The translations under genes were made by a program, and so were the position numbers. This document shows positions 1 to 64,000 of a stretch of DNA of 64,000 bases, in pieces. Origin of the DNA: a virus; IMG/VR virus record IMGVR_UViG_3300025108_000001, positions 35,251 to 99,250 of that record. The stretch is one strand, 5' to 3'. Numbering within the stretch: the stretch's first letter is position 1; the number at the start of each line of letters is the position of its first letter. Under the pieces are notes generated by a model, which worked only from the letters and a program-made list of their open reading frames with translations, did not search any database and was not told the DNA's origin.

Positions 1-610
1 ATCCTTCATCTGCCATTTCCTCTCTCTCTCTCCTACTGAGAGAATAATACCAATTTGCATATCTCTCTCTATCGTCTTCGTCATCATTTCCGCTAGGGTC
101 TTTAGATGACCCTTCTCCTATTTTTAAAGATTCTAAAACAGTATCAGTAAATACTTCTTCATCTTCTAAAACTCTAGGAATCCTAAATATCGGCTTATCT
201 CCCATTTCTGTATATGCACCTTCTGAATAGATAACAAAATACAGAATCTTCTCAATACCTTTGTATTTTACTTTTGTAGCGACACCGCCCTTTACATCGT
301 GTTCGTATAGGCCATCACCATCAGGATTATCTTCAAAGTTATATTTTTCATCTATTAATTTAGCAAACGTAATGTTTATCCCTAATTTAGACATTGCTTG
401 TGCAATATCTTCTAGTTCTTTACCTAGTTTTGTTTGATAAGTACTTTCATAGGGACTGGTTCGTTTTAAAGACTCATGTAATTTACGCGCAAATGGGATT
501 CTCATATTCATTGCTACTTCTTTATAATTATCAGTAAATCCGTCTTTGTCAATTCTAACGCCATTAGGTTTTTTAGTAAAATCTCTTTTTAATATATCTT
601 CCCAACTCAT
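1..610 (-). CDS. Hypothetical protein with N-terminal MSWEDILK tag (runs off the window edge; absent from ORF track)
   Basis: ATG at 610 (ccaactcat at 602-610) overlaps the stop of the upstream ORF; translates MSWEDILKRDFTKKPNGVRIDKDG... Confidence 0.75.
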   Translation of the reverse strand, partial: MSWEDILKRDFTKKPNGVRIDKDGFTDNYKEVAMNMRIPFARKLHESLKRTSPYESTYQTKLGKELEDIAQAMSKLGINITFAKLIDEKYNFEDNPDGDGLYEHDVKGGVATKVKYKGIEKILYFVIYSEGAYTEMGDKPIFRIPRVLEDEEVFTDTVLESLKIGEGSSKDPSGNDDEDDRERYANWYYSLSRREREEMADEG

Positions 611-933
611 TCTAAATCCCCCTTACTCTTTGGATAAACTAAGTCTCGTATTTGCCGATACAAAGTTTCGTAATCTTTTCTAAGTTCTGCTGCCGAAGAA
701 ACTATGTCTAAATTCTTTTCATCGAAACTCTCAAACTTTTTTTGTAGTCTTTTATCAGACTTAATTAAGTCTAATTTTTTCATCTCATCTAACAGGTCTG
801 AAAGATGAGTCATCTCTTGCCCCATGTATTCAGTAGGTTGAGTTTTTTGAAGAAGTTTCTTAAGTTTCTTTTTTTGTTTAGTATCAACTTTTTCTAAAAT
901 TGAAGATGATTTAAGTATTTCTTTCCAACTCAT
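607..933 (-). CDS. Hypothetical protein with MSWKEILK tag
   Basis: ATG at 933 after a GGTGG SD-like sequence; helical and Lys-rich. Confidence 0.8.
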   Translation of the reverse strand: MSWKEILKSSSILEKVDTKQKKKLKKLLQKTQPTEYMGQEMTHLSDLLDEMKKLDLIKSDKRLQKKFESFDEKNLDIVSSAAELRKDYETLYRQIRDLVYPKSKGDLE

Positions 934-982
934 ACTCAACCACCTTGTCTATCCGTTCTTATCTCTAGTTTATGAAGTTTCT

Positions 983-3121
983 TTATTTCAACTGATTACG
1001 GTCATTATACTCAGGGTTTTCATATTCAGATTCATCTGTGTCTGTAATATCATTCCCTTTAGGTGCATCTATGTTCTTACTAAAGAAGGCATCCACCTCT
1101 TTCTCAAGGGTTGTAATTTCGTTGCTAATCTTATTGAGGTCTCTTCTAACAGTATTTACGTTCCTTAAAGTAAGAACCGCCCATTTTTGTTTATCTAAAT
1201 CTGATGTCTGTCTTACTAATTTATTTAAAAAATTACTTTTCAATAACACATAATTTAGTATTTCAGAATCATTAATTTTAGAAGTATCATTTTCATCAAA
1301 CTTAGGCAAGGAAGTTTCGTTTTCTTTATTTAGTTTAAACTTCAATTTAAAATCTATCCATAACTTTTCAGTTCCTTTTCTTTCGTCTCTTAAACGAGTT
1401 AGTCTATTTCTTTCAATTACCCCCATATTCTCTTCCGTTCTTTCTCTAGAAGTATGCGGCTTTAAAAGATAACCGTATTCTACTGGTTGAATAACTTTCC
1501 TATCTACTAATTTGCTCTTACCATCTTTATCCTTTACACTTGCTAATGATGTTCCATCTTTATCCTTTACACTATTAAGTGGTAATTTAAATGAAGGCAA
1601 TCCTCCAATAGTTAATTTTTTCTCTAATTCTTTAAATATAGTATTATAAGTTTTTTTAAGTCTGCCTCTTGCTTTGGTTAGTTCAATTTGTCGTTCAAAA
1701 TCATCTGCAAGTTCACTACTTTCTTCTTGTTCTTCACTATCAGAACTTGATTCTGGAATATCAATACTAGTTAAATAATCTTTAAAATCCCTTACCGATA
1801 TTTCTTGTCCTTTAATAGAAAAAGTATTACTAAATAAAGAGCCTAAACTTACATCATCTTTCATGTAAGGCTTCAAATTATCAATGTCTTGTCTAGTTTG
1901 ATTATATTCTTTTACTACTGAATTTGGTAAAACTATACCTTTAGTTTCTAATATAATTTTTATAAAATGTAATATTTCGTGATACTCCTTTGCTTTCACT
2001 AGAGCAATGTCAAATTGTGAAATAGTGTTTTGTGTTTCGCCATCTAAATCCTTAGCCATTTCAGTTATTTCATTTTCTAACATAATAATTTTTTCCATTA
2101 TATCTAAAGCAATAGTTCTATAAAGAACCGAGTTTTGTCTGTTTAAAATTTTACTAATTTCTGTTTCGAGTTCACTATTATCTGCGGCAGGGTCATTAAC
2201 TACCTCTCCATCTTGACTAATAGTAGGGTTTCCCCCTCTAAAATACAAGTCCATTATTTGTTTAACATTATCAATTTTAGTAGGATAATCCATATTTAAA
2301 TAACCTATTAATTTAACACTGCTTAAATTAGTTTTAATATCATCATCAAAATCTATATCAAGGGTATCAAATATATCATTCATAATCTCTCTTGAGTTTT
2401 TATTATTATATATCTTAAATTGATTTAACCACCCGCCCACTTTTGAAAAGGACGCTCCCTCATCTACCAATAGATTACGCAACTCAGCAGCAATACGTTT
2501 TCTACCTTTAAAAAAATCATTAATTTCGCTAGATAAACTGTTAATTAATTTAACTTCATCTTCGTCATTTTGATTAACATTACCTCTTAATAGTATGTCT
2601 TTAAGTTGTGATGCTATTTCTTCGGTTTTGGTTGCTAGTGGTGAATCAAGATTTTTTTGTATTTTCGTAAAAGGGCTATCATCACTAAAAAGTAATTCAT
2701 GCACTTTAGGATATTTTTCCTCATTGTATTTACTTTTAAGGTTCTCTAAAGCAGTTTTTAAATTATTCAATGTAGTCAAATCATCACTTTGTCCGGTAGG
2801 AAGTAACTGAACTTCGGATACCTCTTCCAAATTCTTATTTTGGGTCTTAACTTTTCCACTTTTTCTTTTTACAGCATAGATTTCAGTTGTGCCGCTTGAC
2901 CCTTTAAAATTACCATCAAATATTATATCATGTTCAATAGGAGTATTAGTTGTTTCTAATTCCTTTTTTAATTTTAAAAACTCACGTTCTAGATTTGATA
3001 TGCTGTTAATAGAAACTGTATGAATTTCCTTTCTATTTTTAGATAGAACCTTTAATATCTTACTCCACGGATTTTTTCTTGCTTTCACAATATCTTTTTT
3101 TAAAATATCCATGAACGACAT
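983..3121 (-). CDS. Large helical hypothetical protein, possible internal virion protein (tag variants MSFMDILK and NPWSKILK)
   Basis: 712-aa ORF in the head gene block; no recognisable catalytic motifs. Confidence 0.7.
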   Translation of the reverse strand: MSFMDILKKDIVKARKNPWSKILKVLSKNRKEIHTVSINSISNLEREFLKLKKELETTNTPIEHDIIFDGNFKGSSGTTEIYAVKRKSGKVKTQNKNLEEVSEVQLLPTGQSDDLTTLNNLKTALENLKSKYNEEKYPKVHELLFSDDSPFTKIQKNLDSPLATKTEEIASQLKDILLRGNVNQNDEDEVKLINSLSSEINDFFKGRKRIAAELRNLLVDEGASFSKVGGWLNQFKIYNNKNSREIMNDIFDTLDIDFDDDIKTNLSSVKLIGYLNMDYPTKIDNVKQIMDLYFRGGNPTISQDGEVVNDPAADNSELETEISKILNRQNSVLYRTIALDIMEKIIMLENEITEMAKDLDGETQNTISQFDIALVKAKEYHEILHFIKIILETKGIVLPNSVVKEYNQTRQDIDNLKPYMKDDVSLGSLFSNTFSIKGQEISVRDFKDYLTSIDIPESSSDSEEQEESSELADDFERQIELTKARGRLKKTYNTIFKELEKKLTIGGLPSFKLPLNSVKDKDGTSLASVKDKDGKSKLVDRKVIQPVEYGYLLKPHTSRERTEENMGVIERNRLTRLRDERKGTEKLWIDFKLKFKLNKENETSLPKFDENDTSKINDSEILNYVLLKSNFLNKLVRQTSDLDKQKWAVLTLRNVNTVRRDLNKISNEITTLEKEVDAFFSKNIDAPKGNDITDTDESEYENPEYNDRNQLK

Positions 3122-3133
3122 AATCTAACTTCC

Positions 3134-3364
3134 TTAGAATGGTATATTTTCACTACGCATATTCTTTCTTTTAGGTGTTATCATAACATCAGGAATATTA
3201 CTAGGTGCATCGTCTGTTTTATTTTTTAACGTAGTGCTAGGGTCTACACCAACAACTGCATAGTCTCTACTAATGTTGACATTACTCCTTTGTTCCGCAC
3301 CTTCTTTAATTCTCGCTTGCTTCAATTCTCTTTCTAATTGTCTTACACTTTTTTCTTCACTCAT
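3134..3364 (-). CDS. Small hypothetical protein
   Basis: ATG at 3364 after GGTGA SD; MSEEKSVRQLE... Confidence 0.65.
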   Translation of the reverse strand: MSEEKSVRQLERELKQARIKEGAEQRSNVNISRDYAVVGVDPSTTLKNKTDDAPSNIPDVMITPKRKNMRSENIPF

Positions 3365-3369
3365 ATTAA

Positions 3370-3624
3370 TCACCTGTTTCTCTTTTCTTCATCTAGATTT
3401 TTCTTTGCTCTTGCTATGAAAGACTTATGCCCTCCAGTTCTTGGGGGAGTAATACCTGTAAATGAAGGACTAGCAGGGTTTTCAGTATACATTAAACAAC
3501 TTCCGTTATTACTAATGTTTACGTTAGGTAATGTGCATTTCATATTTTTATTATGTTTACATTTACTGGCTTTACAAACATCTATTCTGCATTCTGCTTC
3601 CTTGACTATATTTTTCCAACTCAT
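3370..3624 (-). CDS. Small Cys-rich protein with MSWKNIVK tag
   Basis: C-x3-C-x4-C-x6-C...C pattern; basic C-terminus. Confidence 0.7.
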   Translation of the reverse strand: MSWKNIVKEAECRIDVCKASKCKHNKNMKCTLPNVNISNNGSCLMYTENPASPSFTGITPPRTGGHKSFIARAKKNLDEEKRNR

Positions 3625-3625
3625 T

Positions 3626-3895
3626 TTAATCTCTCCTCATTTCATCTTGCATATCTTCTAAGTGTTTTTCATATTGATTTCTTTCTTCTTGGGTAGTCTC
3701 TTCTCTATCTTTCTGATTCATTACATTTCGTGGTTGTTCTTTTCCTGAAGAATTAACCATATCTTGTAACTCTCTTCGTTCTTTGGTTTTTTGCCTTTCA
3801 TTAGTAAAGGAAACCGGACTACCATTTACCCTTCTATTCAGACTTATTTTTTTTCTTGCCGTATTTTTTCTTTTAACTATCTCAAACCAACTCAT
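3626..3895 (-). CDS. Small charged protein with MSWFEIVK tag
   Basis: ATG at 3895; tightly packed in the operon. Confidence 0.7.
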   Translation of the reverse strand: MSWFEIVKRKNTARKKISLNRRVNGSPVSFTNERQKTKERRELQDMVNSSGKEQPRNVMNQKDREETTQEERNQYEKHLEDMQDEMRRD

Positions 3896-3896
3896 C

Positions 3897-4100
3897 TTAA
3901 TCACTTAATTCCTGTTTAACCCAATCGAACTCATCTTCAACATTATATTTACTAAGTTTGTTTCTTATGTTATTCCAACTTGCCCCAAAGTCTAATAGTT
4001 TTTTTGTGTATTCTAAAACACTTTTTTTTCTATTACCATAATCTATCCATTTTGGATATGAAAAAGATGGTTCAAACTTTAAGGCTTCAAACCATGTCAT
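3897..4100 (-). CDS. Small protein with MTWFEALK tag
   Basis: Abuts the portal stop codon. Confidence 0.7.
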   Translation of the reverse strand: MTWFEALKFEPSFSYPKWIDYGNRKKSVLEYTKKLLDFGASWNNIRNKLSKYNVEDEFDWVKQELSD

Positions 4101-5759
4101 TTAACCAACTCTCCTTTCTGTTCTTTTGTCATTATTTTGATTCCCTGCATCCTTTGGTAATCCTGAAAATCTTTTATCGGGAGCATTAAACATACTAGGC
4201 TTGTTTCTTTTTTTAGGTGGTTCTGATTTAACTTTTTCGGGAACACCCGCTTCGGCCATTGTCGGTTTATTTCCTTCCGCCATCATTTGACCTAACTGAC
4301 TAGCATCAATATCCGTACCTGCGTAAGGGTCAAGTTCAAACTCATCTTCTTTACCCTGTTGTTTTTCTTTTTCTTCCATAGGTTTATCATAAGTAAACCT
4401 GCCTTCTGAATCCATCTTTACTTCAAATCCTAAGTTCTTTATTGCCCCTGCAATATTAACTTCCATTTCTCTTAGTCTTAATTTAGCAATTTCATCTTCT
4501 TCTTCCGAAGGTGGAAGTTTTAATTCCCAATCTGTAATACCAAATTGATTAGTAATAAAGGGAAACACATAATTATTCCAAGTCGTTTGAGCCATCTCTA
4601 CTGCGCGATTAGTAACAAGTATTTGCATACCTTCGTTATTTAATCCACCGCCCGCAGAAGCGTCATTCATAAACACTTTACTTACACCATAAAAGGCAGA
4701 AATTCTATCTCGTAAATCATCTTTTACTGCAACATATTCCATTTCTTTTAGGCTATCCATGAATCTAACCCATTCAACAGAACCCTTTCCGGTTTCCGAT
4801 TCAATTCCCATTACCGGAATAAAGTGAGGGTCTTGTTCCATCTTTTCTTTAACACCTCGCCAAAACGATTTCATTGACTCCATATTTCTTGTCTGAACAG
4901 CCAACAATCCCTTCGGCATTCTTGCCTTAGTATATGATGAGTTAACATAATTATCCATTGCAATTAATGTAGTAACATTATTCCACAAAGTAAGAATAGG
5001 AGACATACCATATAATCTAGAAGGGGAATATTTGCTAAAGTGAACTACTTCCCCTTTGATGAAATATTGTTCTTCTCCGTTAACACGATTAACATAATGA
5101 ACAGGATACAATTCTGAATTACAGGTCTCACAAGTTTCACTCGGATGTTCATGTATTCTGTCTCTATGGCGCAGACAAACATAACCCCCTTTTCCTCTTT
5201 CGCCAAGTTCATTAGAATAAATGTGCATAGTAACAGGGTCGCCTCTAAACACTTCTTTTATTCGATGCATTCTAACCTTAGAATTATTGTCTAAATAATA
5301 TTCCTTTACTGTAACTAAGTAAGCATCATCCATTATATTCAAATCATCTTCTAATTCTTTCAATACATCTATGAACATTTGGTCTGCATTATTTACATAT
5401 CCTTCTAAAAAGTTTTTAGCATACACTAATTGTTTTGAATCCGGTTTAACTAAATCAGTAGATTCACAATCTGTGCATTGTAGGACGGGATTAGTATGTT
5501 CTTTTCCACAAGAATTACATTTTAATGCAAATTTTTCCTCCCACAAATACCCTCTTCTGAAAACCTCTTGTTTAAGTTGGGTAATACAAGTCCTAACAAT
5601 AGTTGACTGTTGCACTATATGATAAATAATAGGACTAGTTAACATATAGGAATTATCTCTTTCTTGTATTCCTAAATTGTAAACCGTTCTATCAGCAGGT
5701 TTAGGTGTAGTATTTCTAAATAGATTACTAAATGAAAATTTTCTTTTCTCTTCTACCAT
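4101..5759 (-). CDS. Portal protein (with inserted Zn-finger-like segments)
   Basis: 552 aa near the terminase; portal-like segments (VVHF..SPSRLYGMSPI, MDSLKEMEY..VKDDLRDRISAFYGVS); acidic, disordered C-terminus. Confidence 0.8.
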   Translation of the reverse strand: MVEEKRKFSFSNLFRNTTPKPADRTVYNLGIQERDNSYMLTSPIIYHIVQQSTIVRTCITQLKQEVFRRGYLWEEKFALKCNSCGKEHTNPVLQCTDCESTDLVKPDSKQLVYAKNFLEGYVNNADQMFIDVLKELEDDLNIMDDAYLVTVKEYYLDNNSKVRMHRIKEVFRGDPVTMHIYSNELGERGKGGYVCLRHRDRIHEHPSETCETCNSELYPVHYVNRVNGEEQYFIKGEVVHFSKYSPSRLYGMSPILTLWNNVTTLIAMDNYVNSSYTKARMPKGLLAVQTRNMESMKSFWRGVKEKMEQDPHFIPVMGIESETGKGSVEWVRFMDSLKEMEYVAVKDDLRDRISAFYGVSKVFMNDASAGGGLNNEGMQILVTNRAVEMAQTTWNNYVFPFITNQFGITDWELKLPPSEEEDEIAKLRLREMEVNIAGAIKNLGFEVKMDSEGRFTYDKPMEEKEKQQGKEDEFELDPYAGTDIDASQLGQMMAEGNKPTMAEAGVPEKVKSEPPKKRNKPSMFNAPDKRFSGLPKDAGNQNNDKRTERRVG

Positions 5760-7084
5760 TAAGCAATCACTCCTTCTAATTTATCCATCTCAAACATTTT
5801 ACACTTATCGTGTAATTTAAAAACAGTAGTAATATCAATACCATCCTTAGAAAAATCATAACCAACATGGTCTTTATGATTTTCATATTTCATTAATTGA
5901 AATAATTCAGTTTTTCTTTCATCATACCAATCTGCTTTTTTATAGGATTTTTTCATTCGTAATAACTCCAATAATATATCTGCGTTTTTCCCTTTCATTC
6001 TAAAATGTGGCCTACATTTAGTTAATAATTCGACTACATCATCATGGGAATAAAAATTTAATCTGTTAACAGGTCTAGTGTCTTGCGGAGATTTTTGGTC
6101 TAAATGTAATCTACCGCAACCTAATGATTTATGCATCTCTAACATAAACGCCTTTCCTCTTTCTCCTGTTGCTACCAAACCTACTCTTGGATTGAACTTT
6201 TTATCCATAGTAATATAGCCATCCGAATCTATGAAAGCCGCAGTATAAGCATAAATATCTTTTTTAATATCATCACTAAACTTATAGAAAGCACCATTGA
6301 CATTAGTAACATTGCAAGATATAGCCATCTTGGAAATTATACTTGGAGTAGTTTTATGAAATAAATTCTTAGGTAGTCTTTCATGTATTTGCCTTGCTGA
6401 AATTCCTGATTCTTCGCTAACTAAAGAAACAATGTTGTGTTTAATAATTTCTTTTTTATTAATTGATTTCAGGTGTTTTTTAATTAGATGTTTAAACTCT
6501 CTCTTAGAAGATGTCATCTCTTTGGATAGTTTAGCAAAATTACTATTATAACCGATTTCATTTTTATCTATTTTTGCTTCCCAATATTTACACAAAACAT
6601 CTATTATTTTTCTTCTTGTATTTTCATCATCAACATATGATAGTTTGATTAGTTGGTCTTCGCTACAAGTCATATCTTGTACTTGAGATTTATATTTACT
6701 TAACCAATAAATATTATCAATACTATTTTCTAAATGATTAGCGTAACCGTCAATTAAATTATCAATTGATTTTGACATTTGTATTCTATCTTCTCCTTTC
6801 AGAGTTCTTCTATACTTACGCATTTTTTTAATCATCTTAGGGATATCTGTTCCTTCGACTTCATATTTTTTAAGTTTATATTCAAGATGTTTTCTTGCAT
6901 CTGTTAAAGATAAATCAAACTCTTTAGCAAATGTTTTTTCCAATTGAGTGTGGTCTGATATAGTAGAATCAACTAACCAACTTCTCTTCAAATCTTCGGT
7001 TATTCTTTTTTGTTGTTCTTCTAGGGATTCTTCTTCATCGGCAAGGTGTCCGAGTTCTCTTAATTTGTCTCCTTTTTCACTAAT
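5759..7084 (-). CDS. LAGLIDADG endonuclease-domain protein with long helical and wHTH-like N-terminus (probable ATT start)
   Basis: YTAAFIDSDGYI LAGLIDADG motif, LGCGRL and PHFRMK segments; frame open to ATT at 7084, preceded by GGAGGTGA. Confidence 0.75.
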   Translation of the reverse strand: MSEKGDKLRELGHLADEEESLEEQQKRITEDLKRSWLVDSTISDHTQLEKTFAKEFDLSLTDARKHLEYKLKKYEVEGTDIPKMIKKMRKYRRTLKGEDRIQMSKSIDNLIDGYANHLENSIDNIYWLSKYKSQVQDMTCSEDQLIKLSYVDDENTRRKIIDVLCKYWEAKIDKNEIGYNSNFAKLSKEMTSSKREFKHLIKKHLKSINKKEIIKHNIVSLVSEESGISARQIHERLPKNLFHKTTPSIISKMAISCNVTNVNGAFYKFSDDIKKDIYAYTAAFIDSDGYITMDKKFNPRVGLVATGERGKAFMLEMHKSLGCGRLHLDQKSPQDTRPVNRLNFYSHDDVVELLTKCRPHFRMKGKNADILLELLRMKKSYKKADWYDERKTELFQLMKYENHKDHVGYDFSKDGIDITTVFKLHDKCKMFEMDKLEGVIA

Positions 7085-7107
7085 ACTCTCACCTCCGCTA
7101 CTTGCCT

Positions 7108-8541
7108 CTAGAAGTTCAGTCCTAACATACCGCCTAAAGAGTTATTCGTAGTTGTGGGAGCATTGAATAATCCCATATCATCTAATAACATAAATACATC
7201 TTGTGAATTTTGCGTGGCGGCATTGGCTAATGCCAAACTCATTACTAAGTCATCGTGTGCGCCTACGCCTTCAAACTTTCCTGAATGAGTAATAGAAAAC
7301 ATTGACAATTCTTCTATCAACATATTGGTTAATTTTTTACTAGAGTTGTCGCCATAGGGAAAGTTAATTTTTCCATTTTCTATGTTCATTTGTAGGTTAA
7401 GAATTATTTCCTGTTTTCTCTTTCTTGTTGTGTTGAAATCAGTTACATTCAAATCTGAAACATTTCTTAACTCTTGAGTAAATGCCTTAGCAAACGTATT
7501 TGTTTCATATAGAATTTCTTCGGGTTCAAATATTTTACCTATCAATCTAATTTTATCTATATTTTCTCTAAACTCAACATTCTTGGCTCTATCCACATGA
7601 ACAATTGTTTTATTCATATTTTCATCAACTTCTAAAACAGTAATTACATTATAATCTCCATCGGTAGAGATAGCAGGGTCAACACCAACGTAATATTTGT
7701 ATCCCTTGTCTTTTCTATGTCCCAATTTTAATACATATTCTTTATTTTTACATTTAGTTACAAATTCAGGATTGAAAAGTGCTGTTCCTGTGGAAATTGG
7801 AACACAAAGATATTCTCTTGTAAATTTTAGAGAACCGATTTCTGCCTTTCTTTGCATCAGTGCTTCATAATTCCATCTCTCCGGCCAAAGAGGTTCATTT
7901 AAAGAATTAAGACAAGGGTATCTGTTTACAGTATAGGCATCATTCTCTTCTAACTGTGCAAATATATCTGTATAGGTAAAAGGAGTGCCAATCATTCTCA
8001 ATTTAGAAGTGTGATGTAGTGTCGGTATCATATCTCCGAAAAACCAATCAGTAACTTTCTCTATACCAACTATACTGAACTCTTTCAAAGGGTCGTCAAT
8101 AATAATTTCTTGAGGATGTAGTCCTCTAATCTGAGAACCTACGGAACGCTCTAAAATTGCATTGCCGTTTGTTAATTGAATATTACCAATAGCCCAACCC
8201 CTGCTAGGTCTAAATTGTTTTAATGCGGGTAAGTTGAAATATCTATCTATTTCTCTCATATGAACTAAAGTCTGCTTTTGGTTAGAAGAAATGTATAGCA
8301 TCTGAAAAGGAGGCTCTTGGAATACTAAATTCCATACTACCCAACTGTGCATAAATACAGATTTGCCGTGGTCTCTACTACAAATTATAACTGTTCTATC
8401 AGTAGTATTCATAGAGTCTAACCATTCTTGCATATATTCAGGATACATCATACCTAAAACATTTTGAAAAAAATATGGAAAGGAAGTTTTAGATAATTCC
8501 ATATCCATTTGGGTTACGAAATCTAATTCATTTAACTCCAA
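7108..8541 (-). CDS. terL: Terminase large subunit
   Basis: Walker A (SRDHGKS), Walker B (IIIDD), motif III (IGTP), RNase H-like nuclease (GVDPA...HDDLVMSLALA); TTG start after AGGTGA. Confidence 0.93.
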   Translation of the reverse strand: MELNELDFVTQMDMELSKTSFPYFFQNVLGMMYPEYMQEWLDSMNTTDRTVIICSRDHGKSVFMHSWVVWNLVFQEPPFQMLYISSNQKQTLVHMREIDRYFNLPALKQFRPSRGWAIGNIQLTNGNAILERSVGSQIRGLHPQEIIIDDPLKEFSIVGIEKVTDWFFGDMIPTLHHTSKLRMIGTPFTYTDIFAQLEENDAYTVNRYPCLNSLNEPLWPERWNYEALMQRKAEIGSLKFTREYLCVPISTGTALFNPEFVTKCKNKEYVLKLGHRKDKGYKYYVGVDPAISTDGDYNVITVLEVDENMNKTIVHVDRAKNVEFRENIDKIRLIGKIFEPEEILYETNTFAKAFTQELRNVSDLNVTDFNTTRKRKQEIILNLQMNIENGKINFPYGDNSSKKLTNMLIEELSMFSITHSGKFEGVGAHDDLVMSLALANAATQNSQDVFMLLDDMGLFNAPTTTNNSLGGMLGLNF

Positions 8542-8545
8542 AAAA

Positions 8546-11278
8546 TCACCTAAAATTAGCCTTTATGAAATACACGCCTTCTTTTGGAACACCATGTTTT
8601 ATACTTATGTCGTGCATAGAATTAACTTCATTCACTATCGAATGTATCTCATGCGCTGAAACATCAATATTAAAATCCTTTTTTAGTATCTCAATTGTAG
8701 CATTTACATGGTCGAAATTATGTGTTTTAGAAGTATTATAATATACGGGCTTACCCATCATTTTTCTGATGCTATCATGTGCATCTAATATTTTTAATTC
8801 ATCTTCGCTACGCAAAACTTTCATATCCTGTATCGCAGTTTTGAATGCAGTTATTCCCTTTTGACTACCTATCTTTTTTTTACCAACTGAGGTTGAGGTT
8901 AAACTAGCGTCTTGTCTAAGAATTACATTAACGAGTTGTTTGAAAGGATAGTTTACTCTGGGATTAAATTCTTCGTACCAGTCTTTAGGAGTTTTATTAC
9001 TAGAAGAATTAGGATAATAACCGTTTATATTAGAAGTTTCTTTATGATATTCAAACCACTCGTTTACTAAATTATTGTTTTCTAAAGTTTCATATAAAAA
9101 TGAACCAAACTCGGTATTTATTTCATCAACAATAACGCCTTCACCTTTAACGAGTAACATCTCTTTTACTAAAGAACTAATTTGTTTAAATTCTTTTTTC
9201 AAGTTAGCAAAATTAACATCCTTTAGAGAAGAATTAACTAAATTAACAAAGTCAGTGATTTCTCTCAAATCTTCAGCAGAAATCATAGCGTAACCTAACT
9301 GTCTTTCTAAATCTAATATTCGTGTAAATGAATTATTTTTACTAGAACCTCCCGCTAATGATTTAAAGGTTTTAATGCTTTTTTCATTTATAGTAAAAGC
9401 AATTTCATCATCAAAAGGAACATATTGGTTGTAAACAGGCACTACGAAAAAATCTATAATAGCATTTAGCAATTCATCTAGTTCGTTTTCTGCGTTAATT
9501 AATTCTGAACGATATTCTTTAACATTTAATGTGCCTACATTTTCTAACCGCTTTTTCCTATTAATTCCTTGAATATCTTTAGCACCCATATCTAATGAAG
9601 ACTCTTTGCCGTATTTAGTTGCAGTAGGCGAGACACTTTCATTGTATATTTTAGAAAAAGTATTTAGGAAACTTGAAATCCTTTTACTTTTGTTGTCTAT
9701 ATCTTCTCCATTTAGTTCATTATTAGATGAATCATCTTCTTTATTATCAATAACTAAATCCGACTTTGTTGTGGAAGATAGCGGTAAATAAAATTCGGTC
9801 ATTGAATCAGTAACAGAAGCCAAGTCTTTAAGTTCTTCAAAATATTCTAATATTTTAGAATCCATTGCTATTCTAGTATTATAATTAACATCAAATTTTG
9901 CTCCTTGAATTAATAATAATTTTTTCATTCTTTTAAGTTGGTTTTCAAAAATTGGCGTATTTTTAAACGCTTCTGAATTGCCTCTATCAGTAAAAGCACG
10001 ATAGTATATAGGGTCAACAGCAACAGTGTTTTGAAAATTAGTTAATATTTGTTCTAATTGCTTTACTTCCGATATCGAAGCGGCATCTACTTCTTCTTGC
10101 ATAGTAACTTCTGCGGTTTTACCACTTTGACTTCCTTCTTTATCATAAGTTGTTACTGCAATAGGGGAATCCGTCTCCACTTTATCTTCACCATCACCCA
10201 AAAATCTTACTATATTTTTATTTTTCAAAAGTTCTACAAATAATTTAACGTGAACTTTTGATTTCATATATCCCTTCACTTGCATTTTTTTAAATCTAGT
10301 TATATAATTTAAATTGGTTTTAATATTATTAGAGTTTATCTCATTTTTAAATAATTTTAACTCTCCTACAATATCCTTTAATTCGGACGTAAGAGCCTCT
10401 TCGTCAACTTTCTCAACAGCATTAATAAAATCAGAATACTTAGTTTGAAAGTCTTCGTAGTCTTTATTAACACCCGACCAATATGAATATATTGCCTTTC
10501 TATTTTTTAAACTTCTAAGGTCTAGTTTACCTGTTATACTAGGTGCAGACAATATAATTTTTTTAGCCGTTCCTTCCTCATCATAACTTCTAAGTATTTC
10601 AAATACTGGCTCTAATACAGAAGACAGGCCTTTTTTATTCAGACTATCAATATACTGTATGAAATTGTCAATAGTTTCGGGGTCTAAACTAACACCACTT
10701 TTCAATCTTAAATTATTCAATGAATGAGTCTTATCAATAAAAACTCTCTTAACCGTTAAAGTTTCTCTAGAATTTCTATCCGAAAAGTTTGCAAGCATTT
10801 CATCTATTTTTTCTACGTTTACTCCGCTTCTTTCAACTAAGACTGAAATATCCCCTCTAAAATTAGAGTTTAATTCTGACTCAAACGCTTCACCTAATAT
10901 TTGCTCTAATGCGTAATTTTCCATAACATTAATTTTTTTTGGAAAATCTAACACTTCTGTTGGAAAGCCAACAAACAGATTACTTGCTTTTCCTCTCAAC
11001 CAAACTCTAAAAGCCTGTTTTTTAGATTTTGAAGACCCTTCTCCTAACATATCAGAAGGGTCGGATAACATGAAAGATTTATTTTCAGTCATATATTTAT
11101 GCAAATGAGAAGGTTCGGAAAAAATTATATTTAATATTTCATCCATTCTATCATCTAAACCGTCATCAGTAACATCCTTTTCATTTTCTTCTATGTGTTT
11201 CTCTATATTAAGTTCTAACCTAGAACGGCCTTTTTCAATATATACCTTAAATAATTCATACGATTTATCAATATCCAT
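8546..11278 (-). CDS. Large hypothetical (putative virion) protein
   Basis: 910-aa ORF co-oriented with and directly upstream of the terminase. Confidence 0.65.
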   Translation of the reverse strand: MDIDKSYELFKVYIEKGRSRLELNIEKHIEENEKDVTDDGLDDRMDEILNIIFSEPSHLHKYMTENKSFMLSDPSDMLGEGSSKSKKQAFRVWLRGKASNLFVGFPTEVLDFPKKINVMENYALEQILGEAFESELNSNFRGDISVLVERSGVNVEKIDEMLANFSDRNSRETLTVKRVFIDKTHSLNNLRLKSGVSLDPETIDNFIQYIDSLNKKGLSSVLEPVFEILRSYDEEGTAKKIILSAPSITGKLDLRSLKNRKAIYSYWSGVNKDYEDFQTKYSDFINAVEKVDEEALTSELKDIVGELKLFKNEINSNNIKTNLNYITRFKKMQVKGYMKSKVHVKLFVELLKNKNIVRFLGDGEDKVETDSPIAVTTYDKEGSQSGKTAEVTMQEEVDAASISEVKQLEQILTNFQNTVAVDPIYYRAFTDRGNSEAFKNTPIFENQLKRMKKLLLIQGAKFDVNYNTRIAMDSKILEYFEELKDLASVTDSMTEFYLPLSSTTKSDLVIDNKEDDSSNNELNGEDIDNKSKRISSFLNTFSKIYNESVSPTATKYGKESSLDMGAKDIQGINRKKRLENVGTLNVKEYRSELINAENELDELLNAIIDFFVVPVYNQYVPFDDEIAFTINEKSIKTFKSLAGGSSKNNSFTRILDLERQLGYAMISAEDLREITDFVNLVNSSLKDVNFANLKKEFKQISSLVKEMLLVKGEGVIVDEINTEFGSFLYETLENNNLVNEWFEYHKETSNINGYYPNSSSNKTPKDWYEEFNPRVNYPFKQLVNVILRQDASLTSTSVGKKKIGSQKGITAFKTAIQDMKVLRSEDELKILDAHDSIRKMMGKPVYYNTSKTHNFDHVNATIEILKKDFNIDVSAHEIHSIVNEVNSMHDISIKHGVPKEGVYFIKANFR

Positions 11279-11280
11279 AA

Positions 11281-13749
11281 TTACAGCCCCTTACTGTTTA
11301 ACCATTCTAATGGTTTGAAACCTTGAGTTTTACCTTTTGTTGTCTTTGGCTTAGAAATAGTTTTCTCTTTGGAAACAGTTACCATAGAAACTTTAATCTC
11401 ATCTAATATTTTTCGTTTGATGCTATCAAAACGTTTCAATAATACCTCTTTAATTTTTTTAACATCTGCCCTGTCCGTTTCACTTTCATCAATTTCTCTA
11501 TTTTTATTACTGTCTATTTCATCATACATTGTTCTTAATTCTACATTAGGAGGGTCTATCAATTCATCTATATTCCTACTAAATTTTAACAATCTTTGAT
11601 ATTCCTTATTTAATTTATATTGTTCTTCTTTAGGCAAGGAATCTAACGTTATAGGTTCGTCATTTTGATTATCTTGAGTTTTTTCTTCATTCATATATCT
11701 ATCTTTAAAGATAGCGATAGAATTAGTTTTACTATCATCCATAGAACCGTCCGTTCCACTAATATAGAAATTACCCACCGCACCTTCTGTTGTTTCAGGA
11801 ACAAAATCAACAGTCTTAGAGGGTATCATTGTTTCTAACATATCTTGGAAATCTTCGCGTTCCTCCAAAAAACGTTTCATTTCCCTTAGGCTCAATCTAG
11901 TAGAAATATTCTGTATAGTAGAATTAAATTCAGACTTTTTATAATCATCTATATTTTCAACTATATCTAAAAGTTTGGTTCTTGTATCGCTAGTCAATAA
12001 TGTATATTTAACATTTAAAGAAATGGTTGGCATATCTTCCATGTCTTTAAGCACATTCTCATAGGCGTTTAACAAATCAACTTCTTCATCAGTAGCATTA
12101 TCAGAAGTTCTAATCTCAGAAAGTCTAGTTAACCATGTTCGCCATCCCGTTACACTCCTTTGACCCTGTTTCACTACAATTTTACAAACACTCTTGAAAT
12201 TCGATAACAGTTGTTCCCATTGTGTGCTAGTAGTTTCAGAAAAACTATTTTTTGCTTCATTAAAATCACTTTGTCTTTGACCGTCACTTTCGATAATCAA
12301 CAACATTTTTAATTTATGTAAAAGAGTGCCTTCACTCACAGTTACTTTATTAGTTATTATCATATCATCTAATCTTCCGCCTACATTATCGGAATCATAC
12401 CTAAAGTAAATGGCTAAAGCACTTTGGAAGGCAGATACTTTTACATTTTCAAAGAAGTCTTTTTTAGTTCCGAATAAAAACTTAGGTCGGTCTGCTTTTC
12501 TAACATTATTCATTACATTTTCAAAATAAATTTTTGCTAACTTATCATCAATGTCAGAAATATCTATATTGTCATCTTTTTTATCTCTAATTATTTTTGC
12601 GCTCTTGTCCGTAGTAGTTTTAGGTTTCATTTTAAGAGAATTAAAATCTTTTTTTCCTAATATTTTTGCTAATTGAGTTCTTTCAATTTTTCCTTTATGG
12701 ATTTTTGAACCTGCTAATGAATCTATTTCCTCAATACTCAAAAAAGGAGCAAATTTAGTCAATCCTATTACTTCGGGAGATGAAGTTTTAATAGATATTT
12801 TTTTGTCATATAAATAAAACCCTTCTCGACTTTTTGTTTTCTGTTTTGGTTTATCTGCATCCTTTTCTTTTTGTGCGTCAATACTTCCTTTCTCATCTTC
12901 AGGTACATCTTCAGGTTCATCTTCAGTTTCAGTCTGATTATTACCCCTATATTCAACAGGTAGTAATACTGGTTTTTTAGTAAACCCGTTTAATATAGCC
13001 TTTACTTCTGTATCGAAAGTTTCTTCCGTAACACCTGCGGATAACGGCATAACTACTATTAAATCATCACTTAATGAATAGCCTAAAGTTTCAGGATTAT
13101 CTTTGTATTTATTAGTTAAGGTTTTTTGAATGTCTCTATCTTTGAAAAGTTTTGAAATATCTCTATTCCTTTGTTCCTTTTCATCCTTTGTTAACTTCTT
13201 GTTTTTACCTCTAGGTTTCAGAATAAGATTTTCATTTTTTATATATTCTACTGCATCAAAATCAACTTCACCTTTCATGTATCTAAGAACATCATCAAAA
13301 TCTCCTTGTTTTACTAACTTTGTCAACATCGGTTTAGTTCTATAAAAATTTTTTTCATAAATATCTAATAACATATCTAATCTATCTATATATTTTTCAG
13401 TATGAACCATTTGTGGAGACTTATAGTAAGGGTCTTCTCTTAATTGTTTAACGGATGGTTGCTTTCCATCTTTACCTTTAGGCCTAAACATATCTTTTCC
13501 TTCATGGATATTATCTATTGATATTGGAGGGTCTCTAAAAAAACTAGGGAAAGCAACATATCTCAGTTTTGACCTTAATTGGTTAGCGGTTCGCTTGAAG
13601 TGATTATCCCCATTTTCTTTCATATATTTTTCTAATAATGCTGTCAATTTCTTTTTGTCATCAGTAGTTAATAAGACATATATTTTTTTTACACCTTCGG
13701 TCATATTTTTTGACGGTCTAGGTGCTTTCAAAACAGATTGCCAACTCAT
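11281..13749 (-). CDS. Large hypothetical protein with MSWQSVLK tag (putative internal virion protein)
   Basis: Likely start is ATG at 13749 (ccaactcat) after GGAGAT. Confidence 0.7.
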   Translation of the reverse strand: MSWQSVLKAPRPSKNMTEGVKKIYVLLTTDDKKKLTALLEKYMKENGDNHFKRTANQLRSKLRYVAFPSFFRDPPISIDNIHEGKDMFRPKGKDGKQPSVKQLREDPYYKSPQMVHTEKYIDRLDMLLDIYEKNFYRTKPMLTKLVKQGDFDDVLRYMKGEVDFDAVEYIKNENLILKPRGKNKKLTKDEKEQRNRDISKLFKDRDIQKTLTNKYKDNPETLGYSLSDDLIVVMPLSAGVTEETFDTEVKAILNGFTKKPVLLPVEYRGNNQTETEDEPEDVPEDEKGSIDAQKEKDADKPKQKTKSREGFYLYDKKISIKTSSPEVIGLTKFAPFLSIEEIDSLAGSKIHKGKIERTQLAKILGKKDFNSLKMKPKTTTDKSAKIIRDKKDDNIDISDIDDKLAKIYFENVMNNVRKADRPKFLFGTKKDFFENVKVSAFQSALAIYFRYDSDNVGGRLDDMIITNKVTVSEGTLLHKLKMLLIIESDGQRQSDFNEAKNSFSETTSTQWEQLLSNFKSVCKIVVKQGQRSVTGWRTWLTRLSEIRTSDNATDEEVDLLNAYENVLKDMEDMPTISLNVKYTLLTSDTRTKLLDIVENIDDYKKSEFNSTIQNISTRLSLREMKRFLEEREDFQDMLETMIPSKTVDFVPETTEGAVGNFYISGTDGSMDDSKTNSIAIFKDRYMNEEKTQDNQNDEPITLDSLPKEEQYKLNKEYQRLLKFSRNIDELIDPPNVELRTMYDEIDSNKNREIDESETDRADVKKIKEVLLKRFDSIKRKILDEIKVSMVTVSKEKTISKPKTTKGKTQGFKPLEWLNSKGL

Positions 13750-13750
13750 C

Positions 13751-14056
13751 TTATTTATCTCCAACTTCATAGAACAGTGCTTCATTAGACTCGGCAGGGG
13801 TTAATCTTCCAAGAGGGTGTCTTCCGGCATCAAAACATTCCTTACAAGAATCTCCCAAATCCGAATTATCATTGTCCGGTTCATAATCCACAATCGTCCA
13901 CTTTTTTCCTAATAACTTCATACGACAAGAATCACAAATCTTCTTACCACATCCTCCTTCACAGGCTGTATGGTGAACCTCTTTCTCATTAGGACTAATA
14001 CCACAATAAGAGCAATCTTGTTCAGTTTCACTTTTTAATACATCTTGCCAATTCAT
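13751..14056 (-). CDS. Zn-finger protein with MNWQDVLK tag
   Basis: CSYC, C-x3-C, CDSC and CKEC pairs. Confidence 0.75.
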   Translation of the reverse strand: MNWQDVLKSETEQDCSYCGISPNEKEVHHTACEGGCGKKICDSCRMKLLGKKWTIVDYEPDNDNSDLGDSCKECFDAGRHPLGRLTPAESNEALFYEVGDK

Positions 14057-14068
14057 TGAACTCTCTCC

Positions 14069-14614
14069 TTAGACATCTTCTCTTCTGTCAAATGCCGTAT
14101 GTTGGTCTGCATTTCTTCTTTGCTTCCAACCACCTTCGACCCGTTTTGTTTTAGGTCGTCTTAAATTAGATAAAGCACTAGAGCCGCTAAGATTTCTTGT
14201 TAAAGGCGGTAATGCAAAACTAAATTTTTCATTTTTAATTGACCCTGCACTATATTCAATTGTAATAATTGCATCTTCTTCGGGATAAGCGTCATCGAAC
14301 AAAGTATTAGCCACATCCCCTCTATCTCGATTTTTTTGTGGCTTAACTACTACATCGTGAATTTTTATTCTAAGGCTACTTGGAAGACCCTTATATCCTC
14401 CATAATGTTGAATCACGCTAACTAATTGATTATCAGGAAATTGATTCCTTCTTAGTTTGTATAAATCACTTTTACTCATCATTAATATTCCGTTAGTTAA
14501 AGCACTTTCAATAGTAATCTTTAATTTGCCTTCACTCATTTCTTCAGGTGCGTGTTTCCTACCTAACATTCTTGCTTCTCTTAAATCAACTTTTAATATT
14601 TCTTTCCAACTCAT
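14069..14614 (-). CDS. Hypothetical protein with MSWKEILK tag
   Basis: ATG at 14614 overlaps the upstream stop (ATGA). Confidence 0.7.
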   Translation of the reverse strand: MSWKEILKVDLREARMLGRKHAPEEMSEGKLKITIESALTNGILMMSKSDLYKLRRNQFPDNQLVSVIQHYGGYKGLPSSLRIKIHDVVVKPQKNRDRGDVANTLFDDAYPEEDAIITIEYSAGSIKNEKFSFALPPLTRNLSGSSALSNLRRPKTKRVEGGWKQRRNADQHTAFDRREDV

Positions 14615-14997
14615 TGTATTAACCCCTCTAATTTCATTTTTTCCCAAAACCCTGATGTATGGGGTTGTATTTTAGACACGGTTGGTAATACATTCGTGTC
14701 TTCCAATGAATGCAATTCCTCAATAAACTCCTTAAGATATTCTCTTGCCTTGCCTTTATTTTGTATATTATCTTTAATAGTAAACACATGAATATCCCAA
14801 AAATAGTTACTTGGATTTTCGTCTTGATGATAAACTGCTTCACCCCTTGCCTTTTTATCATTAGATTCCCATGTTAATTTATCATCCCATTCAGGCGTTA
14901 AATCTGACAAGTATTGAAATTGTTTGTCCTTTCTTGGTTTATATGGATTACTACCCATATACCAAGTAGGAGATTTCAAAATATTCATCCAACTCAT
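14611..14997 (-). CDS. GNAT-like acetyltransferase with MSWMNILK tag
   Basis: IHVFTIKDNIQNKGKAREYL resembles GNAT motif A (Q/R-x-x-G-x-A); C-terminal GFWEKM. Confidence 0.55.
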   Translation of the reverse strand: MSWMNILKSPTWYMGSNPYKPRKDKQFQYLSDLTPEWDDKLTWESNDKKARGEAVYHQDENPSNYFWDIHVFTIKDNIQNKGKAREYLKEFIEELHSLEDTNVLPTVSKIQPHTSGFWEKMKLEGLIQ

Positions 14998-15012
14998 TGT
15001 AATCTCTCCTTC

Positions 15013-15321
15013 TCAATCTTTTCTTTCTAAAACAATATACCAATCAAAAACTGTTCCATCTTCTTTTGTGGCGGCAGGTTCTAATTGTTGAATAGAAAAT
15101 CCGCCATTTTGTTCTAAGAAATCCCTCAAATTACTCGTTCTTATATCTGATGACAGAACATCTTCCTTACTTGAATAAACTTGTGCTAATACTTCCTTAT
15201 CATCAACAATATAACTTCTAAGCCCACTGTAACTTGTATTTGGAAAAGCAACTTTACTTTTAAAATCCTTTCTTTTTCCATGACTTATAAAATCATTTTT
15301 CAATATATTTTTCCAACTCAT
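15013..15321 (-). CDS. Hypothetical protein with MSWKNILK tag
   Basis: ORF track; ATGA overlap with the upstream gene. Confidence 0.7.
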   Translation of the reverse strand: MSWKNILKNDFISHGKRKDFKSKVAFPNTSYSGLRSYIVDDKEVLAQVYSSKEDVLSSDIRTSNLRDFLEQNGGFSIQQLEPAATKEDGTVFDWYIVLERKD

Positions 15322-15974
15322 TGTAACTTACTCTCCATTTGTTTTCTAACATCTAGCCAAACTTCAGGGTGATTTTGTGCTAACACTTCTTTAATAATTT
15401 GCATCTGATGAACAATAATTGTATCTTGTCTCTTGTGAACTAACTTACCTTTGAACTCCATCAAGTATCTCAAACTCTCACGGACTTCCTTTGCTAACTT
15501 AGTTAATGAATCTATATGTTTTGGGTCTAACTCATCTGATTGGAAAAGTAAATCTAATTTAGTATCTAGTCTAGAAATGTTAGCACTTAAAGTATCAACT
15601 TCATTTATCTCTCGCATTGCTATCATGTTTGCTGCTGATTGTTGAACTAAAGGTTGAACGTGATTTTTCATATGGCGAACTACTTGGTCGGCAGTGCAGT
15701 TTACCATTGACCCTACTTCTTCAGGAGTAATTAAAGAATCGTGTATTTGTAATTCGATTGCACTTCTATGTTCACTAGTGCAAACATTACATTTTGGATT
15801 AGAAGAATTAACATATCCTTCCATGTGATTTCTTTGATGCCTTGAAGCAGTGCCACTAGGCCAATCCATTTGAATATCTAACTCATCAGCAGTAATTATC
15901 ATGTTATCTAATTCATCTTCAAGGCTCTGCCTATTATCTAAATTACAAAAAACACAACGTTTTCTAGTTACCAA
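15318..15974 (-). CDS. Probable terminase small subunit / tandem Zn-HTH DNA-binding protein
   Basis: Two repeats of CxxC...R..IE..L...RH-x3-H followed by a coiled-coil; located in the packaging block. Confidence 0.5.
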   Translation of the reverse strand: MVTRKRCVFCNLDNRQSLEDELDNMIITADELDIQMDWPSGTASRHQRNHMEGYVNSSNPKCNVCTSEHRSAIELQIHDSLITPEEVGSMVNCTADQVVRHMKNHVQPLVQQSAANMIAMREINEVDTLSANISRLDTKLDLLFQSDELDPKHIDSLTKLAKEVRESLRYLMEFKGKLVHKRQDTIIVHQMQIIKEVLAQNHPEVWLDVRKQMESKLQ

Positions 15975-15978
15975 CTAA

Positions 15979-16230
15979 TCACCCCATTGTCTCTTTCAAT
16001 TTTTCTTTAAGTTCTTCTAATGTTTTTTCCGCATCAAGAATAGTAGGTCTTTGTATTTGTTCAATGATGTTTCTTGCATATTCTATAAGCAAACCTGTTT
16101 CTTTATTCATTTTAATAGCGGCTTCTTCAATATCTTCATACAACTTTTCTAGTAGTTTTTCCGTCTTTTCAATTTGGTCTAGATAAAATGAATATTCTTC
16201 TAATCCCTTTAATACAGAAAACCAACTCAT
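15979..16230 (-). CDS. Coiled-coil protein with MSWFSVLK tag
   Basis: ORF track; GGGAGA SD. Confidence 0.7.
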   Translation of the reverse strand: MSWFSVLKGLEEYSFYLDQIEKTEKLLEKLYEDIEEAAIKMNKETGLLIEYARNIIEQIQRPTILDAEKTLEELKEKLKETMG

Positions 16231-16247
16231 CTTAATTTCTCCCTCAT

Positions 16248-16430
16248 TTATAGTAATTTTTTAAGTTCAGTAATTAAAACCTTAACATCTTCTTTAGTAT
16301 AGGGTTCAGGATTTGCTAATTTTTCTGGACTAGGATAGCCTAAAATATTGGAATTAAGTACTTCCATAACTTCGTCCGTTATATCATCTCCCCAATCAAA
16401 ATCTTCTTTTATTATTCCTTTCCAACTCAT
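16248..16430 (-). CDS. Small acidic protein with MSWKGIIK tag
   Basis: Likely start is ATG at 16430 after GGAGAG. Confidence 0.7.
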   Translation of the reverse strand: MSWKGIIKEDFDWGDDITDEVMEVLNSNILGYPSPEKLANPEPYTKEDVKVLITELKKLL

Positions 16431-16431
16431 C

Positions 16432-16509
16432 TTAATACTCTCCACAATAACTACACATACAACAAGAATAATTATCCTCATCTATTTCCATATTACAACA
16501 TTCTAACAT
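16432..16509 (-). CDS. 25-aa Cys-rich microprotein (MLECCNMEIDEDNYSCCMCSYCGEY)
   Basis: Exactly fills the gap between two genes; GAGGGA SD; 6 Cys. Confidence 0.45.
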   Translation of the reverse strand: MLECCNMEIDEDNYSCCMCSYCGEY

Positions 16510-17708
16510 ATCATTTCCCTCTTTAAAATATCTTTCCAATTATCTGTATTGGAATTTATTGATTTATTAGTTTGTTCAAAACCTTCTTGTTGTAAATTAT
16601 TTTCAGTTGTTTCTTCAACCGGAAAGTTAGCAATCTGAATAGTATTGAAATTTCTCTTGTTTTTATTTTCCCAACGCATTCTTTTGTTGTCTAGTAAAAT
16701 AGTTACAATTTCATTTATTCTCCATCTGCTTATTTTAAACCAAGCAGATTTTATTTCATTGGGAATATTTATTCCAATCATTTCTTTAATTCTATCAGAA
16801 TCATTCCCTCTAGGTATTTGTATTGCTTTTCCTTCAATTTCCTTTTGACACCTTTCCCATTGAAAATTACCATTAGGTAGAGGTGTTTTCATCCATTTCT
16901 TTATTATTCTTTTAACACCACTAATCTCCATTGCTTTCCTAGCCCAACCAGTTTGAGTTTTATCTCCCAACTGTATTGGTGTATCTTTGCTTAAACCAAG
17001 TGGTTGTTCTAATGCTTCTATTCCGGCATTGACTATTTGAAGTAAACTATTAGTTAATGTATAGCCCACTACATCATTTGGATTTTCAGCATATAACATA
17101 GACCAAAAGGGAGGCTTTGCCAAATTGGGGTCAATATTATACCAAGCCGAATCAACAGCAGGTGAAGGTTTTAGTGGAGGGTCGCCCTTTTTACGATTTT
17201 TTATTTTATATTCTATTCTATCTTCATAATTAGGAGTTCTAAAATGACCGAAAATTTTTCGTCTCCCTGTTATCTCACCTGTTTCATCATCTATTTCTTT
17301 ATCTAGAAAAGGAATACTTCTAGGGTTTGAATCATTTGCACTTGAATTGATATTGTTCATATATTGCTGTAATTGTTTCAAATCAGTAATATCATCAACA
17401 TCAATATCATTGTTAAATATTCTTTTTAACATAGCATTTATTTTGTTCCCGCCTTCGGGCGAAACTGCACCTGCGAAACCCTTCCTTCTTCCAATTAGAC
17501 CTTGTTTCAGAAACATACCGTATAGAGAAAGTTGAGGTTGGAGCATTCCTATTTTATTTCCTTTAACTGCCTTAGTTTCTGTAACCCATAATTGAAACAT
17601 TTCACTTAGTAATTTAACATTAACATTGCCTTCAAAATTATAAGTTCCGGTAGGAGTAGTTGCACTAATCGTTGTTCCTTCTTCTTTTTTTATTGTTTTT
17701 TCTACCAC
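16503..17708 (-). CDS. Hypothetical protein with a C-terminal copy of the tag (NWKDILK)
   Basis: GTG at 17708 after AAGGAGGT is a better start than the TTG in the ORF track. Confidence 0.7.
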   Translation of the reverse strand: MVEKTIKKEEGTTISATTPTGTYNFEGNVNVKLLSEMFQLWVTETKAVKGNKIGMLQPQLSLYGMFLKQGLIGRRKGFAGAVSPEGGNKINAMLKRIFNNDIDVDDITDLKQLQQYMNNINSSANDSNPRSIPFLDKEIDDETGEITGRRKIFGHFRTPNYEDRIEYKIKNRKKGDPPLKPSPAVDSAWYNIDPNLAKPPFWSMLYAENPNDVVGYTLTNSLLQIVNAGIEALEQPLGLSKDTPIQLGDKTQTGWARKAMEISGVKRIIKKWMKTPLPNGNFQWERCQKEIEGKAIQIPRGNDSDRIKEMIGINIPNEIKSAWFKISRWRINEIVTILLDNKRMRWENKNKRNFNTIQIANFPVEETTENNLQQEGFEQTNKSINSNTDNWKDILKREMIC

Positions 17709-17835
17709 GTTTTTTACCTCCTTTTGATGAAATTGATTTGTTATTAAATAAAGATGAAGTTCCATTATTACTAGTAGTAACTGCCCCTGCCATTCGTAGT
17801 ATAGTAAACCATTTACTGTTAGGGATAGTTGCCAC
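17665..17835 (-). CDS. 56-aa basic protein with tag variant (SKWFTILR); absent from ORF track
   Basis: Translates VATIPNSKWFTILRMAGAVTTSNNGTSSLFNNKSISSKGGKKRGRKNNKKRRRNND. Confidence 0.6.
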   Translation of the reverse strand: MATIPNSKWFTILRMAGAVTTSNNGTSSLFNNKSISSKGGKKRGRKNNKKRRRNND

Positions 17836-17961
17836 TTGTATAAGCGCAACAACAATTAGACTATGAATGTTTCACTAATTACTATTGTTTTTTATTTTTT
17901 CTGATTGCAACCCACACCCAAAAATCATTTGATAAAGTCCAAAAAAATTTCTCTATTCTAT

Positions 17962-18294
17962 TCAAGAACCTTTTCTCCACTTCTCATTTTTCTTTTCCTT
18001 AGTTTTACTAGGACTCCACTTTACTTTATCAGACCAATATGCGGCAGACATTTTACCACGTTTAATATTCTTAGCGTGTCTAGATTTGAAGGCCTTTCTT
18101 TGACCTGCTGTTTGATTTGTTTTTACTCCCTTCTGTCCGAACCTAATAGTTTTAACTTTATCACCATCTTTTACTACAACAATGTGAGATTTAGTTTTGT
18201 GCTTAATTCTCTTGGGCTTACTAAAGCCACTAACACCTGCTCTTTTCAACGCAGGGTGTTTACCCTTCTTTTTTAGAACTTCAAACCATGTCAT
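17962..18294 (-). CDS. Basic protein of a widespread phage family (IRFGQKG...FKSRH...SAAYWS), with MTWFEVLK tag
   Basis: Motifs resemble the DUF5754-like basic viral proteins. Confidence 0.7.
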   Translation of the reverse strand: MTWFEVLKKKGKHPALKRAGVSGFSKPKRIKHKTKSHIVVVKDGDKVKTIRFGQKGVKTNQTAGQRKAFKSRHAKNIKRGKMSAAYWSDKVKWSPSKTKEKKNEKWRKGS

Positions 18295-18662
18295 TAATTC
18301 CACAACTCTTCTTCGGGGTATAGTTCCATTGCTTCTTCTATATCTTCTCTAAAATTTTCAGCGACTTCTAACCAATCAACATCTGATATTGAATCTCCAA
18401 TTTCATCTCTATCATTAACGGGAGATAATAATTCATCCATAAAACCTTTATTTTGAGACATCATTTCGGGCAACTCTTTCGCTATTGCATCTAAAATATC
18501 TTCAATAACTTCTTTTCTAGACCAACCCCAACCAAGATATCCTTTTACTTTTTGTTTGATTAATTGTATTATTGGAAAATAATTCGCTTCCTCATTCATA
18601 ACCCACAAATCTGCACTTCTAGTTGCAGTTTTAGTGTCTTTCAAAATATCTTTCCAACTCAT
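18294..18662 (-). CDS. Acidic hypothetical protein with MSWKDILK tag
   Basis: ATG at 18662. Confidence 0.7.
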   Translation of the reverse strand: MSWKDILKDTKTATRSADLWVMNEEANYFPIIQLIKQKVKGYLGWGWSRKEVIEDILDAIAKELPEMMSQNKGFMDELLSPVNDRDEIGDSISDVDWLEVAENFREDIEEAMELYPEEELWN

Positions 18663-18667
18663 ATTAA

Positions 18668-18943
18668 TCACTTCTGCGAGAACTTCCTTCCGGTAGGAAC
18701 GTGTTGTTTACCCTTTTTAGTTCCTTCTCTTTTTTTCCTATCTTGATACTTCAATCTAGACTTAGAGGTTTTCTTGTAAGTTCCCTTTGGCATATACCTA
18801 CCCTTAGTTTTAGACTTAGGAGTTTTACCTTTTTCTTTGGCACTATGTTGCTCGGCGCTACCCCACTCTTCATTAGTCCAATTCTGTAAATCTCTTTGAG
18901 TTTTGGCCTTAGCCTTTAACATATCAAACCAACTACTAATCAC
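18668..18943 (-). CDS. Basic protein resembling the DUF5872 C-terminal half, with SWFDMLK tag
   Basis: QRDLQNWTNEEW...RYMPK...KKREG..KGKQHV; start at GTG 18943 or ATT 18940. Confidence 0.65.
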   Translation of the reverse strand: MISSWFDMLKAKAKTQRDLQNWTNEEWGSAEQHSAKEKGKTPKSKTKGRYMPKGTYKKTSKSRLKYQDRKKREGTKKGKQHVPTGRKFSQK

Positions 18944-19139
18944 GATAACCACCACCTGCTTTTTTGTAAGCGGCTGCAAGCATTTGTGCTTTTCTTGCAG
19001 ACCATTGACCTGCCGCACCACCTTTACTACCTGCTTTAATTCTTTGAAATTGTTTTTTTCTCATCGTGGGTTTAGTATAATTACCTGCTGAATTAACGGT
19101 AGATTTCTTTTTCTTCTTAAGAACTTCAAACCAACTCAT
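18936..19139 (-). CDS. Basic protein resembling the DUF5872 N-terminal half, with MSWFEVLK tag
   Basis: NYTKP..R...IKAGSKGGAAGQWSARKAQMLAAAYKKAGGGY. Confidence 0.7.
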   Translation of the reverse strand: MSWFEVLKKKKKSTVNSAGNYTKPTMRKKQFQRIKAGSKGGAAGQWSARKAQMLAAAYKKAGGGYRD

Positions 19140-19635
19140 AAGCATCACCCCAATATTTAGTTATAGAGTTACCACTCCTTGATTGTTTTCTAGGTTTTCC
19201 AGTTATCTTATCAAAATACCCTGAATTATAATTTTTCCCTAAGTAATATTTAAGTTCGTTTCCAGTAGGAATAGTGCTAGCACCTGTATTAAAATTATTT
19301 TTTGACTCACTCATTTTATCATACATTAACTCTAGTATCTCTCTAGGAGTTTTCGGCTCTGTAACTTCTAACATAACTTCTTCTATCAACTTCTTAGCAT
19401 GAATAGACATAGACCTAGAACCTTTCTTTTCTATTTTAGAATTTAAAAATTTAGGAAACGCTCCTGTTCTTTTAACACCTTTCTTTTCTCTTGCCTTTCT
19501 AGTACAACGTCCACATAACTCTATTCCTTTTGACGATGCAGAAGGAGTAAGTTTGGTATTGCACACCGGATTAACACAAACCTTTCTAGGTTTAGTGTTA
19601 ACAGGTGTAGCCTTAATTGTGTCAAACCAACTCAT
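19126..19635 (-). CDS. Zn-finger plus wHTH-like protein with MSWFDTIK tag
   Basis: CVNPVC...CGRC, followed by a PKTPREILELM helix. Confidence 0.65.
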   Translation of the reverse strand: MSWFDTIKATPVNTKPRKVCVNPVCNTKLTPSASSKGIELCGRCTRKAREKKGVKRTGAFPKFLNSKIEKKGSRSMSIHAKKLIEEVMLEVTEPKTPREILELMYDKMSESKNNFNTGASTIPTGNELKYYLGKNYNSGYFDKITGKPRKQSRSGNSITKYWGDAYELV

Positions 19636-19646
19636 TGTCTGCCTCT

Positions 19647-19940
19647 TTATTCTATTCTTTCAGAAGGTATGTTAAACTCAAAATTATCCACTTCTCCCAA
19701 TGTTGTCAAATTTGTTTCTAATTTACCTAAACCGATTTGTATATCTAATAACAGTTCCCGAATTGCATCATGGTCAAATCTATTTTCTTCAGTTTTAGGT
19801 GTATCATAAAGCGCCTTTCTTGTTGCCTCAATACCATCCACTAAAACATTAAAATTTTTCATCATCTCTTTCATACTATCTGCATCTATTTTTTGCTTTA
19901 TTATAGTAGTTTCTTTCTTAAGCATATTTTCCCAACTAAT
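19647..19940 (-). CDS. Hypothetical protein with (M)SWENMLK tag, probable ATT start
   Basis: GGGGTG-tttt-ATT AGT TGG at 19940. Confidence 0.65.
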   Translation of the reverse strand: MSWENMLKKETTIIKQKIDADSMKEMMKNFNVLVDGIEATRKALYDTPKTEENRFDHDAIRELLLDIQIGLGKLETNLTTLGEVDNFEFNIPSERIE

Positions 19941-20137
19941 AAAACACCCCCCCAGTAAACACATTACCTTCTAAAAGACTCAAGTTTAATATTATTCCGT
20001 TTCCTACTATTTTTGTGGGTAATAAAATGTTTTACCTAACGAAAAGTGAAAAATGTGGTGGAATTTTTTTACCACTAGCGCGCGTTTTTTTTTTAATTTA
20101 CTACCATAACCGTAATAAGGATACTATTATTAAAAAA

Positions 20138-20380
20138 TTAAGGAGCATAAAACGGCTTAACTCTTCTATTACAAGTAGTGCAATGTTTATCATTCCATTC
20201 TCCTGATGCGAAATTTAAATGACCCTTACAATAAGGACAGTAAGGGCGTTTTCTTTTACTAACGCTATCAAGAGCAGGTTTTTTATGTGTTTTTGTATTC
20301 TTTTTATTGTTATTACTATTAAAGTGGCCTAGATTCTTAATTATAGTGAACCACAAGCCGTCAGATACTACCATTGTCAT
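20138..20380 (-). CDS. Zn-ribbon protein with tag variant (LWFTIIK)
   Basis: CPYC...CTTC; first gene of the minus-strand block. Confidence 0.6.
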   Translation of the reverse strand: MTMVVSDGLWFTIIKNLGHFNSNNNKKNTKTHKKPALDSVSKRKRPYCPYCKGHLNFASGEWNDKHCTTCNRRVKPFYAP

Positions 20381-20618
20381 GCCTACCACTAGTAAAGTTA
20401 ATTAAATTAACGATAATAAATAAAAAAAAATAAAAAAAATTTGCAAACAAAGCATATGGTTGGAGGCTAGGTTTAATCCAACCATATGGTATGGCTGTGA
20501 CTTTGGTAAGGCCAACCCTATCTGAATATAGTGAGTTATAGTATGTCAGAAGTTAAGGACTTACACGATGAAATAAAAATTTGGAGACAGCATATGAAAG
20601 AATGTAGGAGTGGTTTAA

Positions 20619-21014
20619 ATGAATAATATATTTCAACATAGGCATTATAATTATCTTGCTTTAGAATTGCCCTTTATATTGGGTTTAAATGAAGCCGAGG
20701 TTTCTTCTATGGCTACTAATCTGAAATACCATAATGAAAATTTTAATCATAATAGATTTATGAACACATGGCGTAGAGAAGTTGAAAGAAGGAATGATGA
20801 AATGGAAATTACCATAGATAATCTTTCACATTATACATTTGATACAGAAGCACACAATTCGGGTAAATGTCCTGTTTGTGGAATAAACAACATAGGATAT
20901 TACAAAGACGAAGTTGGCGTACTACGCCAATGCTTTGACTGTGGTTCTGAATGGAATGATGAAATGGAAATTACCATAGAATTAACCGAAGAAACAGGAA
21001 GTGAAGTAGAATGA
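20619..21014 (+). CDS. Zn-ribbon protein with an internal 28-bp direct repeat
   Basis: CPVC...CFDC; GGAATGATGAAATGGAAATTACCATAGA at 20791 and 20953. Confidence 0.7.
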   Translation: MNNIFQHRHYNYLALELPFILGLNEAEVSSMATNLKYHNENFNHNRFMNTWRREVERRNDEMEITIDNLSHYTFDTEAHNSGKCPVCGINNIGYYKDEVGVLRQCFDCGSEWNDEMEITIELTEETGSEVE

Positions 21015-21289
21015 ATATAGAAGAATATGAGAAAATGAATTGGAAAACACCATCTGATGAATTAGAAGATGCGGTGGAAAACTTAGTTGCAGAAGTGAAA
21101 AAGTTGCGTGAAGTCATAAGGAAAACCGAAAACCTTTGTACTCACAATTATGTGACTATATCGGACTTTGAGATTAACGGCATAAATGTCAGCGTTACTA
21201 TCCAATGCGATAGGTGCGGAGAAACACAGCAACAAACTTTAGACATAGAGCAGATAATATGGGATTTGGAATTGGGGTGGATAGATTGA
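21011..21289 (+). CDS. Small coiled-coil plus Zn-binding protein
   Basis: CTH...CDRC; ATGA overlap. Confidence 0.65.
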   Translation: MNIEEYEKMNWKTPSDELEDAVENLVAEVKKLREVIRKTENLCTHNYVTISDFEINGINVSVTIQCDRCGETQQQTLDIEQIIWDLELGWID

Positions 21290-21407
21290 GTAAAATATTA
21301 GGTTAGAACAAACCTAACAAAAATTGTTCCCCTGAGGGGGGTTGCGTTTCTCAAAGTTCCACTTACAACCATATGGTGTGGTGGCGACTTATACATGAGT
21401 AATGTAA

Positions 21408-21437
21408 TTACTCTTGTTCTTCTTCTTCTTCGTCCAC
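21408..21437 (-). CDS. Acidic micro-ORF (M)DEEEEEQE
   Basis: GGAGGTGA SD 5 nt before GTG. Confidence 0.45.
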   Translation of the reverse strand: MDEEEEEQE

Positions 21438-21572
21438 GTTTATCACCTCCCAATGTGGTAGCGCATCAATACTGATGCTACCATATGGTTGTGCGCGTTG
21501 TAAAACTTTGAGAACAATGTGCTGCAACCCGATGGTCTTTCGACCAAAGGGCTACCATGCATTGTGAGTGCC

Positions 21573-21605
21573 TTAATTTTCCTCTTCTTCTTCATCGTCT
21601 TTCAT
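21573..21605 (-). CDS. Acidic micro-ORF MKDDEEEEEN
   Basis: AAGGAGGT SD 8 nt before ATG; followed by a GGTC-GAAA-GACC hairpin. Confidence 0.45.
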   Translation of the reverse strand: MKDDEEEEEN

Positions 21606-21730
21606 GGTAGCATACCTCCTTTCATACTATACAGTCTGATAACTAATATATGAGGTATTACTCAAAGTTTCATACCATATGGTTGTGTAACACTTTGTAG
21701 TTCATAACCCCACTATTTTTAGTAAAATAG

Positions 21731-21946
21731 TATCATAGGGCTTCGGTGAAAGTTGATTCTTTTCATACTTCTAGCAGTGGGAAATTCGTTGTGCTAATAT
21801 TGTTCAACCGATTAATTATACAATACTGTTCTAGAATAGTATGCATATGTCATTGAAATTTTAATAGAGACAAGAACGAATGTTCTGACAAATCTAAAAG
21901 TGGGATAAATCCTGTGATTCAATCAATTCACTTCAGCCCTGTGATA
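21731..21946 (+). ncRNA. Candidate structured non-coding RNA
   Basis: 21731-21758 pairs with 21921-21946 (three helices, with a U-G wobble only on the + strand); no ORF of 60 aa or more. Confidence 0.35.
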
Positions 21947-21957
21947 TCTTGGGAATT

Positions 21958-22179
21958 TTACATTTGATTTAGTGCATCAAGGTAGGTCTTGAGTACATTG
22001 AGTGCTTTACCTGTTTCTTCTACTACTTGAGAAGGTGAATCACCTCTAATTTTAAGAGACTTAACAATGTAGACGTGATTTGAACCCGACTTAGATTGGG
22101 AAATCTCAATCTCATAGGGGTAACTCAAGTTTAGTATCTGTTCGGGTTGCGTTGTTTGAACTAACGGTTCTGTTGACAT
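21958..22179 (-). CDS. Small hypothetical protein
   Basis: 73-aa ORF between palindromes at 21674 and 22231. Confidence 0.6.
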   Translation of the reverse strand: MSTEPLVQTTQPEQILNLSYPYEIEISQSKSGSNHVYIVKSLKIRGDSPSQVVEETGKALNVLKTYLDALNQM

Positions 22180-22323
22180 ACTACCTAGAACAAAAAAGAG
22201 TATATGGGATAGAACGACAAAGTGTATCCTACCATATGGTTGTAAGTGTGCTTTGCTAACGAAACCCTATCCTGTTTTGACTTTACCAATAGTGTAAGAG
22301 GGTGAAACCCAATATATACAGGA

Positions 22324-22809
22324 ATGATAAATATGACAGAACAACAAACAATAGAAGAAAAAATTGATTTAATAACGACATGGATTGATGAAACTGATAG
22401 TTTCAACGATGATAATAATATGAGTAATTGGGCAACTTCTTCATGGGCTTACGCTCTTGAAGAATATGCGGATACTGGCATAAAATCAGTAATCACAACG
22501 ACAATTTCTCAATTTTCTAGGGCTGCTAAAAGATTTAAACTTAGTGATTATCCTCTAGGCACTAGAGGTTCAAACTCTGTTTCTGCTGAAACTCAAGCGG
22601 AAATTGACGCACACAACCCATTCTTAGATTTTATGATGGAAGCATACGAGGCTCTGCCTGAAGTTAGCCACATTCACGCTAAAAAATCAAAGGCACGACC
22701 TGACAGACGCTACCTATCAGCGAAAGATTTTAGAAATCATTGGCTAGGTATAATCACAGACAACGCAAAGGAGGCCGCTAAAACGGCTGATGTGGAGGCT
22801 ACTCAATAA
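22324..22809 (+). CDS. Hypothetical protein flanked by a 15-bp inverted repeat
   Basis: 161-aa ORF; GTGTAAGAGGGTGAA (22292-22306) and TTCACCCTCTTACAC (22820-22834). Confidence 0.7.
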   Translation: MINMTEQQTIEEKIDLITTWIDETDSFNDDNNMSNWATSSWAYALEEYADTGIKSVITTTISQFSRAAKRFKLSDYPLGTRGSNSVSAETQAEIDAHNPFLDFMMEAYEALPEVSHIHAKKSKARPDRRYLSAKDFRNHWLGIITDNAKEAAKTADVEATQ

Positions 22810-23094
22810 TTGGGTAGCCTTCACCCTCTTACACCTCAGGGTTTACATTAACAAAGCAACATTCCAAACCATATGGTTGTAGGTCTTAGATACACAAGGA
22901 TAGTAAATGGAATTTATGTACTTTATGGTGGGTCGGTCGGCTTATATATGGTTTCGTGAATCCAGTGGTGTAAATCAAGAGATGACATCATTTGCCTGAG
23001 TGTAATCTATATTTCATATAAAGATAGTATCCTTGTGGAAAATACCTTTCACTACCTACTACAACACTCATTTTGATGACTCATACTCTTGTTC

Positions 23095-23450
<356 letters not shown>

Positions 23451-24271
23451 ATTACATCACACTCACACATAAGGATTGTCTCGTAAATCTAGGACTTGAA
23501 ACTACTGAAACAGGTATAGCAATATTCCCTCAGTAGCAGAAGGTGTTAGTTGACCTTGTGGGAACTAGGGGTTTTTTACAGTAATAAGAACCGAGTAAAT
23601 AATTTGTTATCCTTAGCGGGATTGCAAGTTAAACCACTCAGAAGAAGATGCAGAAGTTTGCATTAGAAGAACCAAACCAAACAGTTGAGATTCAAACAAC
23701 TGAATTACAAGTAGCGAAAAATGACCTTCATCAGAACGGTAGTGAAGTAGCAAACGTCTTTCAAGTGCGAATTAATTCTTAGTAGGGTTGGGAAATCTAA
23801 AAAATGCTTTCTTTGGAAAAGGTATTTCCGAAGAACTAAGCGCAATAATGATGAAAGCAATTTTAGTCATGGTCTTTCGAGGCTATGCATTTGTAAGTAA
23901 TATTAGTAGTCGGCATAAGCAGTGAAACATCATTGGTAACATTTGACAATTGTTATCATACCACCTTCGTGTAAAGCGGCATAGTACGTTTTTTCTTTCC
24001 CCTTTCAAATTCAAAAATATCCTGTATGGGTTTTACCCTTACAAATGGACTTGTCTTTACTGTCATAGAGGCAAGTCCTACAACTCAAAATATCTTGATA
24101 ATTGATACTGTCATCTGATATAACTGAGTTAGGTTTTAGATAATAATAAATTGGATAAATTCGTTTCGTTCTGTAACGTGTTGGCATCTCCTATCTAGTC
24201 GTGTGGTGCGACCCAATTTTCCTAACTATCCCATTCCCAAATATAACAATAAAAATAAAGAGGAAATAAAA

Positions 24272-25711
24272 ATGAAAATAAAAGGAACAAATGAACAAGA
24301 AGAAATATGGAAAGAAATGACTTACGGTGATTCTCACATGATGGTCTATGCAGGTGCAGGTACAGGTAAAACCTTTACAATTGTAAATGGTGCTGAACAC
24401 GTTGTCGGTAGAAAATGCTTTTTAGCATTTAACAAAGCAATCGCAACGGAATTAGCAAACCAACTACCTGATGATTGTGAAGCAAAAACGTTTCACAGTC
24501 TAGGACTTGCAGCGATTAAATCAGAGAGAAGAAATTGTAAAATTGATAACAAGAAAACCTACAAGATTGTGGAAAACTTACTTGGTAAGAAATTCAAGTC
24601 AAAGTCTCAACTAGTTAAATTAGTTAGTCTCATTAAATCATCAATGGTAGAGTGGGATGACCGAGAATCAATTATCTCAATCATGCAAGAATATAACATC
24701 GAATTTGACGGTGTATTAGAAATGAATAATGCTTTGAAATACTTACCTACAATTAAAAATAATTGTATGGATTTATCAGTAGTTGACTTCGATGATATGA
24801 TTTGGCTACCTGTTGAATTAGATATGAATGTTAAACATTATGATGTAGTCTTTGTTGATGAAGCACAAGATTTCAATGAAGTTCAAAGACAATTAATTTT
24901 GAAGACTTGTAATGGTGGACGAATGATTGTAGTTGGAGACCCAAAGCAAGCAATCTATGGTTTCCGTGGTGCTGATTCAGCATCAATGAAATTATTTCAA
25001 GATACATTATCCGAATCTCCTAGAGGTGTAAAAGAGTTCACTCTTAGCATTACGTGGAGATGTCCTAAGACAGTAGTTGCAGAAGCGAATCGTTTCTTTA
25101 GTGATTATACTTGTAGGGAAGATGCAGAAGATGGCGAAGTAAATGTTAACGTAGCCTTTAACCCTAAAGTTGGAGACATGGTTCTTTGCAGAACAAACGC
25201 TCCATTAATCCAAAACTGCTTTCAATTAATTTCAGAAGGAATACCTGCCTTTGTATTAGGTAGAGACATTGGTTACAGTTTACAATTATTAGTTGGTAAG
25301 GTAACTAAGAATAACGATATGTTAGTATCTGATTTCTTACCATTACTTAACAAACATATTGAATATCAAATGGATGTATTCAGAAAAGCAGACAAAGAAA
25401 GATTAGTTCAATCACTTGATGACAAGAGACAGTGCATTACTTATCTTACTAGAAATGCAAATACTGTTCAAGGTATTCTCGACAACATCAAAGCAATCTT
25501 TGGTGATGGAAAGAAACGTGGCGTTATCTTTGCTACTATTCACAAAGCAAAGGGATTAGAAAAAGATAACATTTGGATTCTAGAGCCTCAACTTATGCCT
25601 CATCCTATGGCTAAGTCTGATGCAGATAAACAACAAGAAAAAAATCTATGTTATGTGGCAATCACAAGGGCAAAGAAAACTTTGAATTATGTAGGTGAAA
25701 GAATTGGTTAA
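24272..25711 (+). CDS. UvrD/Rep-like superfamily 1 helicase
   Basis: AGAGTGKT, VDEAQD, VGDPKQAIYGFRGAD, TIHKAKGLE, YVAITRAK; ATG at 24272 after GAGGA. Confidence 0.92.
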   Translation: MKIKGTNEQEEIWKEMTYGDSHMMVYAGAGTGKTFTIVNGAEHVVGRKCFLAFNKAIATELANQLPDDCEAKTFHSLGLAAIKSERRNCKIDNKKTYKIVENLLGKKFKSKSQLVKLVSLIKSSMVEWDDRESIISIMQEYNIEFDGVLEMNNALKYLPTIKNNCMDLSVVDFDDMIWLPVELDMNVKHYDVVFVDEAQDFNEVQRQLILKTCNGGRMIVVGDPKQAIYGFRGADSASMKLFQDTLSESPRGVKEFTLSITWRCPKTVVAEANRFFSDYTCREDAEDGEVNVNVAFNPKVGDMVLCRTNAPLIQNCFQLISEGIPAFVLGRDIGYSLQLLVGKVTKNNDMLVSDFLPLLNKHIEYQMDVFRKADKERLVQSLDDKRQCITYLTRNANTVQGILDNIKAIFGDGKKRGVIFATIHKAKGLEKDNIWILEPQLMPHPMAKSDADKQQEKNLCYVAITRAKKTLNYVGERIG

Positions 25712-25874
25712 GTGCGAAGAATGTAATGATACAGGTTTGGTTGCAATACAACTCCCCGAAGGAGGTGTTGTAGCCGAACCTTGCTTACCTTGTAATATGG
25801 AAGATTATGTTGAATATATTGATTCACTAGATTTCTTTGATAAACATGGTATTGACGAAGAGGAGGTTGAGTAA
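25704..25874 (+). CDS. Small Zn-finger protein with acidic tail (absent from ORF track)
   Basis: VKCEECNDTG...PCLPC...DEEEVE; AGGTGA SD, TTG start. Confidence 0.55.
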   Translation: MVKCEECNDTGLVAIQLPEGGVVAEPCLPCNMEDYVEYIDSLDFFDKHGIDEEEVE

Positions 25875-25931
25875 GTTGAGTATAGTCTTAACTTACTCTT
25901 CCCTGCTTTTTTTTGGGTTGGAGGAATTTGA

Positions 25932-26501
25932 ATGAATATATTTATTTTATCAGAAGATGCAGAAGAATGTACTAAGATGATGTGTGATAAACACGTTGTT
26001 AAAATGCCAACTGAAAGTTTACAAATGTTATCAACAATAGCAGACCATTTGGGATATGAAAATGTTCCATTCAAACCTGTAATGTTAAATCATCCCTGCA
26101 CTATTTGGGCTAGGGAAAGTCAACAAAACTTCTCTTTCCTACTAACACATACCGCAGCATTATGTGCTGAATATACTGTTAGATATGGAAAGAAACATAA
26201 AGTTCAAACATTGTTATTACAACATAATGACCTATGGACTAATGTTATTGATGACTTACCCGACATTGGGTTGACTCCTTTCGCAGTAGCAATATCAGAA
26301 GATATGAATTGTAGGGGAATAAAAAATTTCAATGATTTGTCGGCAGTAGAAAAATATCGCCATTACTATTTAGAAGATAAATGGTATATGGCTAAATGGA
26401 AAACCTCCCCTCCGACATGGTGGCCTAAACAACACGCAGAAAACAAACGTAAAAAATTAAAACTTTTGTATTCTGATACTGTTCAAAGATTGAGGAATTA
26501 A
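25932..26501 (+). CDS. Pyrimidine-dimer DNA glycosylase (DenV)-like protein
   Basis: MNIF.L...DKHVVKM..ES.QMLST, HPCTIWARES, EY..RYGK.H. Confidence 0.75.
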   Translation: MNIFILSEDAEECTKMMCDKHVVKMPTESLQMLSTIADHLGYENVPFKPVMLNHPCTIWARESQQNFSFLLTHTAALCAEYTVRYGKKHKVQTLLLQHNDLWTNVIDDLPDIGLTPFAVAISEDMNCRGIKNFNDLSAVEKYRHYYLEDKWYMAKWKTSPPTWWPKQHAENKRKKLKLLYSDTVQRLRN

Positions 26502-26502
26502 A

Positions 26503-26790
26503 ATGAGATTTAAAAATGTAAAACACGCAGAATATGAAATAATAAGAGCAATATTACACAACCCTAACAATGAAAACTTTATTGTTTCCATTGAAAAGGT
26601 TAGGGAAAAAGGAGTACCAAAAGGAGATAATGTAGCAGATAAACGCTTTACTAAAGCAGCCGCTAATATTATCTCTATATTGAGAAACCTTCAGGGTAGT
26701 AGGTTATCATCACTGCCCGAAGGTCATATGGACTATGGTCTCACAATTAAAGAAATGATAAAAGAAAATGTAAGGAGGAATAAGAAATGA
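26503..26790 (+). CDS. Hypothetical protein
   Basis: ORF track; tight operon packing with SD. Confidence 0.6.
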   Translation: MRFKNVKHAEYEIIRAILHNPNNENFIVSIEKVREKGVPKGDNVADKRFTKAAANIISILRNLQGSRLSSLPEGHMDYGLTIKEMIKENVRRNKK

Positions 26791-26975
26791 ATATAATAAA
26801 TGAAATAAATAACGGAAATCAAATACTAATATTACGAGACCCGATACCTAAAGGTAAATTGGGCATATCGTTTATCTTCGATGACGATAAGAGGTTCAAC
26901 GGAACATTAGATATGTCAAAACATAGAGAATTAATTCTCGCTATTGCAGAAGCAATTCAGGATGAAGAGGAATAA
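26787..26975 (+). CDS. Hypothetical protein
   Basis: ORF track; ATGA overlap. Confidence 0.55.
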   Translation: MNIINEINNGNQILILRDPIPKGKLGISFIFDDDKRFNGTLDMSKHRELILAIAEAIQDEEE

Positions 26976-26990
26976 AAATGAGTATAATAG

Positions 26991-27392
26991 TTGAAAAATG
27001 CATTACTTGTGGAAAAATTAGAAAAATTTGGAGTAATGAAAACGGCTTCCAGTGTAAGAAATGTTTTGACCCTAAGCCTACTCGGAGTGATTGAGTTGTC
27101 AATTATGGTTGAAGATTTTAGTAGAAAACATTACGCTAGATTTACTAACGGTGTTGTCTGTATAGATGATGTTCAAGCATTTACTTGGAGTAAACTAAAA
27201 CCTAGTGATGATTTAACTAAGTTTATTTATCCGGCCACTAAATCAGGTGATGTCTATAAAATAGTTATCTTCCTAAAAGGAGGACAGAATTTTATAACAG
27301 CAACAAGCCCTAAGAATCTAAAAAAGGTCATAAATAGATTCAAAGAACAAAAAACCCTTCTTGGAGAAGATGAACTATGGGAAGAGGAATGA
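26991..27392 (+). CDS. Hypothetical protein
   Basis: ORF track. Confidence 0.55.
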   Translation: MKNALLVEKLEKFGVMKTASSVRNVLTLSLLGVIELSIMVEDFSRKHYARFTNGVVCIDDVQAFTWSKLKPSDDLTKFIYPATKSGDVYKIVIFLKGGQNFITATSPKNLKKVINRFKEQKTLLGEDELWEEE

Positions 27393-27586
27393 CCGAAGAA
27401 TTAATAGAAAATCTAGAAGCAATGAAACACCACTACAATAAATTAGTGGAGGCTTATGAAAAACTCCCTCATCTATCCATGATGAGAAGAGTAATTCTAG
27501 ATGATGCACTTACAGTAATAGGTGCAACAATGGATGGTGTAGTTAATGAATTAAGAGACTACACTGATATGTATAAGGAAGAATAA
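27389..27586 (+). CDS. Hypothetical protein
   Basis: ATGA overlap at 27389. Confidence 0.55.
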   Translation: MTEELIENLEAMKHHYNKLVEAYEKLPHLSMMRRVILDDALTVIGATMDGVVNELRDYTDMYKEE

Positions 27587-27588
27587 AA

Positions 27589-27819
27589 ATGGAAAATATA
27601 GAAATGAAAAAATGGAGAGAAAATCAAAACTACAAGATAGGCCACATAGGTTGGTCTGTTTTAGGTGGTAAATGGTATCAAGTAGAAGTTATTGGTAAAG
27701 AATATTATCCCATTACGGGAAATTTTCGAAGACACGTTGTAAAAATATTAAATATGGATTATACATTTAAGAGAATAACGATTTACACAAGAAAAGAAAA
27801 GGAGATGAATGAAATATGA
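27589..27819 (+). CDS. Hypothetical protein
   Basis: ORF track. Confidence 0.55.
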   Translation: MENIEMKKWRENQNYKIGHIGWSVLGGKWYQVEVIGKEYYPITGNFRRHVVKILNMDYTFKRITIYTRKEKEMNEI

Positions 27820-28079
27820 ATATAGAAGAAAGAATAAGAAGAAATGATGAATTAAGAACAAAAGCCCCAATACCTGATGGTGTTGAAGATTTAAGAGGAA
27901 TTACATTTAGAAATAAATATAACTCCGCTTTAATTACTATTATATCAAGTAAAATTACTGATTTAGGTAATATTTTTTGGAGAGCAGATGTGGGTGGTAT
28001 CTATGATACTAAGGAACTAAATAATCACTGGAATAGATTAACAGATATAGGAATGAAAATGTTAGAGCAAGAGGAATAA
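27816..28079 (+). CDS. Hypothetical protein
   Basis: ORF track. Confidence 0.55.
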   Translation: MNIEERIRRNDELRTKAPIPDGVEDLRGITFRNKYNSALITIISSKITDLGNIFWRADVGGIYDTKELNNHWNRLTDIGMKMLEQEE

Positions 28080-28081
28080 AT

Positions 28082-28312
28082 ATGGAAAGAAATGTAGAAT
28101 TTAGAATGGTAAATGATAATGAGATGCCTCCGTTAGTTATAACGATGAATGATGATGATGAAGTTAAGGTTTTATTAAACCAAAATCATTTAATTTGGTT
28201 ATCCTTAAATCGTAAAACAATTGGTGGTTTACCCGAAGCATTGTATAAGAATATAGATATGTTACTAGATGGTTTCCTTAGAGAACAACGTCAAAACGAG
28301 AGGATGGAATAA
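28082..28312 (+). CDS. Hypothetical protein
   Basis: ORF track. Confidence 0.6.
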   Translation: MERNVEFRMVNDNEMPPLVITMNDDDEVKVLLNQNHLIWLSLNRKTIGGLPEALYKNIDMLLDGFLREQRQNERME

Positions 28313-29307
28313 TGGCTACTTATAGTAGATTAACAGATAAATTATTGTCATTATCTAATTCTGATGATTATGAAGAAGCCAAAAAAGAATGGAGAATTAC
28401 AGGAAATGTTTGGAGACAATCTCCTAATGAAACAACAAGAAACCATGTTTCAGGACACCCCAATTCTTGTCTTTGTGGGCATGATATCGTCTATCACTTT
28501 GAAATTGAAAATACTGAAAATGGAACTAAAGAAATTGTTGGTTCAACTTGTATTGGTAATTGGATGGTTCTTCGACATATGGAAGAGAAACTAAAAATAG
28601 ACAGGAGAACTATTACAGATAAAATGATTGAAGATTGGAAAGCAAGTGCAGTGCAATCTTTAATCAAAGATGCTTGGTGGGAAGAAAATGGTGAATGGTT
28701 TACTAATACATTTGATGAAATTAAAGAATTAGATTTGAGAATCAATGTCAAGAAAACAGGTAAAACATATTGGGAAGAGTCTGTTAAAGATTACAGACCG
28801 GAGACCTTTATCCGTAAAAGTAGCAACGGTTCATATGGAAACCCTACCTATGAAATGGCTTCTATTGTGTGGAGATGGAATCATCCTGACAACCCTAGAA
28901 GACAGCGAGATAGTAAAAGAGGAACACCAAATGATAAACTTATGGAGGATTTAGTTTTATTTAAAACCAATATGCAAAAACATTTGGATATTGTAAACAG
29001 AATAGACTCTATTGATTCGAATAGAATAATTCATTTGGGTAATGTTGATTCATATATCACTAGGAAATTGGTTACAGTAAATGATAATGATTTAGACCAA
29101 CAAAAGTTCCTACAAGGCTGTAAAGCCTTTGGTATCAGACCATTCACCACAGGTGAAGCAGTAAATAGTTGGGAAAGAAGATTTCTAAGAGACATGAGAA
29201 GACGGGTTGTAAGGTTGGAATTACCCTCACCTAAACAATGCGATAGTCTTATTAGTATATTACATAGACGTAATGATATACTCTTGGAGTGTAAGTCGGA
29301 GGAATAA
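28312..29307 (+). CDS. Zn-binding hypothetical protein (CLCGH...VGSTCI domain)
   Basis: C-x-C-G-H...N...G...VGS-x-C motif, seen in many viral proteins. Confidence 0.65.
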   Translation: MATYSRLTDKLLSLSNSDDYEEAKKEWRITGNVWRQSPNETTRNHVSGHPNSCLCGHDIVYHFEIENTENGTKEIVGSTCIGNWMVLRHMEEKLKIDRRTITDKMIEDWKASAVQSLIKDAWWEENGEWFTNTFDEIKELDLRINVKKTGKTYWEESVKDYRPETFIRKSSNGSYGNPTYEMASIVWRWNHPDNPRRQRDSKRGTPNDKLMEDLVLFKTNMQKHLDIVNRIDSIDSNRIIHLGNVDSYITRKLVTVNDNDLDQQKFLQGCKAFGIRPFTTGEAVNSWERRFLRDMRRRVVRLELPSPKQCDSLISILHRRNDILLECKSEE

Positions 29308-29309
29308 AC

Positions 29310-29570
29310 ATGGCAAAGAAAAGTAAAAAAAATGAAGAAGTAACAGAAGATGTGGCGGAGCAAACGCCTGTAAACACATTGCAAGAAGATTTCAACCGTC
29401 TTCTAGAATATGCTAAAGGATTAGAAGGAACAATCCAAACATTCAGACAGAAGGTTGAAGTTTACGAAGCAATGCAAATACAACTCCTTGATGATAAAAG
29501 GCAATTAAAATCCTATGTATCATCATTAGAGAACACGCTTAATCAAGCGAGACAATCAACACAGTCTTGA
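29310..29570 (+). CDS. Coiled-coil protein
   Basis: Heptad pattern; GGAGGA SD. Confidence 0.6.
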   Translation: MAKKSKKNEEVTEDVAEQTPVNTLQEDFNRLLEYAKGLEGTIQTFRQKVEVYEAMQIQLLDDKRQLKSYVSSLENTLNQARQSTQS

Positions 29571-29605
29571 ACATAGTTGAACCAAAAAAAAAGGAAGTAA
29601 TAAAA

Positions 29606-29809
29606 ATGAAATTGAGAATAATGAATGAAACAGGACACACAGATTTAGATGTTAATACATCTGAAATGATTGAACAGTTGGCAGAACACCCAACCCATTG
29701 GGTATATGTTGACGGAGACATGGTTAGCCGTGAATCTGTTAGCGATATTAATTGGGATGGCGTTGAATCTGTTAACCTAGTTCAAGCAATTGTTGGCGGA
29801 AACCAATAA
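29606..29809 (+). CDS. Ubiquitin-like beta-grasp protein (ThiS/MoaD/SAMP-like) ending in ...AIVGG-NQ
   Basis: 67 aa; MKLRI beta-strand start, VYVDG, V.LV.AIVGG C-terminus. Confidence 0.8.
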   Translation: MKLRIMNETGHTDLDVNTSEMIEQLAEHPTHWVYVDGDMVSRESVSDINWDGVESVNLVQAIVGGNQ

Positions 29810-29956
29810 ATCTGCTTTAGTTCTAGTCTATCTTATCATAGATATAAAATCTATCGGTAATTACTATATGGTATTCACTACCGTAAAGTATTCCTAGTAA
29901 CAGGAGACGTTATCGGACGGGTGCAAAGCCCGTTAACAAAATAATGTGGGATAAAA

Positions 29957-30169
29957 ATGAAATGTAGAATATGTAAACAGAAATTAGGAACAAGAAATCA
30001 TACTTCTAGAAAAAAAACAACAACTAATTTATGTTTCAATTGTATAAGAAACCCTCCCCTTGAAGAAAGGTGCAAGGGGATAACAGTAAAAAATAAAAAA
30101 TGTAAATTAATTAAGAGAAACAATAGTGATTATTGTAAAATACATTCATCAAGAGAGACCATCAAATGA
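29957..30169 (+). CDS. Small Zn-finger protein
   Basis: CRIC, CFNC, C-x8-C-x9-C-x2-H. Confidence 0.65.
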   Translation: MKCRICKQKLGTRNHTSRKKTTTNLCFNCIRNPPLEERCKGITVKNKKCKLIKRNNSDYCKIHSSRETIK

Positions 30170-30483
30170 AGTATTACAATAAAAATAAGCCTGACGAGGA
30201 ATACCTACATATTTGTAGGGAAGTTCTAGTTGACACCATTATCGGTGCGGGTAACAAAAATAATGTATCTCATTCCTTTTGGAGAAGAAATAAAAAGGAC
30301 ATATCATATAGATTATTATGGTATAATATAGTTAGTCATATTATTAACGGCAACTCAACACTCAAAACAGTAGAAGAATTACATAATTTTATCTACTATT
30401 CAACAAAACAAATTAAAAATAACAAAGAAAATAAATGGAGAGAAAAAAATGAAAATAAAAATAATAATACCCTCAGTAGGTGA
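30166..30483 (+). CDS. Hypothetical protein
   Basis: ORF track. Confidence 0.5.
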   Translation: MKYYNKNKPDEEYLHICREVLVDTIIGAGNKNNVSHSFWRRNKKDISYRLLWYNIVSHIINGNSTLKTVEELHNFIYYSTKQIKNNKENKWREKNENKNNNTLSR

Positions 30484-31822
30484 TGGAGGCAATACCTCAA
30501 CATCGAGTTTCCTACTTAGGATATCCAATAACCAAAAGAAAATGTATAAACAATTATTTACTGGAACAGTAGATAGAAAGGCAACTGAAATAAAACGGTT
30601 ATCAATCGAACCTACCCCTAGTAAACTATATGGTTCTGATAGAGTTATTATTAGAACACCCAAAAACATGAATCATAGAGGTGAACATATAATTAATTGC
30701 GGTAGAATTAGGATGAATGAAGTTAAAGATGGAATAGACCCTATTTTAGAAACGGTTTCTAAACAAGTAAAAAACAACTTATTTCCCACTAAAGATTACG
30801 ATACAGCAAAAGAAGATTTTATGAATAGTATTACCTTCAAATATTTTGACGGTAATGTTCGTATAATTTATGGAAGAACTAACAAGAGATATTATATCAA
30901 TACCTTACCTAGAAATAAAGCAGATATTGTCAAGGCAATCAGTAAAGTAATTCTAAGGGCTTCGCTTTCAAGAAGTTCAGTTCAATTGCGTGAGTATTTG
31001 AGAAAGGTAACTACTTTTCCTCATAATGTTCTTTATGCTTTAGAAAACAGAACACCTTATCACTTTTTAGATGAGTTCCGTAAGACTGATGTTGTTATTA
31101 ACACGAAACTAATAAGCGATAAAGAATGTGTTTTAGAAATATCTGATAGCACTTGGGGTGTAATGTCAACTAAAGAATTAAGCACTTTCATTGACTACTA
31201 TAAGTTCGGTAAGAAAAGGAGTAAGAAATGGAACATAAGAGTAGATAACGAGTTTCTTTGGACTGAATTGATGGGTAGTCCACCGACTAGAACAGAATTA
31301 GAAAAAATGAAACAATGGTTATTGCAACACCGAACTTCTAATATTATAGAAGATAGAGCAACTAAATTATTGTTCGACATTGCGGCTGAAACTCCTCAAC
31401 TTGATTTCGTGCAATTCAAAAATCCTAAGAATAAAGCACTGTTCGTTCATGGAAAATATTCTGATTGGGTTATTACTTATACCGGAGATGGTATGAAAAG
31501 AGGTAATCAAGATGTCAATACCCATCAAATAGTAGGGTTCAGTCAAGAAAAAGGTAATTGGCATGGTATGAAACTTTCAGGTTCAATTTGTATTGACAAC
31601 GTTTCTAAAGGTGCTAGTATCGGAGACCAACTAACAGCGAGGGCATTAGCATTAATCAATGAAGATATAGCGGCACATCATCTTTACACAATTAAACCGT
31701 TAATAACAGAAGATTTAAGAAATGGTGTTAAAGTAATGCCGAGATTAGACAGGAGTAAATTAAATGCGTGGAGTCAAAGAAAGTGTGATGAATATTTACA
31801 CAAAAAAAAGGAGAATAAGTAA
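30449..31822 (+). CDS. Hypothetical protein; C-terminal domain is a candidate E2-like conjugating enzyme
   Basis: H-x5-GSICID Cys motif resembles the E2 active site (HPN...GxICL); lies between the Ubl and E1 genes; fold unverified. Confidence 0.4.
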   Translation: MKIKIIIPSVGDGGNTSTSSFLLRISNNQKKMYKQLFTGTVDRKATEIKRLSIEPTPSKLYGSDRVIIRTPKNMNHRGEHIINCGRIRMNEVKDGIDPILETVSKQVKNNLFPTKDYDTAKEDFMNSITFKYFDGNVRIIYGRTNKRYYINTLPRNKADIVKAISKVILRASLSRSSVQLREYLRKVTTFPHNVLYALENRTPYHFLDEFRKTDVVINTKLISDKECVLEISDSTWGVMSTKELSTFIDYYKFGKKRSKKWNIRVDNEFLWTELMGSPPTRTELEKMKQWLLQHRTSNIIEDRATKLLFDIAAETPQLDFVQFKNPKNKALFVHGKYSDWVITYTGDGMKRGNQDVNTHQIVGFSQEKGNWHGMKLSGSICIDNVSKGASIGDQLTARALALINEDIAAHHLYTIKPLITEDLRNGVKVMPRLDRSKLNAWSQRKCDEYLHKKKENK

Positions 31823-31905
31823 ATGAAAATATGTAATAAATGTAAAAAAGAATTAGGAGACCTTCGGGTTAAAGATGGCGATTGTTGTAGAATAATGGTG
31901 ATGAA

Positions 31906-32895
31906 ATGAAGTGTGTTGAATGCGACTGCACCACTACAACCTTCGATGAAAGAATGGGTGAAACTATTTGTTCTGATTGTGGTTTGATATTATCAGTAAA
32001 TATGTTTGAAGAAACTAGTGTATCAGTCAGAAGTAATGACAAAGCATTGGGTAATTCCTTTTCTAAAATCCGTGATGCTGACTTTAACGGATTGGGTTCA
32101 ATGATTGGAAGACAAGATATTACAAACAGGAAGACCTTCTATTTATTTGAAGAACAAAGAAGGACTGTTTATGATTCATCGACAACAAACTTTAGGCTAT
32201 CTGCAAGTATGTTCTTATCATATTATAATGGTAAAAAACTACTACAAGAAGCAACAAGGAAATATAAAACTATGAAAGAAGAACACTTAGTAAGAGGACT
32301 ACCAATAGAAAACGTAGCGGCGGGAATAGTTTATTATGTGTTAAAAGACAAGGGAATATCTGTTTCATTGAAAGAGTTTTCAAGACAAAGTAAAATACCT
32401 ATTAAAAATATATTAAGGACTTCCAAAAGAGCGAAGAAGAAGTTCGGTTGTACTGATTTCAATTTTATAAATATAGATAATATAATAACTGAAACCATAG
32501 AACGTATTCGTGTTAGACAACAAGATACAATAACAATACACAATCGAAAACACAAAGGTTCTGAAGGCCATGTGAGATATAAAAACAACCGTACCAGTTT
32601 TGAAGATATTCAAGGAGACTTAAGACGAGATTGTTATAGGTTCGCTGAATATGTTAAGAGATGTTATGATTTGTTCGATGAGACTTTAACTAAAAGCGAC
32701 ATAATAGCGTCAATGTGGGTAGTGTCTCAGATTTATAATTCACAAAGTATCACTACTGCCGCACTATCAGAATGTGGTGGGTTTAGTGAAGTAACCTTAA
32801 GAGAAAAAAGAAAAAGAATTTGTTCTAATCTAAAATTAGATATAGACAAGATTAAACTTTATACTATTAATAATATAATAGACGGAGTAAGATAA
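31906..32895 (+). CDS. tfb: Transcription initiation factor TFB/TFIIB homolog
   Basis: N-terminal Zn ribbon (CVEC...GETICSDCGLIL); cyclin repeats (RGLPIENVAAGIVYY; SEVTLR). Confidence 0.85.
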   Translation: MKCVECDCTTTTFDERMGETICSDCGLILSVNMFEETSVSVRSNDKALGNSFSKIRDADFNGLGSMIGRQDITNRKTFYLFEEQRRTVYDSSTTNFRLSASMFLSYYNGKKLLQEATRKYKTMKEEHLVRGLPIENVAAGIVYYVLKDKGISVSLKEFSRQSKIPIKNILRTSKRAKKKFGCTDFNFINIDNIITETIERIRVRQQDTITIHNRKHKGSEGHVRYKNNRTSFEDIQGDLRRDCYRFAEYVKRCYDLFDETLTKSDIIASMWVVSQIYNSQSITTAALSECGGFSEVTLREKRKRICSNLKLDIDKIKLYTINNIIDGVR

Positions 32896-32896
32896 A

Positions 32897-33160
32897 ATGA
32901 TAAGAAGAAAAATAACAATGAAAACAGCAAGCGGAAGAACGACAATAGATGTAAATTATTGTACTGCCTTTTCTATAAGAGAGGTGAACAAGAAAGGAGT
33001 ATTATCTAAGGCTAAGTATGAATTAGATATACATATGCAAAGTGGTACTATATTTACAGCAGAAGCAGATGATAAGGAACTGTTAGTGTTCACTACGTTA
33101 TGGGAAACCAAACGTGAACATAACTTATCTGTAATAGAATTAAAAGAGGAATTAGAATGA
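32897..33160 (+). CDS. Hypothetical protein
   Basis: ORF track. Confidence 0.55.
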   Translation: MIRRKITMKTASGRTTIDVNYCTAFSIREVNKKGVLSKAKYELDIHMQSGTIFTAEADDKELLVFTTLWETKREHNLSVIELKEELE

Positions 33161-33786
33161 AAACAAAGAAATTAAAACAAAGAAAATTATTGATAATTGG
33201 AGCAGGTGGAATAGGTAGTTACCTAGCATCTTTCCTAGAAAGAATTAGTGAAAGAAGACAAGCACTGTATGACATCACAATTTATGATGATGATAAAGTT
33301 GAAGAAAAGAACTTATCCTATCAGAACTTCACAGTTGAAGATATCGGTCGCCCAAAGGTTTCTGTTCTAGGCGATAAGATAGGAATACAATCAGCGATAA
33401 CAGAAAAGAGAGAACATCAAGTTCTTACCGCTAAACAGTTAACTGAAAAGAAATATGATTTAGTAATCTGTTGTGTAGATAATCTTGCGGCAAGAAAACT
33501 CCTATACAAAACAGGACATGGTGAAGATAGTCCAGTAAAGTGGTTAGACCTTAGAGCGCAAGGTAGGAATGGAGTATTGATTTCTTACAAAGTTAATCCT
33601 ATATTAATACCGGATTTATTAGCCGGAGCAGACGGTTCATTCAGTTGTCAAGGTGGTGATTGGGATGGTTCTGCTAAAGATATAAGTGCAATGCACATTG
33701 CCATAGCAGGTATTGCAACTCAATGGATACAGCGTTGGTTTAACGATAATAATGATGTTATAGATAAAATGGTGGTGAATGTATGA
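33157..33786 (+). CDS. ThiF/E1-like ubiquitin-activating enzyme
   Basis: IIGAGGIGS, DDDKVEEKNLSYQNF, DIGRPKV, CVDNLAAR, WLD; candidate catalytic Cys in FSCQ. Confidence 0.88.
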   Translation: MKTKKLKQRKLLIIGAGGIGSYLASFLERISERRQALYDITIYDDDKVEEKNLSYQNFTVEDIGRPKVSVLGDKIGIQSAITEKREHQVLTAKQLTEKKYDLVICCVDNLAARKLLYKTGHGEDSPVKWLDLRAQGRNGVLISYKVNPILIPDLLAGADGSFSCQGGDWDGSAKDISAMHIAIAGIATQWIQRWFNDNNDVIDKMVVNV

Positions 33787-34028
33787 GTAGTGAAGAAGAC
33801 ACTGAAATTGATAATTTAATAGAAGAAGACGTAGGTAATATTGTTAATGTTATTTCTACTGATGGTTTCTACAAACAAGCAGAAATAGTAAAGGTAGTTT
33901 GTCCGGCTTGTCTAGAAGCGTTTCTAGGAACAAAAAGACACGCAGGTGGATTCATAGCCGGACACAGAACATACCATGAGTTTGAAAACTCTATGGATAC
34001 CTTGTTAGAACAAATGGGAGGAATATAA
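33783..34028 (+). CDS. C2H2-like Zn-finger protein
   Basis: CPAC...H-x3-H. Confidence 0.6.
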   Translation: MSSEEDTEIDNLIEEDVGNIVNVISTDGFYKQAEIVKVVCPACLEAFLGTKRHAGGFIAGHRTYHEFENSMDTLLEQMGGI

Positions 34029-34601
34029 ATGAAAGAAGAAATAAAAGAAGAAATGAATAATGAAGAAAATGAAAAAGCAATGAAGAACTTTGATTGGAAG
34101 GGACACATAAGAGATGTCTATAAAGATATGAGTAACTCCGAAGGTGGTGTTAATTTTATTAGACCATGTGCAGATACAGAAACGTTTCTGTCTGCTATTT
34201 GGCAGATGTCTGATGAAGTTTTAGAAGGAATGGAAGTACAAGTAGTAATAGACGATAAAGATGATTTGTATATTAGTAGCGGCACACCCGCTTTCGTATC
34301 TTTTCAAGGACACGAAGATGAATTAACTAACGGTGAACCTATGAGAATACCGATTAAGAGTTGGATACATACTCATCCCTTCGGAGAAGCATATCTAAGC
34401 AGTACTGATTGGAGAACTGTAAATACTTGGAATACTATGATGAAGAGTGCAATAGTACTTGGGGATAATCAGTACCTTGCTGTTAACATGAATAATGAAC
34501 AATACGAAAAAGGAACTTACTCCGCAAAGAAAGTTTTCTACGGTTTAATACAACAAACTGTTTTTGATGACATAGAACCTACAATGGGTGGTGAAGAATA
34601 A
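34029..34601 (+). CDS. JAB/MPN+ (JAMM) metalloprotease
   Basis: Upstream Glu (MEVQ) plus WIHTHPFGEAYLSSTD (H-x-H-x7-S-x2-D). Confidence 0.85.
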   Translation: MKEEIKEEMNNEENEKAMKNFDWKGHIRDVYKDMSNSEGGVNFIRPCADTETFLSAIWQMSDEVLEGMEVQVVIDDKDDLYISSGTPAFVSFQGHEDELTNGEPMRIPIKSWIHTHPFGEAYLSSTDWRTVNTWNTMMKSAIVLGDNQYLAVNMNNEQYEKGTYSAKKVFYGLIQQTVFDDIEPTMGGEE

Positions 34602-34910
34602 ATGAATAATAAAGAATTAGTTGAAAACACAAACAATGTTGCTAAGGCTGTAAAGTCTCTTGTTAAAGATAACAAGGAACTATTAGATTTAGTATGTTAC
34701 ATGAGAAAGTTATTAGATGAATGTCTTCATGAAAATAGTGAAGGAGACTTAGTTATGTTAACTAATGACGATAAGAAATTATCTAGAGCCTTTGAAATTA
34801 TGATGTTAGTCCAACATGAAAAGGATTTAGAGAAAGAAAGAAAAGAACAACTTAAAGAGCGTTTCGGTAATCCGAAGGGCGAACAACTAGGGTTAGGTGC
34901 GTTTAAATGA
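34602..34910 (+). CDS. Hypothetical protein
   Basis: ORF track. Confidence 0.55.
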   Translation: MNNKELVENTNNVAKAVKSLVKDNKELLDLVCYMRKLLDECLHENSEGDLVMLTNDDKKLSRAFEIMMLVQHEKDLEKERKEQLKERFGNPKGEQLGLGAFK

Positions 34911-35413
34911 ATATGGAAAATAGCAGACAAACAACATTGAAAGAATTTGGATTAGTATTTTTGGTAGCAGTAATGTTATCAGGATGCGCGGGTGAAATAA
35001 TACCCGACCCTCCATCGGATGATGATAGAGTTATTCCTAACTCTTCTACATTAGAAGGTTCTTTTACAGTATTGGTTGGAGATGAAAATGCAACTAAACC
35101 TACAATCACATTGGGCAATTCAACAACATGGTTAGAAGTAATTAGTTGTAATTATACTGTAACCCACTTAAGTTTCACAGTAGATAATAATACTGTAACT
35201 TTCCACAATTATACCTTTGAAGTCGGAGGATACGTGTCTCAAAACATAACTTACACACATAGACTTAATGCCGATATTATTTATTACGATTATCTTTGGT
35301 CTAGCGGCTATGCTCCTTCTATTGGAACAGTAGACCTATACTTCTCTGATTTTACATATGATATAACAATTAACTATACTATTACATATAGAGAATGGAG
35401 AGGAACGGAATGA
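34907..35413 (+). CDS. Predicted lipoprotein
   Basis: Hydrophobic signal ending in lipobox MLSGC; T/Y/N-rich beta-like body. Confidence 0.65.
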   Translation: MNMENSRQTTLKEFGLVFLVAVMLSGCAGEIIPDPPSDDDRVIPNSSTLEGSFTVLVGDENATKPTITLGNSTTWLEVISCNYTVTHLSFTVDNNTVTFHNYTFEVGGYVSQNITYTHRLNADIIYYDYLWSSGYAPSIGTVDLYFSDFTYDITINYTITYREWRGTE

Positions 35414-35489
35414 CTTGTAACTACTGTAACAATGTAGAATATAGATTCGGTTTTTGTTACGAATGTTTTTGTAGGGAAAAGGGCTACTG

Positions 35490-35894
35490 ATGGGAAACCG
35501 CAAGGCGGTTACTATTCAGTTCCCTGCCCCACTACCTGCTGAAATTCTATGTCCTATTTGTGAAGGAAACAAATGTAAAGTTTGTGAGATGACAGGTAAG
35601 ATGAAGTTAGTAGTCGATGCTAAAGTACCAATACAAAGAAATCTAATAGTGAAATATGTTTCTAATCATTTAGAATCTATTGCATTAGAATTATCTAGAA
35701 ACTATGGTCTAGTTCCTGAAGTTAATACAGAAGAAGTATTTGAGTGTGACGAGAAAAGACAATATGAAATTGTAAAGATAAGTAGTTTAGGTGGGGTGAT
35801 TTGGGTAGCAAATAGATTAGATGATTTAGAATCACCTAGATATTTTACCACACTTAAGGAACTTACTAGATTTAAGGAAGGTTGGTTTACATGA
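35490..35894 (+). CDS. Zn-finger protein (CPICEG..CKVC..TG)
   Basis: DnaJ-type CxxCxG repeats. Confidence 0.6.
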   Translation: MGNRKAVTIQFPAPLPAEILCPICEGNKCKVCEMTGKMKLVVDAKVPIQRNLIVKYVSNHLESIALELSRNYGLVPEVNTEEVFECDEKRQYEIVKISSLGGVIWVANRLDDLESPRYFTTLKELTRFKEGWFT

Positions 35895-36133
35895 ATAGCA
35901 ATAACATTGATGAAGGTATGGATAATTGTTTCAATTGTGCTTTTGAAACAGTTGAAGAATATCTTGTTGAAGATTCAGATATAGAAAAACACAAATCAAC
36001 AGTTATTAGTTGTAATGCGTGTGGTGCTATGTGGAATAACATCACTCGCCGAGCCATGGCCGAGAGAGCGGAAGCATACATGAAAGAAACTCGTATATTG
36101 CTACTAAAGTTGAAGAAGGAAGTGAATGAATGA
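35891..36133 (+). CDS. Zn-ribbon protein
   Basis: CFNC...CNACG. Confidence 0.55.
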   Translation: MNSNNIDEGMDNCFNCAFETVEEYLVEDSDIEKHKSTVISCNACGAMWNNITRRAMAERAEAYMKETRILLLKLKKEVNE

Positions 36134-36289
36134 GCGATACTGAACCGGATAATAAATTGTATATTCATATGACCCAATGTTGTGGTGCAACGGTATTTAT
36201 TTATACTGATTATAGTCAAGGTGGAGAGTTGATGATACCTATTTGTTTTTCTTGTAAACAGAAAGTAACTTTAGAAGGAGAGATAATCA

Positions 36290-36622
36290 ATGAGTGATAT
36301 TTGGATTGAAATACTAATGGAAGATAGTTGCTTGTGGCAACTCAAGGGTAAAACTTGGACTGAATCGCCTACATTAGAAGATATGCAAGAAACGGTAGGA
36401 GGTAACATTCAATATGTGCCTAAAGCACTATTGCTTGATGGTGTAAAAAGTATGATTGTGAATGAAGAAGGTCTTTGGTCGAAATTAGAAATTAACCATT
36501 TAGCAACTCAGCAATACTTCCATGTACACTTGTCCACCAATCCGATTGTCGGTAATGTAATTGTGCAGGTTGATGAAGAGTTTGTTACTAAAGACTACTG
36601 GCTAAAGGGGGGAGAAGAATGA
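36290..36622 (+). CDS. DUF3846-like protein
   Basis: LEDMQETVGG.IQYV...IVNEEG....L..N..AT...IVGNV. Confidence 0.65.
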   Translation: MSDIWIEILMEDSCLWQLKGKTWTESPTLEDMQETVGGNIQYVPKALLLDGVKSMIVNEEGLWSKLEINHLATQQYFHVHLSTNPIVGNVIVQVDEEFVTKDYWLKGGEE

Positions 36623-36849
36623 GTGATGATATGGATATAATAGCGAGAGTTCCTCGCAACGCTACTACCGAACTACTAATCAAAACAGGAGAGTTTTGGA
36701 AAGTAGAAGTAGTAGATGTAAGATGGTATTCTGATGGGAAGCCAACAAGAAAAGGAGTGAGAATAAATATGGAAGAATTACCTACGTTAATTAAAGCGTT
36801 AGAAAAAATAAATAATAAAAATGAGGCGAATAAGGATGACACTAATTAG
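36619..36849 (+). CDS. PC4/YdbC-like ssDNA-binding protein
   Basis: VDVRWY...KPTRKGVRI..EEL signature. Confidence 0.75.
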   Translation: MSDDMDIIARVPRNATTELLIKTGEFWKVEVVDVRWYSDGKPTRKGVRINMEELPTLIKALEKINNKNEANKDDTN

Positions 36850-38365
36850 ATTTGCAAGAATGTGTGAAGCAGTAGAATTAAACAATACAATGAAAAATAA
36901 AATCAAAATAATAGACGAATCATTAAGTTCATTTTCCTGTCCTAAGACAGTTTTAGATATTTTAAGTCTAAACCTTGAAGCAAACTCTATCGGTAAAAAA
37001 CGGGCTATTACTTGGATAGCAAATTCATTAGAATTATTTGACAACGAAGTTCAAGAACAGGAAGAAATATGGGGAGACATAGGCGAAGGTATGTATCAAT
37101 ATCTTCCCGATAATAGAACAAGCAATTTATCAATAAAACAATTACACTCTTTATTATTGTTAGACTGTTCTAGTATCAATAGTGATTCATATAGTGTTTT
37201 TAGTAGTGCATTAAAAGAAATGTCCTCTTTAGAAGCAAAATGGTTCATTAGATATTGGCTAAGAACTCCTAGAAATAGAGTTTCTTATTCTACTGTTGTT
37301 AAGGCTGTTAAGAGAAGGTTTCCTAACAAAAGAGTAAATTTTCTATCTTCAATACAACACGTTTCAACTGTTTTTCATTATTTAGAAAATGATTTACAGC
37401 CTCCGACCACTATTCAAACAGGAATGTTTCTCAACCCCTCATTAGCAAAGACCTACGGTAATGAGTTACCTAAAAAATATATTTTAGATGTAAAATATGA
37501 CGGGAACAGATATCAAATACATAAAAATAAATCCGATGTAATAATTTTTAATAGAAAGGGTAAGGTTGTATCGAATCAGTTTCTCGATGTCGTTGAACAG
37601 GTTAAAAAATTTAACGCTAATACTTGTATTTTAGACACCGAGATATATCCGGTCATCGAAAACGGAAGTATAGAACCTGCTCCACATAAGAAAATGGCCG
37701 CTAGGGTTCACGCTAAGGATAAACAAGAAGCCATGCTTAAATGCCCTGTTAAAATGGTTATATTTGACATAATACAATACATGGGTTTCCTATTGATTGA
37801 CGAACCATATGAAAAACGTCTTATCCATCTGAAAGATTTTCCATCAGAGAATAGAGTGTGGTCTTTTTCTAAAGAAACAACTATCGAATCTGCCTATAAC
37901 ACATCAATCAACAGTGGTTTTGAGGGTATTATGATTAAAGACTTAGAAGCCAAATACAAAAGCGGTAGGAGTAATAATATTTTAAAACACAAACCTTCTA
38001 GAATAGAATTAGATTTAGTCATAACTTCTGCTAAGTATGGTGATGGTAAAAGATTAGGATGGTTCGGTTCTTTCGGGATTTCTGCTAAAACAGAAAACGG
38101 TTATGTTAGTGTAGGAAACGTAGGTAGCGGCCTTTCGGATGGAGATTTAATATATTTAACAACTGAATTAAGAAAAATAATAGACAAGTTTTCAGGTGAA
38201 ACATATTATGTCTTACCTAGAATAGTGTTAGAAATTAGATGTGATTTAATTTCTCAAGATTCTGATGGTAATTATGGCTTGCGATTTCCTAGAGTAGTTA
38301 GAATACGGCACGACAAACACCCGTATAATTGCACAACTCTAGATGACATAAAAAATATGATATAG
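36836..38365 (+). CDS. lig: ATP-dependent DNA ligase
   Basis: KYDGNRYQIH (motif I), ILDTEI, EGIMIKD, LRFPR. Confidence 0.92.
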   Translation: MTLIRFARMCEAVELNNTMKNKIKIIDESLSSFSCPKTVLDILSLNLEANSIGKKRAITWIANSLELFDNEVQEQEEIWGDIGEGMYQYLPDNRTSNLSIKQLHSLLLLDCSSINSDSYSVFSSALKEMSSLEAKWFIRYWLRTPRNRVSYSTVVKAVKRRFPNKRVNFLSSIQHVSTVFHYLENDLQPPTTIQTGMFLNPSLAKTYGNELPKKYILDVKYDGNRYQIHKNKSDVIIFNRKGKVVSNQFLDVVEQVKKFNANTCILDTEIYPVIENGSIEPAPHKKMAARVHAKDKQEAMLKCPVKMVIFDIIQYMGFLLIDEPYEKRLIHLKDFPSENRVWSFSKETTIESAYNTSINSGFEGIMIKDLEAKYKSGRSNNILKHKPSRIELDLVITSAKYGDGKRLGWFGSFGISAKTENGYVSVGNVGSGLSDGDLIYLTTELRKIIDKFSGETYYVLPRIVLEIRCDLISQDSDGNYGLRFPRVVRIRHDKHPYNCTTLDDIKNMI

Positions 38366-38413
38366 AAAATACGTTAGGTAAAATATTATTTACCTATTGT
38401 ATAAGGAGTTAAT

Positions 38414-38815
38414 ATGTTAGACCGCAAGATTGTTCTCGGAGTTTGTTCTGTAATAGCAAAACCGACAGTATCAGTTATCAAAGCGGAAAGATATAGTTTA
38501 GGTTATAGAGTAAAATTATCAATAGTCTTTAGGAGTAACGGTGGAAGATTACAGGCACTACACCGTTGCTTCTTACAAAATAATATTCAAAGCAAATATA
38601 AAATATCTGAGTCTAAAAATAGACAAAGACCTATACTAACAATAAGTAAGTTAGAAGATATTGACAGATTTATGAAGACGTATGATATGTCTTCTGTATC
38701 CTTTGACAACAATTGGGATGTCTTTAAAGGAGTTAAAAACATAGTGGATACCAACCAACACAAGACGATGAAGGGTCTTGATGAAATACTAGAATTGAAG
38801 GGGTATCTAATATGA
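38414..38815 (+). CDS. Degenerate LAGLIDADG-like domain protein
   Basis: GYRVKLSI...QHKTMKGLDEILELK resembles the body and C-terminus of LAGLIDADG endonucleases; canonical acidic motif absent. Confidence 0.45.
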   Translation: MLDRKIVLGVCSVIAKPTVSVIKAERYSLGYRVKLSIVFRSNGGRLQALHRCFLQNNIQSKYKISESKNRQRPILTISKLEDIDRFMKTYDMSSVSFDNNWDVFKGVKNIVDTNQHKTMKGLDEILELKGYLI

Positions 38816-39156
38816 AAAAGAAAGAAGAATTGTGTCCTAGATGTGATTTAAGACCTACTAAAAACGGTAAACATATTTGCGAAATGTGCAACCTTTCAAT
38901 TCTAGAAAACAAACCTGTTGATTCAGTTAACGATACCGAAATATTAGGTTATCACATACACCAAATACTTTGGGAAGGATGTCAAGATTGTGGAAATAAT
39001 AATTTTCATTGTGATGCGGGTGTTGTAGAAGAAAACAATTTGAAGTGGTACATAATACAAGTACAATGTCAAAAATGTAATGTTAATTATGAACAAATAA
39101 TGGAAGTGAGAATGAATGAGTCTAATAAAAATAAGCAAAGAACACATGAAGAGTAA
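38812..39156 (+). CDS. Double Zn-finger protein
   Basis: CPRC, CEMC, CQDC, CQKC. Confidence 0.6.
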   Translation: MKKKEELCPRCDLRPTKNGKHICEMCNLSILENKPVDSVNDTEILGYHIHQILWEGCQDCGNNNFHCDAGVVEENNLKWYIIQVQCQKCNVNYEQIMEVRMNESNKNKQRTHEE

Positions 39157-39967
39157 ACCAATAGTAATATTAGGAAATACATCTATGGATAAGATGAAGA
39201 GAGCAAGGTCTTTTGTTTCAGATAGCCCAATAGTTATGTATGCAAATGAGTATGATATTACTGATAACTTTAGTATCCCTAAAGATGTAGGTATTATTAT
39301 TGACGAGATGCATTACAAACCTAATACTGATTTAATAAGAAGAACAGTATTAGAATACGCAGGTCAAGTTGTATTAATTACTGATAGTAAAAAGGCAGTA
39401 CCAACTTCTTTGTATAACCTATGTGATATGAAAAGACCAACAGAAAAGTTAGATGTTCTAAACATATCTCCTAGAGCAGATGAACCTATCAATTATGATT
39501 TAGATATGTTTACTTTAGTTAGAGAATATCTAACTAATAGAAATAGAGACGAGGTTGCTACTAAATTAAGGATGAACAAACCCGCAGATAATCAAATACT
39601 ATCTTGGATTATACCGAATATAAACCCAAACAAAATAGCATTCATTGATAATAATGTGAAAAGACGTTGGGATAATTCTTACTTTTATGAGTTGTTAGCA
39701 TATTCTCATAACGGTAAACTTAGTGCTAAGATGGTAATGCCTACTAGAAGAAAGTATTCTAAGTTAGGTAGTATTGCTAGTAGGTTAGGACTAAGAAGAC
39801 ATGAAACTTATCTTCTCGATGATTTATTGAAAGATGATAAGTTCAAAAAATATGCAATGACAAAGTTAGATAATTCAGAATGTAGATTATTAAAACTTGG
39901 AGAGAAAAGAAAAATAGAAACAAAGAAGATAGTATTACCTTCGCCCACTTTAGATAAGTGGTTATAA
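39116..39967 (+). CDS. Degenerate AAA+-like protein, possible clamp-loader large subunit
   Basis: IIIDEM Walker-B-like motif with degenerate Walker A; PIP-like C-terminus (TLDKWL); near RFC small subunit. Confidence 0.4.
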   Translation: MSLIKISKEHMKSKPIVILGNTSMDKMKRARSFVSDSPIVMYANEYDITDNFSIPKDVGIIIDEMHYKPNTDLIRRTVLEYAGQVVLITDSKKAVPTSLYNLCDMKRPTEKLDVLNISPRADEPINYDLDMFTLVREYLTNRNRDEVATKLRMNKPADNQILSWIIPNINPNKIAFIDNNVKRRWDNSYFYELLAYSHNGKLSAKMVMPTRRKYSKLGSIASRLGLRRHETYLLDDLLKDDKFKKYAMTKLDNSECRLLKLGEKRKIETKKIVLPSPTLDKWL

Positions 39968-40107
39968 AAATAAAGAGGAATAAAAATGAAAAAACAATTA
40001 AATGATAAAAAATATAAAAGAAGAATGGATAAAATGTTAGATTTGTTAGAGAAACAAAATGAACTGTTTCTAAAATTAATAAGTGAACTTAACGGAGAGG
40101 AAGAGTA

Positions 40108-40410
40108 ATGGTGGGAAGATTAAAAGTTGTAAACACTTTACAATGTGTTATTTGTCTAAAAAACATAGAACATAAAATGTTAGATGGTAAAGTTTTCAAA
40201 ACAGATGGGCATAACGCTGAACCAATCACATTAGGAAGATGTTGTGATTTTTGTGATTGTGTAGTAGTTGAACCTTCTAGGATAGGAGAATTGTTTGACA
40301 AACCTGTCGATGTTATTGTTTATGGTCTAAAAAGATACCAAGAAAGAATGGCTAACGATAAAGCCAATGGTATTACAACTAAAAGTTTGAAACAGAGGGC
40401 GATACAATGA
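40108..40410 (+). CDS. Zn-binding protein (CVIC...GHNAEP...GRCCDFC)
   Basis: Common phage small-protein motif. Confidence 0.6.
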   Translation: MVGRLKVVNTLQCVICLKNIEHKMLDGKVFKTDGHNAEPITLGRCCDFCDCVVVEPSRIGELFDKPVDVIVYGLKRYQERMANDKANGITTKSLKQRAIQ

Positions 40411-41327
40411 GTGAATTATGGACTGAAAAATATAGACCAACAAGACTTAATGAAATAATAGGACAAACTAATTTTGTATTAGATGCAGAACATTGGGTTG
40501 TCAATAAAGAAATGCCTAATGTTTTATTATACGGTGTAGCGGGTGTAGGTAAAACCGCTGCTGCTATTTCTTTAGCAAACGGAATACTAGAAGATAATAG
40601 AAAAAATAACTTCTTTGAGATTAATGCTTCTGATGATAGAAAGTTAGAGACAGTAAGAAACAGAATCAAAGAGATTGCATCTACTAAAAGAATCGGTGAT
40701 GTACCGTTTAAGATTATTTTACTAGATGAAATGGATGGTATGACTAAGGATGCACAAAATGCACTAAAGAGAATCATGGAAAGATATGCTGATAATTGTA
40801 GATTCATTATTACTTGTAATGATAGACATAAAATTATTAATCCTTTGATGTCAAGATGTGCTAACTATAACTTTAAGCGTCTTAACAATAAAGACATGAA
40901 ATACATAATGACCGAAATCCTGTCAAAAGAGGACATTAGAACTCATTCAAGTGAGTCATTAGATAAGTTTATTACATATCTACAAGGAGACCTAAGACGA
41001 GGGTTGAATGAATTACAGGCTTCATCGGCAAGTAAACGAACTCTCCAATATCAAATAGACATGAATATGAAACCATACTCTGAAATTATAACAATGATAA
41101 ATGAAAATAACTATGACAATGCTTTAGAGAAGGTGCATAAATTGATTTACGATTCAACAGACATGAAGACTATATGTATTAATTTACATACAGAAGTTCT
41201 CGAAACCGAAAGTGATTCGTCATACAAATTCAAAATGCTTCGTATCATTGGTGAAACAGAATACAGAAGTAATAATATGAATCCTAAAGTCTTGGCATCT
41301 TGGATGGTAGGACAGATGATAAAATGA
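40407..41327 (+). CDS. rfcS: Replication factor C small subunit (clamp loader)
   Basis: WTEKYRP, GVAGVGKT, EINASDDR, LDEMD, SRC motif. Confidence 0.93.
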   Translation: MSELWTEKYRPTRLNEIIGQTNFVLDAEHWVVNKEMPNVLLYGVAGVGKTAAAISLANGILEDNRKNNFFEINASDDRKLETVRNRIKEIASTKRIGDVPFKIILLDEMDGMTKDAQNALKRIMERYADNCRFIITCNDRHKIINPLMSRCANYNFKRLNNKDMKYIMTEILSKEDIRTHSSESLDKFITYLQGDLRRGLNELQASSASKRTLQYQIDMNMKPYSEIITMINENNYDNALEKVHKLIYDSTDMKTICINLHTEVLETESDSSYKFKMLRIIGETEYRSNNMNPKVLASWMVGQMIK

Positions 41328-41400
41328 TAGAATTACTTTTGGGGTTGATTGGATTGAGAATAATAATTAAAATGTTAGATAGTAACAGGGGGAGAAGAAG

Positions 41401-41643
41401 ATGGTAAAAAAATTCTTTGACTTTAATAAAGATGGAGTTGTTAATAAAGATGACTTTGAACATCTCATACTTAGATATGAGATAATCGTGTTAGGTGGTA
41501 TAGCACTAATTATACTACCAATATTAAACACGTTAAATTACATTAGTGTAGATTCCAATTTCTTTTGGGTGCTTTGCGGATTAGTAATGGCAGCCGAAGG
41601 ATTGGTTGAAATAAAATACGAAAGGAAAAAAAGGAGAAAATAA
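41401..41643 (+). CDS. Small two-TM membrane protein with EF-hand-like N-terminus
   Basis: FDFNKDGVVNKDDF plus two hydrophobic helices and a basic tail. Confidence 0.6.
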   Translation: MVKKFFDFNKDGVVNKDDFEHLILRYEIIVLGGIALIILPILNTLNYISVDSNFFWVLCGLVMAAEGLVEIKYERKKRRK

Positions 41644-41645
41644 AA

Positions 41646-42875
41646 ATGAATGAAGAAATGAAAAATGAAATAATGAAAGCGGCAGAAATACTCGGTCTAT
41701 CCGAGGAAGATGCTATGAGTAAGTTCGAGGACATATGTTCTAAGAACAATCTCGATGCATCTAAAGAACCTTTATTGGCTAGAGGTCTTTGGCGACAGTA
41801 CTTTAGTAGTGCTAGAAACCTACTAAATCGTGAAAGAACAACAACTAATAATACAAACAATTCTTTTTACAAAGATGCGTTTGGTTTCTTTGTATCGTTA
41901 AACGATGCAGTAGATATAATGGCTTTGGATAGAGACCGTGTTGTTAAAGAATACAATAGAGATAGTGATTTAACCTACTCTCTTGGTAAAGTAGCAATTT
42001 TTGCTGAAACAGCAGACGGAAAATACGAAGGAAGAATGATGAGGGATAACGAAGAAAGAGTAAAAGTTATGGACGAATTACCTGAAAACAATGTAGCATT
42101 AGATAGCGGACTATTCTTAGTTCCACTAAACACTAATGATGCGGCGTGGAATAAAAAGAACTATGGTAAACCAACGAAGGCTTCTGAGTGGAGAAGAACA
42201 GGAGTGTTTGTAGGAGAAGTTGATGGAAGAATGGGAGCATTCGCTTTTAGTTACAAAGGCGATTCATCACTAACATTTACTCCTAATACTTTTGAGTGGG
42301 TTCACTTTAATGCATTCTTTATGAATGAAGACTACACTACTATATTTGGTGGTAAGTCTAGAACTATGGAGTCTCTAATACTAAACGATGATTTAGCAGA
42401 AGAAGATGAAAGAAGAAGAGTTCCATTCGGTTCAGTTCAAGATATAATTATGGAATACTGCACAGAAAATTACAGTCCATTAGTTGACTTAGAACAGGCT
42501 CATAGTAATGCGGCGGCAAGACCATACAAACAACGCTATGTTGTTACTGATGGTACTGTTACTAGTATTAACATGACACCTACTGCTAATGGTAATAGGA
42601 TAATTAATATTGATGATTTAACTACTGAATTTAATTTCGATAACGATGGCTTCACAGCAACTACTTGTTGGATTCCTTCTTCGTTAGTAGTTGATTTTGG
42701 TATTGGTTCAGAAGTTATTGTAGTAGGCAGAACATCACAAGGTACAGATGACGAAGGCGCATTAAAACCTGTAACAATTAATGTTAGTGGTATATATGTT
42801 ATCAGTGCTAGAGGCGGTAGTCCTGAACTGATTGAACACGTTGAATCAGAAGAAACAGATTGGTTCTTCGACTGA
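41646..42875 (+). CDS. Probable RPA/OB-fold ssDNA-binding protein
   Basis: OB-like C-terminal domain (VTDGTV..I...G.EVIVVGR...INVSGIY); acidic-aromatic tail ETDWFFD; replication context. Confidence 0.55.
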   Translation: MNEEMKNEIMKAAEILGLSEEDAMSKFEDICSKNNLDASKEPLLARGLWRQYFSSARNLLNRERTTTNNTNNSFYKDAFGFFVSLNDAVDIMALDRDRVVKEYNRDSDLTYSLGKVAIFAETADGKYEGRMMRDNEERVKVMDELPENNVALDSGLFLVPLNTNDAAWNKKNYGKPTKASEWRRTGVFVGEVDGRMGAFAFSYKGDSSLTFTPNTFEWVHFNAFFMNEDYTTIFGGKSRTMESLILNDDLAEEDERRRVPFGSVQDIIMEYCTENYSPLVDLEQAHSNAAARPYKQRYVVTDGTVTSINMTPTANGNRIINIDDLTTEFNFDNDGFTATTCWIPSSLVVDFGIGSEVIVVGRTSQGTDDEGALKPVTINVSGIYVISARGGSPELIEHVESEETDWFFD

Positions 42876-42952
42876 TTATGTAAAAGTGTAGTCATACACA
42901 TATTGTTGGCTATAAGGGTGCAATACCCTTAAACCTTTAAGGAGGATTAACT

Positions 42953-43192
42953 ATGAAAGAATACGAAATAATAAACAATACGATAATAAAAGGTAGTAGT
43001 TATTGGTTCAATGTAGCCAAAGTTGATTTTACTACTAGAAGAATGAATGACGATACAGGAGAGTTTTGGGTTAAGTTCCACTTTCCATCAGGAAAAGAAA
43101 TACGAATAAAAGTAGATGAAGAAGATTTAGAGGAAATAACAAATCTCTTCGATTATAATAAAAATGGTGATTTATATGACAATGAGTTATGA
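42953..43192 (+). CDS. Hypothetical protein
   Basis: ORF track; GGAGG SD. Confidence 0.55.
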   Translation: MKEYEIINNTIIKGSSYWFNVAKVDFTTRRMNDDTGEFWVKFHFPSGKEIRIKVDEEDLEEITNLFDYNKNGDLYDNEL

Positions 43193-44015
43193 AGAAAGAA
43201 AAAAAATAATAATGCAACAAATACAAGATAGAATGAAGAGAGAAAAAGAGTTCCTATTATTAGGAATTACGGGCAATCCTAAAGTCGGTAAATCCGGTTT
43301 AGCAATGGATTGTAGAACTGAAGAAGAAATCAAGAAAGGTATGACGGTCGAAATACTAGACTTAGATGACGGTTCAACTGCAACTTGGGATTCAGCATGG
43401 AATAGAGATGAAAACATAAGAGTGTTTGTTCCTAATGTTTGGAATGAAGATGGCTCTATGAATTGGGATGAAACATTTCACAACTGTTCAACTTGGATTA
43501 AAATGTTAGAAGAACAAATTAAAGAAGGAAATGTAAAGGCTGTAATTTTAGACGGTGTTGATAAAATTTACGAAGGGTCTAGTGATGTTCTTCGTAAATC
43601 TTTAGTAAAGAATGCGGCAAGAAGCGGTTCTGTAATACAGGATTCGGATACAGTAAGAGTAAGCCCATTAGATTGGAAAGTTAGAAATAAGATTTATGAT
43701 AGAATCATTAATCCGTTTGTAGCATTAAGAACTAACAGATTTCTTATTACACATATGAAACCTGTTTACGAAGGTATAGGCGCACCAATTGCAGTAGGGG
43801 AAACTCCCGATTGGTACAAAACTACACCACATAAACTACTACAAATAGTAAACATAAAAGAACAAAAGTTAGGAAAGAAAACCACCTACATGGCGACACT
43901 AACTGCTAGTAAAACTAATTCCAAAATGGTAGGTAAAAAATGGCCTGTCTTCGTATTAGAAGAGACAGGAAATCAATGGAATGGAATACCTGAATTAAAA
44001 ACAGGTGAATTATAA
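43176..44015 (+). CDS. RecA/Sak4-like P-loop ATPase
   Basis: GNPKVGKS Walker A, ILDLDDG, VILDGVD Walker B, LITH. Confidence 0.7.
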   Translation: MTMSYEERKKIIMQQIQDRMKREKEFLLLGITGNPKVGKSGLAMDCRTEEEIKKGMTVEILDLDDGSTATWDSAWNRDENIRVFVPNVWNEDGSMNWDETFHNCSTWIKMLEEQIKEGNVKAVILDGVDKIYEGSSDVLRKSLVKNAARSGSVIQDSDTVRVSPLDWKVRNKIYDRIINPFVALRTNRFLITHMKPVYEGIGAPIAVGETPDWYKTTPHKLLQIVNIKEQKLGKKTTYMATLTASKTNSKMVGKKWPVFVLEETGNQWNGIPELKTGEL

Positions 44016-44030
44016 TGGAGATAAATAACA

Positions 44031-44807
44031 ATGAAAATAATAATAGAAGCAAAGGAATTGAGTAAATTAATAGAGAGCGTAGCATTAAAAGGAAGATACT
44101 TCGATGGTGGAGAATCTAAAAATGGTATGTTATCAGCACACGCATATTTAGTAGTCGATAGTAACACGCTACAAATATGGAATGCTGATAACACTACTAT
44201 TTGTGGGTTGAACCATGGCTTAGCGGAAGCAACTCATGTCTCCGTTGAGAACGGTTCGGCAGTGGTTGACATCAAGAAGACTGTAAAATACCTAAAGGGA
44301 TTTACAGGAGAAGTTACAGTTGAAGCGAATGATTTCTTACATATTAGCAATGAATCATCCAATGCAACTTTACCTTTAGTGGTTGAACATAGTCATCAGC
44401 CTATGATTGATATGTTAATTGTGTTCGAGAAAACTGTAAGGGATGTCAATGTAACGTTTCCTACGTTTAGAAGAACTACCTTTGAAACTAAACTTCACCT
44501 TCTAAGCGACACTTTAACAGCCGCAACAAAAGGTTGTGATGTAATTAATACTGCTAGGTATAAGTTTGATTATAGTATTAATAATACATTAACAATGTCT
44601 TCTATTAAAACAGATTTAGATAAGTTTGAAACTGTTGTGCCTACTATAACTAGAGACGGCGAACCTTCAACAGTAGAGTTTACAGGTTTCTTTCACGGCT
44701 TCTTTGAGTTAACCGCAGTTAATATTTATCTTAAAGATGACGCACCTATTCTGTTTGTATCGCCAACTAGAATACTATTGAAAGCGCCCTACATGGATAG
44801 GAGTTGA
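44031..44807 (+). CDS. Probable sliding clamp (PCNA-like)
   Basis: 258 aa, two-domain beta-alpha pattern, C-terminal I.LKDDAPI.F....ILLKAP; directly upstream of PolB. Confidence 0.6.
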   Translation: MKIIIEAKELSKLIESVALKGRYFDGGESKNGMLSAHAYLVVDSNTLQIWNADNTTICGLNHGLAEATHVSVENGSAVVDIKKTVKYLKGFTGEVTVEANDFLHISNESSNATLPLVVEHSHQPMIDMLIVFEKTVRDVNVTFPTFRRTTFETKLHLLSDTLTAATKGCDVINTARYKFDYSINNTLTMSSIKTDLDKFETVVPTITRDGEPSTVEFTGFFHGFFELTAVNIYLKDDAPILFVSPTRILLKAPYMDRS

Positions 44808-44811
44808 ACGG

Positions 44812-46512
44812 TTGATAATTAATGAAATAAAAAATGGTATAGGATTAGTTTGGAGAGATGAAAATAATAACAGACTGCAAGAAACTGTTTCTTTGAAAGA
44901 CTTCAAACATTACTTTTTCATTAAGGCTACGTCAACTAGACATACTAATTTGTTAGTTAAAGACAACAATACAAGAGGCAACTTTCAAGTTGACCTGTCT
45001 TATGAATTAGGAGATTGGGTATCTCTCGAAGGTGAATCTTTGGTGAAGGTTTCTTGGGGTACTAAATCTCCTAGTCTTAGGTATCAAATTAGAGAGAAGT
45101 TAGAAGAGTTAGGTGTTGATACTTACGAAGCAGACATACCACATCATTATCGGTATGCTGTTGATGAGTTAAATTCTATCCCTGATTATAAAATGCGTAA
45201 GTGTTTTTGGGATATGGAATGGATGCAAGGCGGAGAACATGATGGTAAGATTACTTGTATAGTAATATACGATAATTATGATGATGAGTATAGTGTATTC
45301 GCTTGGTTTCCTAACTTAGAAAAGAAACTTAGTATGGAGTTCCTTTACAAACTAAGAAGGAATTATAACTTAAAAATATTCAAGTCAGAAGAATCTATGC
45401 TTGACAACTTCTTAACCTATTTTATTCAGAAGAGACCGGATATGTTAATCTCATGGTTCGGTTGGAAATTCGACCTACCTAAACTAATAGAGAGAAATAG
45501 TGCTTACAATATTGATTCGAGAATGTTATCTCCCTTTAATGAAGTAAGGGGAGTTTCTTGGAAGGATAACAAAGTTAAGATATATCCTAAACAAGTAAAC
45601 GGGTCTTCTCCTATAACACAACCTATTAAGGGAGTAATTACAGTAGCATTAGATTTAGTCTTTGAAAGACAATGGAACGATTCACAAAGAGGAACATTAC
45701 CTTCTATGGCGTTAGATTATATTTCTGAATCTGTTTTAGGCGATAAGAAATTAGTTAGTGAAAAGTTTCCTGATAAAAATGAGTTCTTTGCTAGAGGTTG
45801 GTTAGAAGATACTGAAACATATTTAGAGTATGCAATAAAGGATGTTGAGTTAATCAAAAGAATTGATGATGAAAACCATTGTATTGATTCAGTATTAGCA
45901 TTACAAAAATTACTAATTGCTCCTTTCGATGCTTGCTTCTATGCAAGTAATATGGGTGGAATATATTTCATGCGTAACGCTACTTGGAAAGCACCAACAG
46001 GTAAGAAAGGTGAGAAAGTTAACTATGATGGAGCAATGATTTACAATCCATTAACGGAAGGCACGAATGGTAGATATGATAATGTAGCAGCGTTTGATTT
46101 TGCAGGGCTATATCCTTCAATGATTATTTCACGGAATATTTCGTGGGAATCTAAATCAAAAGTACCAACAGAGTTTGCAGTTAACCTAGCAATACCTAGA
46201 GATTTTAGTGAAGTTAAAGAAGAGAAGATGTTGTATTACAATACAGATAAGTTAGGATTGTTACCCCAATCACTAATAGGACTTAAGAAGTTAAGAAATG
46301 AATATAAAACAAATATGAAAGAAGCATCTTCCAAAGATGAAAAAGTAAAGTGGAATAATAATCAAATGGCTGTCAAAAGATTGATGGCTTCATTTTATGG
46401 TATTACAGCCTATCAAGGATTTGGTTGGGCTGATATAGACCTAGCCGCTAGTATTACTGCTAGTGCTAGAGAGGCAATTAGATTAGCCGCATTTAAGGCG
46501 AGGGAATTATAA
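44812..46512 (+). CDS. polB: Family B DNA polymerase, N-terminal part (exonuclease plus motifs A and B)
   Basis: YEADI, WDMEW (ExoI), FDLP (ExoII), YAIKD (ExoIII), FDFAGLYPSM (motif A), KRLMASFYG (motif B). Confidence 0.92.
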   Translation: MIINEIKNGIGLVWRDENNNRLQETVSLKDFKHYFFIKATSTRHTNLLVKDNNTRGNFQVDLSYELGDWVSLEGESLVKVSWGTKSPSLRYQIREKLEELGVDTYEADIPHHYRYAVDELNSIPDYKMRKCFWDMEWMQGGEHDGKITCIVIYDNYDDEYSVFAWFPNLEKKLSMEFLYKLRRNYNLKIFKSEESMLDNFLTYFIQKRPDMLISWFGWKFDLPKLIERNSAYNIDSRMLSPFNEVRGVSWKDNKVKIYPKQVNGSSPITQPIKGVITVALDLVFERQWNDSQRGTLPSMALDYISESVLGDKKLVSEKFPDKNEFFARGWLEDTETYLEYAIKDVELIKRIDDENHCIDSVLALQKLLIAPFDACFYASNMGGIYFMRNATWKAPTGKKGEKVNYDGAMIYNPLTEGTNGRYDNVAAFDFAGLYPSMIISRNISWESKSKVPTEFAVNLAIPRDFSEVKEEKMLYYNTDKLGLLPQSLIGLKKLRNEYKTNMKEASSKDEKVKWNNNQMAVKRLMASFYGITAYQGFGWADIDLAASITASAREAIRLAAFKAREL

Positions 46513-46856
46513 TGAGTAAAAGATGGAAGAAAAGAGTCAATCAAAACAATAAAGATACAATGAAATTATCTGAATTAATAGCATTAATGATGAGTAAATA
46601 TGCCATGTCCGAAGAAGAACACAACGCAATATTAACTTGGGAAGAGTTCAATATTAATATAGAAAGGCAGACTACATCAGAAGAACAAGCAAAGCAGACA
46701 TTTTCAATAGAAGCAATTGCAGGTGTTACTGCCACCTTTCATCTTTGGCTCTTAGGAAGAGTAAAGGATAGGTGGGAATCAGAAAATTGGGATTCAGATA
46801 AAGCACCCCATGCTATTTCTGTTAATGCTAAAGTGGATTGGAGTAATGACATATGA
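46512..46856 (+). CDS. Hypothetical protein between the two polB halves
   Basis: 114-aa ORF overlapping both neighbours. Confidence 0.6.
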   Translation: MSKRWKKRVNQNNKDTMKLSELIALMMSKYAMSEEEHNAILTWEEFNINIERQTTSEEQAKQTFSIEAIAGVTATFHLWLLGRVKDRWESENWDSDKAPHAISVNAKVDWSNDI

Positions 46857-47779
46857 AAGTAGTTTACGGACACACGGATTCAATTTATGTTCAATGTGAT
46901 GATATAGAAAAAGCAAAGAACGTTTGTAGTGAAATTAACGATTATGTTAGGGAATCCTTTCCTAATCTATTAGGTCTAGATGAACACCCTGTCACTTTAG
47001 AGTTTGAAAAGTATTACAAATCTCTTGGAGTTGGTGCAACAAAGAATAGAAATGCAGGGTTAATAACTTGGAAGGATGGAGAGTATCTTGAAGAAGATGA
47101 GTTTGTTCTTACAGGTTTTTCTGCTAAAAGAGTTGCACAAACAAAACTAGCAAAGGAAACACAAATGAAAGTGTTGCGAATGTGGGTTGATGGTGTTGAA
47201 GAAGAAGAAGTTTCTAATTACTTACACGGGTTATTTAACACTGTTATTTCCGGCGATATAGAACTATCAATGCTTACTAACAGAACTAGATTTCGTGAAG
47301 AGAGATTTAAGGTAAAATGTATGGGAGAATGTAAAAAAATGAAATGGGGAAAGGTTTTCTCACTATCAGAAATCATTGAGAATATTACAAAACACCGCAG
47401 AAGTTTTTCTAGTGATAAATGGAAATGTTGTAATAAACCTAATCTTAGAACATTACAAGATAAGAGACCTACAATTGGTTCAGGTATAGAAGGAGTATTG
47501 TTTTACAATTCCTTTAATGAAGTGCAAATAGATGACTCCTACCTTTACATTAAGATTAAGGGTAACAACACAACTTACATTCATCCTCTAACTCAAGAAG
47601 ATACTATCCCTTCTTGGGTTTCAGTTAAGCATGAATCAGAACTATCTAACTTTACTCCTGACTATTTGCATTATGCTTATCAAGTAGTTAGTAAGGCAGA
47701 ACCCATCTACAATGCAATGGGTTGGAATATAGATAATATTACTAAAAGTAGAAATCAAGATTTGGGGGATTGGTTTTGA
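46853..47779 (+). CDS. polB: Family B DNA polymerase, C-terminal part (motif C and thumb)
   Basis: VVYGHTDSIYV, LEFEK, KNRNAG; PIP-like end NQDLGDWF. Confidence 0.9.
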   Translation: MKVVYGHTDSIYVQCDDIEKAKNVCSEINDYVRESFPNLLGLDEHPVTLEFEKYYKSLGVGATKNRNAGLITWKDGEYLEEDEFVLTGFSAKRVAQTKLAKETQMKVLRMWVDGVEEEEVSNYLHGLFNTVISGDIELSMLTNRTRFREERFKVKCMGECKKMKWGKVFSLSEIIENITKHRRSFSSDKWKCCNKPNLRTLQDKRPTIGSGIEGVLFYNSFNEVQIDDSYLYIKIKGNNTTYIHPLTQEDTIPSWVSVKHESELSNFTPDYLHYAYQVVSKAEPIYNAMGWNIDNITKSRNQDLGDWF

Positions 47780-48180
47780 GATTGTCTTGGTCTATGAAAA
47801 GAAGAATAGAAAGATGGAAAATTAGACACGCTAAAATAAACGAATGGGTTGTATTTTACAAAGAAGAAATAGTAAAAGATTATAATAGAATGAAAAGTTT
47901 TTTACAGAAATTAAATAAAAAGAAGGTTAAAAAAATGAAAATAGATAACAAGAAAAAACAAACTATATTTTTCGATTCTAAAGAATATATAGGATTAACA
48001 ATGCAAAAAGGTAATATTACACTTATAGAAAAACCTCCTTTAAGTGTTATTTCTTTTAAAGAGGAAAAAACAATAACACCCACTTGGTCTCCACATGACA
48101 AAAATTGTGATTGTGAAGATTGTTTAGAAACGTTATTAAACACGTTAAAGTTTAAATTTGATACGGAGAATGATGAATGA
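47770..48180 (+). CDS. Hypothetical protein
   Basis: ORF track; H..NCDCEDC. Confidence 0.5.
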   Translation: MVLRLSWSMKRRIERWKIRHAKINEWVVFYKEEIVKDYNRMKSFLQKLNKKKVKKMKIDNKKKQTIFFDSKEYIGLTMQKGNITLIEKPPLSVISFKEEKTITPTWSPHDKNCDCEDCLETLLNTLKFKFDTENDE

Positions 48181-49076
48181 TGAAAATACAAAGTAAAGAA
48201 GGATTTGATAGAGATTTTACCTATCAATGGAATGCTGAATGGAAAGAAGAAGATACTGATAAGCCTATATTGAAGATAACGAAATCTTCTGTGGGGCAAT
48301 TTGATTGGTGTGCTAAGAAATATGAGTTTGGATATATAGACAGAAAACCACAAGATACTTCGGAAGCAATGCATAATGGAACATTAGTCCACAATGCATT
48401 AGAGGAATTTTACAATGTTTTTGATATTAAGAAAGCAGAAACTATGGATACTAAAGAAGTAACAGAATATATGTTTAGTCTATTTCCTATTGATAATATG
48501 TCTGAAATGTATGAAACATTATCTATTAATGAAGCACAACGTTTTATGGTTGCTAAAGAAGATAAAACCTTAGAAGAGTTTCTTCCTGTAATTAATGAAG
48601 TTACATTGGATGCTCAGATTACCATTAACAGGGCAAACTACCCTAAGTTCCCATTGAAGAGAGATTATGTTATACATTTACAAGGGATAATAGATAGAAT
48701 GTTTGTTGATAAGAACGGTTATATTCCTATGGAGTTAAAGACAGGAGCATGGAAAGAGTATAAGAAAACTATGATGAGAAAAGAAATGGCTTATTATAAA
48801 TTATTATTTGATAATTGCCCCATTGAACAGTTAGAAGCAATCGGTCTTAACCGTGATAAATCAATAACACATTGGGGTTGGAGATATCCGGCTTCAAATC
48901 ATATCTATGTAGAAGAACAGAAGAAAAGTAGCCACAAAGCAGTTATGCGTAGTATAGTAAAATTATTGAAGGCTTATGAAGATAATTCATTTCCAACAAA
49001 ATACAATGCTAGAACGTGTTCCTATTGTAGTTACTTGGATATTTGTGACGGCGGAGCAGACGAGGGGTGGTTGTAA
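48177..49076 (+). CDS. Cas4-like / PD-(D/E)XK nuclease with Fe-S cysteines
   Basis: DWC, G...H..LE, GIIDR...ELKTG, CSYCSYLDIC. Confidence 0.82.
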   Translation: MMKIQSKEGFDRDFTYQWNAEWKEEDTDKPILKITKSSVGQFDWCAKKYEFGYIDRKPQDTSEAMHNGTLVHNALEEFYNVFDIKKAETMDTKEVTEYMFSLFPIDNMSEMYETLSINEAQRFMVAKEDKTLEEFLPVINEVTLDAQITINRANYPKFPLKRDYVIHLQGIIDRMFVDKNGYIPMELKTGAWKEYKKTMMRKEMAYYKLLFDNCPIEQLEAIGLNRDKSITHWGWRYPASNHIYVEEQKKSSHKAVMRSIVKLLKAYEDNSFPTKYNARTCSYCSYLDICDGGADEGWL

Positions 49077-49309
49077 TCACAGAAGAAGTTATTATTTGGA
49101 CGGCTACTTGGTGTGCGCCCTGTAAAGGACTTAAGACTTGGACTGATATACACTATCCGTTTGTAGTTTACAAAGATATAGAAAAAGACGTAGCCCCATT
49201 CGAGATTAAATCAGTTCCGACAATGCAAATAGGACAAGTCTTTATTCCGAATATTTCTACAATAAAACAACACTTATCTAAGAGAGGAAATGATTTAAAT
49301 GGAAATTAA
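49067..49309 (+). CDS. Thioredoxin/glutaredoxin-like protein
   Basis: ATWCAPCK, IKSVPT. Confidence 0.78.
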   Translation: MVVITEEVIIWTATWCAPCKGLKTWTDIHYPFVVYKDIEKDVAPFEIKSVPTMQIGQVFIPNISTIKQHLSKRGNDLNGN

Positions 49310-49571
49310 ATGGATTTATCATAATGGTATTAGGATTCTAGCATTAGTAGTTAATGATAAAGACCCCTACACACGTTGCGAAAATTGTGGAAACAGAAAT
49401 TACAACCATCCTAGATTAGCACCTAAAGAAGATGAGAGTTGGTGTGGAGATTGTAATGACGAACATCATAAACAAAATATGAATGATATAGAAATAGGAT
49501 TGTGGACTATGTATCAATTGGAAAGAAACAGGGCAGTAGTAGTTGTAAGAGAGTTGGATGTAAATGAGTAA
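49299..49571 (+). CDS. Zn-finger protein
   Basis: CENC...CGDC. Confidence 0.55.
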   Translation: MEIKWIYHNGIRILALVVNDKDPYTRCENCGNRNYNHPRLAPKEDESWCGDCNDEHHKQNMNDIEIGLWTMYQLERNRAVVVVRELDVNE

Positions 49572-49749
49572 GATAGAAGATATAGTAATTAAAAAAATAG
49601 AAGCAAGAGCAGAAATTGGTGAACGTAAGTATAATACAACAATGGAAAGAGTTGACTTGACCAAAAAAGCATGGTTAATCCATGCACAGGAAGAGGCTTT
49701 AGATTTAGCAATTTATTTGCAGAAGTTGATAATGTTGGAGGAAGAGTAG
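49564..49749 (+). CDS. Small MazG-like / nucleotide pyrophosphatase-like phage protein
   Basis: R...G..KY..T..R.DL....W..HAQEE..D...YL. Confidence 0.55.
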   Translation: MSKIEDIVIKKIEARAEIGERKYNTTMERVDLTKKAWLIHAQEEALDLAIYLQKLIMLEEE

Positions 49750-49879
49750 ATGAAACGTAATTGGACTATCAAACTCTTATTCTTCATTGGTAAAGTTTCT
49801 ACTATGATTAAGAGGTGGAGAAAATGAAGTGGAAAGAATACTTTAGAAGAAAGAAAGAATACAAAGAGAGGAATAAAAA

Positions 49880-50254
49880 ATGAAAGATAAAGTAGAAAAA
49901 ATATTAAATTCTAGAGAATGGACGTTTGCAGATTTAACTAACATGAGTCAATTGGTAAAGAATTTTTCAGAAGAGATATATACACAACTAGATTCTAAAG
50001 AAAAATTATCTATTGTATGGGAAAAAGACATATCTAACATACAGTCGTTTGGAAGTTTCTTTCAAACTCTAGTAACAGAAGAAATACAATTACAAGTAGC
50101 AAGTATTTTGCAAGAACAACTAATAAATGCAAATGTAAACTTTAGTAATAATAAAAATAAGGAGAGTGAAAACGATGATGTTTCCGAGAGAAGTGTGGGC
50201 GGGAAGCCACTTAAAGAACGCACCTCAGATGAAAAGAAAGATAGTGAAGAATAA
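49880..50254 (+). CDS. Hypothetical protein
   Basis: ORF track. Confidence 0.55.
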   Translation: MKDKVEKILNSREWTFADLTNMSQLVKNFSEEIYTQLDSKEKLSIVWEKDISNIQSFGSFFQTLVTEEIQLQVASILQEQLINANVNFSNNKNKESENDDVSERSVGGKPLKERTSDEKKDSEE

Positions 50255-51176
50255 GAAAGAGTTTATTGATTGGGTTAATATTTACAATGGAAGAATGAAT
50301 TGTTATACAACAGTTTATGATTTTGAAGTTGTGAATGATAATACTAAAATAGATTCTTCAGTTGTTCTTGACAGAATGTTTCTTGATTTTGATGCACATG
50401 ATGAGCCTTTAGAAAATGCACATAGAGATTTTATGAGCGTTGGAAAGAAACTATCATCATTGAATATAATGTTCAATGCTTATTTTAGTGGGAAAGGTTT
50501 TCATATAATTGCACATGGAGAGCGAGTTAATGATATTAGATGCATTCAACAGTATTATACCGAATTGGCTAAAGACCATCCTACACTTGATAGAACAGGT
50601 ATTCAAACTAATAGGTTAAGGAGAGTTCCCAATACTTTGAATCTAAGTAGTGGTAAAGAAAACAATCATTACTTTTGTACGCCACTAGACTTTGTTTCCT
50701 TAGAAGGAGTCTCTATGTATGATATATTAGTTATGGCTAAACATAGAAACCCCATGATAACTACGGGAACAGAAAGAATTGTATTTCCTACGGTGAAACC
50801 GATTCACTTAGCAGATATTGAAATAGAGATACCAAAACCTATCGGTACATTACCAATTATACCCTGCTTACATAATGCAATTATGGTAGAGAATCCTAGT
50901 CATTATGCTAGAGTTTACTTGGTTCAATGGTATAGAGACCTACTTACATTAGGAGAAAGAAAAGTTTCTTTGGAACAACAAAAGGAAGTAACAGAATTGA
51001 TTATGACAGAGTTGGCATCAATAGCAGGTCATCCCGAAGTTTGGTTAGATTGGGATTACAATAAGACTAAGAAATATGTTAGTGGAATTGTTTCTAAGGG
51101 TTATCACGCAGCAGGTTGTGAGACTCTAATTACACAAGGATATTGTGTAGGAAAATGTTGGAGGTATCACGAATGA
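50166..51176 (+). CDS. Archaeo-eukaryotic primase, fused PriS-PriL
   Basis: FLDFD, FSGKGFH, RLRRVPNT; Fe-S domain PC...H.AR...C......C...C. Confidence 0.85.
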   Translation: MKTMMFPREVWAGSHLKNAPQMKRKIVKNKKEFIDWVNIYNGRMNCYTTVYDFEVVNDNTKIDSSVVLDRMFLDFDAHDEPLENAHRDFMSVGKKLSSLNIMFNAYFSGKGFHIIAHGERVNDIRCIQQYYTELAKDHPTLDRTGIQTNRLRRVPNTLNLSSGKENNHYFCTPLDFVSLEGVSMYDILVMAKHRNPMITTGTERIVFPTVKPIHLADIEIEIPKPIGTLPIIPCLHNAIMVENPSHYARVYLVQWYRDLLTLGERKVSLEQQKEVTELIMTELASIAGHPEVWLDWDYNKTKKYVSGIVSKGYHAAGCETLITQGYCVGKCWRYHE

Positions 51177-51871
51177 AATTATTAATAGATAGTAGAGAAA
51201 ACTCGGAACTAACAGAGAGAGTAATAGAAAAAGTCCAAAGTCTAAACGTACCATTTGAAAAACAATGGTTAGAAATTGGCGACTATGTTTTCAATGACGT
51301 TTGTTTCGAGGCCAAATCCTCTTTTGATTTTATTCAATCTATTGTAAATAAAAGATTGTGGAATCAATTAGATAATATGGATAGAGCATATGTAAATAAT
51401 TTAGTTATTGTTTACGGTTCATTTGAAGATGGTTTTCGTAAACATTTAGAACACATAAAAACTAGCATGAATAAAACAGCACAAAGAGTTATTCTCAGAA
51501 AGAAATTCTTTGGTTCAATGAGTAAGATAATATTAGATACTGATTGTAGTATTATTTGGGTTAGAGATGCATTAACAGCCGCAGAATTAATCGCAGTTGT
51601 TTGTAAAATGCAACCACATGATAGGGAAGTATATGTTCCTAGAATTGTGAAACAAAAGAAAATTAGCACTACTGATTTAAGAGTGGATGTATTATCTACA
51701 ATTAAAGGGGTTAGTGATAAAAAGGCTAAACTTTTGATAAAGAAGTTTGGCTCTATAATGGAAATAGGAGAGTCATCTTCTTTAGAATTATGTAAGATAG
51801 ACGGTATTGGTAGTGTATTAGCAACCCGTATTATTGATACTTTAAATTCAGAAGACAAAATACAAATATAG
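51173..51871 (+). CDS. XPF/ERCC4 (Hef-like) nuclease with HhH motifs
   Basis: IDSRE, LEIGDY, FEAKS, IKGVS..KA and IDGIG HhH motifs. Confidence 0.87.
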   Translation: MKLLIDSRENSELTERVIEKVQSLNVPFEKQWLEIGDYVFNDVCFEAKSSFDFIQSIVNKRLWNQLDNMDRAYVNNLVIVYGSFEDGFRKHLEHIKTSMNKTAQRVILRKKFFGSMSKIILDTDCSIIWVRDALTAAELIAVVCKMQPHDREVYVPRIVKQKKISTTDLRVDVLSTIKGVSDKKAKLLIKKFGSIMEIGESSSLELCKIDGIGSVLATRIIDTLNSEDKIQI

Positions 51872-51883
51872 GAGAAAAGAAAA

Positions 51884-53458
51884 ATGAAAAATATTGATAA
51901 TAATTTTAATGAAGATGAATTACTAGAAGAAGCAATGAGGAATCAGTTTAATGAAACAATAAATACCACATTAAGACTACCAAAAATAGTTGAAGAATAT
52001 GCAGACAGCGCAATAGAAGTCTCTAGAAATAATAGAGTTCCCGCAATATTGTCAGCCTATTCTTTACTAGGGCAGATATGTAAAGAAATGGTTTATGTTC
52101 CTAAAGGAAGAGGAACGGAAGACATTAGAGTTCATATTATTTGGCTACAAACAAGTGGTTCAGGTAAAAGTGAAATGTATAACTTTACAGGAAGAATAGC
52201 AGATTATGTATTTAGTATTCTTAATAATAGGTATAGAGATAATATTGAAGCAGAAACAGCAGGTGAAAGACATAATAGATTTTCCATCCACGCAGTTAAG
52301 TCCACAACAGACGCGGCTCTTATCGGTAAAATGAAAATGGAAGATGTAACTATTACTGATGATGAAGGCAACACAACTTACGAACAAATACCCAAACAAC
52401 TGTTTGGTGGTTTAGAAGGAGACGGTCTTTGTGTTTATGACGAGTTTGAATACTCCGGTGTTTTCAAACCTACACAACATAAACAAGAAGTTGTTATGTA
52501 TTTGAATACTTTAATGAATACTCTAGCAGGTCAAAATTATAGAATAACAAAACAATTAGCAGAGGGTGGAGAAATGTATTGTGATAGTAGGCGTTCCATT
52601 TACGCTACCTCCTATATTCCTAAAACACTAACTAGTGTTATAGCAGAAACAGGATTATTGCAACGTTGTTTAATTTATATTAGAGAAGTTCCTATAAGTG
52701 AACAAAACGCGGTAAGAGAAACCTTGAGTAATGACTATGGTAAGATTATAGATACTCAAACACCAATAAATAAGTTTGGTGATGCCTTTGTTGAAATCTA
52801 TGAATGCCTAAAAGAAAAATATGATTCTGTACCATTAGAAGTAAATGATGGTATGTCGGAAGAACAGATTAGAGAAGCAGAAGTAATCAGAAGAAAGAAA
52901 GTAATTACTTTTTCTAAAGGTGTAAACGATACGATAACAAATGAAACAATTAAATTTCAAAACTTCGTTCACGATAGCAGACCTGCTGTAATTGAGATAG
53001 CGAATAATTTCATTACTAGAATGCAAGTAAGTATGGTTAGACTAGCAGTTCTTTCTTGTATAGCAGAAGCACCTAAATTACCAAAGAAGGATAGGTTTAA
53101 ATTAACTAGTAAACACGTTTTGCAAGCATCTCATGTAACCCAACAATGTTATAAATCTCTTGTATTGTGGTTAGATTCAGCCCTAAGAGCCGAAAGACTA
53201 TCCTCTGCCAAGAAACAAAAGTTAGATGTATTTACAAAAGAATATAAAAAGTTAGTAGAAAATGGAAAATCGGTAAACATAGAAGGACAGACAGGAGAGT
53301 GGATAAACAAATCTGTGCTATTAGAAACAGTAAGATTAGTAACAAACGCATCACCTGCAACAGTATATAGAAACTACAAATCTAATAAGGAGTATTTTGA
53401 CGAAATAAGACACAACAAAACTAGATTTGTAAATATAAAAAGGAGAGGAATAAAATGA
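51884..53458 (+). CDS. MCM-like AAA+ replicative helicase (divergent)
   Basis: TSGSGKS Walker A, STTDAALIG, VYDEF Walker B, LLQR arginine finger. Confidence 0.65.
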   Translation: MKNIDNNFNEDELLEEAMRNQFNETINTTLRLPKIVEEYADSAIEVSRNNRVPAILSAYSLLGQICKEMVYVPKGRGTEDIRVHIIWLQTSGSGKSEMYNFTGRIADYVFSILNNRYRDNIEAETAGERHNRFSIHAVKSTTDAALIGKMKMEDVTITDDEGNTTYEQIPKQLFGGLEGDGLCVYDEFEYSGVFKPTQHKQEVVMYLNTLMNTLAGQNYRITKQLAEGGEMYCDSRRSIYATSYIPKTLTSVIAETGLLQRCLIYIREVPISEQNAVRETLSNDYGKIIDTQTPINKFGDAFVEIYECLKEKYDSVPLEVNDGMSEEQIREAEVIRRKKVITFSKGVNDTITNETIKFQNFVHDSRPAVIEIANNFITRMQVSMVRLAVLSCIAEAPKLPKKDRFKLTSKHVLQASHVTQQCYKSLVLWLDSALRAERLSSAKKQKLDVFTKEYKKLVENGKSVNIEGQTGEWINKSVLLETVRLVTNASPATVYRNYKSNKEYFDEIRHNKTRFVNIKRRGIK

Positions 53459-53697
53459 ATAAAACATACGAACATACATTTCAAATGTATAATGTAAAAG
53501 ATGGCCCGAAAGTAATGATTGAAGCACTAAACACGTTAGGACAACAAGGTTGGTCTTTAAGCACAGTAATGAATATAGGAACTGATAGATTAATCGCTTT
53601 CTTAGTAAGAGATACAACTAAAGAAGCACCTAATCCACAAAAAGCAGACCAAGATAAAATTACTGCTTTGTGGTCTGCAACAGGTGATGAGGAATGA
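53455..53697 (+). CDS. DUF4177-like small protein
   Basis: YEH...LNTLGQQGWSLSTV. Confidence 0.55.
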   Translation: MNKTYEHTFQMYNVKDGPKVMIEALNTLGQQGWSLSTVMNIGTDRLIAFLVRDTTKEAPNPQKADQDKITALWSATGDEE

Positions 53698-53766
53698 AGA
53701 TTAAAAAACTATTGAAATTGTTTGGATTTAGTACCGTAGACTACGATTTAAGTGAGGAATGCTTGC

Positions 53767-54375
53767 ATGACGATTGCTAAGAACGTTTTAGCAATTGACT
53801 TAGAAACTAAAAATATGTCTCACGAAATTGGTGGTTGGGGTAATACCCATATGTTTCAAGTATCAACAGTTTGCACTTGGGACGGAGACATAGGCACTAT
53901 TTATATTGACAAATCGGTGGACGATTTAAAAAAATCTAATGTAATTATCAAACCATTATCAGAATTAAAGTTTGATTTAGAAAAACATTTTGATAATGGT
54001 GGAAAATTACTAGGACATAATATACGAAACTTTGATTTGCCTGTATTAAAAAACGCAATGGATATTTTTTGTATTAAAAAATACTTAGATAATCCCGAAT
54101 CGTATATTGATACTAGTGCTATTCTTTCTAAAGAACACGGTGAAAGATATTCTCTTTCTAATTTAGTTCAACATACACTTGGTTCTGATAAACTAATGGA
54201 TAGTGCTGATGCACCAAAGATTTGGAAAACAGGAGGCTACTCTCAAGTTGCTGAATATTGTTTAAAAGATTGTGAGTTAGTTTTTGACCTTTGGAAACAC
54301 GGTGTTGAAAACGCAAGTGTTAAAGGCTTCTCCCTTGAAGAAGCAATTGAGAAAGATTTGGAGGTGATGTGGTAA
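53767..54375 (+). CDS. RNase H-fold 3'-5' exonuclease (DEDD family)
   Basis: IDLET, GHNIRNFDLPVL, EYCLKDCEL. Confidence 0.8.
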   Translation: MTIAKNVLAIDLETKNMSHEIGGWGNTHMFQVSTVCTWDGDIGTIYIDKSVDDLKKSNVIIKPLSELKFDLEKHFDNGGKLLGHNIRNFDLPVLKNAMDIFCIKKYLDNPESYIDTSAILSKEHGERYSLSNLVQHTLGSDKLMDSADAPKIWKTGGYSQVAEYCLKDCELVFDLWKHGVENASVKGFSLEEAIEKDLEVMW

Positions 54376-54536
54376 TGGCGTTAAGTGCAACTTCTATTGC
54401 TATTTGGATTGTTTTTATAATTATGATTTCATTGTTATTTTTCGCGGCTTTTGGCAATAGTAAATATTCAGAAGATACTATTGAAGAGTATATGTCGAAT
54501 TTAATAAGCGAGGAACAAAAACGTGGCTCTAGTTGA
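54375..54536 (+). CDS. Small single-TM membrane protein (absent from ORF track)
   Basis: MALSATSIAIWIVFIIMISLLFFAAFGNSKY...; GGAGGTGA SD. Confidence 0.6.
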   Translation: MALSATSIAIWIVFIIMISLLFFAAFGNSKYSEDTIEEYMSNLISEEQKRGSS

Positions 54537-54660
54537 GGTTTGTAACTTCTGCAAAGAAGAAACAATACCAAGACGGATTCGTGGGGTCTATGTTGGTAGT
54601 CTTGATGAAATCAAGATATGGCAATGTAGAAAATGTAAGGCTTTGTGGTCGAATAATTAA
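54523..54660 (+). CDS. 45-aa Zn-ribbon protein (absent from ORF track)
   Basis: VCNFC...WQCRKCKALW. Confidence 0.55.
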   Translation: MALVEVCNFCKEETIPRRIRGVYVGSLDEIKIWQCRKCKALWSNN

Positions 54661-54683
54661 TTTTATTCGGCCATGAGGTCGCC

Positions 54684-54702
54684 TTTTTTTTTTGGTTTTT
54701 TT
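54684..54702 (+). terminator. Oligo-T terminator-like tract ending the replication operon
   Basis: T10-GG-T7 directly after the last gene of the operon. Confidence 0.45.
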
Positions 54703-55226
54703 AGCCTATTTTTATATAGATACTATTCTTAGTTTTTTAACAATAGTATTTTTTGTGTAAAGCGATTATGAGAGTATATAAACTCAACAAAATCTAGTCT
54801 TTTACTCTCTTTTTATAGCAATGTAAATTAACTACTTGGTGTTAGAACTACACTAGAGTGAAGCGGATTTGTCAACAGTGGAAATTAATCAATCAATTAT
54901 AGAAGGCTTGACCCACTTAGATTTAGACTTCGCTATGTTTTTTGTAAATACTTTTTTTGTAATTGTATCATTACAAATAACTCACTTGTTTTATGTATTA
55001 TGGGAGGAGAAAAGATATGAAAGAAAGAACACATCACAATGGTAAATGTAAGTGGATGACCGATTTTATGGAGTCATTGAAAGATATAGAAGTTGAGTAA
55101 AATGAATGAAGATTATTGGGAAGCGCAAATAGAAGGTTTTGAAAATCAATTCAAGAAACCTATTTGGAGAGATTACTTAGAAACTCAACGTAAGTTATTA
55201 GACGAAGTATTTTCTTTAGGTTTAGA

Positions 55227-55532
55227 TTAACAATCTACGCCTTCTGTAAAACCATCTTTAGTTTTTAAATCTTCATAACACTGTTTAATTATGTTGTATT
55301 GAGTTTTAGTAGCAGATTTGTTCATCAAAAAATTACCATTAAAACCACCAACAGGAGATGCGTTGTCAGTATATGCTTCTGCGTTTGCGTATATTTTTCC
55401 ATTATATTCTATTGAAAATTTATTATCTCCTTCAACATCTATTTCTTTATCGCATCTAGTGGAAACTATTACACATATTGCATCCCTACATAATATTCCA
55501 AAGTTTGTATTGTAGTCAATTTCTAAAGCCAT
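55227..55532 (-). CDS. Small tail-associated protein
   Basis: Likely start MALEIDYNTNFG; C-terminal QCYEDLKT..GF...VDC is typical of small tail-fibre-adjacent proteins. Confidence 0.55.
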   Translation of the reverse strand: MALEIDYNTNFGILCRDAICVIVSTRCDKEIDVEGDNKFSIEYNGKIYANAEAYTDNASPVGGFNGNFLMNKSATKTQYNIIKQCYEDLKTKDGFTEGVDC

Positions 55533-55533
55533 T

Positions 55534-55646
55534 TTAATCCATCCATGTCGGTGCATCGGGATAGTGTTGTCCGAATCCCAAAGGTAATTCATCCCCCACT
55601 ATTGTAGCAAGCGTAGCAGGGAAATCTAATAATGCTTTCTTTAGGT
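55534..55646 (-). pseudogene. Start-less remnant of a tail-fibre chaperone C-terminus
   Basis: Reads KKALLDFPATLATIVGDELPLGFGQHYPDAPTWMD*, paralleling the C-terminus of the upstream gene. Confidence 0.45.
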
Positions 55647-55934
55647 TTAGATTAACCACTCAGGTAAAACCGGAAAATTATCTGCCGCTTCATTAGCCCC
55701 CGTAGATTCATCATCTACATCAAAGTAGTCTGTAATATCTCTCCACTCTTGTCTATATTCTAACAACTCTTGTTGTTGTTCAGTAGTATATAATGCAAAC
55801 CTATCTGTTAACATAAATTGGTCTGTAAAAGTTAAAAATGCTTCTCTCTCAAGATTAATCCCTCCCCATGTCCAATCTTCTCCTTCTATATTAGTAACAT
55901 TACCGTCACCGTCTTGAAATACTTGTTCTTTCAT
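55647..55934 (-). CDS. Tail fibre assembly chaperone-like protein
   Basis: ER..FL..TDQFML.D...YRQEWRDIT...FP..PEW. Confidence 0.65.
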   Translation of the reverse strand: MKEQVFQDGDGNVTNIEGEDWTWGGINLEREAFLTFTDQFMLTDRFALYTTEQQQELLEYRQEWRDITDYFDVDDESTGANEAADNFPVLPEWLI

Positions 55935-55939
55935 TTTAA

Positions 55940-56668
55940 TCACCCGAATGTATTTATCACCCTTACATTAACCCACGGAATAGCACCTATTTGGTCTGTA
56001 ATATCATTTAATACTGACGATTGGTTACTAGTGCTTGTGCTTGTTTGCGTAACCAATGTGTTAGCACTTTCACCGAAACTACCTATTTCTCTTAACACAC
56101 TACAAAAGACATCATTTGAACCATCCTCAAAATAATGTGGTAAAGTACCCGCAGGTTTACAGTATAAATTAGTAGTAGTACTATTAGACCAAACTAAACC
56201 TATGAAGTACCAAGTATTTGCATCCATTTCATAAGTCTGATTAGCATTACCTGCGGCATTCTTTAATTGTGCTAGTATTGGGCTTGTTGATGAGAAAGTT
56301 ATTGATGTCTGAGCCACCAAATTGTCGGGGTAAGGCGCACCACCAACAGCCGCTTTAGAATCATAAATTCCTATTTTCATAATTGCATTACTGTTTGCAG
56401 TTGATGCTCTCATTGAAATGTAATCTATTGTTCCTCCTTGATAAGACCACATTGGAATCATAGAAACATAATTCATAGCAGAACACGCATTGAATGTTTG
56501 AGTCCTTATACCCATCATTCTTGAAGGAACTCTATACTTTACTGTACCAAAAGCAGATATTCCATTCATAGATGCTCCATAATGGTCATTCTTACTTGCA
56601 CCTCCACCACCTGTTCCGTCATCTATCGTTCCATCACTCTTTGTTCTTCTAAAAGGTTGTCTTACCAT
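55940..56668 (-). CDS. Tail-fibre-associated beta-rich protein
   Basis: KIGIYDS...P..LVAQ...WYFIGLV; lies between fibre and chaperone. Confidence 0.55.
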   Translation of the reverse strand: MVRQPFRRTKSDGTIDDGTGGGGASKNDHYGASMNGISAFGTVKYRVPSRMMGIRTQTFNACSAMNYVSMIPMWSYQGGTIDYISMRASTANSNAIMKIGIYDSKAAVGGAPYPDNLVAQTSITFSSTSPILAQLKNAAGNANQTYEMDANTWYFIGLVWSNSTTTNLYCKPAGTLPHYFEDGSNDVFCSVLREIGSFGESANTLVTQTSTSTSNQSSVLNDITDQIGAIPWVNVRVINTFG

Positions 56669-56677
56669 TTAATCACC

Positions 56678-59600
56678 TCATGTATTATTCTGCATTGTAA
56701 TTGCGTAAAAGGTTGCAGTTAAGGTTGCAGTTGTACCTTGTTTATTTTGATACCTTATTCTAATAGTATCGTCACTTGAATCATAATCTGCCGCCAGTGT
56801 TCCTATTCTTGCAGAGCCATCAAACAATATAGCCCATTCAGTAAAGTTAACTGCCCTTACAGTAGTTCCCAATACTGTTTTTTCTGTTGCTTGAACTAAC
56901 GCCTTGAAAGATTCTACCTCTTCGTTAGTTTCATCTTCTATCTGAATTGTTAGTTCTATTGTCTGTAATCCACTTGCTCCTGTAAATGAATCTAAATCCA
57001 TATTCATTAATTCAATATATCCATCGTTTGCTGTTGAAACGCTACTAACTTCACCTGCAACTATACCTGCTTCATTGTTAGCACCGAAGTATATTCCTGA
57101 TGTTGTTCCACTTGTTCCTGAACCTATTGTTACATCGGTAATAGTTTCAAATGCGGATTCTATTGCGACACCATTGTTTGTTAATCCATTAGGGAAATCT
57201 ACTACACCTGTTGAAGCACCTGTAATCCAAGTAGGCGAACCATCACCTGATGCGATAACTAATTGGTCATTACCTGTTGCAGACGGCACATCAGCACCAC
57301 CAATAACTACGTTGTTAGAACCTGTTGTAATATTATTTCCGGCATCATAACCAATTGTAATGTTTTTATCAGCAGTTGTTATTAAATCCCCCGCACCGAA
57401 TCCTATACCTATGTTGTTGTTGCCTGATGTTACATCATTTAAGGCACTATTACCAAGAGCAATATTCAAAGAACCTGTTGTAGTATTATACAACGTTGAA
57501 GGCCCAATTGCTACGTTATTACCTGAAGATGTCATTTGATGACCATACAAGGCCATTCTACCTATTGCTACATTATTATTAGAAGATGTAGTTACGTTAG
57601 TATTTCCCTGACCTGCATACTGACCAATAAATGTATTACTTTCCCCCCGAGTCCATTGACCTGCACCACCACCTATAATTGTTGAATAAGACCCTATCGC
57701 TGTTCTATTACCGGCATCTGCGCCAATAGCAGTAACCCATGTTTGTTCACCATTAACTGTTCCTCTATTCCCAGCACTACTACCAATAAATACATTCTTT
57801 TGAGAATTAAGGCCGGTATTTTGCCAGTATTTACCTGCACTGTTTCCAACCATTACATTGTTAAAGCCCTCAGCATATTGACCTGCACTTTGTCCTATTG
57901 CTACTGTGCTACTTGAGTCTGCTGATTCAGACAGCGCATTAGAACCAATTACTACTGTTTCGTGTTTATTTCCTGTTAATGACGAACCTGCATTATATCC
58001 AATCAACACAAGTTCCCTATTAGTTGTCAAAGCATCTCCGGCATAGTTACCAATAACTACGTTTTTCGTACCGCTTGTTAATGTTTTAAGTGCATCCTTA
58101 CCTATCCCTAAATTGTCATTGGCACTACTTAGTGTGCCATGTGGAGGTGCAGCATTATCAGGAGAAATTAGAATACTATCTGTAAAGTTAGTAATGTTAC
58201 TAATTACATCTGTTAAACCATTAAGAGCAGAAGCACCGCCACCTGCGGCATCTTCCCAAGCAACACCGCTTCCTGTTGAAGTTAGGATTTGGCCGTCAGA
58301 ACCTTGTCCTCCATTTACTTTGAAGTTTTCAGCATCAACTAATCCAAAGAAAGAATCCTTGAACTTGAGAGATGAAGTACCTAAATCAACATCGTTATCA
58401 GTTGCCGGATATAACTTACCATCTTGAAGATAGACTTGGTAATCCCCACCTGCTTGTAAGCCTAGTCTATCTAATGAATACATATAATTTATTGCACCTC
58501 TAATACTATCACTAGAATTATAGAAGAAAATAGCACCATTATTAACAGCGTTATTTGTAGCGTCTTTCTTAAAATTAATTCTTGAATATTGATTATTTAT
58601 ATTTAACCCCGCATTATCCAAATTAACATCACTTGTGAATGTTTTAGCGCCACTAAATGTTTGTGTACCTGCTAATGTAGCATCACCCGCAGTACCCCAA
58701 CTAAAAGAACCATCACCATCTGATAATAATGCGTCACCACTACTACCATTACCACTAACATTTAATTGGTCTGCTCCTATACCATCATCAGCAACCTTCA
58801 AAGTTAATTCGAATGGAGTACCTGTATCTCCTGTGCTTACATCTGTAAAGGTAATATCTAAACCATTACCTTCATTAAACTTAATAAATCTACCATCAGG
58901 AATAAGAACATCTGTATCTGAACTGTCTCTTACAGTAAAGGCCATTTTAGCAGGTAATGCTCCGAATGTTCCATCATGCTTTAAGAAATGTCCTGTTGTA
59001 CCTGCTGATGGCAAAACACCACCATTACCTGTTCCAACTAAAGTTCTAATTTCTGGCGCAGTTAAATCATCAGTAGCATCAGCATCTCCTGTAAAACCTA
59101 AGTCTGCTAATGTTAAGTTTCTTGTGGCTATTGTAGCATTAGCATCTGTAACGTGTCCTAATGTATCAGTAGTTATATTGAGGTCTAAATCTGAAATAAC
59201 AGTTGCACCCGATAATAATGTTGTATCAATATCTATATCATCTCCATCATGTGTAGGATGAGTATAATTATTAGCATTTTCAGCAATATTATCTAATTTT
59301 GATTTTAACGCATCAGTAAAGTCGTTTTCTGTAAGACCACCATCACCTACTGAATATGTAGTGTTTGTATAATTAGAAGAATGAATTGTTCCCGCACTAC
59401 TACTCGTCCAATCTATTACTTTATTAGCAGTTAAAGCACCGACATATCCCCATTGTGTCGCATTAATTGTTGCAGTACCAATGTTTTCTAACTGCTCTCC
59501 TTCTGATGCTGTTAAATTAGAAAGTTCAGTTACTTGTGATATAGCAATTGTTTTATTTGTTAGTATGTCAGTAGTGTCTCTCCCAATTAAAAACGCATTA

Positions 59601-62600
59601 GCATTAGGTAAAGTAATAGTTCTATCAGCAGTAGGGTCAGTAATAGTTAATGTAGTCTCATAATCATCAGAAGTAGCCCCTTCAAAGACAATAGCATTAG
59701 CCGCTTCCATAGTTACTGTGTCTATTTGTGTTGTTGTACCCGCTACATTCAAATTAGGAACTAATAATGTTCCTGTGCTTGGATTGTATCTTAAAGCCCC
59801 TGTATCATCATGTAATGCACCTGTGCTTTCGTTTGCGAAAACAACAGGGAAGTTAGTGTTATCAGTATTATCTGTAACTAAGATTATATTGTCAGAACCA
59901 TCAAAAGATACTCCGCTAATTGTTCTTGCTGTTTCCAGTGCAGTTGCAGTTGGAGCAGTACCAACTGCTAAATTTATTTTACCTGCTCCTACACCGCCAT
60001 CTGCATAGGTTGCACTTATTCCTGTTTCAGTATTAGTAGCAAACATTGCACCTACTATATCTTGAACCTGTTCTGTCGTTATTTGAGCAGAAGATATACT
60101 AGTTAAACCGCCTAATAGATTTAATTCAGTAGCACTAACAGTAACAGCAGTACCCGCAATAGATAATTTACTATCGGGAATATCAAAGGTAGCATTATCT
60201 TTTATTCTTGCTACTTCTGTACCGTCATATTGTTGAAAGATAATTTCCTTTCCATCCACTGCGGGCATTATAATAGCATCAGAAGTTCCTATTGTTCCAC
60301 TAGAAGTAGGGGTTGTTAATCTTAGATATGGGGCTATTCCTCCTTCATATCCCTGCCAAAAATAAGTTCCTTTGTTTGCACCGAGTCCGGCACTACCTAT
60401 CAATACTCTATCGCCACCAATAATTTCCATAGAACCGAATGTTCCAGTACTACCTGTTTCATTAGCAATATATGACCTATGAACATTACTAGTAGTATCT
60501 GATGTTATTCTTAAATAATCGTCTGTATTTATATCATCATAAACAAGTAGCCCGTCTGAACTAGAAGTGCCTGTAACTTTTAGTTTACCAGTAAAGGCAG
60601 GGTCATCAGTAGGTTGTTTAGCAGTATTTGCAGCAATATCACCAATTGATGAAAGTTGAGCATCTGTTATTAGGTTCTTATCAGTTCCACTTGTAAAATT
60701 AGTAGTTGTAAATGTAGGTGTTGCCCCACTAATAACAGATTGGTCTAATGCTTTAACATGAGCAATTGCTGTTAATTCGCTATCCATTAATGCACCTGCT
60801 GATGTAACATTTGCTGTATCTGTAACATCAGCACCCGCTTCTATACCACTTAACACATGAGATTTGAGAACTGATATATCCATTCTCTTTAATGCGCCAC
60901 TACCACTATTTTCACCTGCATCATTAAGAATTAATTCATCCGTATCAGCAAGTCCTGTTGTTAATGCCGTAGCACCTGTAATATCTCCTACACCGAAGTT
61001 AGATGCACCACTAGCAGATGCACCAATAGCAGTTCTAAAGTCCGAAGCACTTAACGCTGAAACACCATTATCGGCATCCATTCTAAGAAATCTTATTGCA
61101 CCTGTATCTGCTAATGTAAATACTTCTGCACCAAAAGTAGAAGCACCCAAAGCAGTTCTAGCCGCAGTAGAATGCGCGGCAGTAATTACTGAAATCATTG
61201 GTGCATATACTTCTCCTATTACACCTTCTGTTGCGGCAAGTCTTCCTAAGAAGATATTACCCGTTTCACCTGCACCAATGTTTTGCATTTTTGTAAAGGT
61301 AACAGCATCATTAGCCAACAAACCACTAGTAACTGAACCTGCTGTTCCTATTGTAGTGTCTAAAGTAGCACTAAAAACACCACTTCCATCTTTACCTAAT
61401 CTTAAAAGACCGTTTGAACCTGTGCTTGGGTCTGCAATATGAAACGCTTTAATTCCTACATTAGTAGCACCTAAGTTTGCTAATGCATTTGTTTGTTGAG
61501 TTGAGTTTAAACTTTGATTATTAACATCTACTCTCAATCTATTCCCTAAAGAAGTAGCCATAGTGGTTGAAAATGAAGCATCATCACCTAAAGCCGCAGC
61601 CAATTCGTTTAGAGTATTTAATGCATCAGGTGATGAATCAACAAGATTTGAAATTTGAGTTCCAACATATGATACTATTGATTGTTGAGTAACAAGATGG
61701 TTTGCTGAATTAGAGGTCATAGCATCTTCATCTTTGACAGGAACAACAAAGTCTAAATTTCCATTAACATCATCATATCCTACTGTAATGAAAGTTTCTG
61801 TTCCGTCAAGCATACCCCCTACAAAATCTTCTATTTCTTCTTGAGTGCGAATAGTTTTAAGAGTATTAGCATCTATTTCCGCGAGTAATGTATCTGCTAA
61901 CTTATCTTCTGTTATTGCATCATCAGCAATTCTGTCTGTTCCGAAAGTTCCGTCAGTAATTTTATCAGCGTTTAGATTGGGAATATCTGTTGCCGCTAAG
62001 TCGGGAGTAAATGCATTACCTGCACTTAATGATAAACCGCTACCTGCTGTATAAGTAGTATTTGTATCAGTAAATACAGCATTAGACGGAACATTCTTTC
62101 CAACAGTAAAAGTAGATACAGTATCAGCATCAATAGTCATTGCATTAATTTCACTAGCAGTTAATTGTGCAATAGGTGCAAGATTAGTTAATACAGAAGT
62201 GCTGTTAAGATAAGTTGTTAATTGAGCAACAGTCATTTCCCTGAGAGCAGAGTTAGATGTATCATGTATTACGAATGAATCACCCGCAGCAAGAGAGTCT
62301 AGATTTGCTGCACCTGTTATATTACTAGCACCTAAAACAACAGAAGTTAGATATGTATTAGTATCTAAACTTGTGCTAAGAGTCCCATTTGTATTTGTTA
62401 ATTTTAATAACCCATTAGTATTATTGTTAGGATTTGTAGTAGCAACTATTTTTTCACCAATTGTAGTTACATCATCTAGTATGTCAAAATGAGCAGATGT
62501 CAATAACCCTGCCGCACTTGTTGTCGCGGCTGAATATGTGGTATCTTGAGTAGGGATTGTAAAATCAGCATCGGGTATAGTTACTGTTCTATTTGCAGTA

Positions 62601-64000
62601 GGTTCTGTAATACGAAGTGTAGTTTTTTCATCACCACTATCAGTATCATAACTGAATACTAAAGCATCTTGAACATCTATTTCTGTCTTATTTAAAGTAG
62701 TTGTTGTTCCCAGAACATTTAGATTACCTTTGATATTAATAGTGGTATCATTACCTGAATCACCAATGTTTAAAGTATCATCACCAGTATAACTTCCTAA
62801 TACTGTTGAAAGGTTTACCTTAGAAACATTTGAATCTGTATTTGTTATTGAACCGGATGCAGCACCAAGATAACCCCATTGTGCTGCTGTAATTGTAGTT
62901 GCTCCTATGTTTTGTATTGCTGTTATTTCTGATGCTGCTAAATCGTTGGTGAGAGCATAGACTGTATCTGTATTAACACTAGAAATATCCAAAGTTTGAT
63001 TAGTTCCACCCGATACAGTTGCCGTTATAGTTGAACCACTAAGAGATAATCCTGATAAAAATTTATTCGTGTCTGTATTAACACCCGAAATATCAACAGT
63101 TAAATCTGCTAAACTTCCTGTTCTACCTATTGTTAATGTACCGCTACTAAAAGAAGCAGCATCAACATAGTCATTACTATCAACAGAAGAACCCGCACCA
63201 ATAGAGGTTCTAAATGCAGTTGCTTGATTAGTAGTTAAATCATCTGCTCTTGCTAAAAGATTCGCTACGCTTACATTGTCAACTGCGGTATTACCTGCAA
63301 GAGCAGTACTAGATGTTGTTCCTAATGCTAAAGAACTTGTACCCGCACCAATATTACTCAATATTGTTGTTTTGTCATCATTATCAATACTAGTAGAAGC
63401 AACCAAAGCAGCAGTTACATTTGTTGCGTTAGCAGTTAGTTTAGCAGTATTAGTAGAAACAGCAGAAGCATCAGTATAACTAACTTTTGCAGTATTAAGA
63501 CCTATCGCAGTAACGTTAGTTGCTATGTTAGTCGCATTAGTCGTTATATTACTAGACATTGTGTTTAGGTTAAGTGCAGAATTAACAGTAAGGTGTCCTA
63601 CTTTCGTAGCGTCTGCTGATGGATATGTATTCTTAGCAGTATTAAGATTTAGAGCAGTAACTAAGTTTTGAGTGCTACCACCATTAGGTATAGTAATATC
63701 CCCTGTAAACGTGGGGTCGTCAAACATAGTAGTTTTACTTTCATTAGTTACATTCCCTAAACCTACATCAGAAGCAGTTGTACCTACATCTGAATGAGTT
63801 ACACCTGCTCTAATAGCAGCAGTAGTTATATCTGAAACATTGGTTAATCCTACCATTGCTTTAGTAATACCACTTACCGTTCCTGTAAATGTAGGACTAG
63901 CGAGATTAGCCTTTAAATCTAAAGCAGTTTGTTGTGCGGTTGAAACTGGTTTAGCAGTATCAGCAGTGTTGTTCACATTTCCTAATCCTACATCACTAGC
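56678..64000 (-). CDS. Very long tail fibre / receptor-binding protein (start lies beyond the window)
   Basis: More than 2430 aa, T/A/G/S-rich; VGLGNV.N repeats, PDALNTLNELAAALGDD, N.AIG beta-roll repeats, duplicated modules. Confidence 0.85.
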   Translation of the reverse strand, partial: ASDVGLGNVNNTADTAKPVSTAQQTALDLKANLASPTFTGTVSGITKAMVGLTNVSDITTAAIRAGVTHSDVGTTASDVGLGNVTNESKTTMFDDPTFTGDITIPNGGSTQNLVTALNLNTAKNTYPSADATKVGHLTVNSALNLNTMSSNITTNATNIATNVTAIGLNTAKVSYTDASAVSTNTAKLTANATNVTAALVASTSIDNDDKTTILSNIGAGTSSLALGTTSSTALAGNTAVDNVSVANLLARADDLTTNQATAFRTSIGAGSSVDSNDYVDAASFSSGTLTIGRTGSLADLTVDISGVNTDTNKFLSGLSLSGSTITATVSGGTNQTLDISSVNTDTVYALTNDLAASEITAIQNIGATTITAAQWGYLGAASGSITNTDSNVSKVNLSTVLGSYTGDDTLNIGDSGNDTTINIKGNLNVLGTTTTLNKTEIDVQDALVFSYDTDSGDEKTTLRITEPTANRTVTIPDADFTIPTQDTTYSAATTSAAGLLTSAHFDILDDVTTIGEKIVATTNPNNNTNGLLKLTNTNGTLSTSLDTNTYLTSVVLGASNITGAANLDSLAAGDSFVIHDTSNSALREMTVAQLTTYLNSTSVLTNLAPIAQLTASEINAMTIDADTVSTFTVGKNVPSNAVFTDTNTTYTAGSGLSLSAGNAFTPDLAATDIPNLNADKITDGTFGTDRIADDAITEDKLADTLLAEIDANTLKTIRTQEEIEDFVGGMLDGTETFITVGYDDVNGNLDFVVPVKDEDAMTSNSANHLVTQQSIVSYVGTQISNLVDSSPDALNTLNELAAALGDDASFSTTMATSLGNRLRVDVNNQSLNSTQQTNALANLGATNVGIKAFHIADPSTGSNGLLRLGKDGSGVFSATLDTTIGTAGSVTSGLLANDAVTFTKMQNIGAGETGNIFLGRLAATEGVIGEVYAPMISVITAAHSTAARTALGASTFGAEVFTLADTGAIRFLRMDADNGVSALSASDFRTAIGASASGASNFGVGDITGATALTTGLADTDELILNDAGENSGSGALKRMDISVLKSHVLSGIEAGADVTDTANVTSAGALMDSELTAIAHVKALDQSVISGATPTFTTTNFTSGTDKNLITDAQLSSIGDIAANTAKQPTDDPAFTGKLKVTGTSSSDGLLVYDDINTDDYLRITSDTTSNVHRSYIANETGSTGTFGSMEIIGGDRVLIGSAGLGANKGTYFWQGYEGGIAPYLRLTTPTSSGTIGTSDAIIMPAVDGKEIIFQQYDGTEVARIKDNATFDIPDSKLSIAGTAVTVSATELNLLGGLTSISSAQITTEQVQDIVGAMFATNTETGISATYADGGVGAGKINLAVGTAPTATALETARTISGVSFDGSDNIILVTDNTDNTNFPVVFANESTGALHDDTGALRYNPSTGTLLVPNLNVAGTTTQIDTVTMEAANAIVFEGATSDDYETTLTITDPTADRTITLPNANAFLIGRDTTDILTNKTIAISQVTELSNLTASEGEQLENIGTATINATQWGYVGALTANKVIDWTSSSAGTIHSSNYTNTTYSVGDGGLTENDFTDALKSKLDNIAENANNYTHPTHDGDDIDIDTTLLSGATVISDLDLNITTDTLGHVTDANATIATRNLTLADLGFTGDADATDDLTAPEIRTLVGTGNGGVLPSAGTTGHFLKHDGTFGALPAKMAFTVRDSSDTDVLIPDGRFIKFNEGNGLDITFTDVSTGDTGTPFELTLKVADDGIGADQLNVSGNGSSGDALLSDGDGSFSWGTAGDATLAGTQTFSGAKTFTSDVNLDNAGLNINNQYSRINFKKDATNNAVNNGAIFFYNSSDSIRGAINYMYSLDRLGLQAGGDYQVYLQDGKLYPATDNDVDLGTSSLKFKDSFFGLVDAENFKVNGGQGSDGQILTSTGSGVAWEDAAGGGASALNGLTDVISNITNFTDSILISPDNAAPPHGTLSSANDNLGIGKDALKTLTSGTKNVVIGNYAGDALTTNRELVLIGYNAGSSLTGNKHETVVIGSNALSESADSSSTVAIGQSAGQYAEGFNNVMVGNSAGKYWQNTGLNSQKNVFIGSSAGNRGTVNGEQTWVTAIGADAGNRTAIGSYSTIIGGGAGQWTRGESNTFIGQYAGQGNTNVTTSSNNNVAIGRMALYGHQMTSSGNNVAIGPSTLYNTTTGSLNIALGNSALNDVTSGNNNIGIGFGAGDLITTADKNITIGYDAGNNITTGSNNVVIGGADVPSATGNDQLVIASGDGSPTWITGASTGVVDFPNGLTNNGVAIESAFETITDVTIGSGTSGTTSGIYFGANNEAGIVAGEVSSVSTANDGYIELMNMDLDSFTGASGLQTIELTIQIEDETNEEVESFKALVQATEKTVLGTTVRAVNFTEWAILFDGSARIGTLAADYDSSDDTIRIRYQNKQGTTATLTATFYAITMQNNT

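Follow-up and report, generated by a model that had tools for sequence, protein, structure and literature searches.

The 64,000-nucleotide window analysed here belongs to a complete 99-kb magrovirus genome (G000, 99,250 bp). Magroviruses, which are abundant marine archaeal viruses, are tailed viruses of marine group II archaea. Between positions 587 and 19,635 of the window, 16 minus-strand ORFs begin with M-[S/T/N]-W-x-x-[I/V]-[L/I/V]-K. Written as nucleotides (ATG-NNN-TGG-N6-RYN-NTN-ARR), this pattern occurs 16 times in the window against a mean of 0.18 (maximum 2) in 100 dinucleotide shuffles of it, and every match lies on the minus strand, at the start of an ORF and behind a GGAG-type ribosome-binding site. 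The shared tag reported in the original prediction is therefore real; of the 21 copies listed there, 16 are exact and the other five (at 3121, 17835, 18943, 19940 and 20380) are variants. Two copies had been missed: a tagged gene immediately ahead of the window (L083:14409-14729, minus strand) and a C-terminal copy of the motif at 16503-16541. Across the whole 99,250-bp genome, no tag copy at an ORF start was found outside the set of tagged genes.

All genes described here are on the minus strand. At the left edge of the window lies a tagged ORF (2..610, tag starting at 610) that encodes 224 aa in the genome, its 3' end falling beyond the window start, and that has homologues in 0 of 80 related loci. 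It is followed by the sole core tagged gene (607..933, 108 aa, 75 of 80 loci) and by a 712-aa ORF (983..3121) with a variant tag, F replacing W, and another tag-like stretch slightly further in (residues 19-25); searches of Pfam, PHROG and PDB gave no match to the latter protein, which has a homologue in one of the 80 loci. Three small tagged genes come next: a Cys-rich protein of 84 aa matching DUF1540 (3370..3624, E 3.6e-6), a basic protein of 89 aa with the exact tag pattern (3626..3895), and a protein of 67 aa whose tag reads M-T-W...A-L-K (3897..4100). The portal gene (4101..5759; phrog_18178, E 7e-71) is untagged and core, being found in 80 of 80 related loci, and its product is ~31% identical to the portals of haloarchaeal HCTV-5 and HVTV-1. 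The large terminase subunit (TerL, 7108..8541) is likewise untagged and core, and an untagged 910-aa ORF without an assigned function (8546..11278) is conserved in 56 of 80 loci.

Upstream of these, the largest tagged protein (822 aa, 11281..13749) is hypervariable between genomes and found no match in Pfam, PDB or Atlas searches. Six ORFs that fit the tag pattern follow: 13751..14056 (101 aa, 8 Cys), 14069..14614 (181 aa), 14611..14997 (128 aa), 15013..15321 (102 aa), 15979..16230 (83 aa) and 16248..16430 (60 aa). The C-terminal copy mentioned above ends an ORF of 420-450 aa (16503..17855), its W sitting 11 residues short of the C-terminus, the same spacing that the scaffold shows. The start of this ORF is overlapped in another frame by a 56-aa ORF (17665..17835) carrying the weakest variant, K-W-F-T-I-L-R, and the status of this small ORF is uncertain because of the overlap. 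Beyond it are tagged proteins that are very basic (17962..18294, 110 aa; 18936..19139, 67 aa) or acidic (18294..18662, 122 aa), a variant-tag ORF with a probable GTG start that adds two residues ahead of S-W (18668..18943), and a tagged protein of 169 aa (19126..19635). The ORF at 19647..19940 carries an exact tag if its start codon is the ATT at 19940, which has a G-rich ribosome-binding site 4 nt upstream. Last is the first gene of the leftward operon (20138..20380), which encodes a Zn-ribbon-like tail and the variant W-F-T-I-I-K after a TTG or an upstream ATG. As predicted, no tag is present on the portal, TerL or any plus-strand gene. The name head block is only partly apt, because the majority of tagged genes sit upstream of TerL, where the structural operon starts. 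The very start of an operon is often home to early genes.

The tag is a trait of the lineage. Twelve related genomes of 91-103 kb, searched whole, contain 8-18 tags each, clustered on one strand, and one locus (L304) has the tag on as many as 20 ORFs in a run of 25. After the first 10 residues had been trimmed off, 335 tagged ORFs from 81 genomes fell into 121 BLAST clusters, in keeping with the earlier description of the bodies as unrelated, although a few paralogous subfamilies exist, some with longer shared leaders. The bodies are soluble, mainly ORFan and mutually unrelated: a transmembrane-like segment is present in 1 of 113 tagged cluster representatives, compared with 7 of 95 untagged ORFs, and 6 of the 113 match Pfam. 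Cys-rich and Zn-ribbon-like bodies do occur among them, as had been claimed, whereas the GNAT-like enzyme has no Pfam support. The proteins span 56-822 aa and very basic, acidic and Cys-rich compositions. Leaving aside the core family at 607..933, each tagged gene has homologues in 0-14 of 80 loci, against 51-80 of 80 for the untagged neighbours. Tagged genes are thus the accessory, fast-turnover genes of the head module, and their untagged neighbours are its core.

The tag persists across clades whose proteases are just 46% identical. A third, sister clade (clade 3) has the variant [FM]-x-x-A-W-x-h-L-K, which stands at N-termini and also between the domains of long ORFs; this arrangement suggests one payload that can take either form interchangeably, as separate tagged genes or as a processed polyprotein. 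Beyond the viruses, the motif occurs at chance level, as single matches only, in 596 Gb of cellular genomes, and it is absent from the replication genes; it is thus not equally common in early genes or host proteins.

Is the peptide itself what is conserved? A shared start could be a relic of gene origin without a common role, new ORFs having arisen by capture or duplication downstream of a conserved ribosome-binding site and of initial codons that promote recombination or the start of translation. The ribosome-binding sites before tagged ORFs are indeed strong and uniform, some paralogous subfamilies share longer leaders, 97% of the Ser residues at codon 2 are encoded by AGT, and S, N and T lie one step from each other. 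Untagged genes show the same AGT bias, however, a sign that A is generally preferred at +4, and the synonymous sites of codons 6-8 vary freely while the amino acids are kept: Leu7 is encoded by all six codons and Lys8 by both. Judged from this codon usage, selection on the tag acts on amino acids and not on nucleotides. With the motif also found at C-termini and, in clade 3, within ORFs, and conserved between clades with such divergent proteases, a mere relic is the least probable of the explanations considered here.

The peptide lies outside the folded body and is short and flexible. Comparison of the tagged ORFs shows that conservation ends at residue 8, with none beyond; in the family at 607..933, indels follow directly after the tag, and in the AF2 model of the window's member residues 1-10 have low confidence and lie outside a helical body at 18-99. 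W3 is invariant in this family, whereas I-L-K is degenerate in some orthologues and the I-L-K part is missing in many; two orthologues are fused behind an N-terminus without the tag. Among tags in general the Lys is nearly invariant, with Arg replacing it in ~5%.

The two halves of the tag resemble different parts of the virus's own head-assembly proteins. A 6-mer profile built from tag residues 1-6 was run over the entire proteome (30,275 positions); the two genuine internal sites that scored best were the helices at the C-termini of the protease-scaffold and a 76-aa head protein. The helix of the protease-scaffold carries a conserved M-[ST]-W-x-[DE]-[IV]-H, retained down to ~30% identity, and the 76-aa protein is a small coiled-coil ending in the same motif. 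A 5-mer profile of tag residues 4-8, trained without G000, found its best proteome match where the protease domain ends (residues 169-173) and its third-best non-tag match at residues 17-21, directly ahead of that domain's first strand. The protease has the assemblin/T4 gp21 fold together with the HK97-type Pfam S78 signature, and aromatic-x-I-L-K is invariant at both ends of its domain in 69 homologues. In an AF2 model of the protease-scaffold, residues 1-20 form a disordered leader, 168-173 the last strand and the C-terminal motif a helix. In three clades, the N-arm of the capsid protein has a variable Gly-rich linker followed by a conserved h-[LI]-K-[AS]. The aromatic-x-I-L-K motifs may nevertheless be structural and not cut sites: they are kept across very distant S78 protease-scaffold fusions, far beyond the lineage, and the second copy is a beta-strand of the fold.

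A likeness shared with the scaffold C-terminus and a small coiled-coil head protein would also suit assembly helpers or core fillers, docked by the tag to the scaffold or protease core and then degraded and expelled at maturation; like the scaffold, they would not be delivered to the next host. The only core tagged protein is a scaffold-like helical bundle, and the protease-type motifs would make degradation possible. Helpers are normally conserved, yet the tagged genes are the most variable of the module (0-14 of 80 loci, 121 clusters), and sizes of 56-822 aa with such varied compositions are too diverse for a shared structural role. I regard this explanation as unlikely.

Alternatively, the tag may be a mere processing or stability signal, a propeptide or N-terminal degron read by a viral or host protease, timing late accessory proteins in the cytoplasm without any packaging. 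That its end is the motif of the protease's own domain boundaries and of the capsid N-arm fits such a role, as do the clade 3 copies between domains of long ORFs. It leaves the invariant Trp and the likeness to the scaffold helix without explanation, and at the C-terminal copies cutting would take off just 5-10 residues, which better fits a docking peptide. Prohead proteases of this fold act inside procapsids, as in T4 and HK97, and therefore their substrates need to be brought there. A signal of this kind without packaging thus seems quite improbable.

The partner might instead be a host hub protein or the virus's ubiquitin-like module (Ubl, ThiF-type E1, JAB); in the latter case W-x-x-[IV] would bind Ubl in the manner of an Atg8/LIR core, or Lys8 would serve as acceptor. 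The core of an LIR is W-x-x-[ILV], the Lys of the tag is nearly invariant, and a ThiF E1 is present in 13 of 13 canonical-tag genomes tested, including G000, and in 0 of 4 clade-3 genomes. This distribution amounts to a single evolutionary contrast, however, since 23 G000 genes have the identical phyletic pattern, and clade 3, which lacks ThiF, still has a tag of this kind in variant form. The replacement of Lys by Arg in 5% of tags and its loss from many core-family orthologues also speak against such a partner, the closest proteome matches of the motif are head-assembly proteins, and cellular genomes contain the motif no more often than chance predicts. Such a partner is very doubtful.

The best explanation is that M-[STN]-W-x-x-[IV]-[LIV]-K is a portable terminal address tag, most likely a label for capsid loading because it resembles parts of the virus's own protease-scaffold. 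From the sequence comparisons, I give a probability of about 0.5 to a tag that, like the capsid-targeting sequence (CTS) of T4, would dock cargo in the procapsid and probably be clipped after the Lys. The mechanism would start from what the comparisons show, an amino-acid-selected flexible tag carried by many soluble accessory proteins of the head module that turn over fast and are unrelated to one another. The W-centred first half would dock each protein to the assembling procapsid, on the same receptor as that used by the C-terminal helix of the protease-scaffold and the 76-aa protein; this receptor is probably either the scaffold core or the interior surface of the capsid protein. Because the same motif brackets the protease domain and recurs in the capsid N-arm, [IV]-[LI]-K may be the site of the HK97-family (S78) prohead protease, and a cut after Lys would remove the tag and free the cargo inside the head. 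By analogy only, the freed proteins might accompany the DNA out of the head and be active at an early stage in the next host; this would account for their rapid turnover.

Several observations count against this explanation. About 20 cargo species, some above 800 aa, are a large load for a 99-kb head; removal of Met1 before Ser2 would make the likeness to the scaffold's internal Met fortuitous; and the I-L-K loss in the core family and the Arg for Lys, the operon-start position of most tagged genes, and the perhaps structural protease motif weigh on the same side, as does clade 3, whose tag is much less like the scaffold's C-terminal helix. What stands firmly from the original interpretation is a portable protein-level tag tied to head assembly, since it marks the head module's accessory genes and resembles the scaffold helix and the protease and capsid motifs; loading, cleavage at Lys and injection I infer.

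Known systems offer partial parallels. As far as the account of T4 in PMC7411985 goes, internal proteins carry an N-terminal capsid-targeting sequence that is cut off by gp21; it is found on IPI-III and Alt and is removed by this prohead protease (Mullaney and Black 1996, in PMC7411985). In both viruses a short N-terminal peptide sits on unrelated proteins encoded near head genes and ends in a motif recurring in the processing context of the protease itself, the protease has an assemblin-like fold, and the cargo is expected to leave together with the DNA. The two peptides have no sequence likeness, however, the magrovirus tag having 8 residues against 10-20, and the proposed P1 residue is Lys where T4 has Glu; the magrovirus protease is of family S78 and not of the gp21 family, and where T4 has four, a magrovirus genome has about 20 tagged proteins, the body families numbering more than 120. 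The magrovirus host is archaeal, copies are also C-terminal, and the tag is known from sequence. In the giant phages phiKZ and SPN3US, the prohead protease cuts many head-internal proteins at one motif that they share, and a targeting role has been proposed for their propeptides (PMC7411985, PMC10052503). Processing of ejection proteins at one motif would be shared, but those propeptides run from tens to more than 100 residues, without a uniform 8-residue tag, and the genomes exceed 200 kb. Encapsulin cargo-loading peptides also send diverse cargo inside an HK97-fold shell by a short terminal peptide, although encapsulins work without portal, protease or DNA and their peptides are usually C-terminal, of another consensus, and retained.

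The polyvalent proteins of phages and conjugative elements, reportedly described by Iyer et al. in 2017, likewise form a payload of varying effector domains; it is encoded by head-module genes and presumed to be packaged. Giant multi-domain ORFs occupy the equivalent place in clade 3 and HVTV-1, with tag copies between domains in clade 3, whereas in G000 the payload is split among separate small genes with one tag each. Proteases or scaffolds of the herpesvirus and HK97 type are targeted by a C-terminal tail, a role that Duda et al. in 2013 are said to have assigned to the C-terminus of the HK97 protease (gp4). The magrovirus protein shares with herpesvirus pUL26 and HK97 gp4 the order of protease domain, linker, coiled-coil scaffold and short conserved C-terminal helix, and its conserved h-x-K-[SA] motifs sit at the positions of the herpesvirus release and maturation sites. 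Encapsidation of the HK97 protease is the subject under which Duda et al. 2013 is cited in PMC12749128. The magrovirus tag looks like an N-terminal copy of such a C-terminal helix; in those systems the tail is on the protease or scaffold only, whereas in magroviruses its look-alike is on many accessory proteins.

The minus strand holds every gene from window position 1 to about 20,400, and in a six-frame scan many of its ORFs open with the tag M-[S/T/N]-W-x-x-[I/V/A/T]-[L/I/V]-K, with a GGAG-type ribosome-binding site in front of every copy. When the tag is written as a degenerate DNA pattern, the window contains 16 matches, every one of them on the minus strand and within 587-19,635, against a mean of 0.18 and never more than two in shuffled sequence. 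The original prediction of a tag shared by unrelated proteins therefore describes something real, and larger than first described; of the copies it named, 16 are exact and five others are variants, one of them weak. The variant on a 712-aa protein has F for W and a second copy 18 residues downstream, the one at 18943 has a probable GTG start and two extra residues, and that at 20353-20380 reads W-F-T-I-I-K. Reading the ATT at 19938-19940 as the probable start, with a G-rich ribosome-binding site 4 nt upstream, yields an exact tag. The weak copy opens a 56-aa ORF (17665-17855) that overlaps, in another frame, the 5' end of a 420-450-aa ORF, and a C-terminal copy of the motif is found in the protein at 16503-17855; the two ORFs could be one frameshifted gene with the motif at both ends. 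TTG, GTG or ATT starts are seemingly used for tagged genes in several relatives. One extra tagged gene lies immediately before the window, and the tag is at none of the remaining ORF starts of the whole 99,250-bp genome, of which the window makes up positions 35251-99250.

The genome carries direct terminal repeats, and its size, gene content and relatives, which are marine viral contigs of 90-107 kb, fit a magrovirus. Its portal, a match to phrog_18178, shares ~31% identity with those of the haloarchaeal viruses HCTV-5 and HVTV-1, which its capsid protein and protease also match. After the portal come TerL, a fusion of an S78 prohead protease to a coiled-coil scaffold (P0002; minus strand, 10308-11519 of the portal-region locus L083) and the major capsid protein (P0003). 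On the plus strand lie genes for a family-B DNA polymerase split into two ORFs (window 45193-46512 and 46853-47779, with a 114-aa ORF between), RFC, a replicative ligase (36821-38365), a UvrD helicase and a PD-(D/E)XK nuclease. At each end the terminally repetitive genome has one giant ORF, of 2392 aa at window 56678-63856 and of >2500 aa at genome 1-7618; both probably encode fibre or adhesin proteins. In the surface ocean magroviruses are among the most abundant viruses, and most of their genes have no known function; to my knowledge, neither they nor their hosts have been cultured. I found no mention of a shared N-terminal peptide in the magrovirus literature searched, from which the assignment of marine group II archaea as host is taken (PMC5434244).

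Within the block of 21 kb that begins at the operon start and reaches the protease gene, untagged genes are core, with homologues in 51-80 of 80 related loci (portal, TerL, a 910-aa protein, an HNH-like protein, a ligase-domain protein, two small proteins, protease and capsid protein), whereas tagged genes have homologues in 0-14, a comparison limited to genes no farther than 10 kb from the portal, where the loci end. The exception is one tagged 108-aa family, present in 75 loci. Only 6 of 113 tagged cluster representatives have a Pfam match, and among the tagged proteins of this genome there is no significant one but a single DUF1540; the large tagged proteins drew nothing from Pfam, PHROGs, a PDB sequence search or the ESM Atlas. 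The bodies range in composition from very basic through acidic to Cys-rich, and a TM-like segment occurs in 1 of 113 representatives versus 7 of 95 untagged ORFs. The core 108-aa family has an invariant W3, a degenerate I-L-K in part of its orthologues, and indels located immediately after the tag; its AF2 model places residues 1-10, at low confidence, outside the helical body. The indels and the model together indicate that the tag is a separate, flexible terminal module.

The ligase-domain protein (873 aa) lies directly upstream of the protease on the minus strand (L083:11560-14181; genome 31560-34181, just before the window). It contains an ATP-dependent DNA ligase domain with a K-Y-D-G-x-R motif (PF01068, E 1e-28), the canonical replicative enzyme being a second ligase in this genome, and it may be a virion-carried ligase. 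I did not count the W-K-x-T-V-K at its residues 44-49 as a tag because it sits in a generally conserved helical region.

Across the 80 related loci (portal identity 69-94%), tagged ORFs lie on the portal strand only. Together with this genome they provide 335 tagged ORFs of 40-822 aa from 81 genomes, which fall into 121 unrelated BLAST clusters once the first ten residues are removed. Some paralogous subfamilies exist, but the number of clusters and the spread of lengths rule out a single diverged paralogous family. Among 278 distinct N-termini, M at position 1 is followed by S (163), T (37), N (31) or K (17), then W, F/E/K/Q, D/E/N/S, I/V/T, L/I/V and finally K (263) or R (15), and conservation stops at this eighth residue. 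The selection is at the protein level: all six codons occur for Leu7, three for Ile6 and both for Lys8, in a genome with a strong preference for TTA and AAA. Ser2 is AGT in 97%, and since untagged genes also favour AGT at Ser2 (10/15) and A at +4 (56/100), this bias is a general start-context preference. A nucleotide-level signal or recombination cassette is ruled out on both counts.

Scanning related viral genomes with the motif, as originally proposed, recovered tags on head-module accessory genes. In clade 1, comprising this virus and its nearest relatives, ten related genomes searched whole hold 8-18 copies each, clustered and on one strand. Clade 2, whose protease is 46% identical, has 9-13 per record (two 94-kb records searched whole, one of them estimated complete). 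A collection scan with one tag pattern returned, among the matches listed, mostly magrovirus-like contigs with 2-16 tags per locus. At one relative's locus (L304) 20 of 25 consecutive ORFs are tagged; positions 2201-7969 there hold six adjoining tagged paralogues, one of 806 aa, with a common longer leader in which the tag is followed by N-I-Q-I-S-S-Q-R-T. A further magrovirus-like record (IMGVR_UViG_3300021958_000021), at 184,733 bp about double the usual length, has eight tags in 12 kb and may represent either an assembly of two genome copies (a dimer) or a relative of larger size. The same pattern gave 99 scattered single matches in 596 Gb of bacterial and archaeal genomes, approximately the number expected by chance, so the motif is not equally common in host proteins and a host or general cellular N-terminal motif is ruled out. 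Of 290 strong matches in clade 1, 242 are N-terminal and most others lie behind non-ATG starts or at C-termini, which fits a terminal docking peptide.

Clade 3 (protease 39% identical, GC 44-54%) showed no tag with the fixed pattern, which requires W at codon 3. However, an unbiased comparison of N-termini revealed a variant, M-x-x-[AP]-F-[DE]-x-A-W-x-[VIL]-[LI]-K, and overturned the view that this clade is tag-free. In two whole clade-3 genomes about eight ORFs start with the variant and a few more copies lie within ORFs or at C-termini; the A-W-x-h-h-K core has 3-11 matches, on one strand, in five clade-3 records and 0-1 in controls. The internal copies fall between domains of long ORFs as G-E-P-M-D-x-x-W-R-L-L-K, and in these and the C-terminal copies Trp takes the position of Phe in the protease's own F-x-I-L-K. 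Between portal and protease clade 3 has a giant ORF of 1840-2085 aa with a ligase domain homologous to that of the separate 873-aa protein, so split tagged genes and multi-domain proteins share one genomic niche. A second shared N-terminus, M-I-D-T-D-K-Y-E-G-H, opens seven tandem ORFs in one clade-3 genome (G011 ~90,500-92,600; L258) and two in another (G012 ~14,900-15,300; L248), and represents a paralogous family or else another tag. The bodies of tagged proteins have zero BLAST homologues in clade-3 loci or HVTV-1, and a comparable tag was not found in HVTV-1.

What might such a peptide dock to? With mis-called starts set aside, the best two matches to a profile of tag residues 1-6, among 30,275 non-initial positions of the virus's proteome, are the C-termini of a 76-aa head-module protein and of the protease-scaffold. 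Some 11-14 residues before the end, both carry M-[AT]-W-[ED]-D-[IV]-H-x-L-V. The scaffold motif is kept in 69 of 69 close homologues, in protease-scaffold representatives down to ~30% identity and also in a small clade-3 protein, and in P0002, as modelled by AF2, it lies within the terminal helix after a long coiled coil. The 76-aa protein is a core coiled-coil protein on the minus strand (L083:14732-14962; genome 34732-34962) that ends M-x-W-E-D-I-H like the scaffold, has a clade-3 counterpart at L185:2593-2913, and may be a second small scaffold or a docking protein. Sought as a co-variation test, relatives of a scaffold variant with Tyr for Trp (P0139) yielded zero loci. The tag would probably derive from the scaffold's own predicted docking helix.

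The other end of the tag resembles parts of the protease. A profile of residues 4-8, trained without this genome, has its best match in the whole proteome at protease residues 169-173, the last strand of the protease domain, and its third-best non-tag match at residues 17-21, within the disordered leader and directly ahead of the first strand; both motifs are invariant across homologues although the leader varies. The scaffold has a conserved [ET]-I-x-K-[SA] about 35 residues before its C-terminus, and the capsid protein keeps h-[LI]-K-[AS] at residues 24-34, after a variable Gly-rich linker, in all three clades. The fusion is laid out as protease, cut-like motif, scaffold, cut-like motif and predicted capsid-binding tail. 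As a prohead protease-scaffold of the S78 family it is well founded: the protein and its relatives carry PF04586, the PHROG annotation is head maturation protease, the catalytic pair H68 and S126 is invariant in 59 diverse homologues, and the AF2 model matches assemblin/gp21 folds. The tag would end in a predicted protease site. However, even very distant S78 fusions keep the aromatic-x-I-L-K motifs, which may be structural, and this makes the cleavage step uncertain; from these motifs, I consider clipping of the tag by the head protease somewhat short of an even prospect.

The tag also contains the [WFY]-x-x-[LIV] core of LIR/AIM-type motifs, and could be read as a Ubl-binding motif tied to the virus's own ThiF/Ubl module. 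The ThiF-type E1 (33157-33786; PF00899, E 1.5e-18) lies in a cluster at window 29606-34601 with a 67-aa Ubl candidate, a 457-aa protein and a 190-aa JAB candidate. Clades 1 and 2 conserve E1 and its neighbours and clade 3 lacks them, the module being present in this genome and 12 of 12 other canonical-tag genomes tested and in 0 of 4 clade-3 genomes. Yet 23 genes of this virus share that phyletic pattern, clade 3 has variant tags without ThiF, and Arg replaces Lys in 5% of tags, all of which weakens a Ubl-binding role. Two in-frame TGA codons lie within the E1 match of one relative (G005). The cluster also encodes a homologue of archaeal transcription factor B (31906-32895; TFIIB Zn-ribbon and cyclin repeat), which could redirect host RNA polymerase.

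At this point, the best-supported mechanism is a capsid-targeting tag that, by analogy with the capsid-targeting sequence (CTS) of T4 internal proteins, would mark a hypervariable payload. In its full form, to which I give a probability of roughly one in three, each capsid would be loaded with ~10-20 rapidly exchangeable effectors by an 8-residue tag copied from the scaffold's own capsid-docking helix and clipped by the protease, and sister clades would carry the same payload in polyproteins cut at internal tags. This model predicts tag-reporter loading, protease cutting after Lys and dependence on W3, all testable without virus culture. If the tag does mark virion-delivered proteins, hundreds of ORFan families would become one functional class, packaged early effectors, the genes likeliest to counter the defences of the host. 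In the full form of the model, archaeal viruses would gain their first known cargo-addressing code, one that offers a ready handle for putting foreign proteins inside such a capsid. How single tagged genes relate to polyproteins that contain internal tags is relevant to the evolution of polyvalent proteins.

Among known systems, encapsulin cargo-loading peptides are retained and belong to compartments with no portal, terminase or protease, whereas this genome has a portal, TerL, a protease and tail genes. The protease-scaffold layout parallels the herpesvirus assemblin-scaffold, with a protease-domain fold common to both. The trait shared with the T4 CTS is one short N-terminal peptide on otherwise unrelated proteins of one virus, here 16 exact copies and five variants in the window. 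As for a cleavage motif of the T4 kind, the tag-end motif is found again at either end of the protease domain as well as in the capsid N-arm; such motifs are family-wide and may be structural. The tag sequence is unrelated to that of T4, and the magrovirus protease belongs to PF04586 (S78, HK97 family) and resembles gp21 in fold only; the tag system is therefore an analogue of the T4 CTS and not a member of it. The tag is new for archaeal viruses and unusual in scale, and if the capsid-targeting reading is true, it would be an archaeal counterpart of the T4 signal on a far larger scale.

Follow-up and report, generated by a model that had tools for sequence, protein, structure and literature searches.

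Invariant palindromes as probable joints between transcription units in the accessory-gene block of a group B magrovirus

A 10-bp palindrome, ACCATATGGT, is present in six exact copies in a 2.4-kb array of small genes within the window, i.e. the whole stretch of DNA analysed here (64,000 nucleotides, positions 35,251 to 99,250 of IMG/VR virus record IMGVR_UViG_3300025108_000001). As judged from the sequence and from related viruses, the palindromes are probably the centres of magrovirus-specific intergenic joints, which separate complete transcription units in the accessory-gene block and whose promoter/terminator punctuation is also used for the exchange of units. To our knowledge nothing has been published on magrovirus transcription; the magrovirus literature searched mentions neither a promoter nor a palindrome, and in the literature searched the motif ACCATATGGT was found in primers only. 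The array offers a promoter model for the magrovirus-host system, in which a CTTTG box and a TATA-like box precede leaderless starts, together with predicted start sites. Moreover, the array provides a sequence tag valid across the family, by which fast-evolving accessory genes, probably involved in host takeover or anti-defence, may be located. Regulatory punctuation of an archaeal virus that also serves as a general joint for swapping gene units would be a parallel to the PeSLs of T4-type phages. What the window contributes is the difference between 5′ and 3′ arms, the start-site evidence from the panhandle and a candidate binding protein.

The palindrome array and its viral context

Magroviruses infect uncultured Marine Group II archaea and are abundant. 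By its gene content the genome analysed here is a group B magrovirus: tailed-virus head genes (portal and terminase) were found together with an archaeal-type replication set, including an RFC-like protein and a family-B polymerase (PolB) split over two ORFs, the latter being a mark of group B magroviruses (PMC5434244). The virus also encodes an ATP-dependent ligase and a TFB/TFIIB homologue. The latter scores slightly below the cut-offs of both Pfam Zn_Ribbon_TF and Pfam TFIIB, a profile built from 8 viral copies aligns with TFIIB/TFB structures along almost the whole length (E 1.9e-16), and the homologue was found in the related loci extending far enough. Since this factor is encoded, transcription is expected to be of the archaeal type; no TBP is encoded in the genome. 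A crAss-like phage with virion-RNA-polymerase promoters was considered and rejected, the giant ORF (56678-64000, minus strand) having no DFDxD motif and resembling a repetitive tail fibre. Cultured phages gave no DNA match and a helicase identity of at most 34%, no tRNAs were found, and the Rfam search returned merely sub-threshold miRNA-like hairpins. The array is located in an accessory-gene block at the point of divergence between the minus-strand structural arm and the plus-strand replication arm. The features are as follows (window coordinates; palindromes without strand).

5759-6991, minus strand: protein with wHTH and single LAGLIDADG motif (YTAAFIDSDGYI), between terL and portal
20446-20463: left-boundary half-site, CAAAG fused to AGCATATGGTTGG, one-mismatch variant heading the leftward gene arm
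20481-20490: palindrome 1, exact copy
20491-20542, plus strand: predicted promoter arm 1R (CTTTG 20501-20505, AACCC 20514-20518, then TATA-like stretch)
20543-21343, plus strand: unit A (27-aa leaderless ORF 20543-20626; ORFs 20619-21014 and 21011-21289; 3′ hairpin CCCC-TGA-GGGG at 21329-21339, then GGTT)
21338-21367, minus strand: 3′ arm 2L (GGGGTT..CAAAG, the latter at 21352-21356), TATA absent
21368-21377: palindrome 2, exact copy
21378-21479, minus strand: micro-ORF unit 1 (SD GGAGG at plus-strand coordinates 21446-21450; 9-aa acidic ORF VDEEEEEQE, 21408-21437; hairpin 21457-21482 overlapping palindrome 3)
21480-21489: palindrome 3, exact copy
21490-21673, minus strand: unit B (predicted promoter arm 4L with CAAAG 21663-21667; leaderless uORF MKGGMLP, 21602-21625; 10-aa acidic ORF MKDDEEEEEN, 21573-21605; GAAA-loop hairpin 21534-21545)
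CTTTG 21506-21510 and AACCC 21526-21530, plus strand: arm 3R, on the opposite strand within unit B
21674-21683: palindrome 4, exact copy
21684-21957, plus strand: arm 4R and predicted transcript (CTTTG 21693-21697, AACCCC, TATA-like stretch)
21958-22230, minus strand: ORF73 unit (ORF73 21958-22179; predicted promoter arm 5L with CAAAG 22218-22222, ATCCCATATAC)
22231-22240: palindrome 5, exact copy, full dyad
22241-22834, plus strand: arm 5R and ORF161 unit (CTTTG 22251-22255, AACCCTATCC; ORF 22324-22809)
22292-22306 and 22820-22834, plus strand: 5′ and 3′ panhandle arms of the ORF161 unit, 15 bp perfectly complementary
22839-22867, minus strand: 3′ arm 6L (GGGTTT..CAAAG, the latter at 22852-22856), TATA absent
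22868-22877: palindrome 6, exact copy, right edge of the array
31906-32895, plus strand: TFB/TFIIB homologue

The preliminary description had listed six copies (20481, 21368, 21480, 21674, 22231 and 22868) at irregular intervals of 887, 112, 194, 557 and 637 bp and had noticed none elsewhere. An exact search bore out all of these values; the copies are confined to 20481-22877, with zero further copies in the whole 99,250-bp genome. In 100 dinucleotide shuffles the expectation was 0.09 copies per shuffle with a maximum of 1, and the reversed-pattern control gave 0 matches in the whole genome. The contents of the intervals likewise agree with the earlier account of ORFs in both orientations, micro-ORFs and a structured segment, to which the 27-aa leaderless ORF on the plus strand and the 7-aa uORF on the minus strand are added here. 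The reported variant AGCATATGGT at 20451 is real, deviates by one mismatch and represents a conserved boundary half-site: in 10 of the 15 loci compared, the array begins on its left with this context, AAATTTGnAAACAAAGCATATGGTTG or ..GCCATATGGTTG.

A larger dyad, GGGTT..CAAAG..palindrome..CTTTG..AACCC, had been ascribed to most copies, but a two-sided arrangement is present at sites 4 and 5 only: CAAAG and CTTTG both occur at site 4, and site 5 has both full arms, the left one reading GGGAT. Sites 1 and 3 have a right arm only and sites 2 and 6 a left arm only. Six of the genome's nine CTTTG-N4-16-A[AC]CCC composites are found inside the array. CTTTG is separated from the palindrome by a variable spacer of 3-17 nt with modes at 4 and 8; in the joint as summarised here the box is 3-16 nt away on each side, and the ACCC box follows beyond CTTTG. 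Site information is concentrated at positions ±1-5, positions ±6-9 holding just 0.2-0.45 bit each, and dyad symmetry extends weakly to 18 bp. Stems of at least 5 bp around CTTTG were detected in 35% of arms vs 17% of shuffled controls; those at the window's own sites measure 1-3 bp, apart from a single one of 6 bp, so that a CTTTG-loop hairpin is a weak tendency in this window.

The related loci covering the region all carry 4-9 exact copies upstream of the helicase gene, down to 46% helicase identity, and their arrays mostly span 2-5 kb. More than 100 related viral contigs have the exact palindrome in arrays, and the full dyad pattern was retrieved from more than 119 stretches of IMG/VR contigs, mostly 60-100 kb long. 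Among the arrays compared, 97 exact copies stand against 14 one-mismatch variants, 10 of which are the conserved boundary half-site; only 4 variants are non-boundary, and about 97% of the non-boundary copies are exact. A host origin of the motif was considered and rejected: species-representative cellular genomes (596 Gb) yielded 51 dyad stretches, none of them from Poseidoniales and 50 of them single-site, which is chance level, and the lone 5-site stretch looks like a mis-binned viral contig.

Promoter and terminator arms of the joints

The distance between the CTTTG box and start codons follows a rule. Of 155 arms, 45 have an ATG at a distance of 41-44 nt, counted from the C of CTTTG (19 at +42 and 13 at +43, with 2-3 at each other offset), and in an independent set of 719 arms the counts at +41 to +44 were 36, 46, 44 and 32 vs about 12 elsewhere. 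These ATGs have no SD; many other genes of the genome have one of the GGAGG or GGTG type. In the window, the ATG at 20543 behind arm 1R and the minus-strand ATG at 21625 of unit B are both 42 nt from this C, the former without SD, and the ATG of ORF73, a family present in 6 loci, follows at 43 nt, also without SD.

Arms at gene 5′ ends and at gene 3′ ends share CTTTG (68 of 69 and 67 of 71, respectively) but differ in the TATA-like box, which is present in 47 of the former and only 6 of the latter. At 5′ ends ACC(C/T) leads into the TATA-like box, whereas at 3′ ends ACCCC belongs to hairpins such as CCCCGAAGGGG. The 5′-end arms are thus predicted to be archaeal promoters, with CTTTG, a TATA-like box and a leaderless mRNA start: CTTTG would be located at about -42 to -38 and ACC(C/T) with the TATA-like box at about -31 to -20, the start being at or adjoining the ATG. 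In the 3′-end arms ACCCC forms one side of a GC hairpin with T's behind it, i.e. a putative terminator or 3′ stabiliser. Because a promoter stands where a gene starts and a GC hairpin where a gene ends, the sites would be bidirectional promoter/terminator joints between complete transcription units. Transcript starts and ends, as well as expression timing, are predictions here.

Independent support for the predicted start site comes from the predicted pairing of mRNA ends. In five cassettes of the ORF161 family the two ends of the mRNA are complementary over 10-15 bp, and compensatory changes preserve the pairing. The 5′ panhandle arm in the window begins 41 nt past the C of CTTTG, and the positions in the other four cassettes match. 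The ORF161 family is multi-copy in or beside most arrays. None of its members reached the Pfam cut-off, no significant PDB profile match was obtained, and the AlphaFold model of ORF161 is all-helical (pLDDT 84) with no Foldseek match; none of these results suggests a DNA-binding fold. The proteins of the units in general gave no Pfam or PHROG family above threshold. Behind arm 4R no ATG is present at the predicted start near 21735, and the predicted transcript may either be non-coding or encode a 36-aa GTG ORF (21746-21856); it has no Rfam family match. Its start ATAGGGCTTC was found again in related locus L005, and L014 carries ATAGGACTTC.

The palindrome itself lies about 50-58 bp upstream of the predicted transcript starts on either side, i.e. 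in a non-transcribed spacer, where it may be the docking site of a conserved dimeric protein controlling, and perhaps cutting, the joints. The preliminary description had named operator sites for a dimeric protein as an alternative, and the position upstream of promoters on both sides makes this partly right. In its pure form, this alternative takes the palindrome as an operator or upstream activating site by which a dimeric viral or host factor switches the accessory promoters together, with shuffling as a by-product of homologous recombination, as for PeSLs; it is a serious possibility, albeit one that we would not expect to prevail. The weak extension of the dyad to 18 bp and the boundary half-site heading the leftward gene arm are consistent with an operator. 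However, drift between copies and lineages would be expected, and here nearly all non-boundary copies are exact; a transcription-factor operator would not ordinarily stay invariant at 10/10 positions in viruses so deeply diverged. The variable spacer, lacking helical phasing, is unlike the prediction of a rigid activator-promoter geometry. Furthermore, sites persist where two genes meet at their 3′ ends and beside units without a CTTTG promoter. A search of the arrays and their surroundings gave no conserved small DNA-binding gene, and the small genes left of the array, considered as regulators, are conserved in close relatives only. The invariance and the variable spacer are difficulties for the joint reading as well. 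An ATG at +42 is found in only about 30% of arms, the remainder leading to leadered genes, RNAs or nothing, and, since CTTTG and ACCC are kept beside gene 3′ ends as well, a pure promoter role is insufficient as an explanation.

A precedent for operators exists in crenarchaeal viruses (SIRV2 and others), in which virus-specific sequences, some with inverted repeats, surround the strong BRE/TATA promoters of small single early genes, some of the repeats being proposed as repressor sites (Bhoobalan-Chitty et al. 2024, PMC11065993). As in these viruses, a virus-specific, conserved common sequence is repeated with BRE/TATA before small, single, fast-evolving genes. The crenarchaeal class is further marked by immediate-early expression and by gene products acting against host defence. 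The crenarchaeal motifs differ from virus to virus, whereas the palindrome is identical across the virus group; moreover, its core is located upstream of the promoter, is common to two divergent units and is also present at gene 3′ ends.

Exchange of units at the palindromes

Content, order and orientation of the units all vary among relatives, and their comparison favours the cassette dynamics proposed earlier. Ends of homology blocks lie within 25 nt of a palindrome in 87 of 203 cases vs 20 ± 4 at random (maximum 35 in 2000 trials), a fourfold enrichment over chance; as BLAST block ends tend to stop at the sole conserved stretch, this enrichment places exchange at or near the joints without separating homologous recombination from cut-and-rejoin. 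Micro-ORF unit 1, which is kept in L005, L008 and L014, is inverted from palindrome to palindrome relative to L008 and L014 (window 21367-21493 vs L008 7365-7245), and a second exact inversion of this kind was found between L005 (5128-5262) and L008 (6722-6590). L014 lacks unit A, with homology preserved on either side of the gap, and has the ORF161 unit in duplicate. In the mechanism that we infer, exchange between any two joints would delete, duplicate, insert or invert a whole unit and leave working joints behind, with no dedicated recombinase needed; any pair of joints could take part because the joints are identical in sequence and self-reverse-complementary.

Small units between repeated symmetric sites, their gain and loss and, in the case of the shufflon, their inversion are shared with integron arrays and the R64 shufflon, to which the preliminary description had likened the array. 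That comparison fails. No tyrosine (PF00589) or serine (PF00239) recombinase was found in the complete genome, the PF00589 search giving nothing at E ≤ 1 with positive controls, so that the earlier remark on the window extends to the entire genome, whereas integrons have the IntI tyrosine recombinase beside the array. Integron cassettes are promoterless and co-oriented under one Pc, whereas the units here have their own predicted CTTTG/TATA promoters on both strands; attC sites are conserved in structure and not in sequence, in contrast to the sequence-invariant 10-bp core. The R64 shufflon combines Rci with inverted sfx repeats inside a coding region and swaps C-terminal gene segments, whereas the present sites are intergenic and an Rci-type recombinase is absent. 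A perfect palindrome also has no asymmetric core that would direct the outcome. Dedicated site-specific recombination by an unrecognised recombinase, for which the palindrome-bounded exact inversions and the gain and loss of units at the sites may speak, is therefore highly improbable.

In its mode of operation the array resembles the PeSL cassettes of T4-type phages. PeSLs are promoter-early stem-loops, mobile regulatory cassettes that flank small non-essential ORFs in a hyperplastic block and that give rise to excised mini-circles when adjacent modules undergo exchange (Arbiol et al. 2010, PMC2839356). Repeated intergenic modules with promoter and stem-loop terminator (activity predicted from sequence in the present case), their position beside small ORFs and the breakpoints of insertions, deletions and replacements between relatives at the modules are common to both. 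The two systems have no sequence homology and differ in promoter type, which is sigma-70 in PeSLs and apparently archaeal TATA with leaderless mRNAs here. The present module is also dyad-symmetric, bidirectional and centred on an invariant palindrome that is neither promoter nor terminator, and whole-unit inversions occur. A Bacteroidetes sigma-A promoter (TTTG / TAnnTTTG) was considered for the arms and rejected on account of misfitting spacing and TA positions.

A candidate binding protein and the origin reading

Single-motif LAGLIDADG enzymes act as homodimers; their sites of 18-22 bp are palindromes or nearly so and are cut across the central 4 bp. WhiA is a LAGLIDADG-derived regulator. 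The wHTH-LAGLIDADG protein encoded between terL and portal resembles both systems in that a palindromic site occurs in a genome encoding a single-motif LAGLIDADG protein with an HTH domain. Its best PDB matches are I-CreI and I-CreI variants, with weak similarity (E 0.0037-0.57); phrog_5046 was matched at E 1.3e-6, and no Pfam match was obtained. The motif FIDSDG is invariant, and its Asp and the residues aligned to the catalytic ones of I-CreI are unchanged down to 39% identity. A full-length copy was present in 27 of 27 records with an array, against 0 of 5 controls, a co-occurrence confounded by shared ancestry, and all 8 contigs that were found via the protein and are at least 62% complete contain 4-14 clustered palindromes. 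It is an unproven candidate for the binder of the palindrome, and there is evidence against it. Of the distant lineages, G047 (29% identity) speaks for the link, one gene there still being flanked by two copies of a 16-bp form, CCAACCATATGGTTGG; G049 (24% identity) speaks against it, lacking CCATATGG as well as any over-represented palindrome. In a covariation test of the link, the orthologue lineages had the same palindrome (G047) or none (G049), and no changed palindrome was found. The gene slot between terL and portal is kept in 3 of 3 lineages checked, including palindrome-free G049, which indicates a function in packaging or in the head that does not depend on the array.

A reading in which this homodimeric endonuclease cuts and rejoins the joints, or alternatively binds only, as a WhiA-like regulator, is unlikely. 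The dimer would sit on the palindrome with its two wHTH domains on the CTTTG boxes via flexible linkers, and would cut across the central ATAT; the self-complementary 4-nt 3′ overhangs would be rejoined either way by the viral ATP-dependent ligase, restoring the palindromes. Such an enzyme would account for the 10/10 invariance, the exact inversions, the absent recombinase and the two-sided CTTTG whatever the gene direction, and the invariant residues and the CCAACCATATGGTTGG pair are in line with it. However, site information is confined to ±1-5 in the central 10 bp, whereas I-CreI-type sites are read out to ±11; I-CreI-type enzymes have one site in an empty allele, in contrast to many sites in the virus's own genome, where 6-14 cuts would demand tight control. 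As an extension, a natural 'restriction-ligation' exchange, in which a domesticated homodimeric LAGLIDADG nuclease, ATAT overhangs and the viral ligase move units within and between co-infecting viruses via a common adaptor, is a long shot.

The joints are preferred to one further reading, in which the palindromes are replication-origin iterons or initiator-binding sites and the array is an origin at the GC-skew switch; this is very improbable. The cumulative GC skew is lowest near 20,000, the array is followed by 1.3 kb of conserved, non-coding DNA rich in repeats, and the two palindromes of the distant lineage with CCAACCATATGGTTGG stand among repeated GGTTTTACC motifs. The skew switches where the gene direction does, however, and therefore gives no independent evidence for an origin. 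The sites are irregularly spread over 2.4 kb and each is tied to a gene boundary, unlike iterons clustered around an unwinding element, and the CTTTG-to-ATG rule is a feature of transcription.

Array position, conservation and genome assignment

Six exact copies of the 10-bp palindrome ACCATATGGT were found in the window by motif search (20481, 21368, 21480, 21674, 22231 and 22868), as counted in the preliminary description, and dinucleotide shuffles contained 0.09 copies on average and one at most. The variant reported there at 20451 differs by one mismatch, and the lengths and contents of the intervals between the palindromes agree with that description. The complete viral record of 99,250 bp, which contains the window, held no ACCATATGGT beyond these six and no match to a reversed-pattern control. 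The array is located exactly at the divergence point between the structural arm, on the minus strand, and the replication arm, on the plus strand, a position that coincides with the minimum of the cumulative GC skew.

The window carries genes for portal and terminase, for a clamp loader resembling RFC and for a family-B polymerase divided between two ORFs, together with one for the following protein:

31906-32895 (+): protein with TFIIB zinc ribbon and cyclin repeats

In the literature, group B magroviruses are marked by a split polymerase (PMC5434244), and by its gene content the genome is that of a group B magrovirus. TFIIB/TFB structures were matched by a profile of eight viral TFB copies over nearly the full length (E 1.9e-16). 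Transcription of this genome is therefore archaeal in type; a TBP gene was not found in the genome, although the TFB/TFIIB homologue is present. The latter is diverging fast, with identities between relatives from 88% down to 23%. A crAss-like phage with a virion RNA polymerase using hairpin promoters was considered and dropped, because the giant ORF is devoid of a DFDxD motif and resembles a repetitive fibre. At about position 93811, approximately 5.4 kb from the record end, the initial 25 nt of the record are found again, so that its 'direct terminal repeat' may extend over about 5.4 kb (candidate repeat at genome positions 1-5440 and 93811-99250, the latter being 58561-64000 of the window; extent extrapolated from the first 25 nt), and since it begins inside a repetitive, fibre-like ORF of 2,400 aa it may be an assembly effect instead of true genome ends.

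Among related loci fetched via the helicase, most carry 4-9 exact ACCATATGGT copies within 2-5 kb upstream of the helicase gene. The array was present in every relative whose locus extends far enough, down to 46% helicase identity, and at helicase identities of 37% or lower the viruses had zero copies. Within arrays, 97 exact palindromes were counted versus 14 one-mismatch variants, ten of which represent a conserved half-site at the left edge of the array. The composite CAAAG-N3-11-ACCATATGGT-N3-11-CTTTG occurred in more than 119 IMG/VR contig stretches among the matches listed, as a rule in clusters and on contigs that mostly measure 60-100 kb. The scan of 596 Gb of cellular species-representative genomes returned 51 stretches and none in Poseidoniales; 50 were single sites, about the number expected by chance, scattered over unrelated taxa. 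The remaining stretch comprises five joints on NZ_NZTP01000027.1, a 14.7-kb contig binned in a MAG of Altibacter (Flavobacteriia) and probably a mis-binned magrovirus fragment.

Predicted promoters and terminators at the joints

A joint consists of the palindrome with flanking CTTTG and ACCC boxes, and each of its sides is termed an arm. CTTTG was located 3-17 nt from the palindrome in 180 of 214 unique arms (both sides pooled; modes at 4 and 8 nt) and on both sides in 64 of 95 sites, and the four positions adjoining the palindrome carried weak information, 0.2-0.45 bit per position. In 45 of 155 arms the C of CTTTG is followed by an ATG at a distance of 41-44 nt, compared to 2-3 at any other offset, and a second, independent collection of 719 arms showed this peak as well. 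The ATGs at this distance have no Shine-Dalgarno sequence; GGAGG/GGTG-type Shine-Dalgarno sequences precede many other genes of the genome. The interval between CTTTG and ATG contains first ACC(C/T) and then a TATA-like stretch whose centre lies approximately 24-26 nt before the ATG. This arrangement is that of an archaeal promoter for leaderless mRNA, the transcription starts being predicted ones. On such a promoter model the palindrome would be centred at about -50 to -58, and CTTTG, at about -42 to -38, would serve as an upstream element. In the window, four arms obey this spacing.

Arms of the window with the CTTTG-to-start spacing (palindrome number with R, right, or L, left; offset from the C of CTTTG)
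20543: arm 1R, ATG; offset 42
21625: arm 4L, ATG of a 7-aa uORF overlapping a 10-aa acidic ORF; offset 42
22179: arm 5L, ATG of ORF73; offset 43
22292: arm 5R, 5' arm of a panhandle; offset 41

The ORF161 unit (22241-22834, +) has a leader, and the first 15 nt predicted by the spacing rule (22292-22306) are perfectly complementary over 15 bp to 22820-22834, directly past the stop codon. In four homologous cassettes of related loci (two copies in L014, one each in L005 and L008) the corresponding two places likewise pair, over 10-14 bp and with other sequences, which constitutes compensatory change. The 5' pairing partner begins 41 nt past the C of CTTTG in the window, and the other four cassettes have it at equivalent positions, so that position and covariation together put the RNA 5' end at the place predicted by the promoter model. 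As far as can be read from the sequence, the panhandle shows each unit to be a complete transcript. Stabilisation of the mRNA or coupling of the two mRNA ends could be the role of this pairing.

The arms were further sorted by the nearest gene end.

Elements in arms at gene ends
Gene 5' end: 69 arms; CTTTG in 68, ACC in 56, TATA-like box in 47
Gene 3' end: 71 arms; CTTTG in 67, ACC in 60, TATA-like box in 6

In arms at 3' ends, ACCCC forms one strand of a GC hairpin, whose sense strand often reads CCCC-UUCG-GGGG and is followed by U's; the hairpin at 21329-21339 after unit A (20543-21343, +) is of this kind. With TATA-like boxes in the 5' arms and GC hairpins in the 3' arms, the joint is a predicted bidirectional promoter/terminator module. 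Stems of at least 5 bp around CTTTG showed a modest tendency (35% of arms, 17% in shuffled controls); at the window's own joints the stems are short.

Exchange of units and a candidate palindrome-binding protein

Alignment across relatives, proposed in the preliminary description as a check for cassette gain, loss or inversion, revealed loss, duplication and inversion of units with breakpoints at the palindromes. In comparison to L014, a related locus with 99% helicase identity, unit A (20481-21368) is absent from L014, the micro-ORF unit (21378-21479, -) is inverted and the ORF161 unit is duplicated in L014. The inversion of the micro-ORF unit relative to L008 runs exactly from palindrome to palindrome (window 21367-21493 versus L008 7365-7245), and likewise an inversion between L005 and L008. 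For all pairs of 15 loci, the distance of distinct homology-block ends inside arrays to the palindrome centre was determined. Within 25 nt lay 87 of 203 ends, and 57 within 10 nt, compared to 20 ± 4 ends within 25 nt upon random placement (maximum 35 in 2000 trials); as the last conserved stretch is where an alignment naturally ends, this enrichment shows exchange at or near the joints and not its mechanism. The search for a recombinase in the rest of the genome, also suggested earlier, yielded neither a tyrosine nor a serine recombinase, and none of the defining features tested placed the palindromes among the integron- or shufflon-like sites as which they had been described.

The closest functional analogue is the PeSL (promoter-early stem-loop), a mobile regulatory cassette of T4-type phages in which a repeated promoter-plus-terminator module flanks small genes in hyperplastic regions and mediates modular shuffling (PMC2839356). 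The closest archaeal precedent is found in crenarchaeal viruses, where virus-specific regulatory sequences surround the strong BRE/TATA promoters of small early genes (PMC11065993). In contrast to both, the magrovirus joint is dyad-symmetric and bidirectional, has at its centre a palindrome which is itself no promoter and no terminator and which is identical throughout a whole virus group, and shows inversion of whole units at this palindrome. No promoter or palindrome was mentioned in the magrovirus literature searched, and ACCATATGGT occurred in the searched literature in primers only.

No conserved small DNA-binding gene was found in or beside the arrays, and the most widespread array family is ORF161-like, multi-copy and helical with no recognisable fold. 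An improbable candidate for binding or cutting the palindrome is encoded elsewhere in the window:

5759-6991 (-): protein with wHTH and single-motif LAGLIDADG (motif YTAAFIDSDGYI)

Single-motif LAGLIDADG enzymes act as homodimers on palindromic sites and cut the central four bases. Such a cut in the palindrome would yield self-complementary ATAT ends, and cutting would account for the exact inversions and the regenerated perfect joints. Besides its motif, the protein has a PHROG endonuclease match and, as best structural-database matches, I-CreI variants (weak), and the motif and the residues aligned with the catalytic ones of I-CreI are invariant down to 39% identity. All 27 array-bearing records examined have it at full length, as against 0 of 5 controls, and all eight contigs found via the protein that are at least 62% complete have clustered palindromes. 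However, the gene holds a slot between terL and portal in 3/3 lineages checked, an orthologue lineage at 29% identity has just two palindromes (16-bp form, flanking one gene), and another at 24% identity has neither such a palindrome nor any over-represented one. With evidence on both sides, the link is therefore only a lead.

The terL-portal slot is kept across three divergent magrovirus lineages (24-93% identity); such behaviour is that of a core gene rather than of a sporadically occurring homing endonuclease, and the gene product may serve packaging. In the distant orthologue lineage G047 (L317:17900-19980), two CCAACCATATGGTTGG copies 1.86 kb apart flank a single 413-aa gene and sit among about eight GGTTTTACC-like repeats, which may be an ancestral one-cassette form beside an iteron-type origin.

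Small acidic ORFs and the array-helicase gap

Three further features were noted within and next to the array:

21408-21437 (-): tiny acidic ORF VDEEEEEQE, strong GGAGG
21573-21605 (-): tiny acidic ORF MKDDEEEEEN, strong GGAGG
22880-24200: gap of 1.3 kb between array and helicase, no ORF longer than 51 aa

The first ORF is preceded by a conserved hairpin overlapping a palindrome; the second overlaps the leaderless 7-aa uORF, and a hairpin with a GAAA loop comes after this second ORF. Equivalents of these micro-ORFs (MFDEED, MFDDEEN, VYDDED and VDEDEEEEQE) are kept in L005, L008 and L014. The gap may be a long non-coding RNA or a replication origin. It contains a TATA box (22941-22949), a (CT)18 run (approximately 23313-23348), GAGAATGAGAAA repeats and AT-rich inverted repeats; conservation is highest at 23092-23594, with 89% identity to L005.
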